The notes under the pieces are model-generated. The model was not told the DNA's origin and made no database searches. It saw only the letters and a program-made list of their open reading frames with translations. 41,592 nucleotides of DNA from Pseudomonas phage LPPA15. Shown here piece by piece: positions 1 through 41,592 of the stretch. Positions within the stretch are counted from its first letter, which is position 1, and each line of letters starts with the position of its first letter. A program made the position numbers and the translations under genes. The stretch lies in sequence record PV112476.1; one strand, given 5' to 3'.

Positions 1-127
1 TTATCCGAAACCAACTAGCCCACAACAACGGGCGCGAATTTACAGGAAGCGCAAAAATGCAAATGTCCAATTTAAAACCGGCGTCGGAACTGGCGCAACG
101 CTTCGGCGTTAAAGCGTTGGTTTATGG
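1..127. repeat. Terminal direct repeat: nt 1-127 are identical to nt 41466-41592, consistent with a circular or terminally redundant genome.
   Basis: Direct comparison of the first and last 127 nt of the window; the length equals a common assembler k-mer size. Confidence 0.9.
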
Positions 128-737
128 CGGGCCGGGCATGGGCAAAACGCCTATCATCAAAACCGCCCCGCGCCCGGTCTTGTGCGTCGTAGAACCCGGC
201 ATGTTGTCCATGCGCGACGCGACGAATATTCCCGCATGGGATGCTTACACGCCGGAAAGAATCGACGAATTCTTTAAATGGCTTTTTACGTCGAACGAAT
301 CAAAGAATTTTGATACGGTCGGCATTGATTCCATTTCGCAACTTGCCGAAATCATTTTGACGCAAGAATTAGGCCGTAACAAAGACGGTCGAAAAGCTTA
401 TGGCGAAATGTCGCGCCGTGTTATGGAAATCGTTAATGCCCTGTACTATTTGCCGAACAAGCATATTTATTTGATTGGCAAACAGGCCGTAGCAGACGAA
501 AACGGCGTATCGACGAAGCGCCCGTATTTTCCGGGCCAAGATTTGAACGTTAAGGTTCCGCATCTTTACGACGAAATTTTGCACCTTGGCGAAGTCAATA
601 TTCCCGGCCAGCCGAAACCCGTTGTCGGCTTTCGCTGTTTGCCGACGTTCGGAATTATGGCGCGCGACCGTAGCGGGCGGCTTAACGAAATCGAACCGCC
701 GAACCTTGACGCAATCTTTAAAAAATGTATGTCGTAA
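57..737 (+). CDS. Sak4-like AAA ATPase (AAA_24 / RecA-fold recombination ATPase)
   Basis: N-terminal Walker A VYGGPGMGKT and a Walker B-like hhhD stretch (FDTVGIDSIS), about 225 aa, at the head of the recombination module. The start (ATG 57 or 63) overlaps the end of the upstream HTH gene that wraps the junction. Confidence 0.6.
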   Translation: MQMSNLKPASELAQRFGVKALVYGGPGMGKTPIIKTAPRPVLCVVEPGMLSMRDATNIPAWDAYTPERIDEFFKWLFTSNESKNFDTVGIDSISQLAEIILTQELGRNKDGRKAYGEMSRRVMEIVNALYYLPNKHIYLIGKQAVADENGVSTKRPYFPGQDLNVKVPHLYDEILHLGEVNIPGQPKPVVGFRCLPTFGIMARDRSGRLNEIEPPNLDAIFKKCMS

Positions 738-740
738 CGC

Positions 741-768
741 TTGCAAAGTTTTAGAAAAGCGTTATTAT
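741..768 (+). promoter_or_regulatory. Sigma70-like promoter TTGCAA-N16-TATTAT between the Sak4 and SSB-like genes.
   Basis: Hexamers read directly; the downstream gene has an AAAAGG RBS at about 814-819. Confidence 0.4.
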
Positions 769-828
769 AGCGAATAGGCGAATTCGACGGCCTTAAACTG
801 TCGGAACTTTTCGAAAAGGTGAATTCAA

Positions 829-1578
829 ATGGCACAACTTATCCAAGCGTTCAACGCGCAACAGTACGACCCGACCCAAGGCGGCGGAAGCCTTCCCGTT
901 GGCCGTCATCCGGTCATCATCGAATCTTCGGAAGTCAAGGCGAACAAAGCGAACGACGGCGGTTATCTTCAACTTAACTTGAAGCTTATCGACGGCCCGC
1001 AAATGGGCACGACCGGCGCTTATCGCTTGAACCTGTACCATTCCAACCCGCAAACGGCAGAAATTGCGCATCGCCAGCTTTCCGCGATTTGCCACGTTAT
1101 CGGCGTTTTCAACGTGCAAGATTCGCAGCAATTGCACAACATCCCGTTTATCGTCGAAGTTGGTTTGCAAAAAGGCGAAGAAGCGGCGCAAAAGGGTTAC
1201 ACCGAAGTTAAAAAGGTGTTCGACATTAACGGCAACGAACCCGGCAAAGCGGGCCAAGGCGCGGCCCCTGCGCAACCCCAAGGCCAAGGCGGCTTCGGCC
1301 AGCAACAGCCCGCCCAACAGCCGCAGCAACCCCAAGGCGGCGGGGCATGGGGTCAGCAACCCGCGCAACAGCCCGCAGCGCAGCCGCAAGGCAACGGCCC
1401 GGCTTGGGGCGGTCAGCCGCAGCAACCGGCGCAGCAACCGGCCCAACAGCCCGCCGCATGGGGCCAGCCGCAGCAACCCGCAGCCCAACCGCAGCAACCG
1501 GCAGGCAATGCGCCCGCTTGGGGCCAGCAACAGGGCGGCGCAGCCCCGGCAGGCGGCGCACCTTGGGGCCAGCGTTAA
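829..1578 (+). CDS. Phage ssDNA-binding-like protein (tentatively DUF669-type) with a C-terminal Gly/Gln/Pro-rich low-complexity tail
   Basis: Position next to Sak4. The C-terminal ~110 aa are GQQPAQQP...AWG repeats resembling the disordered linker of bacterial SSB, but the acidic DDIPF tip is absent. Confidence 0.45.
   Translation: MAQLIQAFNAQQYDPTQGGGSLPVGRHPVIIESSEVKANKANDGGYLQLNLKLIDGPQMGTTGAYRLNLYHSNPQTAEIAHRQLSAICHVIGVFNVQDSQQLHNIPFIVEVGLQKGEEAAQKGYTEVKKVFDINGNEPGKAGQGAAPAQPQGQGGFGQQQPAQQPQQPQGGGAWGQQPAQQPAAQPQGNGPAWGGQPQQPAQQPAQQPAAWGQPQQPAAQPQQPAGNAPAWGQQQGGAAPAGGAPWGQR
1255..1575 (+). repeat. Imperfect tandem nucleotide repeats (CAGCAACC[C/G]GC units) encoding the Q/P/G-rich tail.
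   Basis: Repeated cagcaacccgc / cagccgcagcaacc units visible in the sequence. Confidence 0.7.
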
Positions 1579-1598
1579 ACGCTAAGTCGTAACTTCGT

Positions 1599-1626
1599 CG
1601 GGGCTTCGGCCCCGGCGTCTTTTAAA
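1599..1626 (+). terminator. Rho-independent terminator: CGGGGC-TTCG-GCCCCG hairpin followed by GCGTCTTTT.
   Basis: Perfect 6-bp GC stem with a UUCG tetraloop and U-run, 20 nt after the stop at 1578. Confidence 0.65.
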
Positions 1627-1642
1627 GGGGCTTAATTATCGT

Positions 1643-2170
1643 ATGTCAAACATTAAAGACGCATTGCCGACGCCTACGCATTGCGATAACTGTTGTTCGG
1701 TCAATATCGAACTGACAACGAACGATAAGATTTACGGGCGAATTTATGGCGATTGGCCCAAAATTTATTATTGCAATGATTGCCGCGCGGCTGTCGGTTG
1801 CCATCCGGGCACCGTAATTCCGTTGGGTCGAATGGCAGACAGGGCGACGCGCCAACTTAGAACAAAGGCGCATGAAGAATTCGACAAACTTTGGCAAAGC
1901 GGTTTAATGTCGCGTTCTAAGGCTTACAATTGGTTAGCCGCCGCGCTTGAAATTGACCCGTCGCAATGTCATATTTCATGGTTAAGCAAAGACCAATTGA
2001 AAGACGTTGCGACGCTTTCCGCTGATTACATTAACCGAAATTACAACGCGCTTTTACGCCGTAAGGAAAAACAAGATGCCAAGCAAAGAAAACAGTTCGA
2101 ACGCGAACAAGCCGAACAGCGAAGAAACGCCGAAGAAATCCGACGCCGGAAAGCAAAGCGTAAGCCTTGA
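1643..2170 (+). CDS. Cys-rich zinc-finger protein with a basic C-terminal tail (phage Zn-ribbon family)
   Basis: CDNCC...CNDC motifs and a C-terminal R/K/E-rich tail. Confidence 0.45.
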   Translation: MSNIKDALPTPTHCDNCCSVNIELTTNDKIYGRIYGDWPKIYYCNDCRAAVGCHPGTVIPLGRMADRATRQLRTKAHEEFDKLWQSGLMSRSKAYNWLAAALEIDPSQCHISWLSKDQLKDVATLSADYINRNYNALLRRKEKQDAKQRKQFEREQAEQRRNAEEIRRRKAKRKP

Positions 2171-3164
2171 CGCGCCGGGCGTTGCAAAGGCGCTTGCGAA
2201 ACGCATTCTTGAAGAAATCGACGAATATTGCGTTCGCGCTTACGACGGCGGGCACCGTTCGCACCTTGGCGCGTCGCTAATTGGTCGCGAATGCAAGCGT
2301 TATTTGTGGTACGTTTTCCGCTGGTGTTTGCACGAAAAGACGACCGGGCGGCAACAACGCTTGTTTAATCGTGGGCACCGCGAAGAAGCGCGTTTTGTCG
2401 AATGGCTGGAAGGCATCGGCTTTAAAATTTGGTTCGAAAACTACGAAGGCTTCGCATATCATGCCGAAAGCGATTCGTATTGCATTCTTGGCCCAAACGA
2501 AGAAGGCGACGGGCTGGCCGAACGCATCTTGCCGGAAAACCCGGCTTTTCGTGCCCACATTGCCCGCGCCAAAGCCGACGGGCTGGAATTCCCGCAATAT
2601 CGTATTTCCGACGTTATGGGGCACTTCGGCGGGTCGCTTGACGGCATCGCAGTTTTGCCGGAACGCTACGGTATCGAAGAACCCGTTTTGTTGGAATTCA
2701 AAACCAACGGAACCGGCCAAGGTTTTAACAAACTTGCCGAAGACGGAATGCCAATTGCAAAGCCCGAACACTTCGCGCAAACTTCGACGTATGGCAAAAA
2801 ATACAATTTCAAATATTGCGTTTATTTGAACATCAACAAAAACGACGATTCGTTGCATGTTGAAGTCGTGAAGCTGAATCATAATCTTGGCGAACAAATG
2901 ATTATGAAGGCCGAACAAATCATTACAACGCAAAAGCCGCCCGCGCGTTTGTCGGACAATCCGACGTTTCATAAGTGCGGATATTGCGCAATGAAAGACA
3001 TTTGCCACAAAGGCGCAGTTCCCGAAGTGAATTGCCGAAGCTGCGCATTCGCCCGGCCTGTTGAAAATGCCGAATGGTTTTGCGAAGTTCATAACGGCAA
3101 TATTCCGAAAGACTTTATCCCGAAGGCTTGCCCTTCGTATAAGGCAATAACGCAAAATGTCTAG
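2076..3164 (+). CDS. Cas4/RecB-like PD-(D/E)XK exonuclease with a C-terminal Cys cluster (putative Fe-S)
   Basis: D...LLEFKT motif (GSLDGIAV...LLEFKTNG), four-plus C-terminal cysteines (CGYC...C...C..C). ATG at 2076 has a TAAGGAAA RBS and overlaps the upstream gene by 95 nt. Confidence 0.6.
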   Translation: MPSKENSSNANKPNSEETPKKSDAGKQSVSLDAPGVAKALAKRILEEIDEYCVRAYDGGHRSHLGASLIGRECKRYLWYVFRWCLHEKTTGRQQRLFNRGHREEARFVEWLEGIGFKIWFENYEGFAYHAESDSYCILGPNEEGDGLAERILPENPAFRAHIARAKADGLEFPQYRISDVMGHFGGSLDGIAVLPERYGIEEPVLLEFKTNGTGQGFNKLAEDGMPIAKPEHFAQTSTYGKKYNFKYCVYLNINKNDDSLHVEVVKLNHNLGEQMIMKAEQIITTQKPPARLSDNPTFHKCGYCAMKDICHKGAVPEVNCRSCAFARPVENAEWFCEVHNGNIPKDFIPKACPSYKAITQNV

Positions 3165-4812
3165 TATTTACGCGAATCGTTGGTATCAAGACGAAGCGGA
3201 ATTTTCGATATTCGACTATTTCCAACGCGGCGGGGTCGGAAACCCCGTCGTCGCCATGCCGACAGGAACCGGAAAGTCTGTCGTAATTGCGAATTTCATT
3301 CGTCGCATTTTCGGATATTGGCCGAATCAGCGCGTTATGATGCTAACGCACGTTAAAAAGCTTATTTCGCAAAATGCCGAAAAGCTTTTGTCGGTTTGGC
3401 CTGTCGCACCAATGGGCATTTATTCCGCTGGCCTGAATAGCCGCGAAATGATTATGCCAATCGTATTCGGCGGCGTGCAATCTGTCGCGCCTGCCATTAA
3501 AAAATCGCTTGAAGCGAACGACGGCAAGCCGCCGCATTTAAAGCATTTCGGCTGGCGCGATTTATTGATTATCGACGAAGCGCATTTGTTAAGCCCTTCG
3601 GAAGATACGCAATATCAATATATTATCGCCGAACTTCGCAAGATTAACCCGTATTTAAAAGTTATCGGTTTTACCGCAACGCCATATCGTCTTAAACAAG
3701 GCATGATTACCGAAGACGACGGCATTTTTACCGATATTTGTTACGACATAACAGGAATCGAAGCGTTTAACCGACTTATCGCCGAAGGCTATTTGGCCCC
3801 GCTGATTTCACGCCCGACAACAACGAAAATTGATACGTCGAACCTTAATCTTTCGAACGGCGATTTTAACGGCAAGCAAGCCGAAGACGAAGCCGAAAAA
3901 GTTATTTACGAAGGATTGAAGGAAACTTGCGAACTTGGTTACGACCGTCGCCATTGGCTTATTTTTGCCGCTGGCGTCAAGAATGCCGAACATATCGCAT
4001 CTATGCTTAATTCGTTCGGAATAAGCGCCGTCGCCAGTCATTCGAAGTTAAGCGAAAAGGAAAACGACGCGCGCATGGCGGCTTTCGAAGCTGGCGAATT
4101 CCGGGCACTTGTGGGCATGAACAAATATACGACGGGCTACGATTTCCCGGCGATTGACCTTATCGCCGACTTTCAGCCTACTATGTCGCCCGGCAAACAC
4201 GTTCAAAAAGGCGGGCGCGGAACGCGACCTTCGCCGGATACTGGCAAAGAAAATTGCTTGTTTCTTGACTTCGCCGGAAACGTTCGACGGCTTGGGCCGA
4301 TTAACGACCCGGTTAAGCCGCGCAAACCCGGCAAAGGTGCGCCGGGCGACGCGCCGGTTCGTATTTGCGAAGTCTGCGGCGTTTATAACCATGCTTCGGC
4401 CCGTCATTGCATGGCGTGCGGCAATGAATTTACTTTTGAAACGAAGTTGTTTGCAAATTCCTTCGGCGGCGAAATTCTGCGGTCGGATGCGCCAATAGTT
4501 GAATACTTCAACGTTCAAAAGGTTATTTACGGCTTGCACGAAAAGAAAAACGAACACGGCGTTTTAACTTCGCCGCCTTCTATTAAAGTTTCGTATTTCT
4601 GCGGCTTTCAAATGTTCAATGAATGGCTTTGCCTAGAACATCCGGGGCTTGCAGGCAAACGGGCGCGCGATTGGTGGCGGCAACGTCATTCGGAAGAACC
4701 GCCGCCGACTACTTACGAAGCATTGCGCCGCGTTTCAGAATTGCGCGTTCCGTCGCGTATTCGTGTTCATACGAACAAGAAATATCCCGAAATTCTTTCC
4801 GCTGAATGGTGA
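3157..4812 (+). CDS. Superfamily-2 DEAD/DEAH-box DNA helicase with a C-terminal zinc ribbon
   Basis: Walker A AMPTGTGKS, Walker B LIIDEAHLL, C-terminal CEVCG...CMACG. Overlaps the nuclease stop (ATGTCTAG). Confidence 0.7.
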   Translation: MSSIYANRWYQDEAEFSIFDYFQRGGVGNPVVAMPTGTGKSVVIANFIRRIFGYWPNQRVMMLTHVKKLISQNAEKLLSVWPVAPMGIYSAGLNSREMIMPIVFGGVQSVAPAIKKSLEANDGKPPHLKHFGWRDLLIIDEAHLLSPSEDTQYQYIIAELRKINPYLKVIGFTATPYRLKQGMITEDDGIFTDICYDITGIEAFNRLIAEGYLAPLISRPTTTKIDTSNLNLSNGDFNGKQAEDEAEKVIYEGLKETCELGYDRRHWLIFAAGVKNAEHIASMLNSFGISAVASHSKLSEKENDARMAAFEAGEFRALVGMNKYTTGYDFPAIDLIADFQPTMSPGKHVQKGGRGTRPSPDTGKENCLFLDFAGNVRRLGPINDPVKPRKPGKGAPGDAPVRICEVCGVYNHASARHCMACGNEFTFETKLFANSFGGEILRSDAPIVEYFNVQKVIYGLHEKKNEHGVLTSPPSIKVSYFCGFQMFNEWLCLEHPGLAGKRARDWWRQRHSEEPPPTTYEALRRVSELRVPSRIRVHTNKKYPEILSAEW

Positions 4813-4816
4813 AACT

Positions 4817-5137
4817 ATGAAAAAGAAAATTGTTGTCGAATGCGACGAATCCGCCGCGTTTTGGGTCGAAGATTCAATTAAACGCCTTGGATGCGTTACG
4901 CGCGTTGAAGACGTTTGCCCCGATTCGAACGTAGAAAAGAACCGCGAAATGTTGTTGCAACGTTCCATCGTCGGGCTTGCGAAATACGGCGTAACGACCG
5001 ATAATAACCCGCTTACGTTGCGGGCTTGGCTGCAACATGCGCTAGAAGAAGCCTTGGATATGGCGAACTATCTTCAAGCGGCGATTTCCAAACTTGACGA
5101 AGAAGGGGCAAACCATGACAACGCAAATCGACAATAA
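4817..5137 (+). CDS. Small hypothetical protein, possibly an all-alpha NTP-pyrophosphohydrolase-like domain
   Basis: 106 aa with ATG immediately after the helicase stop. LQHALEEALDMANYL is weakly MazG-like. Overlaps the next gene by 23 nt. Confidence 0.3.
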   Translation: MKKKIVVECDESAAFWVEDSIKRLGCVTRVEDVCPDSNVEKNREMLLQRSIVGLAKYGVTTDNNPLTLRAWLQHALEEALDMANYLQAAISKLDEEGANHDNANRQ

Positions 5138-6266
5138 CGTTCCGATTCCTGCCGACGAAGCGCCAGCCATCGAAGAAAAGGCCGAAGCCAAACCGGAAGC
5201 GCCGAAAAAGAAACATCGCGCCAGACGTGCAAAAACGACCGCCGTTAATCCTGCGGCGTCATTGCTTGCGGCGTTGAAGTTTGTTGCCGTAGCACAAAAG
5301 AAGGCCGGAACAGTTCAACAGCAATTCGGCGTAATTTCTGGCAATTGGGCCGCAGCATCGAACGGCGTTCTTACTGTTGCAACAAAAGTCGAAGAAGATT
5401 TGTCGGCCTGCCCACATACCTACCAACTTATCGACGCGCTTTCCAAGGTCGGCGAAGAACTGGCAATTACGCAACTTTCGCCGACTTCGCTTGCGGTCGT
5501 TTCTGGCGCATTTCGGGCCTTGATTCCGTGCGTCGGTTTTGGCGACGTTGGTATTACCGGCCCCGACGAACGTTGCGCCGTAATTGACGACCGGATTAAA
5601 GCCGCATTCGAAGCGGTTTTGCCGCTTGCGACAGACGGGGCGCAACATGCACACCTTGCCGCCGTGCTGTTGCAGTCTGGAAGCGCCGTCGCGACGAACG
5701 GGCACGTCTTGGCCGAATACTGGCACGGCATAGACCTTCCGCCGATGCTGATTCCCAAGGCTTCGGCGGTTGCCATTTTGAAGGCTGGCAAGGCGCTTAC
5801 CGGGTTTGGCTATTCCGGGCCGTCGGCGACGTTTTGGTTCGAAGATGATTCGTTTATTAAAACGCAACTTTTCGCCGAACAATTCCCGAACTATCAACCG
5901 CTTTTCAACTGCGAAGGTTTGAACCCTTGGCCTGTTCCCGATGAATTTTACAAGGCCGTTCGTTCGATTGAATCTTTCAGCCGAAGCGGCGTTGTGTATT
6001 TTGAAAACGGCATGTTGGCTTCGAACGAACAAGAAACGGAAGCTTCGACTTATAAAATCGAAGGTTTGCCGGAAGGCATGGGATTTAATGCGAAGTACCT
6101 TCTTATGGTCGAATCTTCGTTTAAGAACGTACATTTCGACGAACAATCGAATAAAGCGTTCTTCTTTGGCGAAAACGTGCGGGGCGTTCTTATGGGTATT
6201 GACCGAAACAGCGCAACGCCGTATAATCCCGAAGCAAACGAATTTGAAGACGACATTCCATTTTAA
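5115..6266 (+). CDS. DnaN-like beta sliding clamp with an N-terminal extension and an appended SSB-type C-terminal tip (...EFEDDIPF)
   Basis: Segments recalled as similar to E. coli DnaN: ATNGHVLA vs ATDGHRLA, FPNYQPLF vs FPDYRRVLP, GFNAKYLLMV vs GFNVSYVLDV. About 320-aa core. ATG 5115 has a GAAGGGG RBS. Confidence 0.55.
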   Translation: MTTQIDNNVPIPADEAPAIEEKAEAKPEAPKKKHRARRAKTTAVNPAASLLAALKFVAVAQKKAGTVQQQFGVISGNWAAASNGVLTVATKVEEDLSACPHTYQLIDALSKVGEELAITQLSPTSLAVVSGAFRALIPCVGFGDVGITGPDERCAVIDDRIKAAFEAVLPLATDGAQHAHLAAVLLQSGSAVATNGHVLAEYWHGIDLPPMLIPKASAVAILKAGKALTGFGYSGPSATFWFEDDSFIKTQLFAEQFPNYQPLFNCEGLNPWPVPDEFYKAVRSIESFSRSGVVYFENGMLASNEQETEASTYKIEGLPEGMGFNAKYLLMVESSFKNVHFDEQSNKAFFFGENVRGVLMGIDRNSATPYNPEANEFEDDIPF

Positions 6267-6278
6267 GAAGGTTCGAAT

Positions 6279-8348
6279 ATGTTAGACGCTAACGGCTTTA
6301 TCGTAACAAAAGCAAGCCGCAAAATTGACAAAATCGCGTCGGCGGTTCGTATGTTGCTTCGGCCTGTTGAATTTATGACAGACGAAGAACTAATGTCGAT
6401 TCCAGCCGGAAGCGTCTTCGTTTTCGACGTTGAATGTTACCGAAACTTTTTTTACGTCGCTTTTAAGTGCCTGTCGAATGGAAAGTTCGTCGCTTTCGAA
6501 AGGTCGCCCGACTTTGATTTTCCCGAATTGAAATTGCGTTGGATGCTTTGGCGCTTTTGTCTTGTGGGCTTCAATTCAGCAAGTTACGATATTCCAATGG
6601 TCGAACTTGCCGCGAAGGGTCTTAGCTGCAACGAACTTAAAGAAGCTTCGGATTTCATCATTAAAAGCGGCATAAACTACGGAACGAAAAAGGTTACGCC
6701 GTTTGATATTGAAAAGAAATATAACGTTCAAATCGGCAAATACAACCATATCGACTTATTCAACGTATGCCCGGTAAATGGCGGCGTATCTGCTAACCCG
6801 GCGTCGCTTAAACTGTATTCCGGTCGCTTGCACGCCGAACGAATGCAAGATTTGCCGTTTCCAGAATCGCACATTTTGACGGCGGAAGATGCCGCAGTAG
6901 TTCGCCCTTATTGCTGCAACGACTTAGCGAATACGGAACTTCTTTTTAACGAACTTGCGCCCGAACTTAAATTGCGCATGGAAATGTCGGAAGAATACGG
7001 CATAGACCTTCGCAGCCGGTCGGATGCTCAAATTGCCGAAGCTGTTATTAACAGCGAATTGCAAAAAGTATTAGGATACTATCCGCGCAAGCCCACATTA
7101 GCCGCCGATTTGGTCTTGCAGTACAACGCCCCGGATTTCATTTCGTACCGTTCGCAGCAATTGCGCGATATGTTCGAAGTCGTCAAGAATGCGCGTTTCT
7201 ATCTTGACGGCTTAGGGTCGCCGATTATGCCGGATGAAATCGACAAGCTTAAAGTAAAAATCGGTAACAGCGTTTATAAACTTGGCATGGGCGGGCTTCA
7301 TTCAACAGAAAAGAAGACTGCCCATAAAGCAACCGACGAAATCATTTTGGCAGATAACGACGTAGAATCGTTTTATCCGCGAATCATCCTTAACCAAAAG
7401 CTTTTCCCGCCGCACCTTGGCGAAGCTTTCTTGCAGGTCTATAACCAAATCGTCGAAACCCGTATTCATGCCAAAGCGCAAGCCGCAGCATGTAAGAAAG
7501 CGGGCGACAAGGCCGGGGCGAAGAAATGGAAGACTATTGCCGATAGTTTGAAGATTACGATTAACGGAAGCTTTGGCAAACTTGGCAACAAATATTCAAC
7601 GCTTTACGCGCCGCAACTTATGTTGCAAGTTACCATTACCGGGCAACTTGTTTTGCTTATGCTTATCGAAATGCTAGAAGACGCCGGTATTTCGGTTATT
7701 TCTGGCAATACCGACGGCATTGTTTCGAAATATCACAAAGACAGACATAACGACGTTCGGGCCATTATTGCCGAATGGGAAAAGCGAACCAACTTCAAGA
7801 CCGAAGAAACGCGGTATTCTGCCGTTTATAGTCGCGACGTTAATTCCTATGTCGCAATCAAGACAGACGGCGGCGACGAAGAAGCGCGCTTTCTTGATGA
7901 ACGCTTGGGCGTCAAAACCAAAGGCGCGTATTGCGAACGCGGTTCGGCCCTTAATTCGATTCTTTCGAAGAACCCGGAAGCTTTGGTATGTTCCGACGCT
8001 GTTATTTCATTCTTGAAGAACGGAACGCCTGTCGAAAAAACGATTCGTGAATGCAAAGATATTCGCCGCTTCGTATCAGTTAAGAACGTCAAAGGCGGCG
8101 GCGAAAAGAACGGCGTTTATCTTGGCAAGGTCGTTCGCTGGTATTACCCGAAAGGCGAAACCGGCCATATTTCATACGTCGGAAGCGGAAACAAAGTCGG
8201 GAAGACAGACGGCGCACGCCCTTTAATGGATTTGCCGACCGAATTTCCCGACGATGTTAATTACGAATGGTACATTAACGAAGCCGTCGATATGCTTTAC
8301 GATTGCGGCGGGCTTCGTAAAGCCGAAACGGCTTCGCTTTTCTTTTAG
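6279..8348 (+). CDS. Family-B DNA polymerase with a 3'-5' exonuclease domain (compact, 689 aa)
   Basis: Exo I FDVEC, Exo III YCCND, Pol A DVESFYPRII (DxxSLYPS), Pol B KITINGSFGK, Pol C SGNTDGI. Ends ...ETASLFF, resembling a clamp-binding motif. Confidence 0.75.
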   Translation: MLDANGFIVTKASRKIDKIASAVRMLLRPVEFMTDEELMSIPAGSVFVFDVECYRNFFYVAFKCLSNGKFVAFERSPDFDFPELKLRWMLWRFCLVGFNSASYDIPMVELAAKGLSCNELKEASDFIIKSGINYGTKKVTPFDIEKKYNVQIGKYNHIDLFNVCPVNGGVSANPASLKLYSGRLHAERMQDLPFPESHILTAEDAAVVRPYCCNDLANTELLFNELAPELKLRMEMSEEYGIDLRSRSDAQIAEAVINSELQKVLGYYPRKPTLAADLVLQYNAPDFISYRSQQLRDMFEVVKNARFYLDGLGSPIMPDEIDKLKVKIGNSVYKLGMGGLHSTEKKTAHKATDEIILADNDVESFYPRIILNQKLFPPHLGEAFLQVYNQIVETRIHAKAQAAACKKAGDKAGAKKWKTIADSLKITINGSFGKLGNKYSTLYAPQLMLQVTITGQLVLLMLIEMLEDAGISVISGNTDGIVSKYHKDRHNDVRAIIAEWEKRTNFKTEETRYSAVYSRDVNSYVAIKTDGGDEEARFLDERLGVKTKGAYCERGSALNSILSKNPEALVCSDAVISFLKNGTPVEKTIRECKDIRRFVSVKNVKGGGEKNGVYLGKVVRWYYPKGETGHISYVGSGNKVGKTDGARPLMDLPTEFPDDVNYEWYINEAVDMLYDCGGLRKAETASLFF

Positions 8349-10768
8349 TTAAGCGTCATCGTAAGCGATTCGGAATAAGTTGAATATTTACTATTCGAAA
8401 TAATTTGCGAATCTACGATAACTTCCAGCGTACCAACAAGGCCGGTAACGTTAAGCGTCGTACTGTTTCCGGTCGTCGTAACTGTCGTATAACCGCCAGC
8501 CCCTACGCGCCAGCGAATCCGGGTTTGCGTTCCGCTTTCCCGGTTGTCTGTTGTGTCGCCATAGACGCGCAAGGCGGTATCCGCGCGGCTGCGGTTGCGC
8601 CATGCTACGGCAATCGACGTTGCGCCCGTCTGCGGGGCTGGCGTGCGGCTTCCTGCAAGGGTTAGATACTGCGGCGGCAATGGCAGGCCCGCCCGGTTCG
8701 TTACGGCGCTGGAAAAGGCCGTAGCCGACCCAATCGGAAGCGTTGCGCTTGTCGTTTGGTCAAGAAGTTTAAGATAACCCGTCGTTCCGACCGAAAGAAG
8801 GTTGGGAACCAAGCCGTCGGCGGAACTAATGAACCAAACGCGGTCGTTTGCCGCATGGTTCGCCGGTATCGTATCCAAAACGCCGCGATACAGTTTCGGG
8901 AACGTAACTTGCCCGTTTCCATTATCGACGAAGCCCACATAAACGAATAGTTCGTTATTGACCATCAAGAAAGCCGACCCGTCGCGCGCTTGGTCAAGGG
9001 TCGTATATTGCATAAGCTTTTCGATAGCTGATTGCGCGACGCCTGTAACAACAAACGTCGAACTTGTGTCGTAACGGTCAGTTGCGGCAACGGTTGAAGC
9101 GTAAGCATTCAACAGCAAGCCGCCGCCGTTATAAGACGCATCGTTTAGCGCCAAGGTCGGGTCGGTTGCGAAGTTGTCAAGGCTAAACATACCGTCGAAC
9201 GAAATAGACGCATTGCCCGGCGCAACGGCTGCGCAATACAACCGCCCGGCATTGTCGAACGTCGCCGTCGTTTCGTTGCTGTCGTTGGAAGACAGGAAGG
9301 CGGGCGGCGTGAAAAGCAACCGGGTAACGACGTTTTGCGCGGCGGTATTTGTGGGCGTCCATCCTGAACCTTCGGGCGGGGCAAACGTAACCGTCGAAGA
9401 CGAAAAGCGGTCTTGAACGCAAGAAATCTTGATTTCGTTAGAAGTCAATTCGCCGAAATCAATTTTCGTAACGCGCATAACCATATTTGAAATATTAAAC
9501 GGCTTCCAGTTTAAAACGAATACGCTTCCGGGGCGCAAATCTTGCGCTTTGCGATTAACGACAATATCGCACTTATAAAGCGGAACGTTAAGCAACGACA
9601 ATTGACGCGACGCCAATACGGAAGCAACCGACGCAACAGCGCAGCCCGGAACGTTAATTTCGGTCGATTTAACGCGGTTTTGAAAATTGATATTCGCGAA
9701 GTCTTGCGTAATGGCTACGCTGTCATCGTAATTATTTGAACGGTCTTTGAACGTAACGCGACATTGGTTAAAGGTATTTTCCCAAGTCGTTTTTTGAAAG
9801 TTCTTCAAAGTCGAAATGCTGGATTCATCAAAGACGGGCAGGGCTGAAACCGTGTAATCTTGTCGAATCAATTTCGCAACAATTTTCGACGTTGCCGGGT
9901 CTTGATACAATACGCCGTCGGCAACGCGCATAACTTCTTCTAAAACGTCTTTGCCGGTAATCGCGGATTGAACAATAAGCGACATTCCCAAACCTTCGTT
10001 ATAAAGAGTTTGGGCACAAGCAACGAACGAAGTTAAATCAAGTTCCGACGGAAGATTTCCAAAACGGCCCCATTTTTGCGTAAAGGCGTCGTAAATAATT
10101 TCCATCGGATTAACGTCGTAACCGTTCGGCATAAGCGAATAAGTCGCATGAAGGCCAGACGTAAGACGCGACAGTTCAAAGCTAAATGCCTTCGGCGTCG
10201 TACTGGTTCCAATATAAAACGCTTTGAAAACCGCACGCGCGAAGCCGTTATAAGCCGGAACGTTTGCGCCGATTTTTGAAACCAAATAAGAATCTTGCGG
10301 CGGGTCAAAACGGCCATCGTAAAACGTCATTGTTCCTTGAAGCCCGCCGCCTTCTTTTTCGCCGCCAAACAAATTCGGAAGGTTAATCGAAACGTCGCCG
10401 GAAGAAATATTGCCCGACCAAATTTCGTAAGTATCCGCCCAAATCTTACGAAGTTTAACGCCGGGGCCAAGGCACAAAATGCAATCAATGCCCATATAAT
10501 TTTTATATCCGACCGTAACGCGCTTCGAACTGAACAGGCCGGTTTTCACCTTTTCGGTAATCGCGACCGGGCGAAAGTCGCCGTACCAAGCCGTTATCGG
10601 CGATTTCTGGCGCACGGTTCCCCACACTAGGGGCATGGGGTCGCCATGCTTAGACCGTGGAAATTGGAAGTCGCCAAGCTTCGCCGCGCGGGCGTTTTCA
10701 ATGTTCGGCTTTGGGGTAAGCGCCGCAACCAAAAGAAGGGCGACGATAAAAACGACTAAGTACCACAT
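8345..10768 (-). CDS. Large distal tail / central fibre protein (lambda J / GTA host-specificity-like)
   Basis: 807 aa, last gene of the tail operon. Region ...NGFARAVFKAFYIGTSTTPKAFSFELSRL resembles the N-terminal Phage-tail_3 motif as recalled. Hydrophobic N-terminus. Confidence 0.45.
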   Translation of the reverse strand: MWYLVVFIVALLLVAALTPKPNIENARAAKLGDFQFPRSKHGDPMPLVWGTVRQKSPITAWYGDFRPVAITEKVKTGLFSSKRVTVGYKNYMGIDCILCLGPGVKLRKIWADTYEIWSGNISSGDVSINLPNLFGGEKEGGGLQGTMTFYDGRFDPPQDSYLVSKIGANVPAYNGFARAVFKAFYIGTSTTPKAFSFELSRLTSGLHATYSLMPNGYDVNPMEIIYDAFTQKWGRFGNLPSELDLTSFVACAQTLYNEGLGMSLIVQSAITGKDVLEEVMRVADGVLYQDPATSKIVAKLIRQDYTVSALPVFDESSISTLKNFQKTTWENTFNQCRVTFKDRSNNYDDSVAITQDFANINFQNRVKSTEINVPGCAVASVASVLASRQLSLLNVPLYKCDIVVNRKAQDLRPGSVFVLNWKPFNISNMVMRVTKIDFGELTSNEIKISCVQDRFSSSTVTFAPPEGSGWTPTNTAAQNVVTRLLFTPPAFLSSNDSNETTATFDNAGRLYCAAVAPGNASISFDGMFSLDNFATDPTLALNDASYNGGGLLLNAYASTVAATDRYDTSSTFVVTGVAQSAIEKLMQYTTLDQARDGSAFLMVNNELFVYVGFVDNGNGQVTFPKLYRGVLDTIPANHAANDRVWFISSADGLVPNLLSVGTTGYLKLLDQTTSATLPIGSATAFSSAVTNRAGLPLPPQYLTLAGSRTPAPQTGATSIAVAWRNRSRADTALRVYGDTTDNRESGTQTRIRWRVGAGGYTTVTTTGNSTTLNVTGLVGTLEVIVDSQIISNSKYSTYSESLTMTLN

Positions 10769-11593
10769 TTATTTAACCCCTGTAACGAATACGTTATTCG
10801 ATTCGCCCGGAACAAACGGGCAACCGCCGAAATTGCGTTGATTTGCGAATTTAGGGCAACCGTTCGCGCCTGAATAAGAATGGTCGCAACCTGCCGTAAC
10901 TTGAATCGAAGTACCAACAGCAATTCGGCTAAATTCATAATTGACGGTTAGAACTGTTCCCGATTGATTTACAATCATTCGACGTTCATTGCGCGCCGGA
11001 ATGGCGATTTCGCCACCGATAAACCAACCGTTCGGAAAAGCCCCAAGCGAAGGAATCGAAATATTCCGACCTTCGATTGCCGTAACTTGTGTATCTAACG
11101 AATTAGCAACGCGCGAAACCTTGCAAAGTTCGTCGAACAAAACGTTATTGCAAGGCGGTTGAACATACACGTTCGGGATATTGCCTTGCAGAATCGAACC
11201 GAACTTAGAAGGAATGCGGAAAGTCGCGAATTCGTCATTTACAGTAATTGACGCAATCGGCCCTTTCCAGTAAGGAACAAACGAAGTTGCGTCGCGCTGC
11301 AAACGGTAAATTGTCAAAGCAAGCGAAGGCGGCGTAGTTTGAAACGCATAATCTTTAACGATTTGTTCCGTAATTGGAACTTCTATCGTAATATCTACGC
11401 TGTCATCTTCGTGCGTTCCTACTTTCAACCCGCCGCGTTTAAGGCCCGGAACCGGGTTATAAACCGAACCGTTAAACGTATGCGCCAAATTGTCGGAAGT
11501 CATAAAATAATTACGATATGTTCCGACGAATTCGAACAGTTCAAAGGGCGCGCTATCGCTTAAACTTTTTTCTTTGTCGTCGTAATCAGACAT
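10769..11593 (-). CDS. Tail tip / baseplate-hub-like protein with a Cys-rich C-terminus
   Basis: Position in the tail tip module; C-terminal GCDHSYSGANGCPKF...GGCPF. Confidence 0.35.
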   Translation of the reverse strand: MSDYDDKEKSLSDSAPFELFEFVGTYRNYFMTSDNLAHTFNGSVYNPVPGLKRGGLKVGTHEDDSVDITIEVPITEQIVKDYAFQTTPPSLALTIYRLQRDATSFVPYWKGPIASITVNDEFATFRIPSKFGSILQGNIPNVYVQPPCNNVLFDELCKVSRVANSLDTQVTAIEGRNISIPSLGAFPNGWFIGGEIAIPARNERRMIVNQSGTVLTVNYEFSRIAVGTSIQVTAGCDHSYSGANGCPKFANQRNFGGCPFVPGESNNVFVTGVK

Positions 11594-11594
11594 A

Positions 11595-13307
11595 TTAAGG
11601 TTCCGCCGTTCTAATGGAAAGATTCAACAGGCTTTCAAGCCCGTAATGCTTCCATTCTATCTTATCATCGTTCAAACGAACAGGTAACAAATACGAAATG
11701 CGCGAAACGTTGCGCCAGCCTGCGCCAGTTGGAAGCGGCGTCGTTAAAAGAATAATCGTATTCGAACCCGTTACGCTTGCGCCTGTTATTTGCGTTCGAT
11801 GAATGCCCGAAGCTGTTTCAATTTCGATATAGCGATGCGTGATAATCGGCCAAATCTTTTCGGCGTATTGCGTGCCTTCGATTGTGTATGTCGTCGTTGC
11901 ATCCGAAGGCGCGACGGCCAATTTCATATCGTCGCGATATGTGGGCATCCAGAATTTGCGCGCTTGACCCCGGCAGTATGCAAAGACTGTTTTCCAATAG
12001 TCCATTTCGTCGGGCGCTTTGATACGATTTACTTTAAAAGTTCGCGGCCCGCCAATGCGGCTATAATCCCAACGCGAAATAATATCCGGCAATCCGGTTT
12101 GATTGTCGATTGAAACTTGGCCGGTCGAAACTTCGTCTTTAACCAATTCGTCGGCAAGCGGGCGTTTATCTACGACAGGCGAACCAAGGAAAGTCGGAAG
12201 CGTTACGGCGGAACCTGTACGGGTAAGCGCCGAACGTTGCCGAATCATCTTGCAAATAAGCGTCGTTTCTGCGGCCTGATTTACGGCGTAACGGTCGATT
12301 GAAGTTTGGTTGTCAATAAGTGCGGGCGAACCCGGCATGATTAAAGAATTCGCCGGAATATCCGCAGTAAGCGGCGAAGTTACAGTTCCGCCGCTTGCGT
12401 TAAGTGCGTTGATTTCAACAAGCATTGCGGTAACTGGCGTTTGAATTAAAACATAATCGCCCGCGCGAATGTCTGTTTGCGTGTTATCGTAATAAACTTG
12501 AAGACTTCCGCTTGCACTTGCTGCGGTTGTTCGCGTTGCGTATTGATATTCGGGAATCCAAAGCCGCCCAATAGACGAAGCCAAATCCGAATAAAAGCGA
12601 CGGATTGATTCGCTAGAATCAAACTTTACTTTCAAATTCAATTCAACGCGCGGCATTTCGCCGCGAAGTGCTATACGCTGTTCGGTTCCATCGGTCGCAA
12701 TCATCAAATCCGACAACCATTCCCAAGTTTCATTAACCGGAACTTCGGGCACAATGTCGAATTTAACGGCGCGCGTTCCTGTAATCAGAATCGGCAATGG
12801 GTCGGCGACGTTGGAAAAATCAAATTGAACTTCGACGCTGATATTAGGCGGGCCGCTTGTTCCTACGGTAATATCGTAAGTCAATTCTTGAAGCGGCGGC
12901 ATTGAATACGGCACGGCTTGGCCTGAAATTTCAATGCCAACAGGGTTCGAAACCAATACGTCGGAAAGTTGCGCAGCCGTAAAAGGCCAAGCGTTCCAAA
13001 CTTTAAATTGGCGTGTTTGCGACGACGCTACGGTTTGCAAATCCAGTTTAAGCGGCGAAACATGAACGCGAAAATAATAGTCTTGAAAAAACGATTGTTG
13101 AACGTTGCCCACAATACCAAGATTGTTTCCGGGCGCGATTCGAAACGGGTTGCGCGGCCCGTAAATTGCGAAGCCGCTTACCAATGTTTTGTAATTAAGC
13201 GGGGCAAAGGCGGCGGGCGTATTTTCGTTCAAATCCGAAGAAATGTACGGGTTAATTTCGCCGCCTTTAAAACCAGCTTCTAAAATTCCTGCAAGTCTTC
13301 CGGCCAT
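11595..13307 (-). CDS. Tail protein (distal tail / baseplate candidate)
   Basis: 570 aa in the structural operon between the paralog pair and the tip proteins. Confidence 0.35.
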   Translation of the reverse strand: MAGRLAGILEAGFKGGEINPYISSDLNENTPAAFAPLNYKTLVSGFAIYGPRNPFRIAPGNNLGIVGNVQQSFFQDYYFRVHVSPLKLDLQTVASSQTRQFKVWNAWPFTAAQLSDVLVSNPVGIEISGQAVPYSMPPLQELTYDITVGTSGPPNISVEVQFDFSNVADPLPILITGTRAVKFDIVPEVPVNETWEWLSDLMIATDGTEQRIALRGEMPRVELNLKVKFDSSESIRRFYSDLASSIGRLWIPEYQYATRTTAASASGSLQVYYDNTQTDIRAGDYVLIQTPVTAMLVEINALNASGGTVTSPLTADIPANSLIMPGSPALIDNQTSIDRYAVNQAAETTLICKMIRQRSALTRTGSAVTLPTFLGSPVVDKRPLADELVKDEVSTGQVSIDNQTGLPDIISRWDYSRIGGPRTFKVNRIKAPDEMDYWKTVFAYCRGQARKFWMPTYRDDMKLAVAPSDATTTYTIEGTQYAEKIWPIITHRYIEIETASGIHRTQITGASVTGSNTIILLTTPLPTGAGWRNVSRISYLLPVRLNDDKIEWKHYGLESLLNLSIRTAEP

Positions 13308-13310
13308 GTT

Positions 13311-14237
13311 TTAGCTTCCGGTGTATTTGATTGCGTAACCCCAAGTTCCCGAATGTTGCGCGCCTGTTGAATAATTTACGCCGTCGCGAACTGTTGCGTT
13401 TTTTCTATGGAACGGGTAGCATTTCCATTGTTCGGAACCGAACGTAATAATTTCGCCCGGAACAACGTTGTCGATTCGCATATAGCGAACGTTTCGCGGA
13501 TTTGCGACGATTGTTCTTCCGTTGTCGAATCGGAATTGAATTGCTTTTACCGGAACTAATACGTTAGCGTTATTGCCAAGGTTCGGCATTGCAGTAAGAA
13601 GGCCCGCAGCATACGACATACCTTGCAAGCCGGTTCCAATTGTGCCGTTTTCTGCGGTCTTCCAGCCTACCGAATCAAGCCCGGCATGTACGAAGCTTGC
13701 TTGCTGCGAACCTGAATTGTTGGCATGGGCGAATAGTCCGACAGTTTGCCCGGCTTGATAACCTATACCCGCCGAACTTGCGCTGGCAGTCCAATAAACC
13801 ATGCGGTTACCAGCCGACGTTAGGCTAATTGTTGAATGATAAGCGCCTGTAAACCATGCGCCAGTACCGCCGATGCCCGGAACGTCGGATTTTCCGAATG
13901 AAATTTGTTGGTAAAAATCCGAATTGTAATTGATTACGCAATAAACTTCGTCGGGGTTCGTGAAAACGTGAATTTCGTAGTTAATCGGGAACGTTATTGC
14001 ATAGCCGGTAATGCTTCCAAGCCTAGCCCCGGCAGTATGCGCCCCGGTAAGCGTCGAACCGCTTTGGCCCGTTCCGCCGTCAATTTGAAGATAATTCGAA
14101 GCGTTGGAAAGTTTGAAGAAACAACCGTTCTTCGACAAAATGCCGCTTGAAAGCGTCCAACCGTTCGCCGTGCAAGCATTTTGCAAAGCGGTTTGAAGGT
14201 CGGCGAAAGTTGCGGCGGTTCCGGTAATGTATGCCAT
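13311..14237 (-). CDS. Tail protein, paralog B (fibre/receptor-binding candidate)
   Basis: 308 aa; shares the N-terminal M-x-Y-x-x-G-T...ANGWT signature with the adjacent gene. Confidence 0.35.
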   Translation of the reverse strand: MAYITGTAATFADLQTALQNACTANGWTLSSGILSKNGCFFKLSNASNYLQIDGGTGQSGSTLTGAHTAGARLGSITGYAITFPINYEIHVFTNPDEVYCVINYNSDFYQQISFGKSDVPGIGGTGAWFTGAYHSTISLTSAGNRMVYWTASASSAGIGYQAGQTVGLFAHANNSGSQQASFVHAGLDSVGWKTAENGTIGTGLQGMSYAAGLLTAMPNLGNNANVLVPVKAIQFRFDNGRTIVANPRNVRYMRIDNVVPGEIITFGSEQWKCYPFHRKNATVRDGVNYSTGAQHSGTWGYAIKYTGS

Positions 14238-14241
14238 GTTA

Positions 14242-15204
14242 TTAACTCATTTCAATAGCGACGAAATCGCGCCAAGTTGTACGATTGACGTTTTGCGCCA
14301 TTACGAAGGCGCGACCGCTAACCGCCCGGATTGCATCAACGGCTTGTTTTACCGTCATGCCTGTTTGGTCAATTGTGGAACTTCCGCCCATTTGAACAAC
14401 GTTTTCGACGGCATTATTAAAACCCGAACAGTAATAAACGCCGTCAAGTTCGCCCCAAATATTCGAAGGGTTCGAAGTTGAATCCTGTTGGCCTAGAATA
14501 ATCGGTTCAAGCTGATAATAAACATCGGCGGGAACCATACAATTTGACGTTTGCGGCCCGGCAAGTGCGTTAGAACTTGAATTTCGATTTGTGAAAGGAT
14601 GCGACCAAACTTTGTTCCAGTTTCCCGACAAATCGCGAAGCCAAAGATAACAGTTCGTCGAATCGTAATAAACGCCCGGATATGGGAATTGTTGCGTCGT
14701 ATCGCTAAAACGCTTCAATTCCGCACCGTTGAACATTCCGGCATTAACAAGCGGCGAAGGATATTCGCCCGGTCTTGCATACGGAAACATTTTGCCGACA
14801 TAGAAATGTTCATAAACCGGCGTTCCTACTTTAAGACAAGCGACGATGCGTTGCGCGTTTGCTGTCATAAAATAAGTAATCGCGTTATTGTGGGCAGGAA
14901 CGCCGGAAGCTTTGAAACCCGGTTGCGCCGCAAACGCATTTCCGCTAACGTATCCGGTGAAAGTTGCGGCCAAAATGTTGTAATAATCGCCGGTTGTACT
15001 TTGGTACGTTTGAAAGCCTATGTAAATTTCTTCGGCCCCGGACAAACCAAGCGATTTCAAAATAAGTTCGCGGTTTGCCGAAGCGGTATCGTAACGAAGC
15101 GTTGTCCATCCGTTAGCTTCGGCAAGCGTCTTAATTACGCCCAATAATTGATAATGGCAATCATCGCCGCCGCCCTTCGTTACTGTTCCGATTGCGTAAC
15201 CCAT
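14242..15204 (-). CDS. Tail protein, paralog A (fibre/receptor-binding candidate)
   Basis: 320 aa immediately downstream of the tape measure (ATGA-type junction at 15204). N-terminus MGYAIGT...ANGWTT. Confidence 0.35.
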   Translation of the reverse strand: MGYAIGTVTKGGGDDCHYQLLGVIKTLAEANGWTTLRYDTASANRELILKSLGLSGAEEIYIGFQTYQSTTGDYYNILAATFTGYVSGNAFAAQPGFKASGVPAHNNAITYFMTANAQRIVACLKVGTPVYEHFYVGKMFPYARPGEYPSPLVNAGMFNGAELKRFSDTTQQFPYPGVYYDSTNCYLWLRDLSGNWNKVWSHPFTNRNSSSNALAGPQTSNCMVPADVYYQLEPIILGQQDSTSNPSNIWGELDGVYYCSGFNNAVENVVQMGGSSTIDQTGMTVKQAVDAIRAVSGRAFVMAQNVNRTTWRDFVAIEMS

Positions 15205-18200
15205 TATTTAACCCCTACAATTTTCGCAACCGTCGAACCGTTTTGTTCGATGGTTTCAATAATAAATGCTTGACCTTCGGAAGACTTCAAACCGGCCAAG
15301 GCGGCTTCTTTCGATTGTACCACTACGGCATTAAAAGGAACATTGACAATCGGCGCGGGCGCTGCGGCGGGCGCATTGCCCACACTAGCCGCCCCGGCCT
15401 GTTCGCCGTTCCGTTGCACGTTCGCCGCGCCAGCCTGCAAGGCTTGCAGATTCGCGACGCCAATTCGTGCCGTTGCGTTTGCGTCCATAACGTATTCGCG
15501 ACCATGCACAACGCCAGCAACTTCATTAACGCCAATCGACCCGGTATAACCGCCGTCTTTAAATCCGGCGTTTTGGCTGCGGATTTGTTGAACGTTCGCC
15601 AAGCCTGCGGCAATAGCTGCGGCGGCTGCGGCTGCGCCCAACGCCGGGCCGACGTAAGGAATCGAAGCCATCGCAGCGTATGCGCTTGTTGCGCTTTGGT
15701 AAGTCGAAATCATGGCTTGCGCAATTGCGGCGGCTTTGCCAACTGCGGCCATTTTCTTGTTACCGGACTTTTGCAACGCGGCCAAGTTTCCGAAAAAGCT
15801 ATTTGCCGCGTTCAAATGCACGTTTTGGCGCTGCAATTCAATTTGCATTGAAGCCGAAGCGTATTCCTGTTCGGTAATTAAGCGTTCGTCATACATGCGC
15901 TTAATTTGGTCGTTATACGTTTGATACATTGCCAATTGTGCGTCAATATTGCTTTGGAAGTTCGTTGTATCGACGCCCATTCCTTGCAGCATGGAATTAG
16001 TCGCGTTCGCTTGGTCGCCTGCGGTAAAACCCGACGATTGATTAGCGCGAAGATTTTTAATCGCGGTCAATTGGTCGATAAAGGCTTGGCGCTTGGTTAC
16101 GCTGGCATCCATTAACGCGGCTTCCTGTTGGGAAACGGCGTTTAGTTGCTGAATAACCGTAAGCTTTTCGCGAAGTGCGGCGGTTTCCGCTTGTGTCAGT
16201 ACGACGCCCTTTTGCAAAAGGTCGTTACTGATTTGCATAATTTGCTGTTCGACTTCGCGTTGTTTCGGCAACATTTGCAACAACGTTTGTTGCTGTTCTA
16301 GTTCCTTGTTGTACTGATAAAGCGGGTCGGTCGCTTGCTTATAAGCTTCGCCCGCTTTGGTAATTTGTTGGTTATATTGCTGTTGCGTAATAACGCCTTG
16401 CGACAACAGCTTTTGCGCTGCGGTAATATTGGCGTTATAGTCGCGTTGCGGCCCTACGGCTTCTTCGTAAATTCTATCGTAAGCTTGTTGAATATCCTTC
16501 GCTTCCTGAATCGCTTTAATCTTTTCTTTGATTGCGGCGGCTTCGTCTTGCGAAAGCTTAATTTTCTTACCCAACAACTGTTCTTCGATTTGGTCGAACC
16601 GGGCTTGCGCTTCGCGTTCCGGCTTCAACATATACATACGCGACAATTCGTTATCAAGTTCGGCGTTAATTTTGGCAAGCGCAGTTGCGCGCTTTTCCGC
16701 AGCCTTGGCGGCTTTTTCGTCGATAGCGTTAGGCGTCAAGTTCGGGCCAGTACCGCGCAAGGCCGAACCTTGACCTTCGGCGGCTTTACGCTTCGCCGCA
16801 ATATCGCGGGCGCGGGCCATGAATGCGTTTGCAGCGTCGCCGACGTAATCTTTATTAAATGCGTCGGTAAATGCCTTGCCAACTTCGGCGGCTGCGCCCT
16901 TAGCGGCATCGCCGACTTGCATACGCGGAAGCTTAATCGTCGCAGCATCAAGCGCAGCATTAAGACGCCCGGCCATATCCGGCGCAACTTCGGCCCCAAG
17001 TTCGGCAATTTTGCGCAAGCCAACTTGCCAAGCATTAACGACAGTTTCGACCGCGCTTGCGCCGAAATTGACGACGGAAGCGAAGACGTATTGCATAACG
17101 TCGGGGAATTTGTCCCAAATAACCTTAATCGCGTTGAATGCGCCGACCCAACTTGCAATTACGAAATTAACGTAGCCTTTTACGGCTTTTACGATAAAGT
17201 TTCCGACGTTTCGGAACTGTTCGCCCCAACCTTCCGTTTTGCTATTTACCCAATCAATCGCCGTATTCCAAACGCTTTTAATCCATTCAGCGGCAACGCC
17301 CGCAGCATCGCTAATATAAGCGAAGGCGGTTCGGAACATATCTTTAAGCGTTACGGATTTATCGGCGGTTACTGCGATTTCGTCGCCGAATACGGTAATC
17401 GCGGCAATTGCTGCGGTAATGCCCACAACAAGCAAGCCGATAGGGTTTGCGGCAAGCGCGGCGGTAAAGGCCCAAACAGCGGAAGCCGCCGAACTGATAG
17501 CCGCAACCAACGTCGGGCCGAACGCGACCAACAGCGCAGCCCCGGCAATCGCAGCCGCTACGGCAAGCGCCTTCATATTTTCGGCAAGGAAGATAATTAC
17601 TTTCGAAATGCCGGAAGTAATGCCCAATTGTTTGTTAATTTCGCCGAACGTTTGCGTCGCATTGTTTTTAAGAACGGTCATCGCCTGCGACAATGTGGGC
17701 ACCGTCTTTCCAAATTTTTCATCAATGCCCTTTGCGGCATCGTTGAAAGCATCGACCATAACTTGCGCCGTAATCTTGCCTTGCGGGGCAAGCTTCAACA
17801 GTTCGCCGCGCGTAACGCCCAAGCGTTTAGCGATTGCGTCGGCGGCATTCGGCATAAGTTCCATAACCGAACGGAATTCGTCGCCGTCTAGTTTGCCTTT
17901 GTTGAATGCCTGCGAAAGTTGCAGCAACGCGGAACCGGCTTCGGTAGAAGTTGCGCCAGAAACGACAAGCATTTTATTAACTGTTTCAGTAAGCCGCAAC
18001 GAATCTTGTTGCGATTTGCCAAGGTTTTTCAACGCCATATCGAAGCGCGTAAAAGCTTGCGCCGTTTCCTGTACCGGCGTTCGCGTCTTGTTGGCTACGT
18101 TAAACAGTTCGTTGGTAAGTTCCGTAACCTGTCGTTCGGAATCCGAAACGTTTTGCAACTTGTTTTGAAGTACCGTATAAGCGTCGGCACTTTGCAAAAT

Positions 18201-18788
18201 GGCTTGCGCCGATAGACCTACGCCGACAAGCGCAGCCGCCCCGCGAACAAACGACATAATCGACGACGCCGCGCGCTGCGACGATTGCGCGGCCCTGTCT
18301 TGGGCCTGTTGTAGCCGAAGCGCAGCCAACGCCGCCCGGTCGCTTGCCGCCGCCGCATTGGCCGTTTGCGTAGCCGTGCGGGCCTGTTCGGTTGCCAGAC
18401 GTTGCGCGGCTGTCTGGCCTTGCGCTTGGGCCGTATTGGCGCGCGTCGTTGCTGCGGCTAGGTTTTGGGCTGCGGTTTGGCTTTGCGTTGCTGCGGTCGT
18501 AACGCGCTGTTGCGCTGCGGCGGCTTGCGCGGCTGCGGTTGCGGTTCGCTGTTGTTCGGTTGCCAGACGTTGCGCGGCGACGGCCCCGGCTTGAAGCTGG
18601 CGCGTAGCATTGGCCGAAGCGTTAATAAGTTGCGACAACCCGCCGACATTGATTGCGGCAAGTTGGGTTTGCAAGTTCTTAACGGCGGCGTCGGCGCTTC
18701 GGGCTTCGGTTGCGATTCGATTAAGCTTCGTCGAAATAGAAGGCGAAACCTTATCGGCAATTTCGATGCTAATATTTTCGTCTGCCAT
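15204..18788 (-). CDS. Tail tape measure protein
   Basis: 1194 aa, Ala/Gln-rich coiled-coil N-terminus, hydrophobic central segments, located after the G/GT chaperones. Confidence 0.8.
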   Translation of the reverse strand: MADENISIEIADKVSPSISTKLNRIATEARSADAAVKNLQTQLAAINVGGLSQLINASANATRQLQAGAVAAQRLATEQQRTATAAAQAAAAQQRVTTAATQSQTAAQNLAAATTRANTAQAQGQTAAQRLATEQARTATQTANAAAASDRAALAALRLQQAQDRAAQSSQRAASSIMSFVRGAAALVGVGLSAQAILQSADAYTVLQNKLQNVSDSERQVTELTNELFNVANKTRTPVQETAQAFTRFDMALKNLGKSQQDSLRLTETVNKMLVVSGATSTEAGSALLQLSQAFNKGKLDGDEFRSVMELMPNAADAIAKRLGVTRGELLKLAPQGKITAQVMVDAFNDAAKGIDEKFGKTVPTLSQAMTVLKNNATQTFGEINKQLGITSGISKVIIFLAENMKALAVAAAIAGAALLVAFGPTLVAAISSAASAVWAFTAALAANPIGLLVVGITAAIAAITVFGDEIAVTADKSVTLKDMFRTAFAYISDAAGVAAEWIKSVWNTAIDWVNSKTEGWGEQFRNVGNFIVKAVKGYVNFVIASWVGAFNAIKVIWDKFPDVMQYVFASVVNFGASAVETVVNAWQVGLRKIAELGAEVAPDMAGRLNAALDAATIKLPRMQVGDAAKGAAAEVGKAFTDAFNKDYVGDAANAFMARARDIAAKRKAAEGQGSALRGTGPNLTPNAIDEKAAKAAEKRATALAKINAELDNELSRMYMLKPEREAQARFDQIEEQLLGKKIKLSQDEAAAIKEKIKAIQEAKDIQQAYDRIYEEAVGPQRDYNANITAAQKLLSQGVITQQQYNQQITKAGEAYKQATDPLYQYNKELEQQQTLLQMLPKQREVEQQIMQISNDLLQKGVVLTQAETAALREKLTVIQQLNAVSQQEAALMDASVTKRQAFIDQLTAIKNLRANQSSGFTAGDQANATNSMLQGMGVDTTNFQSNIDAQLAMYQTYNDQIKRMYDERLITEQEYASASMQIELQRQNVHLNAANSFFGNLAALQKSGNKKMAAVGKAAAIAQAMISTYQSATSAYAAMASIPYVGPALGAAAAAAAIAAGLANVQQIRSQNAGFKDGGYTGSIGVNEVAGVVHGREYVMDANATARIGVANLQALQAGAANVQRNGEQAGAASVGNAPAAAPAPIVNVPFNAVVVQSKEAALAGLKSSEGQAFIIETIEQNGSTVAKIVGVK
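18220..18600 (-). repeat. Tandem repeat of about 168 bp inside the tape-measure 5' region (two copies; GTTGCCAGACGTTGCGCGGC at about 18391 and 18560).
   Basis: A 56-aa repeat AAQRLATEQ(Q/A)RTAT... in the protein and a repeated 20-mer in the DNA. Confidence 0.55.
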
Positions 18789-18791
18789 TTC

Positions 18792-19226
18792 TTAGCCCTT
18801 TATCTTAAAATTCTTGCGCATCTTGCGGCCAATTAAAACCGCACGTTCGACAAAGCCCGCCGGGGCTTGCTTTGAATATCCGTCATTCAAACGACGAATA
18901 TAAGGAAGATTGTTCGTTATAAAAATTCGTTGTCCGGGTTTCTTACCGGCTAGAATCTTGCGCGCTTGGTTGATTGTTTCGGCTGCGCTTGCCTTTTGAG
19001 TTGAACCGCCTTCGCCCGGAAAATGCGGCTTGATTTTGTCAGACGAAGGGGTTTCAAGTGTTACAATCCAGTTCGACAAAGCTTGCGAAGTATCGACGGG
19101 CGTTTTAAATGCCAAATCGCCGACAATGGTTAAGGCTGTATCGACGGCGAGTTTAGACGCGGCTTCGTCGATTGCCTTAGCCTTCTTTTCTAAACTTGCC
19201 GCCAAATCCAATAAGCCTTTTGCCAT
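18792..19226 (-). CDS. Hypothetical tail-associated protein
   Basis: 144 aa between the GT chaperone and the tape measure; its start overlaps the upstream stop. Confidence 0.35.
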   Translation of the reverse strand: MAKGLLDLAASLEKKAKAIDEAASKLAVDTALTIVGDLAFKTPVDTSQALSNWIVTLETPSSDKIKPHFPGEGGSTQKASAAETINQARKILAGKKPGQRIFITNNLPYIRRLNDGYSKQAPAGFVERAVLIGRKMRKNFKIKG

Positions 19227-19558
19227 TACTTCGCCTTTTGTTTTGCTTCCATTTTCGCCGAAATCCGTTTAAGGTGTTCGCCGTCCATTCTACGAATGAA
19301 AAAATGCAAATCTTCCGTTTGTTCTTCGTCGAACTCAAAAGCCCTTGCGTAGTCTTGCACGCTAGACCACGGAATAGCGGTCGGGGCCATAGCGTGCGAA
19401 CGTTCGCAATCCAAATCAAAAAAGGCTTGCATATACAACTGCAAGCCCTGTTGAAGTTCCGGCGCGTTGGCGATGCGGTCGGGTATTGGTTGCCCGGCGC
19501 GCATCGCCTGTTTCGCTATTGTCTGTTCGATTGGGCCAAGTTCCAACAGATACGCCAA
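19226..19558 (-). CDS. T-domain of the tail assembly chaperone, expressed as a G-T fusion by -1 frameshift
   Basis: Lies in the -1 frame relative to 19567..19992 and is contiguous through the AAAAAAC slippery site. Confidence 0.6.
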   Translation of the reverse strand: MAYLLELGPIEQTIAKQAMRAGQPIPDRIANAPELQQGLQLYMQAFFDLDCERSHAMAPTAIPWSSVQDYARAFEFDEEQTEDLHFFIRRMDGEHLKRISAKMEAKQKAK

Positions 19559-19566
19559 AACTTCGT

Positions 19567-19992
19567 TTAGTTTTTTACTTCTTCTTCCAACGCCGCATCG
19601 CGGAAGTTCGCCGACAACTTGGCTTCTTCCTGCAAACGTTCATACACTTCCGGCAGGTCGGTAAAAAGCTTCACGGCTGCGGCTTTGGTGAATTCCAGCG
19701 GCTTACCGTCTTCGCCGCTAACGTTCTTCCAACCCTTCAAGACCGTATCGACGAAAACGCCCATAAAGATTTCTTCGGCCTTGTCGTTGTTCATCGTGCC
19801 AAGTTCGATTTGACGACGATAAGGGCGGGTCGCGGCTTCAAGCGCCTTGGAATAACGCTTGTTCGACTTGCCCATGCGCGAAACAACGAAAGTCGGAATC
19901 GAACCGTCTTCGTTTTCGGCTTCGGTCATTTGAACTTCGACGCCTTCCATTTCTTTTTCGCTGTTAGTAGCGAATTGCTTATAAAGCGACAT
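19567..19992 (-). CDS. Tail assembly chaperone (gpG-like)
   Basis: 141 aa, very acidic, ends EEEVKN, directly after the major tail protein, with the slippery site at its 3' end. Confidence 0.65.
   Translation of the reverse strand: MSLYKQFATNSEKEMEGVEVQMTEAENEDGSIPTFVVSRMGKSNKRYSKALEAATRPYRRQIELGTMNNDKAEEIFMGVFVDTVLKGWKNVSGEDGKPLEFTKAAAVKLFTDLPEVYERLQEEAKLSANFRDAALEEEVKN
19570..19576 (-). other. Programmed -1 ribosomal frameshift slippery heptamer A_AAA_AAC (plus strand gtttttt) just before the TAA of the G chaperone gene.
   Basis: The sequence reads ...GAA GAA GAA GTA AAA AAC TAA. After a -1 slip the frame continues ...KKLNEVLAYLLELGPIEQ..., matching ORF 19226..19558. Confidence 0.7.
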
Positions 19993-20058
19993 TTGTTTAA
20001 CTCCTTCGAAATTTGAGAAAAAGGGCCGGAACTTCCCGGCCCTTTAATGATACCGCAA

Positions 20059-21588
20059 TTACTTAGGCATTGCCACATTCGGCAGATACGAAAACGCTTC
20101 GTAAAGCATCGTATAGCCGTTCGGGTTTTCCGCGCCTGCCGGTTCCAGCGGAACAGTAATCGGCGCGTCTTTTTCAACGGCCAGACGACCGCCGCCAAGA
20201 CCAAGCAACGGAATATCGAAGACAAAACCGGCATTCTTCGAAGCGCCGATAACAGACAAGCCAACGTCGGCATTTTGGCGAACCGCGCGAACAGCCGAAA
20301 CCGTCGTAAAGTAAGCCGTAATGGAACCGCCGACTTCGAAGTTACCCGCCGTCGTATCGAATGCGCCAAGAATACCGACGGCCTTGTTCGGTGAAACGTT
20401 GTTGTTAATCGAAACGTTCGCTTCGGAAACGTAGCCAAACAGCGCGGCGGGGTTCGAAGCGGTCGGGTCGATTACCGCCATTTTGATTCGGTAAATGTCC
20501 GAAGACGTGTTAAACGCATCTTCGCCAGCCGCCGAAACGCGCGTTCCCGACTTGATTTCGTCGCCAGCTTCGCCCGATTTGTGGGTATTGTCGCAAGCGA
20601 TAAACGTAAGGTCGGCGTTCAACTTGTCGGCCTGCGGAATGTTCAACGTAAATTCGTTGGCTACCGCACCTTCCAAGTATTCGGCTTGGGTCGAAGTTGG
20701 GCCGCTTCCCAACTGGCGTTCGATGTTGTACGAACGACGCTTGATAAGCGACGGCGTTTTTTCGTTCTTAATGACAGTACCGACGAAAAGACGAATCGTT
20801 TTGCCCGTACCGGCTTCGGTCGCCGGGGTAAAGGTCGTATCGTCGAAAACGATAGCCTTTGCAGCAATCGACTTAATGCGCGCGTAGCCCACATTATTAG
20901 CGAAGGCCGTTCCCGCAGCATCGCCGCCAATGAAGACCCAAAGCCCCGGAATCAGGCCCGGCAGGGTCGTAAAGTCGGCGGCGGTAGCGACAAGCGACGG
21001 AACGCCAGACGTAACAGCCATCGAAATATCGCCGCTTGCGAACTGGAAGCCGACGGTTTGAAGCTTTGCAGCGGCGGGCGGGGCGGCTTCGTCAATAAGC
21101 GTTTCATTAACGACAACCGTTCCAGCGGTCGAAGAAGCGACGGTTTTAAGGCCGTTGTTCGTCGCATTGCTGAAACCGCTTGCGTAAATCAATTGAAGCG
21201 CAGCGAAGGAACCAAGGCCGGAAGCGGCGGCGTAGGTCTTCGAAGAAGCGGTAACGCCGGTAAGCGCGACCGCCGCAGCGTTAAGCGCCTTCGTGTTCGG
21301 CAGTTCGCGCGCATCGGCGAAGAAGAAGCCTTGAAGCAAGCGCGTAAGATTCGACTTCGTAAAGTCGATATTGAAACCGCCCGAAGCGTCAAGGTCGGTA
21401 ATCGTACCTTTCTTGTTTTGCCGCGAAGGGTCGATAGGCGCACGCGCAACGGTCGAAAGTTCGCCGCCGAAATCCGAATAGCTGTTGGGTTCCAGCCCGT
21501 ACCAAACGGGCGTACCCGGAAGCGTTTTCAGCGTCGTTTCTTCCGCGAATGCAAGGCCGGTAATGTTCGAATCAATTTTGTTAGCCAT
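20059..21588 (-). CDS. Major tail protein
   Basis: 509 aa immediately upstream of the G/GT chaperones. No tube/sheath pair is present, so the tail is siphovirus-type. Confidence 0.5.
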   Translation of the reverse strand: MANKIDSNITGLAFAEETTLKTLPGTPVWYGLEPNSYSDFGGELSTVARAPIDPSRQNKKGTITDLDASGGFNIDFTKSNLTRLLQGFFFADARELPNTKALNAAAVALTGVTASSKTYAAASGLGSFAALQLIYASGFSNATNNGLKTVASSTAGTVVVNETLIDEAAPPAAAKLQTVGFQFASGDISMAVTSGVPSLVATAADFTTLPGLIPGLWVFIGGDAAGTAFANNVGYARIKSIAAKAIVFDDTTFTPATEAGTGKTIRLFVGTVIKNEKTPSLIKRRSYNIERQLGSGPTSTQAEYLEGAVANEFTLNIPQADKLNADLTFIACDNTHKSGEAGDEIKSGTRVSAAGEDAFNTSSDIYRIKMAVIDPTASNPAALFGYVSEANVSINNNVSPNKAVGILGAFDTTAGNFEVGGSITAYFTTVSAVRAVRQNADVGLSVIGASKNAGFVFDIPLLGLGGGRLAVEKDAPITVPLEPAGAENPNGYTMLYEAFSYLPNVAMPK

Positions 21589-21601
21589 TTGGCGAACTCC
21601 T

Positions 21602-22063
21602 TTAACCTAATTCGTCGTATTCAAATTCGGCAACGACGTTAAACCGATAAAACAAATCTTCGGGCGAAAGTTCGTTTATTCGGGCATTGCGAAACCAAAC
21701 CTTACCGGGCGTTGATTTGCCCCGGAATGAATTTCGCGCAACTTCGGCAAGCTTCCTTCCGATTTCGCCAGCTTGCGCAAGCGACTTCGGGCAAAAGATT
21801 TGCACGAACACCAGCCCCGAAGAAGTGTAACGCTTTTGACCGGGCAAGCCCGCTTCGTCTGAAAGCGTCGATTGTTCTTCAAATACCGTTTGCGTCGAAA
21901 CGCGGCCCCAAAATTTGGAACCATCCGGCGACGAAGGTTCTTCGACGTATTGCCAACGAATTTCGGGAACATACCCGGCAACCGACGAAGTTTTGGCCGA
22001 ATTCCAATCTTGCCAAAAAACGGCGTTAATTTCGTCGATAGCATTACTATAAGTTGTTGTCAT
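21602..22063 (-). CDS. Neck / tail-completion protein (hypothetical)
   Basis: Position between connector genes and the major tail protein. Confidence 0.3.
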   Translation of the reverse strand: MTTTYSNAIDEINAVFWQDWNSAKTSSVAGYVPEIRWQYVEEPSSPDGSKFWGRVSTQTVFEEQSTLSDEAGLPGQKRYTSSGLVFVQIFCPKSLAQAGEIGRKLAEVARNSFRGKSTPGKVWFRNARINELSPEDLFYRFNVVAEFEYDELG

Positions 22064-22443
22064 CCTTTGAACACTACCGTATAAAGTATGGTTTGACCAT
22101 TCGGCGAAAGAACGTCGATATTTTCCAAACGAAGTTCTTTGCCGTCGCGAATAACAACGTCTTTCAACGACGGTTCGAAATTAACCGCGCCCATATACCC
22201 CATAACCGAACCCGTCGGCACTTCCGTTCCGCGAAGATATGCGATTGTTTCGCGCATTTCTTTGTTAATCGGAAGAAAGCAAATCGTTACGTCGTGTTCG
22301 ACAGGCGTTGCGGGTTGCGTCGGCTTCCAAGGCTGCGACGAATCGACCGGGGCACCGTCGCGAACAATCCGCCATTTAACAGCTTGGCCGTTCTTCGCAA
22401 TAAGCTTCAATGCCGTTTTAACTTGTCGGTCGAATTGGCCCAT
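22060..22443 (-). CDS. Head-tail joining protein (hypothetical)
   Basis: Internal ATG start at 22443 abuts the upstream gene; the track ORF is artificially long. Confidence 0.3.
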   Translation of the reverse strand: MGQFDRQVKTALKLIAKNGQAVKWRIVRDGAPVDSSQPWKPTQPATPVEHDVTICFLPINKEMRETIAYLRGTEVPTGSVMGYMGAVNFEPSLKDVVIRDGKELRLENIDVLSPNGQTILYTVVFKG

Positions 22444-22445
22444 AA

Positions 22446-22967
22446 TCAAACCCGCAAAGTACGAAGCGCAAAGCCGGTTGCAGTTGAACCAAACAGCGGG
22501 GCCAACAGCGAATCGACGGCGGTTAATGTGGGCACGATACCAACTTTCGTCGGGTCGGCGTATTTGGTCGTAATTGGCCCTACGGTTTCTTCGGTTACGA
22601 AGTTCGAAGCCGAATAATTCGGCATAATATCGACGCCTTCGGCAATTGCCAGAATTGCGGCGCATTGTGCCGATTTAAGTTCTTTTGGAATTGCGTTCGA
22701 CGGAAAAGCGACTTCGCTTCCGTACAAATAAACGTCGATTCGCGGCCATTGCAAAGCTTGGTCGGCATTCGTCATTTCGCCTTGATAGCGATTCGCGAAC
22801 GATTCCAAATAATCTTTTGCTTTGATAATTTGAACGGCTACGTCGTCATCGGTAGCCGACAGGGTTACGCCGCGTTGCACGGCATACGCCCGCGCTTCGG
22901 CAATCGTAACGAACGAATTTGCGTTGGCTACGTTAGAACCGTCTTCAACTGTAATTGTTATCGCCAT
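22446..22967 (-). CDS. Head-tail connector / adaptor protein
   Basis: 173 aa, first gene after the capsid block, as expected in an SPP1-like order. Confidence 0.4.
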   Translation of the reverse strand: MAITITVEDGSNVANANSFVTIAEARAYAVQRGVTLSATDDDVAVQIIKAKDYLESFANRYQGEMTNADQALQWPRIDVYLYGSEVAFPSNAIPKELKSAQCAAILAIAEGVDIMPNYSASNFVTEETVGPITTKYADPTKVGIVPTLTAVDSLLAPLFGSTATGFALRTLRV

Positions 22968-23026
22968 TTTTAAACCTTCGTTCGTTACGGTTGCCGCCTG
23001 CCCACACTAGGCGGGCAGGCTGCGAC

Positions 23027-23407
23027 TTATTGCGGCGCGTTGGGCGTCCATGCCGGGGCGCTGGCGGGCTTTGCAGGCTGCGCCGGGGCTTGGGCCTTGG
23101 CTGCGGTTGCGGGCGCGTTGGCGGGCTTGGCCGGGGCTTTCGGGGCCGGGCTGTCGCCTACCTTCTTCGCCAGCTTCGCCAGCTTGGCGGCGTGCGCCTT
23201 AATCGCTTCGTCGGCTTCCGGGTAGGCTTCCGCGTAGGTCGGCGGAACCTTGCCCGTTACGCCGTCGCATTCTTCCAACGCACCTTCGGGCGGAACAGCG
23301 CGGGCATTGCGGAACACGACTTGCGCTTGCATCTTCGAAGCGGCTTCGAAGTCTTCCGGGGTCGGCGAAACGCCATCCACGAAATAAAGAATCTTTGCGG
23401 GTTTCAT
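23027..23407 (-). CDS. Hypothetical head-associated protein with a Pro/Ala/Lys-rich C-terminus
   Basis: Lies between the major capsid and connector genes; low-complexity PAKPA tail. Confidence 0.3.
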   Translation of the reverse strand: MKPAKILYFVDGVSPTPEDFEAASKMQAQVVFRNARAVPPEGALEECDGVTGKVPPTYAEAYPEADEAIKAHAAKLAKLAKKVGDSPAPKAPAKPANAPATAAKAQAPAQPAKPASAPAWTPNAPQ

Positions 23408-23473
23408 AGTTGAAATTCCTTCGAATTAAGTTTGCATGGAAGAAAGGGGCCGAAGCCCCTTCCGTCGTTCGCC

Positions 23474-24457
23474 TTACTTGGTTTTGACAACAACCCCGGC
23501 AAGGTCTTTATGCGAAGTTGCGTACTTGTCCCAATTGGTCGAAGTCAGCAACGCGGCATCGTTCGGCGACTTGCCGCCGTTGGCCTTGTCCCAAGCGAAG
23601 CCCTTAACGCCGACGTTATACGACCATTCGGCTTGATAGGTACGAATGATGTTTTCGCCGCCGTTCTTCGCTTCTTCGTTGGCCGTAAAGTCGTTGTTTT
23701 GGTCGATAATCACGCCGCCCGGCACAAGGCCAAGCGAAGCGTAGTAATCGACGCCAACGCCGCCCGCTTCGTCAAGGAACAGCGCGGGCGAATCGGTCAT
23801 AATCAACAGCTTGCCGAACGGGTCGCGAATAACATTCACGGTTCCGTAAGTGAAAAGCGACGCGCTGTTGGTAAGGTTCTTCCCGTAAAGGTCGAACATC
23901 GCTTTCGAGTGCATAACCCAAGCCGAAATCATCGAAGCTTGGTCGCCGAACTTCGCTTGACCCTTGTTCAAGTTCAGGAACGACATAGTATCTTCGGGCG
24001 CAGTCAAGCCCGTAGCGTCATGCACGACGGCGGATTGCGCGGAAAGCGCGGCGTAGGTCGCACCAAGGCCGGTATTCAGCATATCGGCCATCGTATCGAC
24101 GGCGAGTTGTTGCCCAAGGGCCGCGCCTGCGACTTCCGGGTTTTGCTGAATCCATTTGAATTGGCCGGGGTCAAGGCGAACAGGCGGCGTACCGGCTGCA
24201 ACCTTAACCATCGTATCGACAAGATGCGCCATGTTCTTTTCGGCGACGTTGCCGGAACCGTAAGCGTTACGGCGACGAACAAGCCCCGAAATTTTGGCGA
24301 AAAAGGCAACGTCGGAATAATCGCCTTGATGCGCAGCCGCGCGAAGTTGAATCGCCCCGCCCGTTGCGGCGTTGAACAGGTCGATTTTTTGGCGCAAAAC
24401 TTCGGTCATCGAAGAATATGCGTATTCGGAATAAACGGCAAGGTCAGAAAGTGCCAT
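23474..24457 (-). CDS. Major capsid protein
   Basis: 327 aa directly after the scaffold gene in the order portal-MuF-scaffold-MCP. Confidence 0.6.
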   Translation of the reverse strand: MALSDLAVYSEYAYSSMTEVLRQKIDLFNAATGGAIQLRAAAHQGDYSDVAFFAKISGLVRRRNAYGSGNVAEKNMAHLVDTMVKVAAGTPPVRLDPGQFKWIQQNPEVAGAALGQQLAVDTMADMLNTGLGATYAALSAQSAVVHDATGLTAPEDTMSFLNLNKGQAKFGDQASMISAWVMHSKAMFDLYGKNLTNSASLFTYGTVNVIRDPFGKLLIMTDSPALFLDEAGGVGVDYYASLGLVPGGVIIDQNNDFTANEEAKNGGENIIRTYQAEWSYNVGVKGFAWDKANGGKSPNDAALLTSTNWDKYATSHKDLAGVVVKTK

Positions 24458-24469
24458 GATAAAGCTTCC

Positions 24470-25171
24470 TTAATCGGTTGCCTTCGAAGCTTTGATGTGT
24501 TCCGCAAGTTGTGCGGGATTCATCGAAGCAAGGTCGGCGGGTTTGTCGGATTGGTTCGGGGCACCGCCGCCGTTTTGATTCGAAGACCGACCGGCACCGC
24601 CGGAAGCCTTTGATGCGGTAATTATAGCGGAAAAATCTTTGTTTGCAACAAATTCCGCCGACAGTTCTTCGACGGTCATTGCGGAAACCTTGCCGTCTTT
24701 GTCCAAAACGCGCGTAACCGGGGCGTCGCCTTCGAAATCGGCTTGCAAACGCGCCTTGATGTGGGGAAGAAGCAACGCCGGGGCGTTGGAAATCTTCGAA
24801 GCAACTTGCATTGCGACGTTATCGACAAGTTGTTTTTGCGTATGCGAAGTAAGCTTGCCCAACTTGCCTTCGTATTCGGTCTTTTGGTCTTCAAGCTTCT
24901 TTTGCCAAGACTTTTCAAGCGTTGCAATGTCGCCCTTTTTGCGGGCGTCGTCGCCGTTGATACGGTCTAGTTCTTCCTGCGCTTCGCGCAACTTCGCTTC
25001 GGCATCGCGGCGCAACTGCGCTTCGCGGTCTTTTGCGCGCTTCAAAGCGCCCGTATCTTCGTCGCCGTCAATATCCAGCCGGAAGCCGTCGCCGTCTTCG
25101 ATATATTCGGCTTTGATATGTTCGGAAAGCTTTTCGTATTCAGCTTTGGTAAGTTTCTTTTTAAGTGCCAT
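24470..25171 (-). CDS. Scaffolding protein
   Basis: 233 aa, highly charged coiled coil (KAEYEKLSE...REAQLRRDAEAKLREAQEEL). Confidence 0.6.
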   Translation of the reverse strand: MALKKKLTKAEYEKLSEHIKAEYIEDGDGFRLDIDGDEDTGALKRAKDREAQLRRDAEAKLREAQEELDRINGDDARKKGDIATLEKSWQKKLEDQKTEYEGKLGKLTSHTQKQLVDNVAMQVASKISNAPALLLPHIKARLQADFEGDAPVTRVLDKDGKVSAMTVEELSAEFVANKDFSAIITASKASGGAGRSSNQNGGGAPNQSDKPADLASMNPAQLAEHIKASKATD

Positions 25172-25190
25172 TGCTAGGACTCCTTAGCGG

Positions 25191-26309
25191 TTATGCCGAT
25201 TCACCGAATCGGCGGGAAAGAACTTCGTTAATCTTACGGCGGAATTCGTCAAGCGTTAAAGCTTGGCGGCTTTCAAACTTCGGCAAATCGCTTTGCTTCA
25301 AGTTTCCGTTTCTCAATTCGTCGGCTACGTCTTCGCCCAAAATGTCGTTTTGAACGTCTGCGGGCTGGCGAATGGCCCAAGTATAAAACGATTCGGCGGC
25401 TATGTCATCCGTGCCCACAATAGGCGCGATATGCGACCTGCACCGAATATGCGCGGGCGGGATTGGGCCTTGTCCGAAACGATAGCGTTTGCGATTTCGG
25501 CTTATGCAAATTTCGGTCGTCTTTCCGTCCATTACGGAATACCAACCATACCAACCGAAAAGCGCCGACATTACCGCCGCGCCTGTAATTGCTGCGACGT
25601 GCTGAACTGCGGTTGCAACAACGGCGCTTGCTTGAACGCCGACGCGCTGCAACTGCGACGAAGTACCTTGCTTATTATCTTCGCCGGTTATTTCTTGCAA
25701 AGTTTCTTCAATAGTCCAACCGTTCGCCCATGCTTTGCGAATGGTATTTTCGACGCTTGCTTGTGCCGAAACTGCGAAGGTTTTTACGAACGGCACTAGA
25801 TAAAGCCCGTTTGCAGGAATCGGCGCATTCGTAACAGCCGACCAAAGCCGGTCGTTATTGCCAGTAATTGCGGCCAATCCGAACAGCGGAATAAAGTTCG
25901 CTTGGTTGTTTTCTTCTTTAAGGAACTTGATTGCCCGCGCATCCGAAGGAATTTGCGGCTTTCCGTAACGTTCTTCGTCGAATTCGAATTTCGCATAGAC
26001 ATAAGCGCGGCGGTTCATTTCCAAATCGGCGCGCATGAAGTCTTTTAGCTGTTTCAAAATCTGTTGCGTGTATGCGCTATATATCCTAGATTGTGATTCG
26101 CGCAACGTAACGACAAGCTTATTCAATTCGGCTTTTGTCAAACCGTCAAGCGTTTTATATTTTACACGCGCAAGAATGCGGCTTATTTCTAAGCGAAGTT
26201 CGGCCAAGACAAAGTTAAATTCGCGGGCGTATTGAACCTTAACGCCTTCGATATAAACTTGGCCCCGCGTCGCTATGTCGTAAAGCCGCATATTGTCCGA
26301 AAGTGCCAT
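25191..26309 (-). CDS. Minor head / morphogenesis protein (Mu F / SPP1 gp7-like)
   Basis: 372 aa immediately after the portal gene. Confidence 0.5.
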   Translation of the reverse strand: MALSDNMRLYDIATRGQVYIEGVKVQYAREFNFVLAELRLEISRILARVKYKTLDGLTKAELNKLVVTLRESQSRIYSAYTQQILKQLKDFMRADLEMNRRAYVYAKFEFDEERYGKPQIPSDARAIKFLKEENNQANFIPLFGLAAITGNNDRLWSAVTNAPIPANGLYLVPFVKTFAVSAQASVENTIRKAWANGWTIEETLQEITGEDNKQGTSSQLQRVGVQASAVVATAVQHVAAITGAAVMSALFGWYGWYSVMDGKTTEICISRNRKRYRFGQGPIPPAHIRCRSHIAPIVGTDDIAAESFYTWAIRQPADVQNDILGEDVADELRNGNLKQSDLPKFESRQALTLDEFRRKINEVLSRRFGESA

Positions 26310-26311
26310 GA

Positions 26312-27814
26312 TTACGCCCCTTGGTTGTTATCGGGCGGCGTATTGCCGTCGCCCGGAACGTTGGCAGGGGTCGCAAGCGCCATTGCTGCGGCGGTTTCTG
26401 CGGCAATCTTCGTTTTGGCCTGTTCGTCTTCTTCGGTAGCCGTGCCCGACTTGCGAAGAACCGCGCGCATTTCTTCGAAAGTAATTGCGCCGCCTTGCCA
26501 TTCTTTAATCGCTTGGGCGCGTTCTTCCGGCGTCATGCGGGCAATGTCGAAATCCGTATTCAGTTCGAACGTAATTGCGGTATCTGGAACGCCGACAAAC
26601 TTTGCGCACCATTTCAACGCCCAAACGTAAGCGGCTTGAACGTTCTTTGCGGTACTGGAAAGCGTCGAACCTTCCGACGTTGCTTCTACCTTTGCTTCGA
26701 ATGCGGTTCGTTGAACTTGCTTTTGTTCGACAAGCTTTGCGCCAAGTGCGACCATTTGGCGTTCTTTGGCTTCCATCGCTTCTTTAATCATCGTGTTTTC
26801 GGTCGCTTGCAACAACTTAGCGTCGCCGCCGACCGGAAGCGGAATGCCGCCGCGCGAACCAAACGCGACGGTTCCTTTCAATACGTCTTTTACCCATTCT
26901 TCCGTAAGCCCGGTAAGAACTGGCGTCGGTTGTCCGACAATAAAACAAGATTCTTCGTAATCCGCCGAATTGCGATAATGCGCGACGTTGATACTTGCCA
27001 AGTCGTAAAGGTTAGGGTTATCCGGCTGCGGGTCGTTGTTTTCCGAACCTACGAACGAAAACGGAATTTCGCGCAACGGCAGGCCGTCGGCACCGCGCGG
27101 GCGAAGAACCTTCGAAAGCTGGAAATTGCCTTTCGGCGTCTTGCTTCCATCCCATGCCGACGGCTGCGGTTCCGACCAAACTTCCATTACATATTCGCCG
27201 TTTTCGTCAAGCTTCAAAACGCGGAATTGGGCCGCGTTCTTCATTTCAAAACCATCATCGGCGAACGTATAAGATTCGGCCAATACGACAAGCGACAAGA
27301 TTTCTTCGGCCCCGCGTTCGGTTAAACGCCAATTGATAATTTCTTGCGGCGAATACGTCGTAATCGTCGGGCGAACGCGGCCCGCTTCAAGGTCGGCGAT
27401 AGTTGCGCCGCCTTCGGGAACTTCGGGATAATCGACCAACAGCCCGGCGCGCGAATACGCCAGCGTTAGCGAAAGCGTCTTTTTCGATTGTTGCGTAAGA
27501 CTTACGCCGGTTCCGCTTGCGTTTTCGATAACCGGATTCAACAACGAAGGAACTTTAACAACCGGGTCGCGCATAAATACTTGACCGACAAGGCCGTTCA
27601 AAGTGCGACGGGTTACGTTATAGAAAACGGCGCGTTTCAAATAAGAATCGTAACGCGCTTTATTTTCCTTCGATTGGTCTTCGGCGTTCGGCATCGGCAA
27701 ATAAACCGTTCGCGCGCCTTTAATCGTCGGTTCGCCGGAAAGGCAATCGCGAATAAGGTAATATTGCGGAAGAAGCTTCGACAATTCGGGGCGAATAAAC
27801 GCAACGTTCGGCAT
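26312..27814 (-). CDS. Portal protein
   Basis: 500 aa directly downstream of the large terminase. Confidence 0.65.
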   Translation of the reverse strand: MPNVAFIRPELSKLLPQYYLIRDCLSGEPTIKGARTVYLPMPNAEDQSKENKARYDSYLKRAVFYNVTRRTLNGLVGQVFMRDPVVKVPSLLNPVIENASGTGVSLTQQSKKTLSLTLAYSRAGLLVDYPEVPEGGATIADLEAGRVRPTITTYSPQEIINWRLTERGAEEILSLVVLAESYTFADDGFEMKNAAQFRVLKLDENGEYVMEVWSEPQPSAWDGSKTPKGNFQLSKVLRPRGADGLPLREIPFSFVGSENNDPQPDNPNLYDLASINVAHYRNSADYEESCFIVGQPTPVLTGLTEEWVKDVLKGTVAFGSRGGIPLPVGGDAKLLQATENTMIKEAMEAKERQMVALGAKLVEQKQVQRTAFEAKVEATSEGSTLSSTAKNVQAAYVWALKWCAKFVGVPDTAITFELNTDFDIARMTPEERAQAIKEWQGGAITFEEMRAVLRKSGTATEEDEQAKTKIAAETAAAMALATPANVPGDGNTPPDNNQGA

Positions 27815-27826
27815 TTTGATTTTCCT

Positions 27827-29443
27827 TTAACTTGGCATGATTACTTTAAACTTCGACGCGCTGCGCTTCGAACCCTTCAAGACGCGATAACGAACCATAT
27901 CATAACAATGGTCTTCCGCCGTCGTATCAACATCGTCGATTTTTTCTTTGTCGCGCGGTAATGTGGGCAAAAGTTCTATCGAAGCAACGCAATTTGCCAT
28001 AAAGTATATACCCGGCCCTTCGTTTTTAACAGCGGCTTCTAACCTATCGCGCAACAACTGCAAACCGTTTCGCCGCGAACCGGGCGATTTATCGGATTCA
28101 ATCCAGCGAATGCCCTTCTTCGACATTTTAAGTTCGATTGTTTCAACGTCGGATTCCCGAACGTCGCGAATTTGATTATCTGCCGGGCCGGGCCAAGGTT
28201 GCGTCGAAATCCAGCCGTTCGCCATCATCGAAACTTCGCGGTCGATAATGCCTTGCGCTACGTCTGGCGCTGAAAGCTTCAAACCTTTATTCGTACCGAT
28301 TTCGGTTGCGCCGTACCATTCGAAAATTTGAATAAGCGAACCGGCAGGCGGGCAAAACGAATAAACTTCGTCGCCGATTACTATTTGCGCTTCTTCGCCG
28401 TTGGCTTCGGCAAACCAGCCCACACTAAACGGATGCGACGAACCCCAATCCAACGCCCTATCAATGCGCCAGCTTGCAGGCACAACGAAGCGCGGTACGA
28501 CGTGAATATGCGATTGCCAAAGGTCGTCAAGCGCGCCGCCTGCGGTAACATCCCAATCGCCATAAAGCCAAGCCTTACGCAAGTTCGGGTCTTTGATACT
28601 TTCCAGTTCGGCGACGTATCCGGGCGGAAGATACTTGTTTTCGCGATACGAACCGAATATAGCGACTTGGGTTCGAACGACGGTTTCGTTTTGTTCCGTT
28701 TGCGGGTTATAGATTTCGACGGAAGTACGAACAACAGTACCGCGCGGGGCAACGTTGATAAAACGACGTTTAACCCAATTATGGCCGGGGCCGTTCGGGT
28801 TCGTCGTACTGAATACTTCTAGCGGAATCGGCGGTAACGGAAGACCGTTCGGCGTCAAATATTCGCCTTTGTCGTTCTTCGGCGTATTTAAAATCGGGTC
28901 AAATGACGAACGATTAACCGACATAAACTTGTCGTAAAGTTCCGACGAAGCATGTTTGGTTAATTCGTTCCAACCTAAAAACGGGTATTCGTGGCCGTGG
29001 AACCCTTCGTAGTCCGAAACCTTTTTGACGTGGCGAAACAACAGTTCTTCGCCAGTAGGCCAAACCCATTTATAAGCCGAAGTCGATTCGTAGAACTTCG
29101 CACCGTCGCCGAACTTGCCAAACCATTTTTTCGATTCGGCAACAAGCCCGCCCAAATGGTCAAATTCCAAATCGAAAATAACGCCGCGCCAGAATTGGCC
29201 GTAGCCTTTCCCGACGTGGCGAAGAAAGCGCATAAGTTGGGTAACAGTCTTGCCGGGGCCGCGTGCGCCTTCGTATAACGTATGGTCGCAACGCGAATCA
29301 ATGGCGATTGATTGCGAACCCGGCAAGGGTCGCCAAACGATTTCGGGTTTCGGGGCGTTCGCCAATGCCGCCGACATTCGCGCCGACTTAATGGCGCTTT
29401 CGGCGATTTCGCCCGCGCTTTTAATGTCGGCTTCGGCTAACAT
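27827..29443 (-). CDS. terL: Terminase large subunit
   Basis: 538 aa with Walker A YEGARGPGKT in the N-terminal ATPase and a nuclease-sized C-terminal half. Confidence 0.75.
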   Translation of the reverse strand: MLAEADIKSAGEIAESAIKSARMSAALANAPKPEIVWRPLPGSQSIAIDSRCDHTLYEGARGPGKTVTQLMRFLRHVGKGYGQFWRGVIFDLEFDHLGGLVAESKKWFGKFGDGAKFYESTSAYKWVWPTGEELLFRHVKKVSDYEGFHGHEYPFLGWNELTKHASSELYDKFMSVNRSSFDPILNTPKNDKGEYLTPNGLPLPPIPLEVFSTTNPNGPGHNWVKRRFINVAPRGTVVRTSVEIYNPQTEQNETVVRTQVAIFGSYRENKYLPPGYVAELESIKDPNLRKAWLYGDWDVTAGGALDDLWQSHIHVVPRFVVPASWRIDRALDWGSSHPFSVGWFAEANGEEAQIVIGDEVYSFCPPAGSLIQIFEWYGATEIGTNKGLKLSAPDVAQGIIDREVSMMANGWISTQPWPGPADNQIRDVRESDVETIELKMSKKGIRWIESDKSPGSRRNGLQLLRDRLEAAVKNEGPGIYFMANCVASIELLPTLPRDKEKIDDVDTTAEDHCYDMVRYRVLKGSKRSASKFKVIMPS

Positions 29444-29876
29444 TCAGCAATTCCCGTTGTTGTGCGGCGGCTGCGGCTTCCCATTCTTCGTTCGTTCCAT
29501 GCGTCGGAACTTCGATTGCGCGCGGGATTACGACTTGCACGGCGGGGCCGGTTTGCGGTTTCTTCGCAAGCCCCTTCAATTCCATTAGCTTATCAAGCGC
29601 CTTAATTCTGTCGTCGGGAAAGCGCGCGTTTTCGATGATTTCTTTTAGTTTTTCTTCTACATAACGTTCATCTTCCGAAACGCCAGATTCGGCAATTTCG
29701 GCTTTCTTCAATTCGGCAATCATCGCCTTAACTTCGGCGTCGTTGTGCCACATTGAAGCGATTTGCGCGGCCCGGTTAAAGTTGGCAGGATGCACCAATT
29801 GCCCGGCTTCTAGCGGGTTCATATTCGCCGAAATCATCGCTTGCGCGAATGCGGCTTTTTCTTCGGATTCGGTCAT
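29421..29876 (-). CDS. terS: Terminase small subunit (putative)
   Basis: 151 aa immediately upstream of terL, overlapping it by 23 nt. Confidence 0.45.
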   Translation of the reverse strand: MTESEEKAAFAQAMISANMNPLEAGQLVHPANFNRAAQIASMWHNDAEVKAMIAELKKAEIAESGVSEDERYVEEKLKEIIENARFPDDRIKALDKLMELKGLAKKPQTGPAVQVVIPRAIEVPTHGTNEEWEAAAAAQQRELLNVSRSRH

Positions 29877-29938
29877 AGCGGGAAGCCTTCAAATGTCTTT
29901 GCCCAACTATACCGCAAACGGCGCAAGCTGTCAGCCGC

Positions 29939-30169
29939 TTATTGCTTTTCGCAATTCTTCGACCATGTTTCGTTATGTGCCAAAATTTGCCGCGCGGTTC
30001 CGTCGGTCAATACGTCTTTCTTCGAAATCAAAATGGGTTGAACCCATTTGCAAGCGGTATCAATTACGACCGTTTTTGTTTCGGTCGCTTCTTTAATCCC
30101 GCGCCCATTTGTCGCGCAACTTGTTAGCAGCGTCGCCAGCGTCAAGCCGATTAACATTCGTTTGAACAT
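29939..30169 (-). CDS. o-spanin (outer-membrane lipoprotein, Rz1-like)
   Basis: Signal peptide with lipobox LLTSC. Starts inside the i-spanin gene in another frame and extends past it. Confidence 0.6.
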   Translation of the reverse strand: MFKRMLIGLTLATLLTSCATNGRGIKEATETKTVVIDTACKWVQPILISKKDVLTDGTARQILAHNETWSKNCEKQ

Positions 30170-30407
30170 CGTTTGCCCCTTTAACTGTTTCAACTTCGGT
30201 TTTTGCGGCATCGCGTGCGGCGTCGATTTCGCGAACTGCGATTTCTTCGTTACGTTTCGTTTCCGCTTGTGCGGCTTCTACCTTTGCTTCGGCCTTGCCC
30301 ACACTACGCGAAGACCGAAGGGCGACGAACAGCGCCCCGGCGATAGACAAAGCGGCCAGAATCCAGCCGCCAAAGCGTTTCAGCATTGCAAGAATGATTG
30401 CGGTCAT
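30093..30407 (-). CDS. i-spanin (Rz-like)
   Basis: N-terminal TM helix followed by a charged coiled coil; follows the endolysin gene. Confidence 0.6.
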   Translation of the reverse strand: MTAIILAMLKRFGGWILAALSIAGALFVALRSSRSVGKAEAKVEAAQAETKRNEEIAVREIDAARDAAKTEVETVKGANDVQTNVNRLDAGDAANKLRDKWARD

Positions 30408-30410
30408 GTT

Positions 30411-30842
30411 CTACCCCTGCAACGTTCTTCCGGCCTGAAAATCGGCCAAGGAAAGCCCGCCCGTAAATTGGAAATGCGGGAATTCGCGAAAAGTTCGCCA
30501 ATCGCCCGCCCATTCAAGCCCGCAACTTTTGCCGATTGCGCCGATTCGTTGCCAAAGCTTCAAATCTTCGCCAGTAGTGCCCCAAACCGGCTTACCGTTG
30601 CGAAGCGGTACAACGTCAAAAGCGACGCGCCAGTTATGCCAGCTTTGCCCGGCTTTGGCGTTCGTTACTTTCTTGCCCGGCGCTGTTCGGCCTTGGGCAT
30701 AAAGTGCGTTTTGCGATTCGGCGTCGCGATAGGTAGAAGTTACGATAACTTCGATACCTTCGGCTTTGCAAAGCGCCAGAAAATCGCGGGCTTTTTCTTC
30801 GACGACCGGGTTAAGGTCTTCAAGCTTCCGGCTGTTTATCAT
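30411..30842 (-). CDS. Endolysin, peptidase M15 (VanY / L-Ala-D-Glu peptidase-like)
   Basis: SWHNWRVAFDVV and ...AGDWRTF motifs typical of M15 endolysins. Confidence 0.6.
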   Translation of the reverse strand: MINSRKLEDLNPVVEEKARDFLALCKAEGIEVIVTSTYRDAESQNALYAQGRTAPGKKVTNAKAGQSWHNWRVAFDVVPLRNGKPVWGTTGEDLKLWQRIGAIGKSCGLEWAGDWRTFREFPHFQFTGGLSLADFQAGRTLQG

Positions 30843-31110
30843 TTTCAACCCCTTTCGGTTCAAGCTTCGTTTGTTTGATAGCGCGGGCAATCAACGAAGC
30901 AACGAAGATAACGACGCCAATAAGCGGCATATAACGTTCGGGAATCGCCGCCTTCAAGTCGCCGGGCATCATGGCCCAAGCCGACAAAGCAACGTCGGGA
31001 AACGCGATAAGAACGCCGGTAATCGCCGAACCAACGATGCCAAGGCGAACCGACCAAAAGCGCCAGAAATTGCGCCAATCTTCGATAAGTTCAAGTTTAA
31101 TTTTGTTCAT
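30820..31110 (-). CDS. Second holin / antiholin-like small membrane protein
   Basis: Two predicted TM segments, located between the holin and endolysin genes. Confidence 0.4.
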   Translation of the reverse strand: MNKIKLELIEDWRNFWRFWSVRLGIVGSAITGVLIAFPDVALSAWAMMPGDLKAAIPERYMPLIGVVIFVASLIARAIKQTKLEPKGVENDKQPEA

Positions 31111-31465
31111 TTGTCGATTCCTTCGCGCCAATGATTCGACGATAGACAGTTTCGAAACCCGCAATTGCGCGCGTTCCCATGTGCCCCGAAATTGCGATAA
31201 GAACCGCCGACATTGTTTCGCTAATGCCTGCGGAACGACAGAAATAAAACGTAATCAATCCGGCGAATGTTGAAACAACAAGGTCGAAAATCAATTCTTT
31301 AAGTTGGAACTTCTTTCGACCGCTTCGAAGTGTCGTAATATGATTCACTACGCCGCCCCAAGTTGAAAGAAAAAACGTCGTAAGATACGGCATAAATTGG
31401 CGTAGCCATTCGACAAATAACGCCGTATTGTTCGGGTCTTTTTCGGGCATGTTTGAACGTTCCAT
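31097..31465 (-). CDS. Holin
   Basis: 122 aa with three hydrophobic segments, first gene of the lysis cassette. Confidence 0.5.
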   Translation of the reverse strand: MERSNMPEKDPNNTALFVEWLRQFMPYLTTFFLSTWGGVVNHITTLRSGRKKFQLKELIFDLVVSTFAGLITFYFCRSAGISETMSAVLIAISGHMGTRAIAGFETVYRRIIGAKESTNEQN

Positions 31466-31524
31466 AATTGATTATCGCATTTAAGGCGAATGATACCCGC
31501 ATTTAACACAAAATGGAACAAACA

Positions 31525-31557
31525 GGCAAGAAAAAGCCCGGCGCAATGGCCGGGCTT
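31525..31557 (-). terminator. Rho-independent terminator (9-bp stem AAGCCCGGC/GCCGGGCTT with a U-run on the minus strand)
   Basis: Hairpin at 31534-31557 followed on the minus strand by CUUUUUCUU. Lies about 38 nt after the stop at 31595 and separates the early and late regions. Confidence 0.6.
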
Positions 31558-31594
31558 GTTGTCGAATAGCCCCGCGAAGGGCTACCGGGGCAGG

Positions 31595-32218
31595 TTAGGC
31601 GGTACGCCAAACACGCGCGCCCTTAACGCCGTTTTCTTCGACGCTGCGAACGACGAACTTACGGGTTTCGACCATGACGGGCACGACTTCGCCTTTCTTG
31701 TTGGTCTTGGTCGCGCCGTCTTCGCTGGCAACGGCGTAACGGGCGGTTGCGCTGGAAACGGTCGAAGCAAGCGACTTCGCGGCGTTCGGCTTGTCTTCGC
31801 TGTTGGCAACGAAGAAGGATTGGCCGACTTCCAGTTGGTCGAACGGATACACGTTGCCGCCGCGACCGCGACCGGAAATCGTAGGAACGGGAATGCTGTC
31901 TTCAATCTTGAACATGGTTTTCACCTTTTGAGTTTCGCCGGTTGCGGCGGTTGCGGAAGTTGCTTCGGAAGTTGCATTGTCGGCGACAGTTGCGGCGCTG
32001 TCAAGGCTTTCGATACCTTTTTGCGTTGCGCGGGTCGCGACATTGCCGTTTTCGTCGGTCATGCCCGGATTGATTTCGACCAAGCCAGCTTCGACAAGCG
32101 GGGCATAGACGGATTCGGGAACAAACATGCCGTTCGCGCCAGCGGCGACGATTTCAGCAAGGCCGATAACGGCAACGGTTGCGGCGGTCTTCTTGCCTGC
32201 GGATTTCTTGGTAGCCAT
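31595..32218 (-). CDS. Hypothetical two-domain protein (last early gene)
   Basis: ATG 32218 with a GAAGGAG RBS; promoter at 32285-32312. Confidence 0.4.
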   Translation of the reverse strand: MATKKSAGKKTAATVAVIGLAEIVAAGANGMFVPESVYAPLVEAGLVEINPGMTDENGNVATRATQKGIESLDSAATVADNATSEATSATAATGETQKVKTMFKIEDSIPVPTISGRGRGGNVYPFDQLEVGQSFFVANSEDKPNAAKSLASTVSSATARYAVASEDGATKTNKKGEVVPVMVETRKFVVRSVEENGVKGARVWRTA

Positions 32219-32284
32219 TTTCAAAACTCCTTCGAAGGGTTAAGTTACTGCGGTTAATGTCGCTTTGTTGTTGCGACGGTTTGA

Positions 32285-32312
32285 ATTCTACGCCTTGTTT
32301 TCCGGTTGTCAA
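32285..32312 (-). promoter_or_regulatory. Sigma70-like promoter TTGACA-N16-TAGAAT
   Basis: Plus strand attcta...tgtcaa read directly; drives gene 31595..32218. Confidence 0.5.
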
Positions 32313-32316
32313 GCGG

Positions 32317-32526
32317 TCAAATCGAAGAATTCGTAAATTTTTTCGGCTTGCCGTATTCAGCTTCGCAAACTTTCGCGTAAGTGCCTTCATAGTCCGGCCA
32401 AAGACCGGCCTTCACGTTTTCGCAATATGAAATTTCTTCTTGCTTCGCGTCTTCGTAGTCGAAATGTCCGACAATCCCGAACAGCGCAACAACTGCGGCG
32501 ACGATAAGAACGGTTTTCGCTTTCAT
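32317..32526 (-). CDS. Small secreted or membrane protein
   Basis: 69 aa with an N-terminal signal-like hydrophobic segment. Confidence 0.4.
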   Translation of the reverse strand: MKAKTVLIVAAVVALFGIVGHFDYEDAKQEEISYCENVKAGLWPDYEGTYAKVCEAEYGKPKKFTNSSI

Positions 32527-32558
32527 GTGGGCAAACCCTTTTCGTTGAACATGCGATG

Positions 32559-32587
32559 ATTCTACGGCAACTTCGGTTGCTTGTCAA
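32559..32587 (-). promoter_or_regulatory. Sigma70-like promoter TTGACA-N17-TAGAAT
   Basis: Perfect -35 and a near-consensus -10, 30 nt upstream of ATG 32526. Confidence 0.5.
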
Positions 32588-32915
32588 GCATTACGGCGAC
32601 ATTTTCGACGCCTTCGCGTGCGACCTGTTGCGTTAGAAGAATTGCGTTTTGCAGTTCGATAAAGTTTCGAATTATCGGATTGTTCGGCCCTGTTACGGTT
32701 TCCGAAAGGTCGATAAGGTCTTGAAGTGCGTTGTATTGCGCCGTAAGTTGCTGATACATTGCGCCGCTTGCGCGAAGTACATTGTACCATTCAGGCGCTA
32801 CGCTTCCTTCGGTAAAAACGATTTTAGCCGGTTCGGCTTCTTCGGTATTGACCGACAAAACGTTTCCTTCGTCGTCGCGAATAAGCCAGTATTTCGCCAA
32901 GTCTTGATGATTCAT
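32562..32915 (-). CDS. Hypothetical protein
   Basis: Internal ATG 32915 with a GAAGGGG RBS. Confidence 0.4.
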   Translation of the reverse strand: MNHQDLAKYWLIRDDEGNVLSVNTEEAEPAKIVFTEGSVAPEWYNVLRASGAMYQQLTAQYNALQDLIDLSETVTGPNNPIIRNFIELQNAILLTQQVAREGVENVAVMLDKQPKLP

Positions 32916-32916
32916 T

Positions 32917-33387
32917 TTAAGCCCCTTCAAACATAAACAGGCATTCGACGCCCGCGTTAATAAATACCTGTTCGGCGGCTTCGGCGGAAGCGCGCCAATC
33001 TGGCGATATATGCCCACAATAGGCAACGACGCGGCGAATCCCGGCCTTGGCTATCTTGTCGGCGCATTTGTCGCACGGAAACAACGGCGAAACGTACAGG
33101 GTATAACCTGCGACCGATTCGGCATCGTGCGTTTGCCGCAATGCGTTATCTTCGGCATGGATTACGACGGAATGTTGTTCGTCGCGCGTCATGTGCAAAA
33201 AGGCTTCGTCGTCAAAGCCGCGCGGCGGGCCGTTGTAGCCAAGCGACGCAATCGACTTATCCGGGCGCACGATAACCGCGCCGATACGCTTTCGCGGGCC
33301 TTTCGACCATGCGGCGACGTGTTCGGCCAATTCCAAAAAGCGCGCATCCCATTTCGACAGGCTGGCGCGGTCAGTATAAATTATCAT
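32917..33387 (-). CDS. dCMP / cytidine deaminase family protein
   Basis: Zinc-binding motifs HAEDNAL and PCDKCA. Confidence 0.65.
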   Translation of the reverse strand: MIIYTDRASLSKWDARFLELAEHVAAWSKGPRKRIGAVIVRPDKSIASLGYNGPPRGFDDEAFLHMTRDEQHSVVIHAEDNALRQTHDAESVAGYTLYVSPLFPCDKCADKIAKAGIRRVVAYCGHISPDWRASAEAAEQVFINAGVECLFMFEGA

Positions 33388-33600
33388 ACGACAAGCCTTT
33401 TTCTTTGCGCATACGAATAACCGTTGCGCGTTCGACAAGTTCGCGCATCTTCTTAGCCTGCCGAACTTCGTTATATTTCAGTCTTGCGGCGTTGCAAAGC
33501 GCCGCGATTGCGATAAGCCAACAGATTGTCGAAAGCATGATATTTGCCCCGTTTCGTTTGTTGCCTTAATCTTCGTTCAAGTTCGAAGCTTTGTCAAGTG

Positions 33601-33810
33601 CTACGTTCGAACTTTTCCCGTTGCGTCGCACATATCGCAATCGTGCCAATCGTTCGGGCCGGTTTCGTAGCCTGCGACGCCTTGGCATTTCGGGCAGGTT
33701 TCGACGCAAGGCGGGTCGTTTGCGCGCATCAATGCGGCGATAAAAAGGCCGATGCCTGTTCCGACGGAAAGCCAAATAAACGCGGCAAGCGAAAAGATTT
33801 GTTCAAGCAT
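33601..33810 (-). CDS. Small membrane protein with a Cys-rich Zn-ribbon tail
   Basis: TM helix followed by CVETCPKC...CDMC. TAAGGAG RBS. Confidence 0.4.
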   Translation of the reverse strand: MLEQIFSLAAFIWLSVGTGIGLFIAALMRANDPPCVETCPKCQGVAGYETGPNDWHDCDMCDATGKVRT

Positions 33811-33822
33811 TGCAATAACTCC

Positions 33823-34092
33823 TTAGTAATAGTCGGGTTCGTCGAAGTAATCGTTCTTTGCGTCGTCCATAGCGGCATAAATCGCTTCTTCTATGGCCGT
33901 TTCGTCGCGCTTCGAAAGACGCTTATAAATCCAATCGGCGGATTCTTTCTTGCGAAGCGGGCGACCTGCGATTTCGCAAATCGACCAATCTTCGAAGTAA
34001 TCCGACATTAGCCCTACGTCGGGTTCGGCGCGGCAAGCCGTAAATTCTACGGTAATTTCCAAGCCGCCCATAACTTTAACGGTTGCTTGCAT
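33823..34092 (-). CDS. Hypothetical protein
   Basis: AAAGGAG RBS; promoter at 34126-34154. Confidence 0.4.
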   Translation of the reverse strand: MQATVKVMGGLEITVEFTACRAEPDVGLMSDYFEDWSICEIAGRPLRKKESADWIYKRLSKRDETAIEEAIYAAMDDAKNDYFDEPDYY

Positions 34093-34125
34093 GGCCTGAA
34101 CTCCTTTGTTCGTTTCGATGGTTCA

Positions 34126-34154
34126 ATGATACGAACAAACTTCGATGCTGTCAA
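34126..34154 (-). promoter_or_regulatory. Sigma70-like promoter TTGACA-N17-TATCAT
   Basis: Plus strand atgata...tgtcaa. Confidence 0.5.
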
Positions 34155-34387
34155 GCCTTCTTCGCAACTTTTTTCGGTTCTTCGAAATTCGTTGCTTTCT
34201 TCGTTAGCGATAAGATGCCTTCGACGGTCGAACGCTTGCCGACGAACACGTTTCGCGGCTGGCATTCGCGGTAAAGCAAAAATTCTTTGTTGTCGTATCC
34301 GCCCTTTTCTACGATGAAACAACCGCCTTCCTTGGCAATCATTTTCGCATGGCGAAGCTTCGTTAAATCGGCATATTGTGCGACCAT
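34151..34387 (-). CDS. Hypothetical protein
   Basis: Internal ATG start abutting the VRR-NUC stop. Confidence 0.3.
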   Translation of the reverse strand: MVAQYADLTKLRHAKMIAKEGGCFIVEKGGYDNKEFLLYRECQPRNVFVGKRSTVEGILSLTKKATNFEEPKKVAKKA

Positions 34388-34388
34388 G

Positions 34389-34817
34389 TTACGCCCCTTG
34401 TTCCATATATTGTTCGATGATATGCGCCGCTTCTTCCCATGAATAGCAAACGCACCAGCCGAAGCCCTGCGATTGAACAAACGCGCCGAATTCGGCTTGG
34501 TCGTCGCTTACGCCGCCTTTCGACGTAGCCTTTACCGGCTTTTCGCTTGGCTTCTTCATTTCAATATAAAGGCCCGACCAACCGCCCCGGCGAACGGGCA
34601 AGCATACGTCGGCAACGCCAGTTCGCACGCCCTGCGCCTTCATTTGCGAACCCCGGATAGCGCGCGACTTCGCATCGTCGCCCCGGCTTCCGCCGTTGGG
34701 TATATGGTGCAACCAACGAAGTTCGGGCCAGCGTTTAACCTGCAACGCGGCCCAAGCAAATAACGCCGTTTGGTGCGCCGCTTCGGTTCCTGATTTTGCC
34801 AATGTTTCCGGCGTCAT
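34389..34817 (-). CDS. VRR-NUC domain nuclease (PD-(D/E)XK)
   Basis: GVRTGVADVCLP...GLYIEMKK motif. ATG 34817 with an AAGGGG RBS. Confidence 0.5.
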   Translation of the reverse strand: MTPETLAKSGTEAAHQTALFAWAALQVKRWPELRWLHHIPNGGSRGDDAKSRAIRGSQMKAQGVRTGVADVCLPVRRGGWSGLYIEMKKPSEKPVKATSKGGVSDDQAEFGAFVQSQGFGWCVCYSWEEAAHIIEQYMEQGA

Positions 34818-34827
34818 TTCGAACCCC

Positions 34828-35019
34828 TTACGGTAACTTATGGCGGTCGCGACAGGGCGCGCAAACGCCGCCAACAAGACGCGGCATATCTTCGCCGCAA
34901 AGGTCGCAGATACCCGGAAAGCCCTTCGGTATTGCTGCGGCTTTTCTGCAAATTTCGGCTATGTTCGCCGCTTCTTCGACTTCCATTCGGTCGGCTGTTT
35001 TGTCGGCTTCGTCTGCCAT
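34828..35019 (-). CDS. TraR/DksA-type C4 zinc-finger protein
   Basis: CDLCGE...CAPC spacing in a 63-aa protein. Confidence 0.45.
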   Translation of the reverse strand: MADEADKTADRMEVEEAANIAEICRKAAAIPKGFPGICDLCGEDMPRLVGGVCAPCRDRHKLP

Positions 35020-35028
35020 TGTTCGCCC

Positions 35029-35388
35029 TTAGTGTTTGGTTATGGATTCGTCGGCCATCATATCCGACAAGCTGATAACTTGCAATTTTGCGCCGTTCGT
35101 GATAGCGCCCCGGATTACTTCCCGCAGTTCGGGCGGCATGGCCTGCCAGACTTCAACCGGCAACCCTTCCGGCGCTTCTTCCGCTTCCGGGCTTACGCGC
35201 TGTTCGAACATAACACGCCCGGCCAGCAAGCCCAATTCTTCTTCGGCATTCAACAACGCGCCTTCGGCCTTCAAACGTGCAAGACCGTTCGCGGCGACTA
35301 CGGCAAATTCGGCCAACGATTCGACCATTTCCAAGGCTTCTTCGCTGATACCGGCTTGCTTCATTTTGCAAATAATGCACATTTTCAA
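35029..35388 (-). CDS. Hypothetical protein
   Basis: ORF only. Confidence 0.35.
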   Translation of the reverse strand: MKMCIICKMKQAGISEEALEMVESLAEFAVVAANGLARLKAEGALLNAEEELGLLAGRVMFEQRVSPEAEEAPEGLPVEVWQAMPPELREVIRGAITNGAKLQVISLSDMMADESITKH

Positions 35389-35427
35389 AACTCCTTAAAA
35401 GAAGGCCGGTCGCCCGGCCCGGTTAGT

Positions 35428-35649
35428 TTAACAATCGAATTTATCGACGGTTGCAAATGCGATAATAACGCCTTCTTCGTCGCGAACGGTAACACGATGT
35501 TCGGTTTCTTTCCAATCCAGCGGCGCGAAGCTTACGTTAAAACCTTTTACGGTCTTCGTTTCGCGCTTTTCGTTTGCCCGGCAAGCGTCAAAAATTACGT
35601 CTTCAATTTGGTTTGCTTGGAAGGCTTCGGCGATTTCGACGTTATACAT
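35428..35649 (-). CDS. Hypothetical protein
   Basis: AAGGGG RBS; promoter at 35688-35716. Confidence 0.4.
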   Translation of the reverse strand: MYNVEIAEAFQANQIEDVIFDACRANEKRETKTVKGFNVSFAPLDWKETEHRVTVRDEEGVIIAFATVDKFDC

Positions 35650-35687
35650 TTTGAACCCCTTTCGTTGTTTGCGTTTCGATGATTTGA

Positions 35688-35716
35688 ATTCTACGCATAC
35701 TTCGAAGCTTCGTCAA
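35688..35716 (-). promoter_or_regulatory. Sigma70-like promoter TTGACG-N17-TAGAAT
   Basis: Plus strand attcta...cgtcaa. Confidence 0.5.
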
Positions 35717-35777
35717 TAGCTACGACGAAAAATTTTTGTTCGCCGACGAACGGTTGCAACTTGCCCACATTGGGGCG

Positions 35778-36074
35778 TTACGCAAGCCGCGCGACTTCGA
35801 TACAAGCGAATTCGTTATGCACAAAGACGCGGTATTTCCGATTAAGCCATTTGCTATAAGACGTTGCGGAACTGCGCAAGCTTTGCAGCGTTCCGGGGTT
35901 AGCTTCGGCAAAAGGTACGGCGAAAGATTCGCCAACAAGCAACGAATTAAACGGATATTTGGCGTTCGCTTTGTCTTCCAAACGTTCGCCTTGTTTAACC
36001 TTCGAAGCATCGCACAACGCAAGCGCCTTCGGCGAAGCGTCGATAACTTCGTATTTCTTGGTTTGTTCGGTCAT
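35778..36074 (-). CDS. Hypothetical protein
   Basis: ATG 36074 with a strong GAAGGAG RBS. The track start at 36140 is a TTG inside the promoter -35. Confidence 0.45.
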   Translation of the reverse strand: MTEQTKKYEVIDASPKALALCDASKVKQGERLEDKANAKYPFNSLLVGESFAVPFAEANPGTLQSLRSSATSYSKWLNRKYRVFVHNEFACIEVARLA

Positions 36075-36111
36075 GGCTGGCACTCCTTCAAGGTGTTTAA
36101 TCAATTGATAA

Positions 36112-36140
36112 AGCATACAACGCACTTTATCAAGTGTCAA
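36112..36140 (-). promoter_or_regulatory. Sigma70-like promoter TTGACA-N17-TATGCT with a palindromic operator-like site CACTTTATCAAGTG (36122-36135) in the spacer
   Basis: Read directly. The same ACTTTATCAA core recurs in a second palindrome at 36249-36268. Confidence 0.45.
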
Positions 36141-36410
36141 GTTTTTTATTAAAAGTCGTTGTTATACGGATAGAAGGGGTCGTATAGTGTCTAAGTCATT
36201 GAAATATATAGATGTATAATAAATATAATGAATATAATAGCTAATAATCTTACTTTATCAATAGTAAGCTTTTAATTAAGAGTAGGGGCGGTAGGGGTGG
36301 AATCAGCCTTAAACGTTCAATTTATTATATTTTTGGAAAAAGCTTTGCGAATCAACGACTTAGGCGTTATACGCGGGCCTTATATTTGCCATCGGCTATT
36401 ATACGCGAAG

Positions 36411-36448
36411 CTTAAACGAAAAGACCGAACCTTGTTAGAAGTTCGGTC
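36411..36448 (-). terminator. Rho-independent terminator (GACCGAAC...GTTCGGTC hairpin with UUUUCGUUU on the minus strand) immediately after the RF-domain gene
   Basis: 8-bp perfect stem with a 10-nt loop and a U-run, 7 nt after the stop at 36455. Confidence 0.6.
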
Positions 36449-36454
36449 GTAGTG

Positions 36455-36820
36455 TTAGAAAAGGCATTGGCCGTTAAGTCGTCTTATGAACGCATGGGCT
36501 TTATAGTAAAGGTCGCCGGTTCCACGTTTCCAAGTCGAAACGCGCCAGTATCCAGCAACGAACACAATATGCGGTTTGCCCGGCGTGCGTTCGCGAATGG
36601 TCGAATTGTCGAAACTTTCTTTCGTCGGCTTCCAGTTTGCGACCTTGGCTTGCAGTTCTTCGAAAGCTTTTGCTTTGTTGCGATGCTGCGAACGTTCTTC
36701 GGCACATTCTGCGACCAAGCCGGAAGGAATATGCTTAATACGAACGCCGTTGTAATTCGGAACCCATGCCGAACCGCTGTTGTACGTCGTAACTTCAATG
36801 TCTGCGGGTTGAATATTCAT
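36455..36820 (-). CDS. Peptide-chain release factor GGQ-domain (RF-1 domain 3) homologue lacking the GGQ motif
   Basis: NIQPADIEVTTYNSGSAWVPNYNGVRIKHIPSGLVAECAEERSQHRNKAKA aligns to RF1/RF2 ...[50 protein letters not shown] with GGQ replaced and a 3-4 aa deletion. 121 aa, stand-alone. Confidence 0.6.
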   Translation of the reverse strand: MNIQPADIEVTTYNSGSAWVPNYNGVRIKHIPSGLVAECAEERSQHRNKAKAFEELQAKVANWKPTKESFDNSTIRERTPGKPHIVFVAGYWRVSTWKRGTGDLYYKAHAFIRRLNGQCLF

Positions 36821-36881
36821 AGCTTCATTCCTTCCGGGTCAATGTGGGCAGGCAAGCCCCATTCCGGGGCCGCTGGCGGGG

Positions 36882-37097
36882 TTACAGGAACGCGACGGTA
36901 TCCGACAGGTCCAAAGCCCGGCAAACAGCCTTGCGGCGTTCCTGCGCCTTGTCGTCGGGCGCGCTGCGCATCCAAATATCGGCGGCGCGTTGCGCATGTT
37001 CCGGGCCTGCGGTTCGCATAGACGCGATACGGTGCGCTTCCTTTGCTTCGTTCTTCGTAACTTCGACGACTTGGCGGTTAATACTCATTTTGTGCAT
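36882..37097 (-). CDS. Hypothetical small alpha-helical protein (partner gene in the RF-domain cassette)
   Basis: ATG 37097, 71 aa, directly downstream of the promoter at 37135-37163. Confidence 0.4.
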   Translation of the reverse strand: MHKMSINRQVVEVTKNEAKEAHRIASMRTAGPEHAQRAADIWMRSAPDDKAQERRKAVCRALDLSDTVAFL

Positions 37098-37134
37098 TTC
37101 GGTTTTCCTTTCGGTTGTTGGTTACGACGATTCA

Positions 37135-37163
37135 ATGCTAGTTCGTTAAAGCTACGTTGTCAA
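37135..37163 (-). promoter_or_regulatory. Sigma70-like promoter TTGACA-N17-TAGCAT
   Basis: Plus strand atgcta...tgtcaa, just downstream (minus sense) of the terminator at 37174-37195. Confidence 0.45.
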
Positions 37164-37173
37164 GCTTCGAACG

Positions 37174-37195
37174 AAAAAAAACCGCCCGAAGGCGG
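37174..37195 (-). terminator. Rho-independent terminator (CCGCC-TTCG-GGCGG hairpin followed by U8 on the minus strand)
   Basis: Plus strand aaaaaaaaccgcccgaaggcgg, 25 nt after the stop of gene 37220..37417. A T-rich run on the plus side as well makes it potentially bidirectional. Confidence 0.65.
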
Positions 37196-37219
37196 CTTGT
37201 TGTCTTTTCGCAACGTTGT

Positions 37220-37417
37220 TCAATAGTTGATAAGGAATTGCTTTACAAACTTGCGGCGGTCTTTCGATGCTATGCACAAATCGACCAAAGGGCGGTATTC
37301 AGGTTCAACGCGGTTTCGAACCCGCTTGGCAAAGTTACGAATTTCTTTGCCGTCTGCGCCCCAATGATACAAAAGCGCGATGCCTAACGCGAAATCAAGA
37401 ATCGTAAGTTCGTTCAT
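37220..37417 (-). CDS. Hypothetical small protein translationally coupled to the primase-polymerase gene (ATGA overlap)
   Basis: Internal ATG overlapping the primase-polymerase stop. Confidence 0.35.
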   Translation of the reverse strand: MNELTILDFALGIALLYHWGADGKEIRNFAKRVRNRVEPEYRPLVDLCIASKDRRKFVKQFLINY

Positions 37418-39732
37418 AGTCCGAACGCCTTTGCGTTTGAAATCATGTAACATTGTGCCGAAGTTCCGTAAGAATCATGCGCAAGCTTCGGGCTAAGTTG
37501 CTGAATATCGCCGCGTTCCGTAAGCGTCTTCAAAGCGCGTTTAAGTGCGCCGCTTGACCCGATGCGGTCTTTGCGGAACACGGCAACGGCTGCAAGCTTC
37601 CTTTGTACGAACGAATACGGAATTACTTTATTCGAATGAAGGTTGCCCATATTTTCGCCCGCGTATTTTGAAACTTCGGGCCAAGGCGAAACGACAAATT
37701 CTTTCATCGTCGAAATTACCTTGGCAAGCTGTTTCGTTTCGTCATTGTCTATGCCGATTTCGCCAGCGTTGAAACGGTCTAGCAAGTTGCGCACGTCGGC
37801 GACAATAAGATTCGTTGCCCATGCGGCGGCATCAACGGTAACGATTGGGTCGTAAGGGTTGCAACCTACGGCGACAAGTGCGGCAAGTTTCATTGCTTTA
37901 ATGTGCGCCCGGTTCCATAAATGGCGGCGAACTTCTTTGTCGGAACTGTTAATGTTCAAATCGCAATGCCGGTCGAATTCGTCGAACAATGCTTTCGCTT
38001 CCGGCGTAAATTGAACATGAACGGCTTTATGTTGGCTGTTCAACATAAGCGAATGCGCGCAAACTGTCGAAAGCCTGTCGATAAGTTCGAAGCTTGGTTG
38101 CGCGTAAATATGATTTGGGTTAAGCGGCGGTCGGTCGCCGTGATATTCAATCGTTGTAAAGCGCGGCAAAAGACCTTCGGAAATCAAACCTTCGTGCAAA
38201 CCTTCGTAAAATTTTTCGGGCGTTGATTCGCCAAGCAATGTAAAAGCCGGGGCGGTTACTGCCGAAGTGTTCTTTTCCTTGTCCGAATAAATCGACGGTC
38301 GAAGAACCTTGCCTTCGCCGCTTTTATTGTAGGCATCCAGTAAGAAACGACGAAGGCCCATAAGGTGCGAAGGTGCGTTGGGGCTTGCCATTTGTTGCAT
38401 ATAAATTCCGAATTCGCCGACCATCGAAACGAACGACGTTGGCCCCTTCGACATATATTTAATAACGGCTTGCGACGATGCAATTTCGCCCGGCCCGATA
38501 AAATCAACGGCGGCGGGTACGGTACGGATTACTTGCGCCATCAATTTATCGACGCCGCTTGCGATAGCTTCTTTACCTGTTCCGGTCGGCGCTAGAAGCA
38601 AGACGTATTGATTAAGCCCGGTTCCCGAAACGTTGTATGCCCTGCCCACAATACCGGCCAGAAAGCCAAGCGCGCCAGCCAAGGCGATTTCGGCAACAGG
38701 GCGCGGCGCTTGTGCGTAAATGAATTGGGCGATTTCGCCGACAAGGCCGGGCGGAACCGAATAAACGTTGGTTGTCGGGGCTGGAATTGCGACAGGCTGC
38801 GGCGTTTGTTGCGTTGCGTCGCTTTGTGCCATTGCGCGCGATTGTTCGGCCTTCGCTTTGGCTTCGATTGCTTCGTTAAGTTGGTTGCGCAATCCGTCAA
38901 TATCAACGGGCGGCAACATGCGGTCGAAGCATTTGTTAAGCATGTAATTAACGTAATCGACGCGCTTTCCTTTTTCGCGTTGGCCCAAACCCGACGCCCG
39001 AAACATTCGCGAAATCTGCGCCCGGTTTTGGGTATAGAACGCGATAATATCGACCAAGGCAAAGTCGGCTTCGGATTGCGACGGGTAATAATCTTGCCAA
39101 CGACCGGCGTAAAGGTCGGCGAACTTGTCGCCGTTTGCTGCGGCTGTTGCACGCGCCAAAATTTCTTCGTCGGTTTCTTTGGCTTCGGCTACGCCAGCAT
39201 AAACGGCGGCGGCAACCGAACCCGAACCCATTTGCGACCAAAGAACGTTCAATAGTTCGCCGCAATCTTTAATCGGCGCATTGCGGTAAATGTCGCCCGT
39301 CATCGTCATATAACGCGCCGAAGAATAAACTTCGATAAACGAACGACGACGACCCGACGGCAACGCGCCTTTAACGATGATATGTAAGCCGGAACCCGAA
39401 GGCGAACGTTCGGCGTAACTGTCAAATTCGTTAAAGATTTTAACTTGACGGTCTAACGCTGTTTGGTCGCCCTTTGTGTCGTCAAGGTCGATAAACGCGA
39501 ATGGGTCGGCTTCGGTCAATACGAAACCAATTCCGCTATACATGCCGGAAGTTGTTAGAACGTGCGCCGCTTCGTCGAAACTGGCCCAAGTGCTAGGGTC
39601 GGTTACGCTGGCAAGTCTGCCGTTCAATGCTGAATAAGGAACCTTCGTCGGTTTCGGCCCGTCTGTATCTTCGTAACGCCAAACAACCCATTGGCGGAAA
39701 ATCCGCATTTCTTGCGGTATATTGTTTAACAT
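37414..39732 (-). CDS. Bifunctional primase-polymerase with a C-terminal D5/P4-type NTPase-helicase domain
   Basis: Primase-polymerase motifs FAFIDLDD and SGSGLHIIVKG in the N-terminal 130 aa. P-loop-like LLLAPTGTGKEA at residues about 378-389 in the C-terminal half. Confidence 0.65.
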   Translation of the reverse strand: MLNNIPQEMRIFRQWVVWRYEDTDGPKPTKVPYSALNGRLASVTDPSTWASFDEAAHVLTTSGMYSGIGFVLTEADPFAFIDLDDTKGDQTALDRQVKIFNEFDSYAERSPSGSGLHIIVKGALPSGRRRSFIEVYSSARYMTMTGDIYRNAPIKDCGELLNVLWSQMGSGSVAAAVYAGVAEAKETDEEILARATAAANGDKFADLYAGRWQDYYPSQSEADFALVDIIAFYTQNRAQISRMFRASGLGQREKGKRVDYVNYMLNKCFDRMLPPVDIDGLRNQLNEAIEAKAKAEQSRAMAQSDATQQTPQPVAIPAPTTNVYSVPPGLVGEIAQFIYAQAPRPVAEIALAGALGFLAGIVGRAYNVSGTGLNQYVLLLAPTGTGKEAIASGVDKLMAQVIRTVPAAVDFIGPGEIASSQAVIKYMSKGPTSFVSMVGEFGIYMQQMASPNAPSHLMGLRRFLLDAYNKSGEGKVLRPSIYSDKEKNTSAVTAPAFTLLGESTPEKFYEGLHEGLISEGLLPRFTTIEYHGDRPPLNPNHIYAQPSFELIDRLSTVCAHSLMLNSQHKAVHVQFTPEAKALFDEFDRHCDLNINSSDKEVRRHLWNRAHIKAMKLAALVAVGCNPYDPIVTVDAAAWATNLIVADVRNLLDRFNAGEIGIDNDETKQLAKVISTMKEFVVSPWPEVSKYAGENMGNLHSNKVIPYSFVQRKLAAVAVFRKDRIGSSGALKRALKTLTERGDIQQLSPKLAHDSYGTSAQCYMISNAKAFGL

Positions 39733-39947
39733 TACTTCGCCGCCTTTTTCTTCGTAAGGTTCTTCAAATATGCGTTAAGCGCGCAAATAGTCACAACGCC
39801 CGGATTTTCTATTTTACCCCTTGCAAACTGATTCAACCAACCAACCGAAACGGAAAGGTCGGCGGCAATGGTCTTCATTTCCAGCGTTGCGGGCCGGTTC
39901 TTCAAAAGTTCGCGGGTTTCGTCGCGAAGTGCGGTCGGTTCGGCCAT
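39732..39947 (-). CDS. Cro/XRE-like helix-turn-helix regulator
   Basis: 71 aa from ATG 39947 with an AAGAAGG RBS; the track start is GTG 39956. Contains an HTH-like segment and is coupled to the primase-polymerase gene (shared nucleotide 39732). Confidence 0.5.
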   Translation of the reverse strand: MAEPTALRDETRELLKNRPATLEMKTIAADLSVSVGWLNQFARGKIENPGVVTICALNAYLKNLTKKKAAK

Positions 39948-39988
39948 GTTCGGCACCTTCTTAGGTCGGTTTTACGTCAATGCCCGCC

Positions 39989-40017
39989 ATGATAACGGGA
40001 AAAATAATTTCCGGCAA
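39989..40017 (-). promoter_or_regulatory. Sigma70-like promoter TTGCCG-N17-TATCAT for the leftward early operon
   Basis: Plus strand atgata 39989-39994 and cggcaa 40012-40017. Confidence 0.4.
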
Positions 40018-40029
40018 GAAAAAATTTTG

Positions 40030-40058
40030 TTGCGCATCGCGCGGCTTTGTCTTATGAT
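40030..40058 (+). promoter_or_regulatory. Sigma70-like promoter TTGCGC-N17-TATGAT for the rightward operon, back to back with the leftward promoter
   Basis: Hexamers read directly; the MazG gene starts 52 nt downstream. Confidence 0.35.
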
Positions 40059-40109
40059 GCTGGAACGCTTCGGCATGGGGCCGGGCGAACTTCAACGAAG
40101 GGCCGAACT

Positions 40110-40694
40110 ATGAACGCACCGCAACCCGTCTTCGACTATGTAGCCGAAGCCCATTTGACCGCATCGCCGAAGTTCTACGGCGAACTTGTACCGCTGGCGC
40201 ACTTCGACGCCGTTCTATCCCAAGCAATCGACGCGCTTAACGCACTTGACCGCGTGAAAAAGTGCCTTTTCTATGGTCGCGAACTTGGCCCGCTGGCCGA
40301 AGGCGTCGAAACTGGCGAAGTGTATCAAAATTGCAACGGTCTTCCGGGCTGGATTTCCGACCGCCCCGAAGACGACGAAAAAGCCCGCAATATCATTCAT
40401 GCAATCATCGGCAAGGCAACCGAAGCGGGCGAACTGTTGGAAGCTTTGCACGCAACCGCCATTCGCGGCGAAACCTTCGACGTTGCCAACGCTGGCGAAG
40501 AAATCGGCGACGGTTTTTGGTACGACGCCCTTTTGGCCCGCGCTTGTGGGCTTACCTTCGACGGCATCCAGCGAACCAACATCGCGAAGCTTCGCCATCG
40601 CTTCCCCGACCGTTTCACCGAATACGACGCGAACAATCGCGATTTGTTCGGCGAACGTCGTATTTTGGAAGAAGGCGAAAAAACTTCGTCGTAA
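40110..40694 (+). CDS. MazG-like nucleoside triphosphate pyrophosphohydrolase
   Basis: ...GEEIGDGFWY... and EAGELLEAL motifs typical of all-alpha NTP-PPases. GAAGGG RBS. Confidence 0.55.
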   Translation: MNAPQPVFDYVAEAHLTASPKFYGELVPLAHFDAVLSQAIDALNALDRVKKCLFYGRELGPLAEGVETGEVYQNCNGLPGWISDRPEDDEKARNIIHAIIGKATEAGELLEALHATAIRGETFDVANAGEEIGDGFWYDALLARACGLTFDGIQRTNIAKLRHRFPDRFTEYDANNRDLFGERRILEEGEKTSS

Positions 40695-40697
40695 CGC

Positions 40698-40726
40698 TTG
40701 ACAACATCGAAAAGCCGTCGTATAGT
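40698..40726 (+). promoter_or_regulatory. Sigma70-like promoter TTGACA-N17-TATAGT
   Basis: Read directly, immediately after the MazG stop. Confidence 0.5.
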
Positions 40727-40777
40727 TCAACCATACCGGCGCAATTGTGCGGCGGCTTAAACGAAAGGAACAAAATT

Positions 40778-41218
40778 ATGTCATTCAACGAAACCGCAAA
40801 TCGCGACGCAAAGATTCTTGCTTGGGAAGCCGCAGTTAAGGCGCTTGCCGCTGCGAAGGATGCCGAAGCCGCGTTGCGTAAAGAAGTCTTGGCCGAAGCT
40901 TTCGCGTTTGACCCGGAAGCATTGCGCGAAGGAACCGAAAACTTCGAACTTGGCAACGGTTACAAGCTGAAAGCTGTTTTCAAGATTTCGCGCAATCTGA
41001 ACAACGAAAACGAAGCCGTCGATAAGGTCTTGTCGAAGATTGAAAAGACCGGCCCCGAAGGTGCGTTTATCGCCGAACGTCTGGTAAAATGGAAACCCGA
41101 ACTTTCCGTTTCCGAATACAAGAAACTTCCCGAAAAGTTTAAAAAGCTGTTCGACGAAGTTGTTACTTCGAAAGAAGCGATGCCGTCGCTTGAACTGGTA
41201 GCGCCGAAGTCGAAGTAA
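40778..41218 (+). CDS. Hypothetical protein
   Basis: ATG 40778 with an AAAGGAA RBS; the track ORF 40262..41218 is artificially extended upstream. Confidence 0.45.
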   Translation: MSFNETANRDAKILAWEAAVKALAAAKDAEAALRKEVLAEAFAFDPEALREGTENFELGNGYKLKAVFKISRNLNNENEAVDKVLSKIEKTGPEGAFIAERLVKWKPELSVSEYKKLPEKFKKLFDEVVTSKEAMPSLELVAPKSK

Positions 41219-41577
41219 TGCGAAGACGGGAAGAACAATCGGCCTTAGCCCTTATCGAACGATTCTTGAAAGATAAGGGCGGGCTTACTTCCTATCAATT
41301 GGCCGAACTTTTGGGTATAAATATTCGAAACGTTCGGCCATACATGAAAATTTTGCACGATAGGAAGACCGTATTTATTCAGGATTGGAAAACGCCGAAA
41401 CATGGGCACGGCCCGAAGGTTCCGGTTTGGCGACTTGACGAATACGGCGACGGCGACGACGAACCTTATCCGAAACCAACTAGCCCACAACAACGGGCGC
41501 GAATTTACAGGAAGCGCAAAAATGCAAATGTCCAATTTAAAACCGGCGTCGGAACTGGCGCAACGCTTCGGCGTTAA
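41218..41577 (+). CDS. Helix-turn-helix DNA-binding protein (spans the circular junction; C-terminus equals nt 1-112)
   Basis: TSYQLAELLGINIRNV HTH with a basic C-terminal tail. TAATG overlap with the upstream gene. Confidence 0.45.
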   Translation: MRRREEQSALALIERFLKDKGGLTSYQLAELLGINIRNVRPYMKILHDRKTVFIQDWKTPKHGHGPKVPVWRLDEYGDGDDEPYPKPTSPQQRARIYRKRKNANVQFKTGVGTGATLRR

Positions 41578-41592
41578 AGCGTTGGTTTATGG

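Follow-up and report, generated by a model that had tools for sequence, protein, structure and literature searches.

The window analysed here, that is, the whole stretch of 41,592 nucleotides of Pseudomonas phage LPPA15, carries a conserved replication module composed of a Sak4-like ATPase, a DUF669 SSB, a Cas4-like nuclease, a RadD-like helicase, a sliding clamp and a family-B polymerase (Table 1). The other ORFs of the window encode structural, lysis and terminase proteins, a dCMP deaminase, MazG and small unknown proteins, and no clamp loader gene was found in the whole 41.6 kb.

Table 1. Replication genes of the window and features of the clamp, polymerase and DUF669 proteins
Feature	Position	Strand	Basis or remark
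Sak4-like (AAA_24) ATPase, second candidate phage-encoded receptor	57..737	+	PHROG 124 E=3.4e-49; Pfam AAA_24
DUF669 SSB-like protein, Q/P/G-rich tail	829..1578	+	Pfam DUF669 E=2.8e-10; PHROG 6015 'single strand DNA binding protein' E=1.4e-90
APWGQR, own conserved tip of the DUF669 protein	1558-1575	+	
Cas4-domain exonuclease of the module	2202..3164	+	PHROG 1990 E=3.1e-104
RadD-like SF2 helicase, 551 aa, candidate tip receptor	3157..4812	+	NCBIfam RadD E=2e-61; PDB
Phage beta-type sliding clamp, 383 aa	5115..6266 (stop included)	+	PHROG 947; AF2 and Foldseek; PDB profile search
N-terminal disordered extension, clamp aa 1-46	5115..5252	+	pLDDT <50 for residues 1-43
QIDNNVPIP, conserved short motif in the N-terminal extension	5124-5150	+	
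Basic patch PKKKHRARRAK in the N-terminal extension	5202-5234	+	
C-terminal tail, clamp aa 361-383: variable disordered linker and tip	6195..6263	+	pLDDT; end of PHROG profile
SSB-Ct-like tip EFEDDIPF, clamp aa 376-383	6240..6263	+	Logo of 154 clamps; comparison with SSB
Family-B-type DNA polymerase, 689 aa	6279..8348	+	PHROG 1252 E=1.8e-217; starts 13 nt downstream of the clamp gene
ETASLFF, candidate clamp-binding motif at the polymerase end	8325..8345	+	Comparison of C-termini
Primase/helicase, completes the replication gene set	37414..39732	-	PHROG 3022 E=2.5e-291

The clamp ORF extends from an ATG at 5115, preceded at 7 nt by an AAGGGG ribosome-binding site, to a TAA at 6264-6266; this start was favoured over the upstream TTG at 5094 because the clamp homologues likewise start with MTTQIDNNVPIP. 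The 383-aa product ends in ...PEANEFEDDIPF. The preliminary description of this DNA had read the protein as a DnaN-like sliding clamp from the segments ATNGHVLA, FPNYQPLF and GFNAKYLLMV, all of which are found in it, and had proposed structure prediction against DnaN as a check. When this was run, the AF2 model (pLDDT 82.8) showed a beta-clamp fold, and all of its best 50 Foldseek matches in the PDB were bacterial beta clamps (E ~1e-18, TM 0.68-0.71, ~360 aligned columns). The protein also matched PHROG 947, named 'DNA polymerase processivity factor', over nearly the whole profile: its aa 41-365 align with positions 3-366 out of 368 (E=1.7e-71). Its relatives in GenBank are annotated as 'replicative clamp'. 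In the PDB, the profile of the clamp family matched only beta clamps, weakly (E=4e-4), and the searches against Pfam and NCBIfam gave no DnaN match (DNA_pol3_beta domains, dnaN). According to its predicted fold the protein is a beta clamp, and according to its sequence a very distant member of this group.

Like bacterial DnaN, the phage clamp has three domains, with TM ~0.7 against the clamps of C. crescentus, P. aeruginosa and E. coli, and its gene adjoins that of a polymerase ending in a clamp-binding-like motif. It differs from DnaN in being only 15-18% identical to it, in having an N-terminal extension of ~45 aa with a basic patch as well as an SSB-like C-terminal tail, and in the lack of an encoded cognate loader. 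The C-terminal strand RGVLMG is conserved, with R356 and G357 invariant in the alignment; by homology, it would lie at the position where E. coli beta builds part of its C-face cleft. The N-terminal extension, previously given as ~60 aa, was shortened to ~43-46 aa. R37 of this extension was invariant and R35 nearly so, and both N-terminal motifs recurred in many clamp homologues whether or not these had the C-terminal tip; among distant clamp representatives there was no clear association between extension and tip.

The polymerase gene is probably translationally coupled to the clamp gene. Regular expressions located all of the family-B motifs, Exo I-III and Pol A-C, in its product (FDVE49, NSASYD99, YCCND211, DVESFYP361, KITINGSFG425 and NTDG477), and its sequence matches in the PDB were family-B polymerases only. 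Since it scored 22.5 bits against Pfam DNA_pol_B (cut-off 23) and ~30 bits against the NCBIfam Pol II model (30.6; cut-off 570), the earlier wording 'Pol II-like family-B polymerase' stands for the family and not for Pol II, the protein being a distant member. Its end, ETASLFF, had been compared with a clamp-binding motif, and a conserved C-terminal ...LxFF was indeed observed in the relatives: 52 of 64 ended in FF, LF or FW (for example KQLQFF, KQISFF, KQMEFW and KQGGLF). The TASLFF of the window has no Q when it is set against the Q-L-[SD]-L-F-like clamp-binding motif, and the Queuovirinae polymerases lack a C-terminal motif of this kind. As for the helicase, it aligned with RadD in the PDB (6jde/7r7j, E=1.2e-47 over aa 4-411) and reached 208 bits against the NCBIfam RadD model (cut-off 720), so that it should be regarded as a homologue and not as an equivalog.

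The clamp core is followed by a disordered tail of 17-21 aa (tail peptide, for example, WEANEFEDDIPF): residues 367-383 had pLDDT <50, and the PHROG clamp profile stops at residue 365. Its tip, EFEDDIPF, is identical to the DFDDDIPF of E. coli SSB at six of eight positions, the two changes being D to E, and the match takes in the -7 (aromatic) and -8 (acidic) positions, in agreement with the earlier statement that the tail mimics the acidic tip of SSB. The published SSB tips are MDFDDDIPF in E. coli (PMC11436948) and DSFDDDIPF in Pseudomonas (PMC10711431). In a logo of 154 clamps, D was found at -5 in 138 sequences, D at -4 in 132, I at -3 in 139, P at -2 in 151 and F at -1 in 149, with Y, M or F at -7 and E or D at -8. 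The positions conserved in the clamp tips are those conserved in SSB-Ct (almost without exception P and F, D at both -4 and -5, an aromatic residue at -7). A survey of phage clamps for DDIPF-like ends had been suggested together with an alignment to SSB tails. Among the closest 120 homologues, 83 have exactly DDIPF at the end and ~110 have an acidic [IV]PF-type tip; with the tail thus conserved across homologues, the ending EANEFEDDIPF is real and not the product of a frameshift or mis-assembly. The tip was also present in 50 of 150 distant representatives (34-56% identity).

The C-terminal extension measured 8-61 aa in homologues with the tip and had a median of 5 aa in those without it, the latter being essentially tail-less. 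The linkers between core and tip varied from 3 to ~60 aa and were mutually unrelated in sequence while the tip was near-invariant, showing that the tip is carried on a short, disordered and fast-evolving linker. When 6150 ORFs of at least 50 aa from 81 related sequences were searched for ends matching [DE][DE].?[IVLM]P[FY], only 45 clamps and nine members of one small-protein family were recovered; among all ORFs of at least 30 aa in the window, the clamp alone had such an end. The clamp tip is therefore far beyond chance, and it was shown to be under strong purifying selection. In the single-chain AF2 model the tail has low confidence and is not docked on the clamp core. We considered whether the clamp might itself be an SSB and rejected this, because the core that bears the SSB-Ct motif is a beta clamp and has no OB-fold. 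To our knowledge the SSB tip has been described so far on SSB-type proteins only. Searches of the literature for DDIPF or SSB-Ct together with phage, clamp or mimicry returned SSB-type carriers only and no clamp of this kind, in keeping with the preliminary description, which knew no account of such a fusion.

The tip had been presented as part of a clamp fusion. It is not specific to the clamp: in related phages it is carried by the RadD-like helicase or by a small zinc-ribbon protein, for which no Pfam family was found; the unit to be explained is therefore the replication module and not the clamp fusion. In 83 related loci the carrier was the clamp alone in 43, the small protein alone in 29 and the helicase alone in three; clamp and small protein both had the tip in two loci, and six loci had none. 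The small-protein family was the lead that emerged from a gene-family enrichment of tip-bearing against tip-less loci, which otherwise returned mostly phylogeny and spurious antisense ORFs. Of 120 helicases homologous to that of phage 9g, 115 carried a tip, and tandem tips occurred in some. The helicase ends in DFDDDIPF in phage 9g, DPDYVPF in CAjan and DLDDDIPF in PaMx25, the first of these being the last eight residues of the SSB of E. coli, the host of 9g. At its 3' end the helicase gene of 9g showed no nucleotide similarity to E. coli genomes, and this tip has therefore not been acquired recently from the 3' end of host ssb. No locus had an E. coli-type SSB within 10 kb of the clamp, and the DUF669 protein has no acidic tip, its C-terminus being kept as PWGQR, PAWGAR or PPWGQK across loci.

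These distributions showed that the tip belongs to the whole replication module and has nearly always one carrier at a time, and the module seems to need one such tag. Parsimony on a neighbour-joining tree required ~43 changes of tip state, compared with ~88 after shuffling, so that the presence of the tip is clustered yet patchy; gains and losses are inseparable here because the deep branches of the tree are unreliable. Acinetobacter phage Loki, with a complete genome, is one of the few related phages without a tip. The module of a Synechococcus phage has the tip, and the clamp of a Rhodobacter phage ends in DDEIPF, the alpha-proteobacterial SSB tail being LDDEIPF.

Because the tip is conserved and yet mobile among carriers, we consider it very probable that it is a functional docking peptide of the SSB type, selected as such. 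It would dock on a protein having a pocket for SSB tips, with a hydrophobic hole for the terminal Phe and basic residues around it. Since no loader is encoded and the phage SSB has no tip, a host protein that interacts with SSB, such as the chi subunit of the clamp loader, is the favoured partner; with a tip-less DUF669 SSB, the SSB 'address label' may sit on another part of the replisome. On the clamp, this label would draw SSB-interacting host proteins to the primer-template junction of the phage. First among the candidates is the host clamp loader, drawn in through chi, its normal route to SSB-coated primed sites; once the clamp is loaded, the polymerase would engage it by means of the ...SLFF at the polymerase C-terminus. 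Chi is reported to bind SSB-Ct and to help clamp loading (PMC11436948; PMC3045619; PMC3632105).

Several observations bear on the host as the source of the partner. The tip stays at the bacterial consensus while the clamp cores fall to 35% identity, which suggests an external constraint, and lineage variants fit the hosts, as in the DDEIPF of the Rhodobacter phage and the DFDDDIPF of 9g. Some close relatives of the window's clamp have NFPPF (EEDDNFPPF) in place of DDIPF, and this switch occurred between near-identical phages whose Sak4, helicase and polymerase are 99.1, 99.1 and 98.8% identical, with no co-variation in any of the three; a change of tip without a change in these phage proteins also counts in favour of a host partner. 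On the other side, the DPDYVPF of CAjan and the NFPPF of the window's relatives copy no host SSB (no SSB ending in DDNFPPF was found in 185,579 species-representative genomes, which gave five chance protein matches), and the existence of tip-less phages, Loki included, also counts against it. Taken together, we would put a host protein as the partner at close to an even chance, slightly on the lower side. Chi in particular is rather improbable as the specific partner. We know of no chi in cyanobacteria, and the Synechococcus module has the tip, so that chi is not the universal partner; besides, linkers of only ~3 aa in some clamps would place the partner on the C-face of the clamp, a position that fits chi less well than it fits a polymerase or the delta subunit. 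The fuller proposal, that phages with this module mimic the SSB hub of the host, one portable label plugging a foreign replisome with a tip-less SSB of its own into the network of host SSB partners and especially capturing the loader through chi to load an orphan clamp, is tentative and somewhat more doubtful than a host partner as such.

A partner encoded by the phage itself is a serious rival, because the studied relatives of both the RadD-like helicase and Sak4 bind SSB tips or depend on them. The clamp tail could dock in a pocket of the RadD-like helicase, tethering and activating it beside the clamp-polymerase pair, and a tip borne by the helicase would then work either in cis or in trans, from one helicase molecule to another. 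The pocket of E. coli RadD takes the SSB tip and this switches on the ATPase: SSB-Ct is bound with a KD of ~5 uM, SSB raises the ATPase activity approximately threefold, and a nine-residue SSB-Ct peptide alone, with no DNA, also stimulates it (PMC10238739). The phage helicase is clearly RadD-like according to both profile and PDB matches, no locus with sufficient flanking sequence lacks it, and its gene lies two genes upstream of the clamp gene. The hydrophobic positions of the pocket are retained (I/F/F/F/L/I) together with one basic residue, R145 being K in 74 of 79 phage helicases, whereas in contrast to E. coli RadD the other two of the three pocket arginines are not conserved (Q, A or E stands in place of R21, and the R49 position lies in a 5-aa insertion) and the helicase itself bears the tip in some phages. 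Moreover, the pocket residues are alike in tip-less phages and do not correlate with the carrier class, and the helicase stayed 99.1% unchanged when the tip became NFPPF. In the AF2 model of a tip-bearing helicase of the 9g type the entire tail, tip included, had pLDDT <50, and docking in cis is therefore not predicted. The helicase is a rather unlikely partner, on nearly the same footing as chi.

Docking on the Sak4-like ATPase has a clearly smaller chance. The tip would bring the clamp or the helicase to ssDNA coated with Sak4, coupling strand annealing to recombination-primed synthesis. HK620 Sak4 requires the last six residues of its cognate SSB (NDYPPF) for binding to SSB-covered ssDNA and for its stimulation (PMC5928155), a Sak4-like gene lies within the module, and the EEDDNFPPF of some close clamp relatives resembles the HK620 tip. 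Nevertheless, the DUF669 protein encoded beside sak4 has its own conserved tip, PWGQR, and may already serve Sak4, and the near-identity of Sak4 in phages with DDIPF and NFPPF also speaks against this partner.

Equally small is the chance that the tip serves the phage polymerase. In T7, the acidic, Phe-terminated tails of the gp4 helicase-primase and of the gp2.5 SSB bind the gp5 polymerase; similarly, the tip could dock on a basic patch of the polymerase and add a second contact between clamp, or helicase, and polymerase. The very short linkers of some clamps, which put the tip on the polymerase-binding face, and the adjacent, probably co-translated clamp and polymerase genes are consistent with this. 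However, phage-internal tails of the T7 type do not copy the host SSB tip, as the clamp tip does over eight positions, and phages that differ in their tips have polymerases with 98.8% identity. Nor was a basic patch identified on the polymerase here.

It is also improbable, to a similar degree, that the tip is a decoy that recruits nothing and competes with host SSB for nucleases, helicases and restart proteins, protecting phage DNA or stopping host replication; competition with host SSB was the second option of the preliminary description. As a mimic of the host motif the tip is exact, any carrier would do for a decoy, which fits the switching of carriers, and tandem tips occur on some helicases. 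But a free decoy could be placed anywhere, and all three carriers lie inside the replication module, two of them (clamp and helicase) being replication proteins; a decoy would, in addition, have to exceed the SSB tails of the cell, which we estimate at roughly thousands. Finally, a neutral relic or assembly artefact without function, for which the few tip-less phages and the degenerate tips of two others (DDISV and DDEIQF) could be cited, is effectively refuted by the conservation pattern, the last five residues being near-invariant over hundreds of independent sequences while the linker is free to vary, and by the complementary distribution among the three carriers.

The SSB-type docking peptide proposed here resembles bacterial SSB-Ct in its acidic run followed by I-P-F, in the free carboxylate at the extreme end and in the variable, disordered linker that precedes it. 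In contrast, it is carried by a ring-shaped clamp and not by an OB-fold binder of ssDNA, a clamp dimer would display two tips against the four of an SSB tetramer, and the linker, roughly 60 aa long in E. coli SSB, has ~15 aa in the window's clamp. T7 likewise has SSB-type acidic tails on a replisome protein that is not an SSB, where they couple parts of the replisome, and the gp4 tail is the closest precedent for the helicase-borne tip of 9g-like phages. The T7 tails, unlike the module tip with its host motif and three carriers, differ from the host SSB motif and have the phage polymerase as partner, and we know of no clamp with such a tail in T7 or T4. Tips resembling SSB-Ct also occur on phage SSBs, namely the HK620 SSB (NDYPPF, with Sak4) and Bas52_0087 (FDDDIPF), and the module likewise includes a Sak4-like ATPase, with the NFPPF variant in close clamp relatives. 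Those tips are on SSB-like OB-fold proteins, the ordinary carrier, whereas here the DUF669 protein is tip-less and other proteins have the tip.

The SSB tip is the central docking signal of bacterial genome maintenance. A tip that is selected on a clamp and swapped among clamp, helicase and small protein is a natural experiment on the purpose of this signal, and it suggests how phages that have a clamp and a non-canonical SSB but encode no loader make contact with partners of the host or of their own. The module occurs in well-known phages that are open to simple tests, such as phage 73 and DLP1/2 in Pseudomonas and Stenotrophomonas, and 9g and the Seuratviruses in E. coli. Defence systems in which phage SSBs or helicases are sensed are another field where the tip may matter. 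As regards annotation, tails of this kind lie outside the family profiles and are missed by domain searches.

The clamp reading frame has an AAGGGG ribosome-binding site 7 nt upstream of ATG 5115, a start favoured over an upstream TTG at 5094 because the homologues begin with MTTQIDNNVPIP, as the window clamp does; the protein ends in ...NPEANEFEDDIPF. All the segments quoted in the preliminary description were found in the window sequence, and its estimate of about 60 aa for the N-terminal extension had to be reduced to ~43-46 aa. Zero Pfam or NCBIfam matches were obtained with the clamp; PHROG 947 ('DNA polymerase processivity factor') matched residues 41-365 (E=1.7e-71), and a PDB search with a profile of 56 homologues found bacterial beta clamps only, weakly (E=4e-4). 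In an AlphaFold2 model built on the alignment of these 56 homologues (mean pLDDT 82.8), the core (residues 44-366) was confident and residues 1-43 and 367-383 fell below pLDDT 50. The top 50 PDB matches of the model in Foldseek were all bacterial beta clamps (Caulobacter, Pseudomonas, E. coli and others; E ~1e-18, TM 0.68-0.71, ~360 aligned columns, 15-18% identity), so that the proposed DnaN-type fold was confirmed in the predicted structure. The window is a siphophage of Septimatrevirus type. Phages 73 and PaMx10 of Pseudomonas and DLP1 and DLP2 of Stenotrophomonas, with which it shares ~76% nucleotide identity, have the gene annotated as 'replicative clamp' in their records.

The survey of clamp homologues for DDIPF-like ends agreed with the ending first noticed in the window. 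In a large protein collection, 83 of the 120 closest homologues ended exactly in DDIPF, and ~110 of the 120 did so when close variants (DDVPF, DEIPF, DNIPF, NFPPF) were included. When 1.84 billion cluster representatives were searched exhaustively with HMMER, 1004 relatives were obtained, and an acidic [IV]P[FY] tip ended 50 of the best 150 (34-56% identity). The C-terminal extension past the clamp core had a median of 23-30 aa (range 8-61) with a tip versus 5 aa without; its length followed tip presence, indicating that the tail exists almost only as a tip carrier, and the linkers showed no sequence relation among homologues. Counted from the C-terminus in 154 clamps, F occupied -1 in 149, P -2 in 151, I -3 in 139, D -4 in 132 and D -5 in 138, followed by D/E at -6, Y/M/F at -7 and E/D at -8. 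The SSB tip is MDFDDDIPF in E. coli (PMC11436948) and DSFDDDIPF in Pseudomonas (PMC10711431); the window tip, EFEDDIPF, agreed with the E. coli one at six of the final eight positions, the other two being D-to-E changes, and had the aromatic at -7 in common with it. The window and 80 related viral contigs gave 6150 ORFs of 50 aa or more; among these, the pattern [DE][DE].?[IVLM]P[FY] matched the ends of 45 clamps and of 9 members of one small-protein family, and nothing else; among window ORFs of at least 30 aa, the clamp alone had an acidic [IVLM]P[FY]-type end. As the ending is kept across homologues, it does not come from a frameshift or an assembly artefact, and the comparison of sequences indicates that the tail is under selection.

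In loci with a tail-less clamp, a small (~70-110 aa) zinc-ribbon-like protein was encoded between helicase and clamp, with the pattern CxxC...C...GC-x2-H (fuller form CxxC...C...PPxxxIV.GC..H). This protein, a member of PHROG 23504 (function unknown), gave no match in a Pfam scan and ended in HEDEIPF, MDDIPF, DDDIPY, DNDDIPF, DQDIPF and similar. Where a tip-bearing clamp and the small protein shared a locus, the latter was without a tip (for example, CECFELKG); in two loci scored for both clamp and small-protein tips, the small-protein end was non-acidic. Cultured phages with the small protein as carrier were Xanthomonas Langgrundblatt2, Rhizobium RHph_N17, Synechococcus Ssp-JY38 and Achromobacter phiAxp-1; Vibrio phage vB_VhaS-tm had the small protein with a non-acidic end (EWQLYIPF), and in Rhodobacter phage RcHartney the clamp was the carrier. 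E. coli phages 9g and CAjan and Pseudomonas phage PaMx25 bore no tip on clamp or small protein; their helicases were ~80-115 aa longer and ended in ...PPDFDDDIPF, ...DPDYVPF and ...DLDDDIPF, respectively, the last eight residues in 9g being identical to those of E. coli SSB. Among 120 proteins homologous to the 9g helicase (P0271-P0390, 44-99% identity), 115 ended in tips, with variable linkers and, in a few (P0367, P0380, P0331, P0368), as tandem doubles; in the RadD-like helicases of Queuovirinae the tip sat on a ~50-aa disordered tail. One homologue, P0302 (995 aa, end FDDIPF), contained intein/homing-endonuclease domains (PF05204, PF05203, PF14528) inside the helicase.

Among 83 loci having both helicase and clamp, the tip was on the clamp only in 43, on the small protein only in 29, on the helicase only in 3 and on clamp plus small protein in 2; six had none, two of them with degenerate clamp tips (DDISV, DDEIQF). 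The 46 clusters at 70% clamp identity were distributed as clamp 15, small protein 21, helicase 3, clamp plus small protein 2, none 3 and mixed 2, and no tip at all was present in Acinetobacter phage Loki, whose genome is complete. By these counts, the conserved replication/recombination module in which the clamp lies almost always shows one SSB-type tip on an exchangeable carrier, so that what has to be explained is the whole module and not just the clamp fusion.

Coordinates of the module and related features in the window, and examples of other tip carriers in related loci (L handles)
Feature	Location	Strand	Remarks
Sak4-like AAA_24 ATPase	57-737
DUF669 SSB-like protein	829-1578
DUF669 C-terminal tip	1558-1575		(A/P)PWGQR
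ORFs overlapping the DUF669 gene	793-1530; 1064-1592	-; +	almost certainly not genes
DUF3268 zinc-finger protein	1643-2170
Cas4-domain exonuclease	2202-3164
SF2 helicase (RadD-like)	3157-4812
Helicase C-terminus	4786-4809		PE[IV]LS[AY]E[WYF]
Small protein (PHROG 11184)	4814-5137
Clamp	5115-6266	+	ATG 5115; TAA 6264-6266; 383 aa
Clamp N-terminal motif 1	5124-5150		[IL]-[DE]-x-[NDG]-[IV]-P-[ILP]-P
Clamp N-terminal motif 2	5202-5234		PKKKHRARR
Polymerase	6279-8348	+	starts 13 nt past clamp stop; own GAAGG site
Primase/helicase	37414-39732	-
Primase/helicase C-terminus	37417-37431	-	xAFGL
Small zinc-ribbon-like protein (among others)	L041 2450-2677; L061 3537-3788; L085 8430-8624; L088 4020-4292; L082 4093-4356
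Small zinc-ribbon-like protein	L097 9-275	-
Tip-bearing helicases	L081 45-2048; L087 2598-4574; L090 2998-4884		9g gp11; CAjan gp48; PaMx25 gp46

The tail is very probably a functional SSB-type docking peptide, and its tip would stand in for the one that the DUF669 SSB of the module is without. The DUF669 protein had a long Q/P/G-rich low-complexity tail and no acidic tip, and none of the 80 loci encoded an E. coli-type SSB within 10 kb of the clamp. As partners, we tentatively favour host SSB-interacting proteins. Across eight positions the tip keeps to the bacterial consensus in carriers diverged to 35-45% identity, which argues for an external constraint, and a host partner is favoured because the phage is without functions supplied by the host network, the clamp loader being the clearest; none is encoded in the 41.6-kb window. 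Chi cannot be a universal partner, because a cyanophage (Ssp-JY38) also bears the tip and cyanobacteria, to our knowledge, are without chi. Binding of the SSB-Ct peptide by this clamp-loader subunit has been described (PMC11436948; PMC3045619, PMC3632105). Agreement between tip and host SSB was partial: the Rhodobacter phage tip, DDEIPF, resembles the alpha-proteobacterial SSB tail LDDEIPF (PMC13490951), the CAjan tip differs from that of E. coli SSB, and no SSB ending in DDNFPPF was found among species-representative bacterial genomes. The shortest clamp linkers, ~3 aa, would place any partner on the clamp C-face.

The helicase of the module itself is a rather unlikely partner. Its sequence is clearly RadD-like (NCBIfam RadD E=2e-61; PDB 6jde/7r7j E=1.2e-47), and in E. 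coli RadD the SSB tip occupies a hydrophobic pocket bordered by R21, R49 and R145, the RadD ATPase being raised ~threefold by SSB and stimulated by the nine-residue SSB-Ct peptide alone, without DNA (PMC10238739). In 79 phage helicases the hydrophobic pocket positions were kept, R145 was K in 74, the R21 position was not basic and R49 fell in an insertion, and this pattern was equal in phages with and without tips. No docking in cis was predicted by AlphaFold2 for a tip-bearing 9g-type helicase (pLDDT 86.4; residues 616-667, tip included, below 50) or for the clamp, whose tail was likewise below 50. Sak4 is a still less probable partner. The Sak4 of phage HK620 depends on the C-terminal hexapeptide (NDYPPF) of its cognate SSB (PMC5928155), and some close relatives of the window clamp carry the tip EEDDNFPPF; however, Sak4 and helicase were each 99.1% identical between the near-identical phages L006 (NEYEDDIPF) and L011 (SEEDDNFPPF), the L011 polymerase was 98.8% identical to that of L005 (DDIPF), and no co-variation with the tip was seen in Sak4, helicase or polymerase between L005/L006 and L011. 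By analogy with T7, whose gp4 helicase binds basic patches of the polymerase through its acidic tails (PMC12593628) and so offers an earlier case of SSB-like tails on replisome proteins other than SSB, the polymerase might receive the tip, which we consider as improbable as Sak4; a pure decoy is given equally little weight. That a tip so constrained should be without function is scarcely credible.

Annotation of the clamp family itself exists already in GenBank and PHROGs. In full-text literature searches the tip was met on SSB-type carriers only (for example, Bas52_0087 and the HK620 SSB), and the tail was not mentioned in the searched passages of the paper on the Seuratvirus helicase Heli22. 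The literature searched describes neither an SSB tip on a sliding clamp, which the preliminary description had supposed to be new, nor the swapping of the tip among clamp, helicase and small protein. The finding extends two known elements, the beta clamp and the SSB-Ct motif, and does not form a category of its own.

The polymerase had the full family-B motif set; its score was slightly under the Pfam threshold and far under the NCBIfam Pol II cut-offs, so that the earlier label 'Pol II-like' is too specific. Its C-terminus (...ETASLFF), which had been likened to a clamp-binding motif, was conserved and is a candidate for one: FF, LF or FW ended 52 of 64 related polymerases, with forms (for example, KQLQFF, KQISFF, KQGGLF) resembling in sequence the QL[SD]LF clamp-binding motif. 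An ...LxFF end was found in the window and most IMG/VR relatives and was missing from the polymerases of the 9g (L081), CAjan (L087), Vibrio (L089), PaMx25 (L090), Rhizobium (L088), Loki (L083) and phiAxp-1 (L086) phages, where any clamp-binding motif must therefore sit elsewhere in the protein.

The DUF669 tail ended in a conserved non-acidic tip of its own, kept with variants (PAWGAR, PPWGQK) across nearly all related loci (L002-L080); it looks like a second, phage-specific docking peptide, whose partner is perhaps the adjacent Sak4-like ATPase. Two long ORFs overlapping the repetitive Q/P-rich part of this gene, the plus-strand one in other frames, upset automated ORF picking in the gene-family enrichment test. 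The C-termini of helicase and primase/helicase were conserved across most related loci. Many relatives (L081-L090, Queuovirinae and relatives) had a 7-deazaguanine (queuosine-like) DNA-modification cluster between helicase and clamp, an interval that in the window held the small PHROG 11184 gene only; the remaining window content was structural, terminase, lysis, dCMP deaminase, MazG and small unknown ORFs. The disordered N-terminal extension of the clamp contained two short conserved motifs, one directly after the start and the other a basic patch in which R37 was invariant and R35 nearly so; both were present in many homologues, with or without the C-terminal tip, and DNA, the acidic tail or some other partner may be what they bind. 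Finally, the clamp homologue of Pseudomonas phage PSV3 (OP712466.1 / NC_069755.1; matches H74 and H75) was matched as 3 pieces over 1274 nt. Its annotation there comprises three hypothetical proteins, a pattern pointing to an insertion in the record or to frameshifts.

Follow-up and report, generated by a model that had tools for sequence, protein, structure and literature searches.

A recurrent GCCCACA word in Pseudomonas phage LPPA15 as a candidate priming site for the phage primase-helicase

The genome of Pseudomonas phage LPPA15 contains the word GCCCACA at some ten times the frequency expected by chance. What maintains this word, and what might read it? A preliminary description, drawn from the sequence alone, had pointed to a longer form of the word as over-represented, strand-biased and mostly intragenic; its leading idea was a host Chi-like recombination hotspot, with a packaging site, a replication-related site or the target of a DNA-binding or modification system as further possible roles. 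Here the word is considered in the window (the whole stretch of PV112476.1 that was analysed, 41,592 nucleotides), in related phages and in E. coli DNA.

Copy number, flanks and spacing of the word

The full window holds 28 copies of GCCCACA, 17 on the plus and 11 on the minus strand, against 2.9 expected from dinucleotide shuffles. Because window bases 1-127 are identical to 41466-41592 (a 127-bp assembly overlap), the sites at 18 and 41483 are counted as one, leaving 27 copies (16 plus, 11 minus) in the unique genome of 41,465 bp. The sites are listed below with their orientation to the gene and, where given, their fate in relatives; all are GCCCACA except the near-miss at 10620.

18..24 (= 41483-41489, overlap duplicate), plus: intergenic, 33 nt upstream of the Sak4 gene
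2553..2559, plus: Cas4-type exonuclease gene, sense (A-H-I); word displaced by 2 nt in relatives
4110..4116, minus (TGTGGGC on plus): SF2 helicase gene, antisense (L-V-G)
5410..5416, plus: clamp gene, sense; GCCCGCA in relatives
6563..6569, minus: DNA polymerase gene, antisense (L-V-G); kept in 2/5 relatives
7091..7097, plus: DNA polymerase gene, sense (K-P-T); kept in 5/5
8933..8939, plus: tail J-like gene, antisense (Y-V-G); kept in 3/4
9350..9356, minus: tail J-like gene, sense (T-P-T); not retained in relatives (turnover)
10620..10629, plus: near-miss CCCCACACTA, without G at position 1; one of the five 9-mers first noticed
11940..11946, minus: gp24-like tail gene, sense (M-P-T); kept in 4/4
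13107..13113, plus: gp24-like tail gene, antisense (I-V-G); kept in 3/4
14889..14895, minus: gp22-like gene, sense (A-H-N); kept in 4/4
15378..15384, plus: followed by CTA; tape-measure gene, antisense (S-V-G); kept in 3/4
17421..17427, plus: tape-measure gene, antisense (V-V-G)
17694..17700, minus: tape-measure gene, sense (V-P-T)
20887..20893, plus: tail-tube gene, antisense (N-V-G); kept in 5/5
22527..22533, minus: head-tail adaptor gene, sense (V-P-T); kept in 4/5
23000..23006, plus: followed by CTA; intergenic, downstream of the gp12-like gene, in a 10-bp hairpin
25413..25419, plus: head-morphogenesis gene, antisense (I-V-G); not retained in relatives
27962..27968, minus: large terminase gene, sense (L-P-T); kept in 4/4
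28418..28424, plus: followed by CTA; large terminase gene, antisense (S-V-G); kept in 2/4
30297..30303, plus: followed by CTA; Rz-like gene, antisense (S-V-G)
32526..32532, minus: adjoins the start codon of the gp57-like gene (GCCCACATG)
33012..33018, plus: dCMP deaminase gene, antisense (C-G-H); kept in 4/4
35763..35769, plus: intergenic
36843..36849, minus: intergenic
38644..38650, plus: within the primase gene, antisense (I-V-G); kept in 4/5
40545..40551, minus: MazG-like gene, antisense (C-G-L); not retained in relatives

The enrichment is independent of coding and of host. Synonymous-codon shuffles gave a mean of 7.3 copies, five of those in every shuffle being intergenic sites left unaltered. 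The k-mer count with a codon-shuffle control that had been proposed as a check thus sets a shuffle maximum of 13 against the 27 observed, and the over-representation is stronger than was first noted (about 3 copies in dinucleotide and about 7 in codon shuffles). GTG is a rare valine codon (8%), yet T precedes 11 of the 11 GTG-GGC dipeptides, completing the motif. The coding strand reads AGT GTG GGC (Ser-Val-Gly) at three copies of the 9-mer CCCACACTA, in the tape-measure (TMP), large terminase (TerL) and Rz genes, as had been observed for three late genes. The codon shuffles and the invariant T bear out the earlier view that selection acts on the DNA and not on the protein.

The strand bias, by contrast, belongs only to the subset of sites with C at +1. 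CCCACACTA does occur five times, always on the plus strand (10621, 15379, 23001, 28419 and 30298, each 1-2 nt from where it had been placed), with 0.05 expected from dinucleotide shuffles, although the copy at 10621, correctly assigned to the plus strand, reads CCCCACACTA and lacks the G. GCCCACA itself is not truly strand-biased, since it is present on both strands. The core recognized earlier is real, but the signal extends further, to about 16 nt: T-GCCCACA-H-T-A-N, then some six T-poor bases. Apart from the T at -1, the constraint on the flanks is one-sided, comprising H-T-A past GCCCACA and the ~6 T-depleted positions beyond.

Most sites are indeed intragenic (22 of 27), 10 in the sense and 12 in the antisense orientation, which is not the intergenic placement, oriented to downstream genes, of promoters or operators. 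The site at 32526 has the same arrangement as in phage KL1, where the word lies next to the start codon of gp54 (PMC3483164). The hairpin copy at 23000 lies within the hairpin as described, but runs from the loop into the 3' arm of the stem and is not confined to the loop.

The spacing of GCCCACA on each strand is quasi-periodic, at 2.6 and 3.8 kb, with coefficients of variation of 0.24 and 0.28 versus ~0.9 for random placement (p<1e-4). Orientation alternates along the genome, and a polarity switch is absent. The gap on the major strand is 2.3-2.6 kb across six distant genomes, and every genome examined has sites on both strands. The suggestion of a packaging site is at odds with 27 evenly spaced sites on both strands.

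The word in relatives and the phage primase

The related-phage check proposed in the preliminary description shows this word at the head of the k-mer ranking in relatives from alpha-, beta- and gamma-proteobacteria, whatever the host: phages of Pseudomonas, Stenotrophomonas, Xanthomonas, Variovorax, E. coli, Rhodobacter and Sphingomonas. It is within the top three 8-mers in 53 of 65 environmental IMG/VR loci (GC 35-58%), and is not among the top words of T1, T7 or E. coli DNA. About 60% of alignable sites are conserved in position, compared with about 23% for background 7-mers; the remainder turn over, while the copy number per genome stays at 21-30.

The proposed reader of the word is the primase, with two domains of particular interest.

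37414..39732, minus: 772-aa protein with an AEP prim-pol, a helix-bundle domain (HBD) and a DUF3987 helicase; proposed reader of the word
39253..39723, minus: AEP catalytic domain, aa 4-160 (D82, D84, S110-x-S-G-x-G-x-H117)
38953..39078, minus: helix-bundle domain region, aa 219-260, with Y260 equivalent to NrS-1 Y261; proposed sequence-reading module

The product matches Pfam PF22763 and PF13148 and phrog_3022 (DNA primase), and in the PDB the NrS-1 prim-pol (N300, E ~1e-29) and 7OLA (3e-36). In alignment, the catalytic DxD and sGxGxH motifs are kept (D82, D84, H117), and an NrS-1-type HBD is also present.

The form of the word varies with the primase lineage. TGTGGGCA goes with primases that are at least 53% identical, whilst more distant lineages carry variants: TGTGGTCA in BL5, TGTGGTTA in Seuratvirus (40 copies versus 2.3 expected), TGTGGTT in NrS-1 and TGTGGA in phi105-type prophages, the last with an enrichment of just ~2.2-fold. 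TGTGG is common to all of these. No such word was seen in R18.1 and MSW-3, whose primases are 29-33% identical. In the strongly enriched lineages the primase is inherited together with the SF2 helicase, exonuclease, polymerase and clamp, and gene co-occurrence therefore cannot single out the primase there; polymerase, clamp, helicase and Cas4-type exonuclease are all missing from the phi105 annotation.

A priming-site reading of the word

On balance, the word probably specifies designated priming (template) sites for the phage's own primase-helicase, judging by analogy with characterised enzymes; among the roles first listed, the evidence favours a replication-related site, in this particular form. 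The reverse complement, 5'-T-GTGG-GCA-3', contains the GTG/GTGG core of HBD AEP prim-pols. The primase of pRN1, ORF904, requires GTG and the base 3' of it, starts immediately 5' of GTG and makes a primer of about 8 nt (PMC2034472), comparable with the ~10-nt zone in LPPA15. NrS-1 prim-pol uses 5'-GTGG/GTGA-3' and 5'-TTTGGTTA-3' with the same start rule, and a role of the HBD in template recognition is known (PMC8718748). Since the primer of an HBD prim-pol starts 5' of GTG, extra sequence constraint is expected on the 5' side; the ~10-nt constrained flank is found only on this predicted primer side, and T invariably precedes GTGG.

In the proposed mechanism, the template strand at each site would read 5'-[~10 nt, A-poor]-T-GTGG-GCA-3'. 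The helix-bundle domain would bind the GTGG core and a lineage-specific 3' extension, GCA, by analogy with pRN1 ORF904 and NrS-1 prim-pol. Synthesis would begin opposite the T that adjoins the core on its 5' side, giving a primer 5'-A-H-T-A-N-VVVVV that runs from the last A of GCCCACA onwards. In the commoner orientation, the late-gene sense strand carries TGTGGGC; this strand is the lagging-strand template for forks travelling with late transcription. We infer that the primase prefers the full 8-mer, that primers start there in vivo and that the role is in lagging-strand synthesis.

The likeness to NrS-1 prim-pol, a homologous enzyme with the same catalytic N-terminal domain, HBD Pfam match and Y261 equivalent, extends to the site: T-GTGG lies within the LPPA15 word, Seuratvirus TGTGGTTA is one base away from NrS-1 TTTGGTTA, and the constrained flank in LPPA15 sits where NrS-1 begins its primer. 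However, the minimal NrS-1 site is 3-4 nt and only GTGGTT is mildly enriched genome-wide, whereas in LPPA15 an 8-mer with its flank is ~10-fold enriched and evenly spaced on both strands. LPPA15 also differs in having a separate family-B-like polymerase and clamp, and its prim-pol is therefore probably only a primase. pRN1 ORF904, for its part, is an archaeal plasmid replicase, for which neither the enrichment nor the spacing of an extended site across a genome has been described. The T7 gp4 protein is likewise a phage primase-helicase that carries out short, sequence-specific priming for lagging-strand synthesis, at 5'-GTC-3' (GGGTC, TGGTC, GTGTC), but it is of the DnaG/zinc-finger type, reads 3-5 nt and initiates inside its site. 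The top enriched words in T7 are its promoters, not its primase sites.

Some observations count against the priming-site reading. Characterised homologues of the primase read just 3-4 nt, and in the NrS-1 genome full sites cluster beside the primase gene, in an origin-like manner, and are not dispersed. The missing word in R18.1 and MSW-3, the slight enrichment in the phi105 group and the co-inheritance of other replication genes with the primase weigh on the same side. No genome-wide preference for an 8-mer is described in the papers found. GTG and GTGG are depleted elsewhere in the LPPA15 genome; this is not counted as support, because it is correlated with a separate depletion of GAG/CTC and is absent from BL5 and VogelGryff.

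Alternative readings

An unlikely alternative is a phage-encoded Chi-like or ‘self’ signal, in which TGTGGGCA would be read by the phage SF2 helicase and Cas4/RecB-type exonuclease, or would modulate a nuclease. Phage DNA would be spared, or its recombination stimulated, and host DNA, without the word, would be unprotected. The word is G/T-rich, as are known Chi sites, and is rare in E. coli DNA; with sites alternating on both strands, any break would meet a correctly oriented one within a few kb; and the helicase and exonuclease genes are adjacent and, in the main lineages, inherited along with the motif. However, the helicase family, with 2,348 records, extends well beyond the motif, and TGTGGA persists in phi105-type prophages, the phi105 annotation being without helicase or Cas4-type exonuclease. 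Nor does a Chi-like role predict a one-sided 10-nt flank that begins exactly at the initiation point of HBD primases, and the core of the word agrees with known primase biochemistry. We know of no phage-encoded Chi system of this kind. GAG/CTC is nearly purged from the phage genome, and a bolder form of the idea, distinctly unlikely in our estimate, is that the word is a private Chi analogue, a ‘self’ mark for the phage helicase-exonuclease, which together with this purge would see host DNA destroyed and the phage's own spared.

It is very unlikely that the sites mark places where a phage endonuclease such as VRR-NUC introduces localized single-strand nicks into virion DNA, of the kind known from T5, phiKMV-like phages and tf (TACT/RTGMC).

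34389-34817, minus: VRR-NUC protein gene, candidate nicking endonuclease

A small nuclease gene is present, and known nick consensus sequences are phage-specific, mostly intragenic and 7-19 nt long, with 4-14 copies per genome. In each of the three known systems, however, all sites are on one strand and unevenly spaced (PMC3517423), whereas the LPPA15 sites alternate between strands. VRR-NUC was rejected as the reader, its homologue being undetectable in BL5 and VogelGryff, where the words are strongest. Literature searches found no description of nicks in phage-73-like phages.

It seems similarly improbable that the word is bound by some phage DNA-binding protein unconnected with priming, be it a transcription factor, a nucleoid-like protein or a modification enzyme. 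The 8-mer is conserved with its flank, some copies are intergenic or beside start codons (18, 32526) and one is in a terminator-like hairpin (23000); but the predominantly intragenic sites, in near-equal sense and antisense numbers, are evenly spaced, with no clustering at regulatory regions. The HTH gene upstream of the primase was discarded as the reader: it is replaced by a non-homologous gene between the window and Kakheti25, and the motif is identical. A modification target, as once suggested, is without support, since the relatives' annotations contain no methyltransferase and analogous words are seen alongside 7-deazaguanine genes (BL5, VogelGryff) as well as where such genes are lacking.

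A host-derived signal, either Chi for host RecBCD/AddAB or a DNA uptake sequence, is rejected. The word is short, over-represented and of suitable length, and resembles E. coli Chi (GCTGGTGG) in being G/T-rich and in acting on DNA, not protein; but Chi sites are particular to a host and strongly co-oriented with replication, whereas this word is identical across phages of three proteobacterial classes and alternates between strands (16 plus, 11 minus). For E. coli the idea is refuted by word counts: 50 kb of K-12 DNA, in which Chi is enriched (0.28/kb), has GCCCACA at 0.08/kb and no TGCCCACA, at or below chance, and the E. coli phages Halfdan and FtMidnight have 22-26 copies of the word and just 2-3 Chi sites.

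If the word does serve the primase, sites ~2.6 and 3.8 kb apart on the two strands would keep a fork always within Okazaki-fragment length of a good priming site. Were the private Chi analogue true, the phage would distinguish self from non-self by sequence vocabulary and not by base modification.

Word composition of the genome

GCCCACA and its reverse complement TGTGGGC form the most over-represented 7-mer of the window by a wide margin under an order-3 Markov model. The core is found 28 times (17 on the plus strand and 11 on the minus strand) against 2.9 expected, and the 9-mer CCCACACTA has five copies, each of them on the plus strand (10621, 15379, 23001, 28419 and 30298), against 0.05 expected from dinucleotide-preserving shuffles. 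Bases 1-127 are an exact 127-bp duplicate of 41466-41592. The contig is thus a circular assembly whose genome length is 41,465 bp; the sites at 18 and 41483 are one, and the distinct GCCCACA sites number 27 (16+/11-). The five plus-strand copies of the 9-mer stand as described in the preliminary description; the strand bias claimed there for the motif is not real, the copy at 10621 lacks the G of the full motif, and the copy assigned to a hairpin loop actually straddles loop and stem.

Gene coordinates, used for codon shuffling and for placing the sites relative to genes, were guided by homology; the features needed here are listed below.

Features of the window
57-8348, plus strand: Sak4, SSB, DUF3268 protein, Cas4-type exonuclease, SF2 helicase, clamp and DNA polymerase genes
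1643-2170, plus strand: DUF3268 zinc-finger protein (175 aa, phrog_1934, no solved relative)
8345 to about 31465, minus strand: tail, head, terminase and lysis genes
37414-39732, minus strand: primase-helicase
39732-39956, minus strand: 74-aa HTH-like gene, abutting the primase start
6563-/7091+, 14889-/15378+, 22527-/23000+, 27962-/28418+, 32526-/33012+: divergent site pairs, 456-528 bp apart
20001, 21597, 25180, 32227, 33819, 34101, 35391: examples of residual GAG/CTC

When synonymous codons are shuffled within genes, the copies average 7.3 and reach 13 at most, against the 27 real ones; these totals include five intergenic sites left unshuffled. The sites lie 10 in sense, 12 in antisense and 5 outside genes. 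Those within genes use the cheapest frames, xxT-GTG-GGC or xxG-CCC-ACA, and all 11 of the GTG-GGC dipeptides have T directly before them, giving the full motif, GTG being a rare Val codon here (8%). The shuffle deficit, the T-GTG-GGC rule and the cheapest-frame placement together show that the DNA itself is under selection, as had been proposed from the sequence.

Codon use in the window (GTT 51% and GTG 8% of Val) contrasts sharply with codon preference in high-GC hosts, Pseudomonas among them. CTAG reaches 0.16 and GTG/CAC 0.23 of the expected frequency. Independently of the GCCCACA word, GAG/CTC is nearly purged, with 21 places in 41.5 kb (observed/expected 0.02), the survivors being mostly Shine-Dalgarno AAGGAGT or GAGT. 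Many relatives share this depletion, the ratio being 0.01-0.05 in the phages Kakheti25, DLP1, Samson, RcTitan and Halfdan; Kimi, BL5 and VogelGryff are without it. Across 63 genomes or loci the median ratio is about 0.03 in the 36 with a DUF3268 homologue and about 0.6 in the 27 that lack one, a difference not corrected for phylogeny (Mann-Whitney p=3e-9) and with exceptions in L084 and L065. GATC has zero copies in the window, Kakheti25, DLP1, PSV3, BAPIC_0004, FtMidnight and Kimi.

Conservation, anatomy and spacing of the sites

The genome is that of a siphovirus with about 76% nucleotide identity to Pseudomonas phage 73, Kakheti25 and Stenotrophomonas phage DLP1 (Septimatrevirus), in inverted orientation relative to Kakheti25. 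Four metagenome contigs from IMG/VR (L020-L023) carry primases 92-99% identical to its own and are much nearer relatives than any isolated phage, so the window represents an uncultured species of the Septimatrevirus-like group.

GCCCACA also leads the 7-mers, at 21-30 copies where about 1-4 would be expected, in Kakheti25, DLP1, PSV3, Pseudomonas KP1, Xanthomonas Samson and Suba, Variovorax BAPIC_0004, the E. coli phages Halfdan (Lokivirus) and FtMidnight, Rhodobacter RcTitan, Sphingomonas Kimi and Achromobacter phiAxp-1. Among 65 environmental IMG/VR loci with primases at least 53% identical (GC 35-58%), the word ranks first of all 8-mers in 42 and third or better in 53, at a median density of 0.53/kb against 0.12/kb by chance, and CCCACA is still enriched 3-4 fold in the sparse loci. 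Of the window sites that can be aligned, about 60% keep their position in relatives, compared with about 23% for the 7-mer identity background; the remainder have been gained or lost, while the total count is constant.

Pooling about 150 non-homologous sites from ten genomes yields the signal 5'-T-GCCCACA-H-T-A-N, in which the first position is T in 72% and never G, and H is never G. On the 3' side of T-A-N follow some six positions with just 3-9% T; the opposite (5') side of the pooled sites has nothing comparable. Because this flank is seen in both strand classes, it is not a codon effect.

Spacing on each strand is quasi-periodic, with a mean gap of 2,591 bp (CV 0.24) for plus-strand sites and 3,769 bp (CV 0.28) for minus-strand sites, whereas the CV of randomly placed sites is about 0.9 (p<1e-4). 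The regularity recurs in Kakheti25, RcTitan, Suba, Kimi and phiAxp-1, where gaps on the major strand are 2.3-2.6 kb. Orientation alternates above chance (20 runs against 14 expected, p=0.013). Divergent pairs similar to those of the window are present in Kakheti25, Samson and phiAxp-1 (432, 470 and 497 bp); Halfdan and KP1 have none 450-530 bp apart.

The primase as candidate reader

The 772-aa primase combines an AEP catalytic domain, an NrS-1-type helix-bundle domain (HBD, PF22763) and a DUF3987 helicase-type domain. Its N-terminus matches the solved structures of NrS-1 prim-pol (E about 1e-29) and the staphylococcal primase-helicase 7OLA (E 3e-36). D82/D84, the SxSGxGxH motif and Y260 are retained, the last aligned with NrS-1 Y261, whose mutation impairs priming (PMC8718748). 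Sequence-specific priming by such enzymes is known. The pRN1 ORF904 protein requires 5'-GTG-3' in the template and the base 3' of it, and makes an 8-nt primer that begins immediately 5' of GTG (PMC2034472); NrS-1 prim-pol uses 5'-GTGG/GTGA-3' and 5'-TTTGGTTA-3', bound by the HBD, and starts at the first upstream base (PMC8718748).

Read as its reverse complement, 5'-...T-A-D-T-GTGG-GCA-3', the window word holds the same GTGG core. The core is always preceded by T, so that a primer would begin with A, and the constrained flank of about 10 nt falls exactly on the predicted primer side. By analogy with these enzymes, the best-supported reading is that the words are designated priming sites of the phage primase, set on both strands at intervals resembling Okazaki fragments. 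Sites in the commoner orientation have TGTGGGC on the strand that is sense for the late genes; for forks travelling in the direction of late transcription, this strand would be the lagging-strand template. A point against the reading is that the characterised homologues read just 3-4 nt.

Enriched words are also present in more distant primase lineages; they differ from lineage to lineage, with TGTGG as their common base. In the HBD, the window has Q-N-R following A-F-Y-T and other lineages have S-N and K-D, which makes these columns candidates for covariation with the sixth to eighth base of the word.

Enriched words by primase lineage (copies observed vs expected)
Window group (primase at least 53% identical): TGTGGGCA, template strand; 13-21 vs 0.2-1.0 (relatives, 8-mer)
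phiAxp-1: (C)TGTGGGC, template strand, with a G that is never seen at this position in the window group; 17 vs 0.7
BL5: TGTGGTCA, template strand; 29 vs 1.6
Seuratvirus VogelGryff: TGTGGTTA, template strand; 40 vs 2.3
NrS-1: GTGGTT and TGTGGTT, template strand; 31 vs 11 and 13 vs 3.5
Solent: CCCGTGG, template strand; 28 vs 5.4
phi105-type prophages: TGTGGA, template strand; pooled 2.2-fold

Of 41 loci in the phi105 group, 9 have TGTGGA as their most enriched 6-mer and 26 have it among the top ten, and the three sister words stand at about 1.0. Counting against the priming-site reading, R18.1 and MSW-3, with primases 29-33% identical to that of the window, show no such word. In T1, T7 and E. 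coli DNA the best CCACA/TGTGG word ranks no higher than 77th. In NrS-1, GTGGTTA/TTTGGTTA sites are clustered in both orientations immediately downstream of the primase gene (17165-17445), in what looks like a replication origin; the window has no origin-like cluster of leftover GTGG cores, its 23 residual cores being scattered.

Several comparison genomes hold other enriched words: ACCAGTCA(G) (17 vs 2.0 expected) and AATAGCAC (16 vs 1.7) in phage T1; GGGTTAC (171 vs 21) and AGTAACC (201 vs 38) as the top 7-mers pooled over the phi105-type prophages; 11 copies of AAGTGTAAC(C), a second word, in NrS-1; 11 of the promoter-like ATTCTTGAC in Salmonella phage Solent; and 15-17 of a longer repeat containing CCGGAGCAGCC in Edwardsiella MSW-3.

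Among other readings, a Chi-like role encoded by the phage itself keeps some residual plausibility, since the strongly enriched lineages inherit the helicase and exonuclease together with the primase. Gene distribution provides no discordant genome to separate primase from helicase. In the annotation of phi105, polymerase, clamp, helicase and Cas4-type exonuclease are all missing. Localized nick sites are unlikely: the nick consensuses known so far are all one-strand (PMC3517423), but the window sites lie on both strands, and a literature search on Kakheti25 or its phage group found no report of nicks.

A VRR-NUC protein is rejected as the reader, its homologue being undetectable in BL5 and VogelGryff. 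The same applies to the HTH protein encoded upstream of the primase, which is non-homologous between the window and Kakheti25 while the motif is identical. This 74-aa protein is 57% identical to Halfdan gp45 and has no detectable similarity to Kakheti25 gp37 in the same position; judged by sequence, its gene is a non-homologous replacement at a conserved position. Promoter or operator function is ruled out by site location and orientation. A host Chi-like hotspot, the leading idea of the preliminary description, or an uptake sequence fails because the word is common to phages of alpha-, beta- and gamma-proteobacteria and is not enriched in E. coli. In 50 kb of K-12, GCCCACA occurs at 0.08/kb and Chi at 0.28/kb, and TGCCCACA is absent; Halfdan and FtMidnight carry the word at 0.5-0.6/kb but no more than 2-3 Chi sites.

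Outside its sites the window is poor in GTG and GTGG: GTGG occurs 50 times against 335 expected, and 27 of the 50 lie inside sites. The depletion is taken neither as evidence that cryptic priming sites are avoided nor as support for designated priming sites, because it correlates with the loss of GAG/CTC, a separate feature, and because BL5 and VogelGryff do not show it.

Implications for phage replication

No description of this feature was found when the open literature was searched for the words, the genus and primase-site enrichment, matches to the words themselves being mostly primer sequences and RUNX sites. The genome-wide, evenly spaced, extended and lineage-specific version of sequence-specific priming by HBD prim-pols appears to be new. 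The words provide practical metagenome markers for this replication module. If the priming-site reading is true, primase specificity would be predictable from sequence alone (for example TGTGGGCA, TGTGGTCA, TGTGGTTA and TGTGGA), natural specificity variants would be available for structure-function studies of the HBD, and Okazaki-fragment boundaries would be fixed in a tractable system. It would also explain the strong synonymous-site constraint in therapeutically used Pseudomonas and Stenotrophomonas phages. A large and widespread siphovirus group, including Septimatrevirus, Lokivirus, Titanvirus, Queuovirinae and many uncultured relatives, would then encode its lagging-strand starts as an evenly spaced, lineage-specific code of 8-16 nt that co-evolves with the HBD of the primase.

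Follow-up and report, generated by a model that had tools for sequence, protein, structure and literature searches.

The packaging site (pac) of a phage typically lies within or beside its small-terminase gene, as in P22, SPP1, P1 and Sf6, although this position is not obligatory. The pac site of P1, studied by Sternberg and Coulby and by Skorupski et al., reportedly has short repeats flanking a central cleavage region, and an IHF site is said to stimulate cleavage. In SPP1, the small terminase TerS binds two sites, pacL and pacR, which flank the cut site pacC, and the pac region overlaps late promoters (PMC6316719). The headful-pac class of PhageTerm is modelled on P1, and the program outputs a genome rearranged to begin at the detected termini (PMC5557969). 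For the Septimatrevirus SCUT-S4 (S4), PhageTerm gives circularly permuted termini with pac at nt 37,176, between ORF43 and ORF44, and the authors term the packaging mechanism 'P1-type' (PMC11769102). Langgrundblatt1 and Langgrundblatt2 were classed as 'Headful (pac)' by the same program (PMC9316219). Heating of the DNA of Kilunavirus KL1 revealed no cos site (PMC3483164), which fits headful packaging. Given this result and the circular permutation of the relatives, a cos site was considered unlikely.

The window analyzed here, 41,592 nucleotides of Pseudomonas phage LPPA15, begins and ends with the same 127 nt (1-127 and 41466-41592). This phage contig is therefore circular and complete, and its unit measures 41,465 bp. 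This assembly overlap is compatible with headful packaging but is not proof of it. Nucleotide searches grouped the window with the phage-73-like siphophages, comprising Septimatrevirus, Kilunavirus KL1 and relatives, whose hosts are Pseudomonas, Stenotrophomonas, Xanthomonas and Burkholderia. The minus strand carries genes across 8345-39732. In the order of transcription, a gene for a 772-aa prim-pol/helicase with an NrS-1-type helix-bundle domain and DUF3987 (37414..39732, minus strand, 1 kb from the block described below) is followed by small genes, an RF-1-domain gene (36455..36820, minus strand, 121 residues), a terminator, and a stretch at 36075-36454 in which no credible gene was found. 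The non-coding block that is the subject of this work lies in this stretch. Beyond it, the first downstream gene (35778..36074, minus strand; DUF7303/phrog_10287) is a homolog of phage 73 ORF039, with the ribosome-binding site AAGGAG ahead of its ATG at 36074. Many small genes, the lysis genes, terS (small terminase, 29421..29876, minus strand), terL (large terminase, 27827..29443, minus strand, with Pfam terminase matches under the cut-offs) and the structural genes follow in this order. Two minus-strand transcription units and a terminator had been proposed to flank the block in an earlier reading of the sequence alone, and this arrangement was borne out.

The genes next to the block vary among the relatives. 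An additional small ORF, rich in Cys, separates the block from the ORF039 homolog in Kopi, in phage 73 and in phages related to them (Kopi_047, L001 1784-2002; phage 73 ORF038, L002 1787-1978), and this ORF is missing in the window and in KL1. Directly to the right of the block, Kopi carries a C-5 cytosine methyltransferase gene (Kopi_048, L001 2310-3275) in place of the RF-1-domain gene of the window, and the slot adjoining the block appears to be a gene-exchange site. The RF-1-domain protein of the window (36455-36820) retains the ECAEERSQHRNKAKA segment of class-I release factors, while the GGQ tripeptide is absent throughout; it would be an odd, possibly non-hydrolytic, release-factor-like phage protein. 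The record of Xanthomonas phage NR08 (OQ055246, L010) has the same block and flanking genes but is 98.8 kb long, about twice the size of its relatives, and may be a concatenated or chimeric assembly.

The best external evidence on what the block does comes from the mapped or recorded DNA ends of its relatives. The S4 gap between ORF43 and ORF44 (37066-37385) is the homolog of the block, and nt 37,176 maps between GCC and GGGG in the GC island of this homologous block. A record from an independent source, PQ879543, has its junction between GAGTGCGCCC and CGGTACAGG, inside the GC island and 2-3 nt from the S4 spot. The record junction of Langgrundblatt1/2 lies between TAATTAG and CAGGTTAACAGGGGG, approximately 13-15 nt from the S4 spot and approximately 11 nt left of the G-runs. 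Relative to the shared anchor GTTATACTTG, the S4 pac is found at a distance of 27 nt, the PQ879543 end at 25 nt and the Langgrundblatt end at 40 nt. By homology, the cut in the window would fall at approximately 36288-36290, between two GTAGGGG repeats, and this G-run island most likely marks the start of DNA packaging. The sequence-only reading, which had interpreted the block as an origin or operator region, had not considered packaging; the virion DNA ends of the relatives place the pac cut in the G-run island. We conclude with moderate confidence that the block is the pac region of a siphophage with headful packaging and shares its DNA with a pair of back-to-back promoters. Packaging is the best-supported function of the block, and replication origin is the main rival.

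Other findings count against a pac site. UF_RH5 was found to be circularly permuted by PhageTerm with no pac site reported, and Pfeifenkraut was classed as 'Headful (pac)', yet its record is not linearised at the block. The terminus evidence from the relatives is of a predictive kind, comprising PhageTerm predictions and record starts, and a read-start peak could alternatively reflect a site-specific nick. The supplementary files of the S4 paper held no PhageTerm detail, and literature searches returned nothing usable on the genome termini of Kakheti25 and Ab26. In the S4 genome-reduction work, the genes flanking the gap were deleted, with a total loss of 1284 + 1599 = 2883 bp. This total shows that the homologous gap itself was retained, and the neighbouring genes, including the gp44-48 cluster, are therefore dispensable.

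The S4 block shares with the window the core motifs GTTATACG and CTAAGTCCTTGA, the TATAAT repeats, a G-run island, the IHF consensus and the TTATACG cluster, and, as in the window, it separates the small genes that follow the primase from the ORF039-type cluster. The island reads GGGCCGGGGTTTCAGGG in S4 versus GTAGGGGCGGTAGGGG in the window. The S4 publication gives the pac coordinate only and describes neither anatomy nor binding sites nor any experiment on the site (PMC11769102). Compared with the pac region of SPP1, the block is likewise a region of a few hundred base pairs with a three-part layout and promoter overlap. However, SPP1 pac overlaps terS, whereas the block shows no sequence similarity to it and is located approximately 6.4 kb upstream of terS, and the intervening DNA carries the lysis cassette as well as about 20 small genes. 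This distance, which is likewise large in KL1, PaMx42 and Langgrundblatt1, differs from the situation in P22, SPP1, P1 and Sf6 and also counts against pac. The block resembles P1 pac in its flanking repeats and IHF-like sites. The P1 repeats, however, are Dam-methylated TGATCA/G hexamers within pacA, while the block is an intergenic sequence at a large distance from the terminase genes, contains no GATC and has different heptamers.

We then mapped the short elements of the block. All elements named in the sequence-only reading exist, although some of its coordinates were 1-9 nt off: the three TTATACG copies placed at about 36153, 36359 and 36401 are real but start at 36162, 36367 and 36399, while the inverted CGTATAG (36181-36187), the two palindromes (36123-36136 and 36249-36268) and the duplicated GTAGGGG (36282-36297) are likewise present. 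The first palindrome, CACTTTATCAAGTG, has 5-bp arms that enclose a 4-nt core. The left arm of the block (36162..36202) contains TTATACG at 36162-36168, the inverted CGTATAG and CTAAGTCATTGA at 36191-36202; the last of these, read on the minus strand, is the IHF-like TCAATGACTTAG, with one mismatch to the consensus. It is followed by the AT tract TATAATAAATATAATGAATATAATAG (36215-36240), in which three tandem TATAAT units (36215..36238, plus strand) recur with a 9-bp period. An inverted copy of these units is found at 36320-36332, and the inverted pair covaries at one position, with GC in four and AU in three of eight sequences. The variable AT-rich centre (36249..36279) consists of the hairpin-type palindrome CTTACTTTATCAATAGTAAG, which has 6-bp arms and holds the third copy of CTTTATCAA, and of TTAATTAA (36272-36279). 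The latter is the centre of a nested dyad symmetry, and the dyad centres of the inverted repeats I1, I5, I14 and I18 all lie at 36272-36281. Next to this centre is the G-run island GTAGGGG-CG-GTAGGGG (GTAGGGGCGGTAGGGG, 36282..36297).

The right half of the block contains an exact match (AATCAACGACTTA) to the IHF consensus WATCAANNNNTTR at 36350..36362 on the plus strand, one of five such matches genome-wide. It is located in the right arm of the long-range inverted repeat I1, whose 22-nt arms (36181-36202 and 36352-36373) are 82% complementary and 149 nt apart. The possibility that this repeat forms an RNA helix was rejected, since its variable positions are uncompensated (A opposite C in the window, A opposite G in NR08); the arms appear to be a DNA motif present in duplicate. 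This long-range repeat, the inverted copy of the TATAAT units and the dyad centre at TTAATTAA are additions to the elements listed in the sequence-only reading. Both IHF-like sites (36191-36202 and 36350-36362) may be bound by IHF. A plus-strand heptamer cluster (36367..36405) completes the right half, with TTATACG at 36367, the degenerate TTATATT at 36380 and TTATACG at 36399, that is, with spacings of 13 and 19 nt. Relatives have three to five TTATAC/TTAAAC copies in this cluster, and the right-hand heptamers are candidate binding repeats for the small terminase or an initiator.

The repeats of the block exceed chance expectation. In 5000 dinucleotide-preserving shuffles of 36100-36420, the mean count of TTATACG was 0.17, compared with three observed copies (P = 0.0002), and AGGGG occurred three times versus 0.36 expected (P = 0.0014). 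The motif CTTTATCAA was observed three times versus 0.007 expected, a count reached in none of the 5000 shuffles, and these three copies are the genome-wide total, every one of them inside the block. Both genome copies of TCAANGACTTAG are likewise in the block, where they are mutually inverted and form the core of the long-range inverted repeat.

The block was found in 61 phage records, covering Septimatrevirus, Kilunavirus KL1, Langgrundblatt and Suba, and also in IMG/VR contigs. Its closest relatives are two IMG/VR loci (L024 and L029), in a lineage separate from that of S4. Compared with phage 73, the block is 74% identical over 314 nt, which is about equal to the identity of the flanking genes, and in an alignment of 16 sequences the best-conserved stretches were 36160-36240 and 36310-36330; within the former, conservation is highest at 36160-36204 and in the TATAAT units (36215-36238). 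The repeats, for which conservation in related phages had been proposed as a check, are conserved, and the order of the elements recurs in the window and 15 relatives. From left to right, one TTATAC(G) and an inverted CGTATAG are followed by the minus-strand IHF-like TCAATGACTTAG and two to three TATAAT units, then by approximately 45-75 nt of variable AT-rich DNA and the island, and finally by two TTAAAC/TTATAC, the exact IHF consensus (present at the same place in 10 of the 15 relatives) and two to three TTATAC(G). The sequence of the island differs among the relatives, but it always consists of G- or C-runs, and it is flanked in the window and 15 relatives by heptamers and IHF-consensus sites, the heptamers being candidates for TerS binding. 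No earlier account of the motif anatomy of the block or of its conservation across genera was found in the literature searched, and both appear to be previously undescribed there; for SCUT-S4, a packaging start had been predicted before at the corresponding position.

The main alternative is that the block is a replication origin, either alone or shared with pac, which we regard as possible but rather unlikely. According to this explanation, the TTATACG heptamers would be iterons for the 772-aa prim-pol/helicase, the three TATAAT units an unwinding element, and IHF would bend the DNA, while the embedded promoter would activate or prime initiation. The layout of SaPI pri-rep-ori replicons and of iteron plasmids is the same as that of the block. 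As in these replicons and the ori of phage P4, repeats (three exact TTATACG with degenerate and inverted copies) lie on either side of an AT-rich core with three TATAAT units, IHF-like sites are present, and an initiator-type gene is close, the block always being found approximately 1-1.7 kb downstream of the primase-helicase gene. The low GC content claimed for the block was confirmed: its 300-nt window has a GC content of 0.313 and is the lowest of the whole genome, the next lowest being 0.40, and the block was the lowest-GC window in five of six genomes checked. Furthermore, the detrended cumulative GC skew of the window reaches its minimum at 36030, and in six of the eight genomes compared (the window, L018-L022, L046 and L047) the minimum is no farther than 1.5% of the genome length from the block centre, although both flanks share the gene strand in most genomes. 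Such a GC-skew switch at the site may be a further point of resemblance to iteron-type origins, and a minimum at the block is not explained by a pac site.

Against an origin, the skew amplitude was clearly above that of 500-nt block shuffles in only two of the eight genomes, Pfeifenkraut and Langgrundblatt1. The minimum lies elsewhere in Ep028 and PaMx42, and the genomes used are related and hence not independent cases. There are just three exact heptamers, and their irregular 13- and 19-nt spacing, like their small number, differs from that of iteron-type origins. The block lacks the DnaA box TTATNCACA, and no connection between its repeats and the prim-pol/helicase is apparent. In addition, the sole physical mapping in the relatives concerns virion ends, which point to packaging. 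Thus, the iteron origin proposed from the sequence alone is not refuted by the skew minimum, the conserved repeats and the lack of a coding gene, but the absence of a DnaA box and the weak skew amplitude speak against it.

The block also contains elements of transcriptional control. The promoter that the sequence-only reading had placed at 36112-36140 was supported: it consists of the leftward sigma70-type TTGACA-17-TATGCT (36140..36112, minus strand), and 10 of 15 relatives have a TTGACA-17-(-10) pair in the corresponding position. This candidate promoter would serve the ORF039-homolog, lysis, terminase and structural genes. A rightward candidate, TTGAAA-19-TATAAT (36199..36229, plus strand), matches the consensus at 11 of 12 positions with a long spacer, and 11 of 15 relatives have TTGAAA-TATAAT there too, separated by 18-19 nt. 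Both predicted promoters thus show sigma70 hexamers, a spacer of 16-19 nt, positional conservation and a downstream gene, which is present on the left in all genomes and on the right in Suba, Langgrundblatt1 and the IMG/VR locus L033. The rightward element is a credible promoter because genes exit the block on both sides in these three. In Suba (L031 7694-9000) and Langgrundblatt1 (L047 43285-44004), a small-gene cassette is transcribed from the block towards the primase gene, making the block a divergent promoter region there. In the lineage of the window, the rightward promoter would yield a non-coding transcript of approximately 210 nt, which would extend across the predicted cut as far as the hairpin. 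No sigma54 promoter (TGGCAC-N5-TTGC) was found in the block.

The inverted repeat CAATTGATAAAG-N11-CTTTATCAAGTG (36102..36136; I7), which is 92% complementary and operator-like in appearance, extends over the leftward promoter from the spacer through the -10 to the start region; it is kept in KL1 but only partly in Kopi. The right border of the block is formed by an intrinsic terminator hairpin on the minus strand, GACCGAAC...GTTCGGTC followed by TTTTCGTTT (36423..36448), which is predicted to terminate the upstream primase/RF-1 transcription unit. An equivalent hairpin is located beyond the block in Kopi, KL1, PaMx42 and DoCa8, and in Kopi and PaMx42 it is annotated as a terminator. The earlier suggestion of a regulatory hub or operator region was supported as far as a conserved non-coding hub and an operator-like repeat over the leftward promoter are concerned.

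These elements raise the question of whether the block is a transcription control region only, with back-to-back sigma70 promoters, UP-like AT-rich DNA, IHF sites and regulator sites. A phage regulator would then time the switch from the replication genes to the operon of small, lysis and structural genes, and the mapped ends of the relatives would be assembly artefacts or record starts chosen by the authors. The conservation of both promoters, the terminator immediately upstream, the departure of genes in both directions in Suba, Langgrundblatt1 and L033 and the operator-like repeat are all in line with this explanation. So is the record of PS9N (KM434185; L044/L045), which is linearised inside the block at another point, between GTATAGC and TGCTAAGTCC. 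Its start, which also counts against pac, is probably a chosen one and not a mapped end, and its position approximately 95 nt left of the GC island suggests that some authors may simply begin records at a large gap. However, the promoters fill just about 36100-36240, whereas neither the G/C-run island nor the right half (36300-36410), which is conserved to the same degree, has a promoter role. Moreover, the S4 pac coordinate was obtained by PhageTerm independently of the record start and is within 2-3 nt of the PQ879543 terminus. We therefore consider it unlikely that the block serves transcription only.

Finally, the block was examined for a product of its own. The claim that an island of about 320 bp holds no credible ORF was upheld, and the block contains no conserved protein-coding gene. 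Frames are open on both of its strands, and in most relatives one is open on the plus strand, but their ends are at differing positions, substitutions among the relatives show no 3-nt periodicity (0.248/0.247/0.293 by phase), and the KL1 block carries frame-breaking 2-nt indels. For these reasons, the plus-strand ORF 36297..36452 and the minus-strand frames were rejected. A scan of the block for tRNA and tmRNA found nothing, and the comparison with Rfam gave no match at the gathering score or at E <= 1. The RNAalifold consensus of eight block sequences reached -3.2 kcal/mol, with one covarying pair in a weak AT-rich stem, and the single-sequence folding energies were not better than those of shuffles (z-scores of -1.75 for RNA and -1.18 for DNA). 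The small RNA considered in the sequence-only reading thus found no support in folding energy, z-scores or Rfam. It is highly improbable that the block makes either a small non-coding RNA of approximately 210 nt, with its start at the rightward promoter and its end at the 36423-36448 hairpin, or a 51-aa protein from 36297..36452, even though a conserved rightward promoter lies upstream with no gene downstream in the lineage of the window, given the weak folding and uncompensated arms on the RNA side and the lack of codon periodicity, the indels, the differing stops and the two open strands on the protein side.

Returning to the pac interpretation, we propose the following mechanism. The small terminase (29421..29876) would bind the TTATAC(G) heptamers flanking the G-run island, and host IHF would bend the DNA at the inverted IHF-like sites (36191-36202 and 36350-36362), joining the two arms. 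The large terminase (27827..29443) would then cut each concatemer for the first time within the G-run island or beside it, at approximately 36288-36290. From there, packaging would probably proceed to the left, in the direction of the lysis and structural genes, and stop once the head has been filled; this headful packaging would yield circularly permuted, terminally redundant DNA. The leftward promoter (36140..36112) with its operator-like repeat may restart transcription past the terminator at 36423-36448.

A broader interpretation is that one module of approximately 300 bp, shared by at least four phage genera, is packaging start, replication origin and divergent promoter pair at the same time, adjoining the replication genes and lying 6 kb from the terminase genes. 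We regard this combined reading as a whole as distinctly unlikely. If it is true, a single IHF-bent, dyad-symmetric nucleoprotein complex would organise DNA replication, the transition to late transcription and the initial cut by the terminase.

Phage-73-like siphophages are used in synthetic-genome work and in phage therapy against Pseudomonas, Stenotrophomonas, Xanthomonas and Burkholderia. A known packaging start, together with the short elements it requires, would show engineers what must stay intact, and the genome-reduction study of S4 retained exactly this gap. Knowledge of the packaging start also helps to forecast the risk of generalised transduction. Should the block turn out to be an origin or no more than a promoter region, the map of its conserved motifs would still offer direct experimental targets. 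As a pac region, remote from the terminase genes and with an architecture conserved across genera, it would provide a useful comparison for the well-studied systems of P1, P22 and SPP1.

Follow-up and report, generated by a model that had tools for sequence, protein, structure and literature searches.

Few catalytic elements in biology are as conserved as release-factor domain 3 with its GGQ loop. Substitutions of the GGQ glycines, such as GAQ, abolish release and the resulting mutants serve to trap complexes, while the side chain of the glutamine, the residue that is methylated by the methyltransferase PrmC, matters less for catalysis than the glycines do. In ArfB, ribosome binding is supplied by the C-terminal element; the GGQ domain on its own fails to bind them, and ArfB without residues 101-140 is found entirely in the soluble fraction (PMC3950681). 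In Arabidopsis, the RF2 homologue PrfB3 has lost both its SPF and GGQ motifs and stabilises the petB mRNA (PMC5897788).

Phages also carry genes with this domain. The family treated here is already annotated in many of them as “RF-1 domain peptide chain release factor” (PHROG 20323; ORF037 of phage 73), and phage KL1 lacks the gene found in phage 73 (PMC3483164). The literature search turned up annotation-level mentions only, and no paper on the loss of GGQ or on the function of the family. The initial annotation of the present locus, which took such a phage module to be uncharacterised, was thus right as far as functional studies in the literature are concerned, but the module had not gone unseen, since the “RF-1 domain” label was already in place.

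The transcription unit and the post-primase slot

The window, meaning the whole stretch of 41,592 nucleotides of Pseudomonas phage LPPA15 DNA that was analysed, contains a member of this family within a short unit on the minus strand, the features of which are as follows.

37170..37198, minus strand: upstream intrinsic-terminator-like hairpin AAGCCGCCTTCGGGCGGTTT followed by a T run (hairpin 37198-37179; terminator scan)
37135..37163, minus strand: predicted sigma70-like promoter, TTGACA-17-TAGCAT (consensus scan, 10/12 matches)
36882..37097, minus strand: gene for a 71-aa protein, first in the unit (ORF list; homologues in relatives L003, L005, L008 and L019)
36455..36820, minus strand: gene for a 121-aa two-module protein, with a GGQ-less RF-1 domain, a linker and a C-terminal “GYWRVS” module (ORF list)
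36635..36820, minus strand: RF-1 (release factor domain 3) fold, residues 1-62 (Pfam, PHROG, Foldseek)
36764..36775, minus strand: G16-S17-A18-W19, the motif in the GGQ position (alignment and column statistics)
36575..36634, minus strand: flexible linker, residues 63-82 (AF2 pLDDT about 50-64, and below 50 at residues 69-74)
36467..36613, minus strand: C-terminal module, residues 70-118 (alignment, AF2 model, dN/dS)
36413..36448, minus strand: downstream intrinsic-terminator-like hairpin with a 10-bp stem, followed by a T run (hairpin 36448-36423; terminator scan)

Both open reading frames, the promoter and the two bracketing terminators are present as the initial annotation had described them. 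Shine-Dalgarno-like stretches could be read from the sequence for each frame, GGAAGGA at 36829-36835 for the 121-aa ORF and AAAGGAAAA ahead of position 37097, where the 71-aa ORF starts, and the downstream terminator-like hairpin begins 6 nt past the stop codon of the 121-aa gene. The upstream hairpin is the putative end of the transcript of the primase and a 77-aa ORF. It is identical, and in the same relative position, in relatives L006 and L008; in L005, the scan detected the corresponding GC hairpin (2874-2893) on the opposite strand only. In all three of these relatives, consensus matches place an equivalent TTGACA promoter after the upstream terminator, and a terminator stands at the same downstream place but has another stem (GACCGCTTCGGCGGTC). 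To judge from these predicted elements, the unit of terminator, promoter, genes and terminator is real and has been kept in L005, L006 and L008. No Rfam families or tRNAs were found in the window. The 310 bp that follow the 121-aa gene have a GC content of about 30% and contain three promoter-like sites.

The 121-aa gene lies in the early/replication region, directly past the primase gene of Septimatrevirus-like phages, in the same slot that ORF037 occupies in phage 73, and around it lie the primase gene and small uncharacterised genes, none of which is rtcB. This slot is filled in every relative compared and its content is mosaic, with the arrangements R-Y, R-Y-P, P-Y and Y alone, and with extra small genes. 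The region thus looks variable and less like a single inserted block. The earlier description of the unit as a moron-like insertion holds for its own predicted promoter and terminators, whereas a one-off event is less probable, given a conserved mosaic slot after the primase gene.

The release-factor domain, its loop and the second module

The N-terminal half of the 121-aa protein matches the Pfam RF-1 family (PF00472) over residues 2-68 with an E value of 1.8e-12 and 47.6 bits, where the gathering score is 35, and residues 3-64 align with positions 2-66 of the 73 in PHROG 20323 (E 4.7e-18). The top PDB sequence matches are to residues 216-286 of E. coli RF1 (E 1e-11), with 38-42% identity across the aligned stretch. 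An AF2 model, with pLDDT values of 86-88 for residues 11-60, superposes with domain 3 of RF1 and RF2 at 1.7-2.6 Å over about 64 residues (Foldseek E 3e-5), and its secondary structure consists of strands at 8-13, 25-30 and 35-39 and a helix at 45-62. The sequence and structure matches include PDB 6gwt, 6gxn and 9mtq, with engineered GGQ-mutant release factors of the kind used to trap termination complexes. The fold that was proposed from the sequence is therefore borne out, although it extends over about 62-68 residues and not some 50. The label “ArfB-like” did not survive at the sequence level, as the ArfB equivalog (NCBIfam NF006718) scored 13.7 bits against a cut-off of 100 and RF1/RF2 domain 3 is closest. 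The models for full-length RF1 and RF2 (TIGR00019, 49.6 bits against 423; TIGR00020, 49.1 against 370) and for PrfH (TIGR03072, 30.8 against 166.65) likewise stayed below their cut-offs.

The loop in place of GGQ reads S15-G16-S17-A18-W19, with Ser and Ala in the two GGQ glycine positions, and no GGQ occurs at any point of the 121-aa protein. Its sole GGQ-like string, NGQ at residues 116-118, was rejected as it is not conserved among homologues. The stretch between the conserved Thr and the conserved His spans 19 residues, compared with 23 in each of the 49 true release factors that were measured, so the loop is replaced and four residues shorter, in agreement with the first reading of the sequence. 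A representative search of 1.84 billion proteins returned 3,836 matches, and among those examined (mostly the best 150 of the 3,836) a GGQ-less domain was present in 95 proteins with a median length of 135 aa, with the domain starting at the N-terminus in 78. Column statistics were drawn from 96 GGQ-less homologues, mostly short phage proteins, in which position 19 is Trp in 83% and aromatic (W/F/Y) in 97%. The retained RF-1 motifs, H.P[T/S]G and RSQH.N[K/R]..A...L, are strongly conserved column by column (H30 98%, P32 98%, N48 100%, A52 92%, L56 94%, R43 88% and H46 89%). Neither of the GG positions is Gly in 65 of the 96 and G-G is kept ahead of the aromatic residue in 9, while loop lengths range over 19-22, compared with 23 in true release factors. 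GSAW is found in 5/5 close homologues and A/T/N-S/G-A/S-W in 14/14 of the phage-73-type homologues read; since this subgroup aligns with RF1 without gaps up to the motif, the W falls on the Q. With an aromatic residue so consistently in place and the other RF-1 motifs conserved at 88-100%, the loss of GGQ is a conserved feature and not decay. A GGQ elsewhere or a sequencing artefact was ruled out, as homologues from independent samples share the same loop.

In a Pfam scan, all 84 of the GGQ-less homologues scanned matched RF-1 at E <= 0.01 and no domain other than RF-1 was found in them. The family is found in Septimatrevirus, Otagovirus, T4-like Acinetobacter phages and Vibrio phages, and all of the roughly 10 members whose surroundings were checked come from phage genomes or phage-like contigs. 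Many are a bare domain of 62-75 aa, and stand-alone GGQ-less proteins of 73 aa, such as P0049, match PHROG 20323 as well; most of the others bear unrelated C-terminal extensions. One of the Vibrio phage homologues has a GGQ-less RF-1 domain with the loop “LGNW”, and its label as a “double-stranded RNA-binding domain” (IPR014720) was not accepted as an extra domain, this entry being the structural superfamily that also includes release-factor domain 3. A segment of phiPsa381 gp005 resembles the C-terminal domain of ribosomal L7/L12 (E 1.6e-5, 25.6 bits against a cut-off of 25.9), a weak hint in the sequence at a link to the translation apparatus. Some phages, mycobacteriophage Cane17 among them, carry true GGQ versions. 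The tblastn matches in a Staphylococcus “phage” contig and a human faecal “Bacteriophage sp.” were to ordinary full-length RF2 with GGQ in unverified records and were excluded. For most members, the names “peptide chain release factor” and “peptidyl-tRNA hydrolase” are probably wrong.

The C-terminal 55 or so residues of the 121-aa protein are a second module, unrelated to the RF-1 domain, which the initial annotation had missed. Its consensus is F.N.T..E....KPHI....GYWRVS.PWK..TG.LYY.AH.F...LN., its sequence is basic and rich in aromatic residues, and its folded core in the AF2 model is a beta-hairpin (85-94) and a helix (102-117). No family in Pfam, PHROG, NCBIfam or PADLOC was found for the LPPA15 type; the phage-73 type has a single PHROG match, phrog_31936, with function not known. 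This module is the more conserved half of the protein, with dN/dS of 0.02-0.15 and nucleotide identity of 85-94%, compared with dN/dS of 0.20-0.40 for the RF-1 domain, and these ratios indicate purifying selection on each half of the gene. In the same genomic slot it also occurs alone or joined to other N-termini, and it is the mobile, constant element of the slot. The 121-aa gene is, then, a real, selected phage early gene for a two-module protein.

Possible functions of the 121-aa protein

By its fold, retained motifs and layout, the 121-aa protein can be read as a non-hydrolysing ligand of the ribosomal A site and peptidyl-transferase centre, the most likely of the readings considered, with a probability of about 0.4. 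Members of the family probably bind a target rather than cleave it, and with the hydrolysis glycines gone and the rest of the conserved surface kept, the domain most likely docks and does not hydrolyse; the functional analogy is with GAQ and GGA mutants, which sit in the A site without release. The RF-like domain would occupy the A site of the 50S subunit, towards the peptidyl-transferase centre, and leave peptidyl-tRNA intact, and the C-terminal module would be an anchor on the ribosome or on RNA, a role suggested by the parallel with ArfB in the order of domain, flexible linker of about 20 residues and basic C-terminal module. Early synthesis from the unit's own promoter could then leave ribosomes occupied, with termination, rescue or elongation modulated or blocked during host takeover. 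Since the GGQ domain of ArfB alone does not bind ribosomes (PMC3950681) and many members are bare domains or have C-terminal extensions unrelated to one another, any affinity for the ribosome would need to lie in the altered loop or in some other feature. Several points count against an A-site ligand: with four residues fewer, the loop may not reach the peptidyl-transferase centre, the C-terminal module functions without the RF-like domain in sister phages, and PrfB3, once its GGQ was lost, became an mRNA-stabilising factor and not a ligand of the A site (PMC5897788).

The succession of domain, linker and basic tail would also suit an analogue of ArfB or PrfH (AF2; PMC3950681), that is a peptidyl-tRNA hydrolase or ribosome-rescue factor still active through a remodelled loop and freeing ribosomes that stall during infection once host mRNA or tRNA has been cut. 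Every other RF-1 motif is retained, small residues precede the aromatic one, G-G persists in 9/96 members, and true GGQ versions, as in Cane17, mean that rescue-type factors exist in phages. The lesser importance of the Gln side chain points the same way, but the glycines are what release depends on in established release-factor biochemistry, and here the two positions are Ser and Ala, with no Gly at either in 65/96. With the shorter loop and the ArfB and PrfH scores so far under their cut-offs as well, continued hydrolysis is unlikely. A conserved surface whose catalytic tip has been changed to a bulky aromatic residue could alternatively be a decoy of domain 3 for a non-ribosomal host protein, either PrmC or an immune sensor, with the Trp plugging the pocket for the Gln. 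PDB 2b3t, in which PrmC sits on RF1 domain 3, is among the matches of the 121-aa protein, and the many bare domains of 62-75 aa are better suited to protein binding than to a ribosome ligand, since the ArfB domain does not hold to ribosomes by itself. The probability of a decoy is nevertheless low: loop lengths that vary over 19-22 fit a single rigid pocket poorly, neither co-variation nor partner evidence points to such a decoy, PADLOC and anti-defence families gave no match, and we know of no benefit to a phage from blocking PrmC. The constancy of the C-terminal module in the slot, where it is the most constrained part, its basic and aromatic-rich character and its occurrence alone in DLP_1, PAC1, Halfdan and other phages would fit an RNA- or DNA-binding regulator in which this module acts and the RF-like domain is a neo-functionalised RNA-binding accessory. 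Phage transcripts, or the low-GC region with its promoter-like sites just downstream at 36141-36454, are possible targets and PrfB3 is a precedent (PMC5897788). However, no nucleic-acid-binding fold could be assigned to the C-terminal module, and the RF-like domain, being under purifying selection and conserved across phages without that module, has a function of its own, which makes such a regulator improbable.

The two genes of the unit had also been proposed to form a toxin-immunity pair. They are adjacent and co-oriented, with one promoter and one terminator common to both, and the arrangement recurs in L003 and L008. Each nevertheless occurs without the other: the 71-aa gene is absent beside the RF-like homologues of L006/L007 and phage 73, and in L019 its homologue is present along with a slot protein that lacks an RF-like domain, while in L005 a 99-aa gene intervenes between the two. 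From this distribution, the 71-aa gene follows the locus and not the RF-like domain, leaving the idea of a partner without conserved co-occurrence. The 71-aa protein belongs to no Pfam, PHROG, NCBIfam or PADLOC family and had no tblastn match among 50,697 phage records, and neither protein matched a PADLOC model. A toxin-immunity or toxin-antitoxin pair is, accordingly, very improbable.

The A-site ligand reading could be extended to the family, such that RF domain 3 proteins with the loop of two small residues and Trp would be widespread phage mimics that plug the A site or peptidyl-transferase centre without hydrolysis, their C-terminal modules being interchangeable anchors or specificity elements. 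This extension is rather doubtful, but if true, these mimics would be the natural counterpart of laboratory GAQ traps, shutting down or redirecting host termination or rescue. That a large phage family keeps domain 3, swaps GGQ for an aromatic loop and has many fusion partners points to a repeated, selected viral re-use of ribosome or tRNA mimicry. If they bind ribosomes, these proteins would form a new kind of natural modulator of translation and supply tools to trap ribosomal states, and a non-ribosomal target would mean a new interaction of the GGQ domain.

Comparison with known systems

Domain 3 of RF1 and RF2 has the same fold as the 121-aa protein and shares its H.PTG and RSQH.NK..A...L motifs, but the phage protein has no GGQ, a loop four residues shorter and neither domain 1 nor the codon-recognition domains 2/4 (PxT or SPF), and it measures 121 aa in contrast to about 360. 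The layout is closer to that of ArfB (YaeJ) and ICT1, each with a small N-terminal RF-1 domain, a flexible linker and a basic C-terminal element. In ArfB, however, GGQ is present, a helix is inserted and the tail forms a basic helix reaching into the mRNA channel, whereas the tail of the phage protein is a predicted hairpin and helix of unrelated sequence. Engineered RF1 and RF2 with GAQ or GGA also place domain 3 in the A site without peptide release, but these are full-length proteins held by stop-codon recognition, and the phage protein is without decoding domains. PrfB3 is likewise a release-factor relative that was retained in a different role after losing the catalytic tripeptide, although it is a full-length plastid protein with no sign of kinship to the phage clade beyond the superfamily.

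Described relatives of the same family are ORF037 of phage 73, gp133 of Acinetobacter phage 133 and gp005 of the Otagovirus phages, which also lack GGQ, with ASAW, GRAW and GAGGM among their motifs. The 121-aa protein is 36% identical to the phage 73-type proteins across 96% of its length; the phage 73 protein has a third module that the 121-aa protein does not, and domain combinations differ across the phage RF-1 proteins.

A release-factor domain 3 that has lost its GGQ

The 121-aa protein of LPPA15 really contains a release-factor domain 3, as the initial annotation had proposed. Pfam RF-1 matches residues 2-68 with 47.6 bits (E 1.8e-12; gathering score 35), PHROG 20323 ("RF-1 domain peptide chain release factor") gives E 4.7e-18, and Foldseek fits the AlphaFold2 model to domain 3 of ribosome-bound RF1 and RF2 at 1.7-2.6 A over ~64 residues. 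Among solved structures, E. coli RF1 (residues 216-286) and RF2 (residues 233-308) come nearest. The model has a mean pLDDT of 77.8, with residues 11-60 at 86-88, and predicts three strands (8-13, 25-30 and 35-39), with a loop after the first, and a helix at 45-62. Orthology to RF1 (49 bits vs an equivalog cut-off of 423), RF2 (49 vs 370), PrfH (31 vs 167) and ArfB (14 vs 100) was rejected.

The loop reads N14-S-G-S-A-W-V-P-N-Y-N24, and the protein has no GGQ at any position, again as first claimed. All five of the closest homologues, which come from independent metagenome samples and are 75-99% identical, have G-S-A-W. Homologues of a second group, with Pseudomonas phage 73 ORF037 as its type (36% identity over 96% of the length), carry P-G-A-S-A-W or near variants, e.g., T-G-S-W or A-G-A-W. 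DTFRKPGASAW of the phage 73 group aligns with RF1 without a gap, so its Trp stands on the catalytic Gln; compared with that group, the LPPA15 subgroup lacks two further residues either side of the motif.

A set of 1.84 billion representative proteins, searched with a profile, gave 3,836 matches. Among the proteins classified, mostly from the best 150 of these, 95 had the domain without GGQ (median 135 aa; starting at the N-terminus in 78), 57 were ordinary GGQ release factors or fragments and 23 had the C-terminal module only. Across 96 aligned GGQ-less domains, Trp occupies the position of W19, which stands where release factors have GGQ, in 83%, and 97% have an aromatic residue there; the preceding pair of residues is small (Ser, Gly, Ala, Thr), and in 65 of the 96 neither GG position is Gly. 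The RF-1 hallmarks are nevertheless retained (H30 98%, P32 98%, R43 88%, S44 83%, H46 89%, N48 100%, A52 92%, L56 94%), while the Thr-to-His span is 19-22 residues, compared with 23 in every one of 49 true release factors. The absence of GGQ is a conserved feature, and the loop takes several forms:

Loop sequences in other phages
Acinetobacter phage 133 gp133: TGRAW
Acinetobacter phage Konradin: TGGARRW
Vibrio phages K470 and 1.193.O: LGNW
Otagovirus phiPsa381 gp005 (Pseudomonas phage; L010:1498-1890): GAGGM, G-G kept and Met for Gln
Rhizobium phage LG08: no aromatic residue
Mycobacteriophage Cane17: true GGQ kept

The C-terminal segment of phiPsa381 gp005 resembles the ribosomal L7/L12 C-terminal domain (PF00542; E 1.6e-5, 25.6 bits, cut-off 25.9). 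The RF2 genes in two "UNVERIFIED" phage records, OR844990.1 and MT835701.1, are complete, GGQ-bearing and of the usual bacterial type; they probably derive from a host or a contaminant and are not phage release factors.

In databases the family usually goes by "RF-1 domain peptide chain release factor", "prfA" or "putative peptidyl-tRNA hydrolase". Full-text literature searches gave annotation-level mentions of the phage proteins only, with no report of GGQ loss, Trp-for-Gln replacement or function, which agrees with the earlier statement that no such phage module was known to have been characterised. The GGQ-less clade is real, widespread and uncharacterised.

A mobile C-terminal module

The initial annotation was right about the RF-like half of the protein and overlooked what follows it. 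Residues 63-82 form a low-confidence linker in the AlphaFold2 model, and a conserved module (Y; residues 70-118) has a folded core from residue 83, predicted as a beta-hairpin and helix. Its consensus is F.N.T..E....KPHI....GYWRVS.PWK..TG.LYY.AH.F...LN, its composition is basic and aromatic-rich, and searches of profile libraries and of folds assigned it to none known. Y is a separate, mobile module: it stands alone in proteins of 58-75 aa, is fused to other N-termini and, in Stenotrophomonas phage DLP_1, forms a Y-only ORF at the equivalent position, unannotated in the record. Its fusion with the GGQ-less RF-like domain (R) is previously undescribed.

In Septimatrevirus-like phages, R, Y and a third module (P; LPPGxYxVxGxAxxExARQ) are shuffled within the slot that follows the primase gene (examples: L001:3001-3495, L002:2944-3177, P0006-P0009, P0027, P0028):

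Module orders in that slot
R-Y: LPPA15, this window
R-Y-P: phage 73
P-Y: P0007-P0009
Y-P: P0027, P0028
Y-P-Y: P0006
Y alone: DLP_1, P0010 and others

Across phages, R carries dozens of unrelated C- or N-terminal extensions, or a short ...KQMELF tail.

Codon-wise comparison of the gene with four relatives gave dN/dS of 0.20-0.40 for the RF-like half (residues 1-62; nucleotide identity 61-77%) and 0.02-0.15 for the C-terminal half (residues 63-116; 85-94%), with 10 synonymous and 0 non-synonymous changes in one pairing of the latter. Each half codes for protein and is under constraint, which is stronger in the C-terminal one; the lower dS there may also reflect recent exchange between phages.

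The transcription unit and its surroundings

Five elements lie on the minus strand at 36411-37198:

37198-37179 plus T tract, minus strand: upstream GC-rich hairpin with T run (consensus scan)
37163-37135, minus strand: near-consensus sigma70 promoter, TTGACA-17-TAGCAT (consensus scan)
37097-36882, minus strand: 71-aa ORF, Shine-Dalgarno-like sequence in front
36820-36455, minus strand: 121-aa ORF (RF-like gene), Shine-Dalgarno-like sequence in front
36448-36423, minus strand: downstream hairpin, 10-bp stem and T run, 6 nt past the RF-like stop codon

The consensus scan found 7 promoter-like sites in 2.5 kb vs 2.8 in shuffles, and this is therefore a promoter-rich early region, not a single odd cassette. 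Rfam and tRNA scans of the window found 0 Rfam families and 0 tRNAs. The relatives L006 and L008 repeat the unit: hairpin AAGCCGCCTTCGGGCGGTTT upstream, then a TTGACA promoter and, directly 3' of the RF-like gene, a terminator. In L005 the promoter and downstream terminator recur, its upstream hairpin being reported on the opposite strand only. Gene content from promoter to RF-like gene varies among the three, so the cassette is real, conserved and mosaic. The self-contained promoter-two genes-terminator unit first described thus stands; of the "moron-like insertion", the unit's own promoter and terminators hold up, and the slot reads as a mosaic variable region rather than a recent insertion peculiar to LPPA15. 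A small GC hairpin without a T run (GCCCCGGAATGGGGC, 36856-36870) between the two genes could be an RNA-processing or stability element.

The 71-aa gene, once seen as a partner of the RF-like gene, is no dedicated one. It adjoins the RF-like gene in L003 and L008, is separated from it by a 99-aa gene in L005, is replaced by an unrelated 82-aa gene in L006 and L007, is missing from phage 73, and in L019 accompanies a P-Y slot protein without the RF-like domain. Its product had 0 matches in 50,697 phage records and no family in Pfam, PHROG, NCBIfam or PADLOC. Phages whose slot holds Y or Y-P without the RF-like domain have a conserved ~68-70-aa gene directly upstream (…KG.GYFYF…W.EEAR..I..E; L020:3792-4004, L021:3789-3995, L022:315-521). 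Between the primase gene and the cassette, a 77-aa ORF (37220-37453) with a homologue in L008 overlaps the primase stop codon. The near-identical phage L003 has a 163-aa gene (L003:3188-3679) between its primase and 71-aa genes that LPPA15 lacks, further evidence for the mosaicism of the region.

LPPA15 has a Septimatrevirus-like siphophage genome, whose 772-aa primase/helicase shares 79% identity with its counterparts in Pseudomonas and Stenotrophomonas phages such as Ab26 and DLP_1. The RF-like gene takes the slot that ORF037 has in phage 73; a previous comparative study noted ORF037 as the sole annotated phage 73 function absent from the related phage KL1 (PMC3483164). Downstream are small unknown genes, a VRR-NUC/resolvase-like gene and a dCMP deaminase gene. 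Directly past the RF-like terminator, an AT-rich intergenic region (36141-36454, 310 bp; ~30-32% GC vs ~50% nearby) could be a cluster of early promoters or act in replication or regulation; positions 36306-36410 have ~74% identity to Septimatrevirus phages.

36351-36324, 36261-36234 and 36140-36112, minus strand: sigma70-like promoters
36124-36145 and 36252-36273: 22-nt direct repeat

A possible ligand of the ribosomal A site

Both glycines of GGQ are indispensable for peptidyl-tRNA hydrolysis, and GAQ and similar release-factor mutants, which bind without release, are in use for trapping complexes; several such structures are among the PDB and Foldseek matches of the RF-like protein. With Ser-Ala-Trp in a shortened loop, the RF-like domain therefore should not hydrolyse, which weighs against the alternative of a remodelled hydrolase or rescue factor. 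The rest of the conserved domain 3 surface is kept, and the simplest reading is that the protein recognises the same target: it would dock at the 50S A site beside the peptidyl-transferase centre, with the loop aromatic residue probably serving binding, not catalysis. From release-factor biochemistry, the kept surface and the layout of ArfB we infer such a non-hydrolysing ligand tentatively, at a probability of about 0.4.

Several observations count against an A-site mechanism. Many family members have no recognisable anchor, and the short loop may fail to reach the peptidyl-transferase centre. Y works without R in sister phages, and the protein may instead be a nucleic-acid-binding regulator driven by this basic module; in plants, the GGQ-less RF2 homologue PrfB3 has turned into an mRNA-stabilising protein (PMC5897788). 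The kept surface could also make the protein a decoy for a host protein that binds domain 3, e.g., PrmC. A toxin-immunity pair is a further and unlikely alternative: the 71-aa gene and the RF-like domain each occur without the other.

For the A-site ligand, a known parallel in layout is ArfB, whose GGQ domain by itself does not bind the ribosome and needs a tethered C-terminal element (PMC3950681). The 121-aa protein has an ArfB-like layout of domain, flexible linker and basic module, and by this analogy Y is a candidate anchor.
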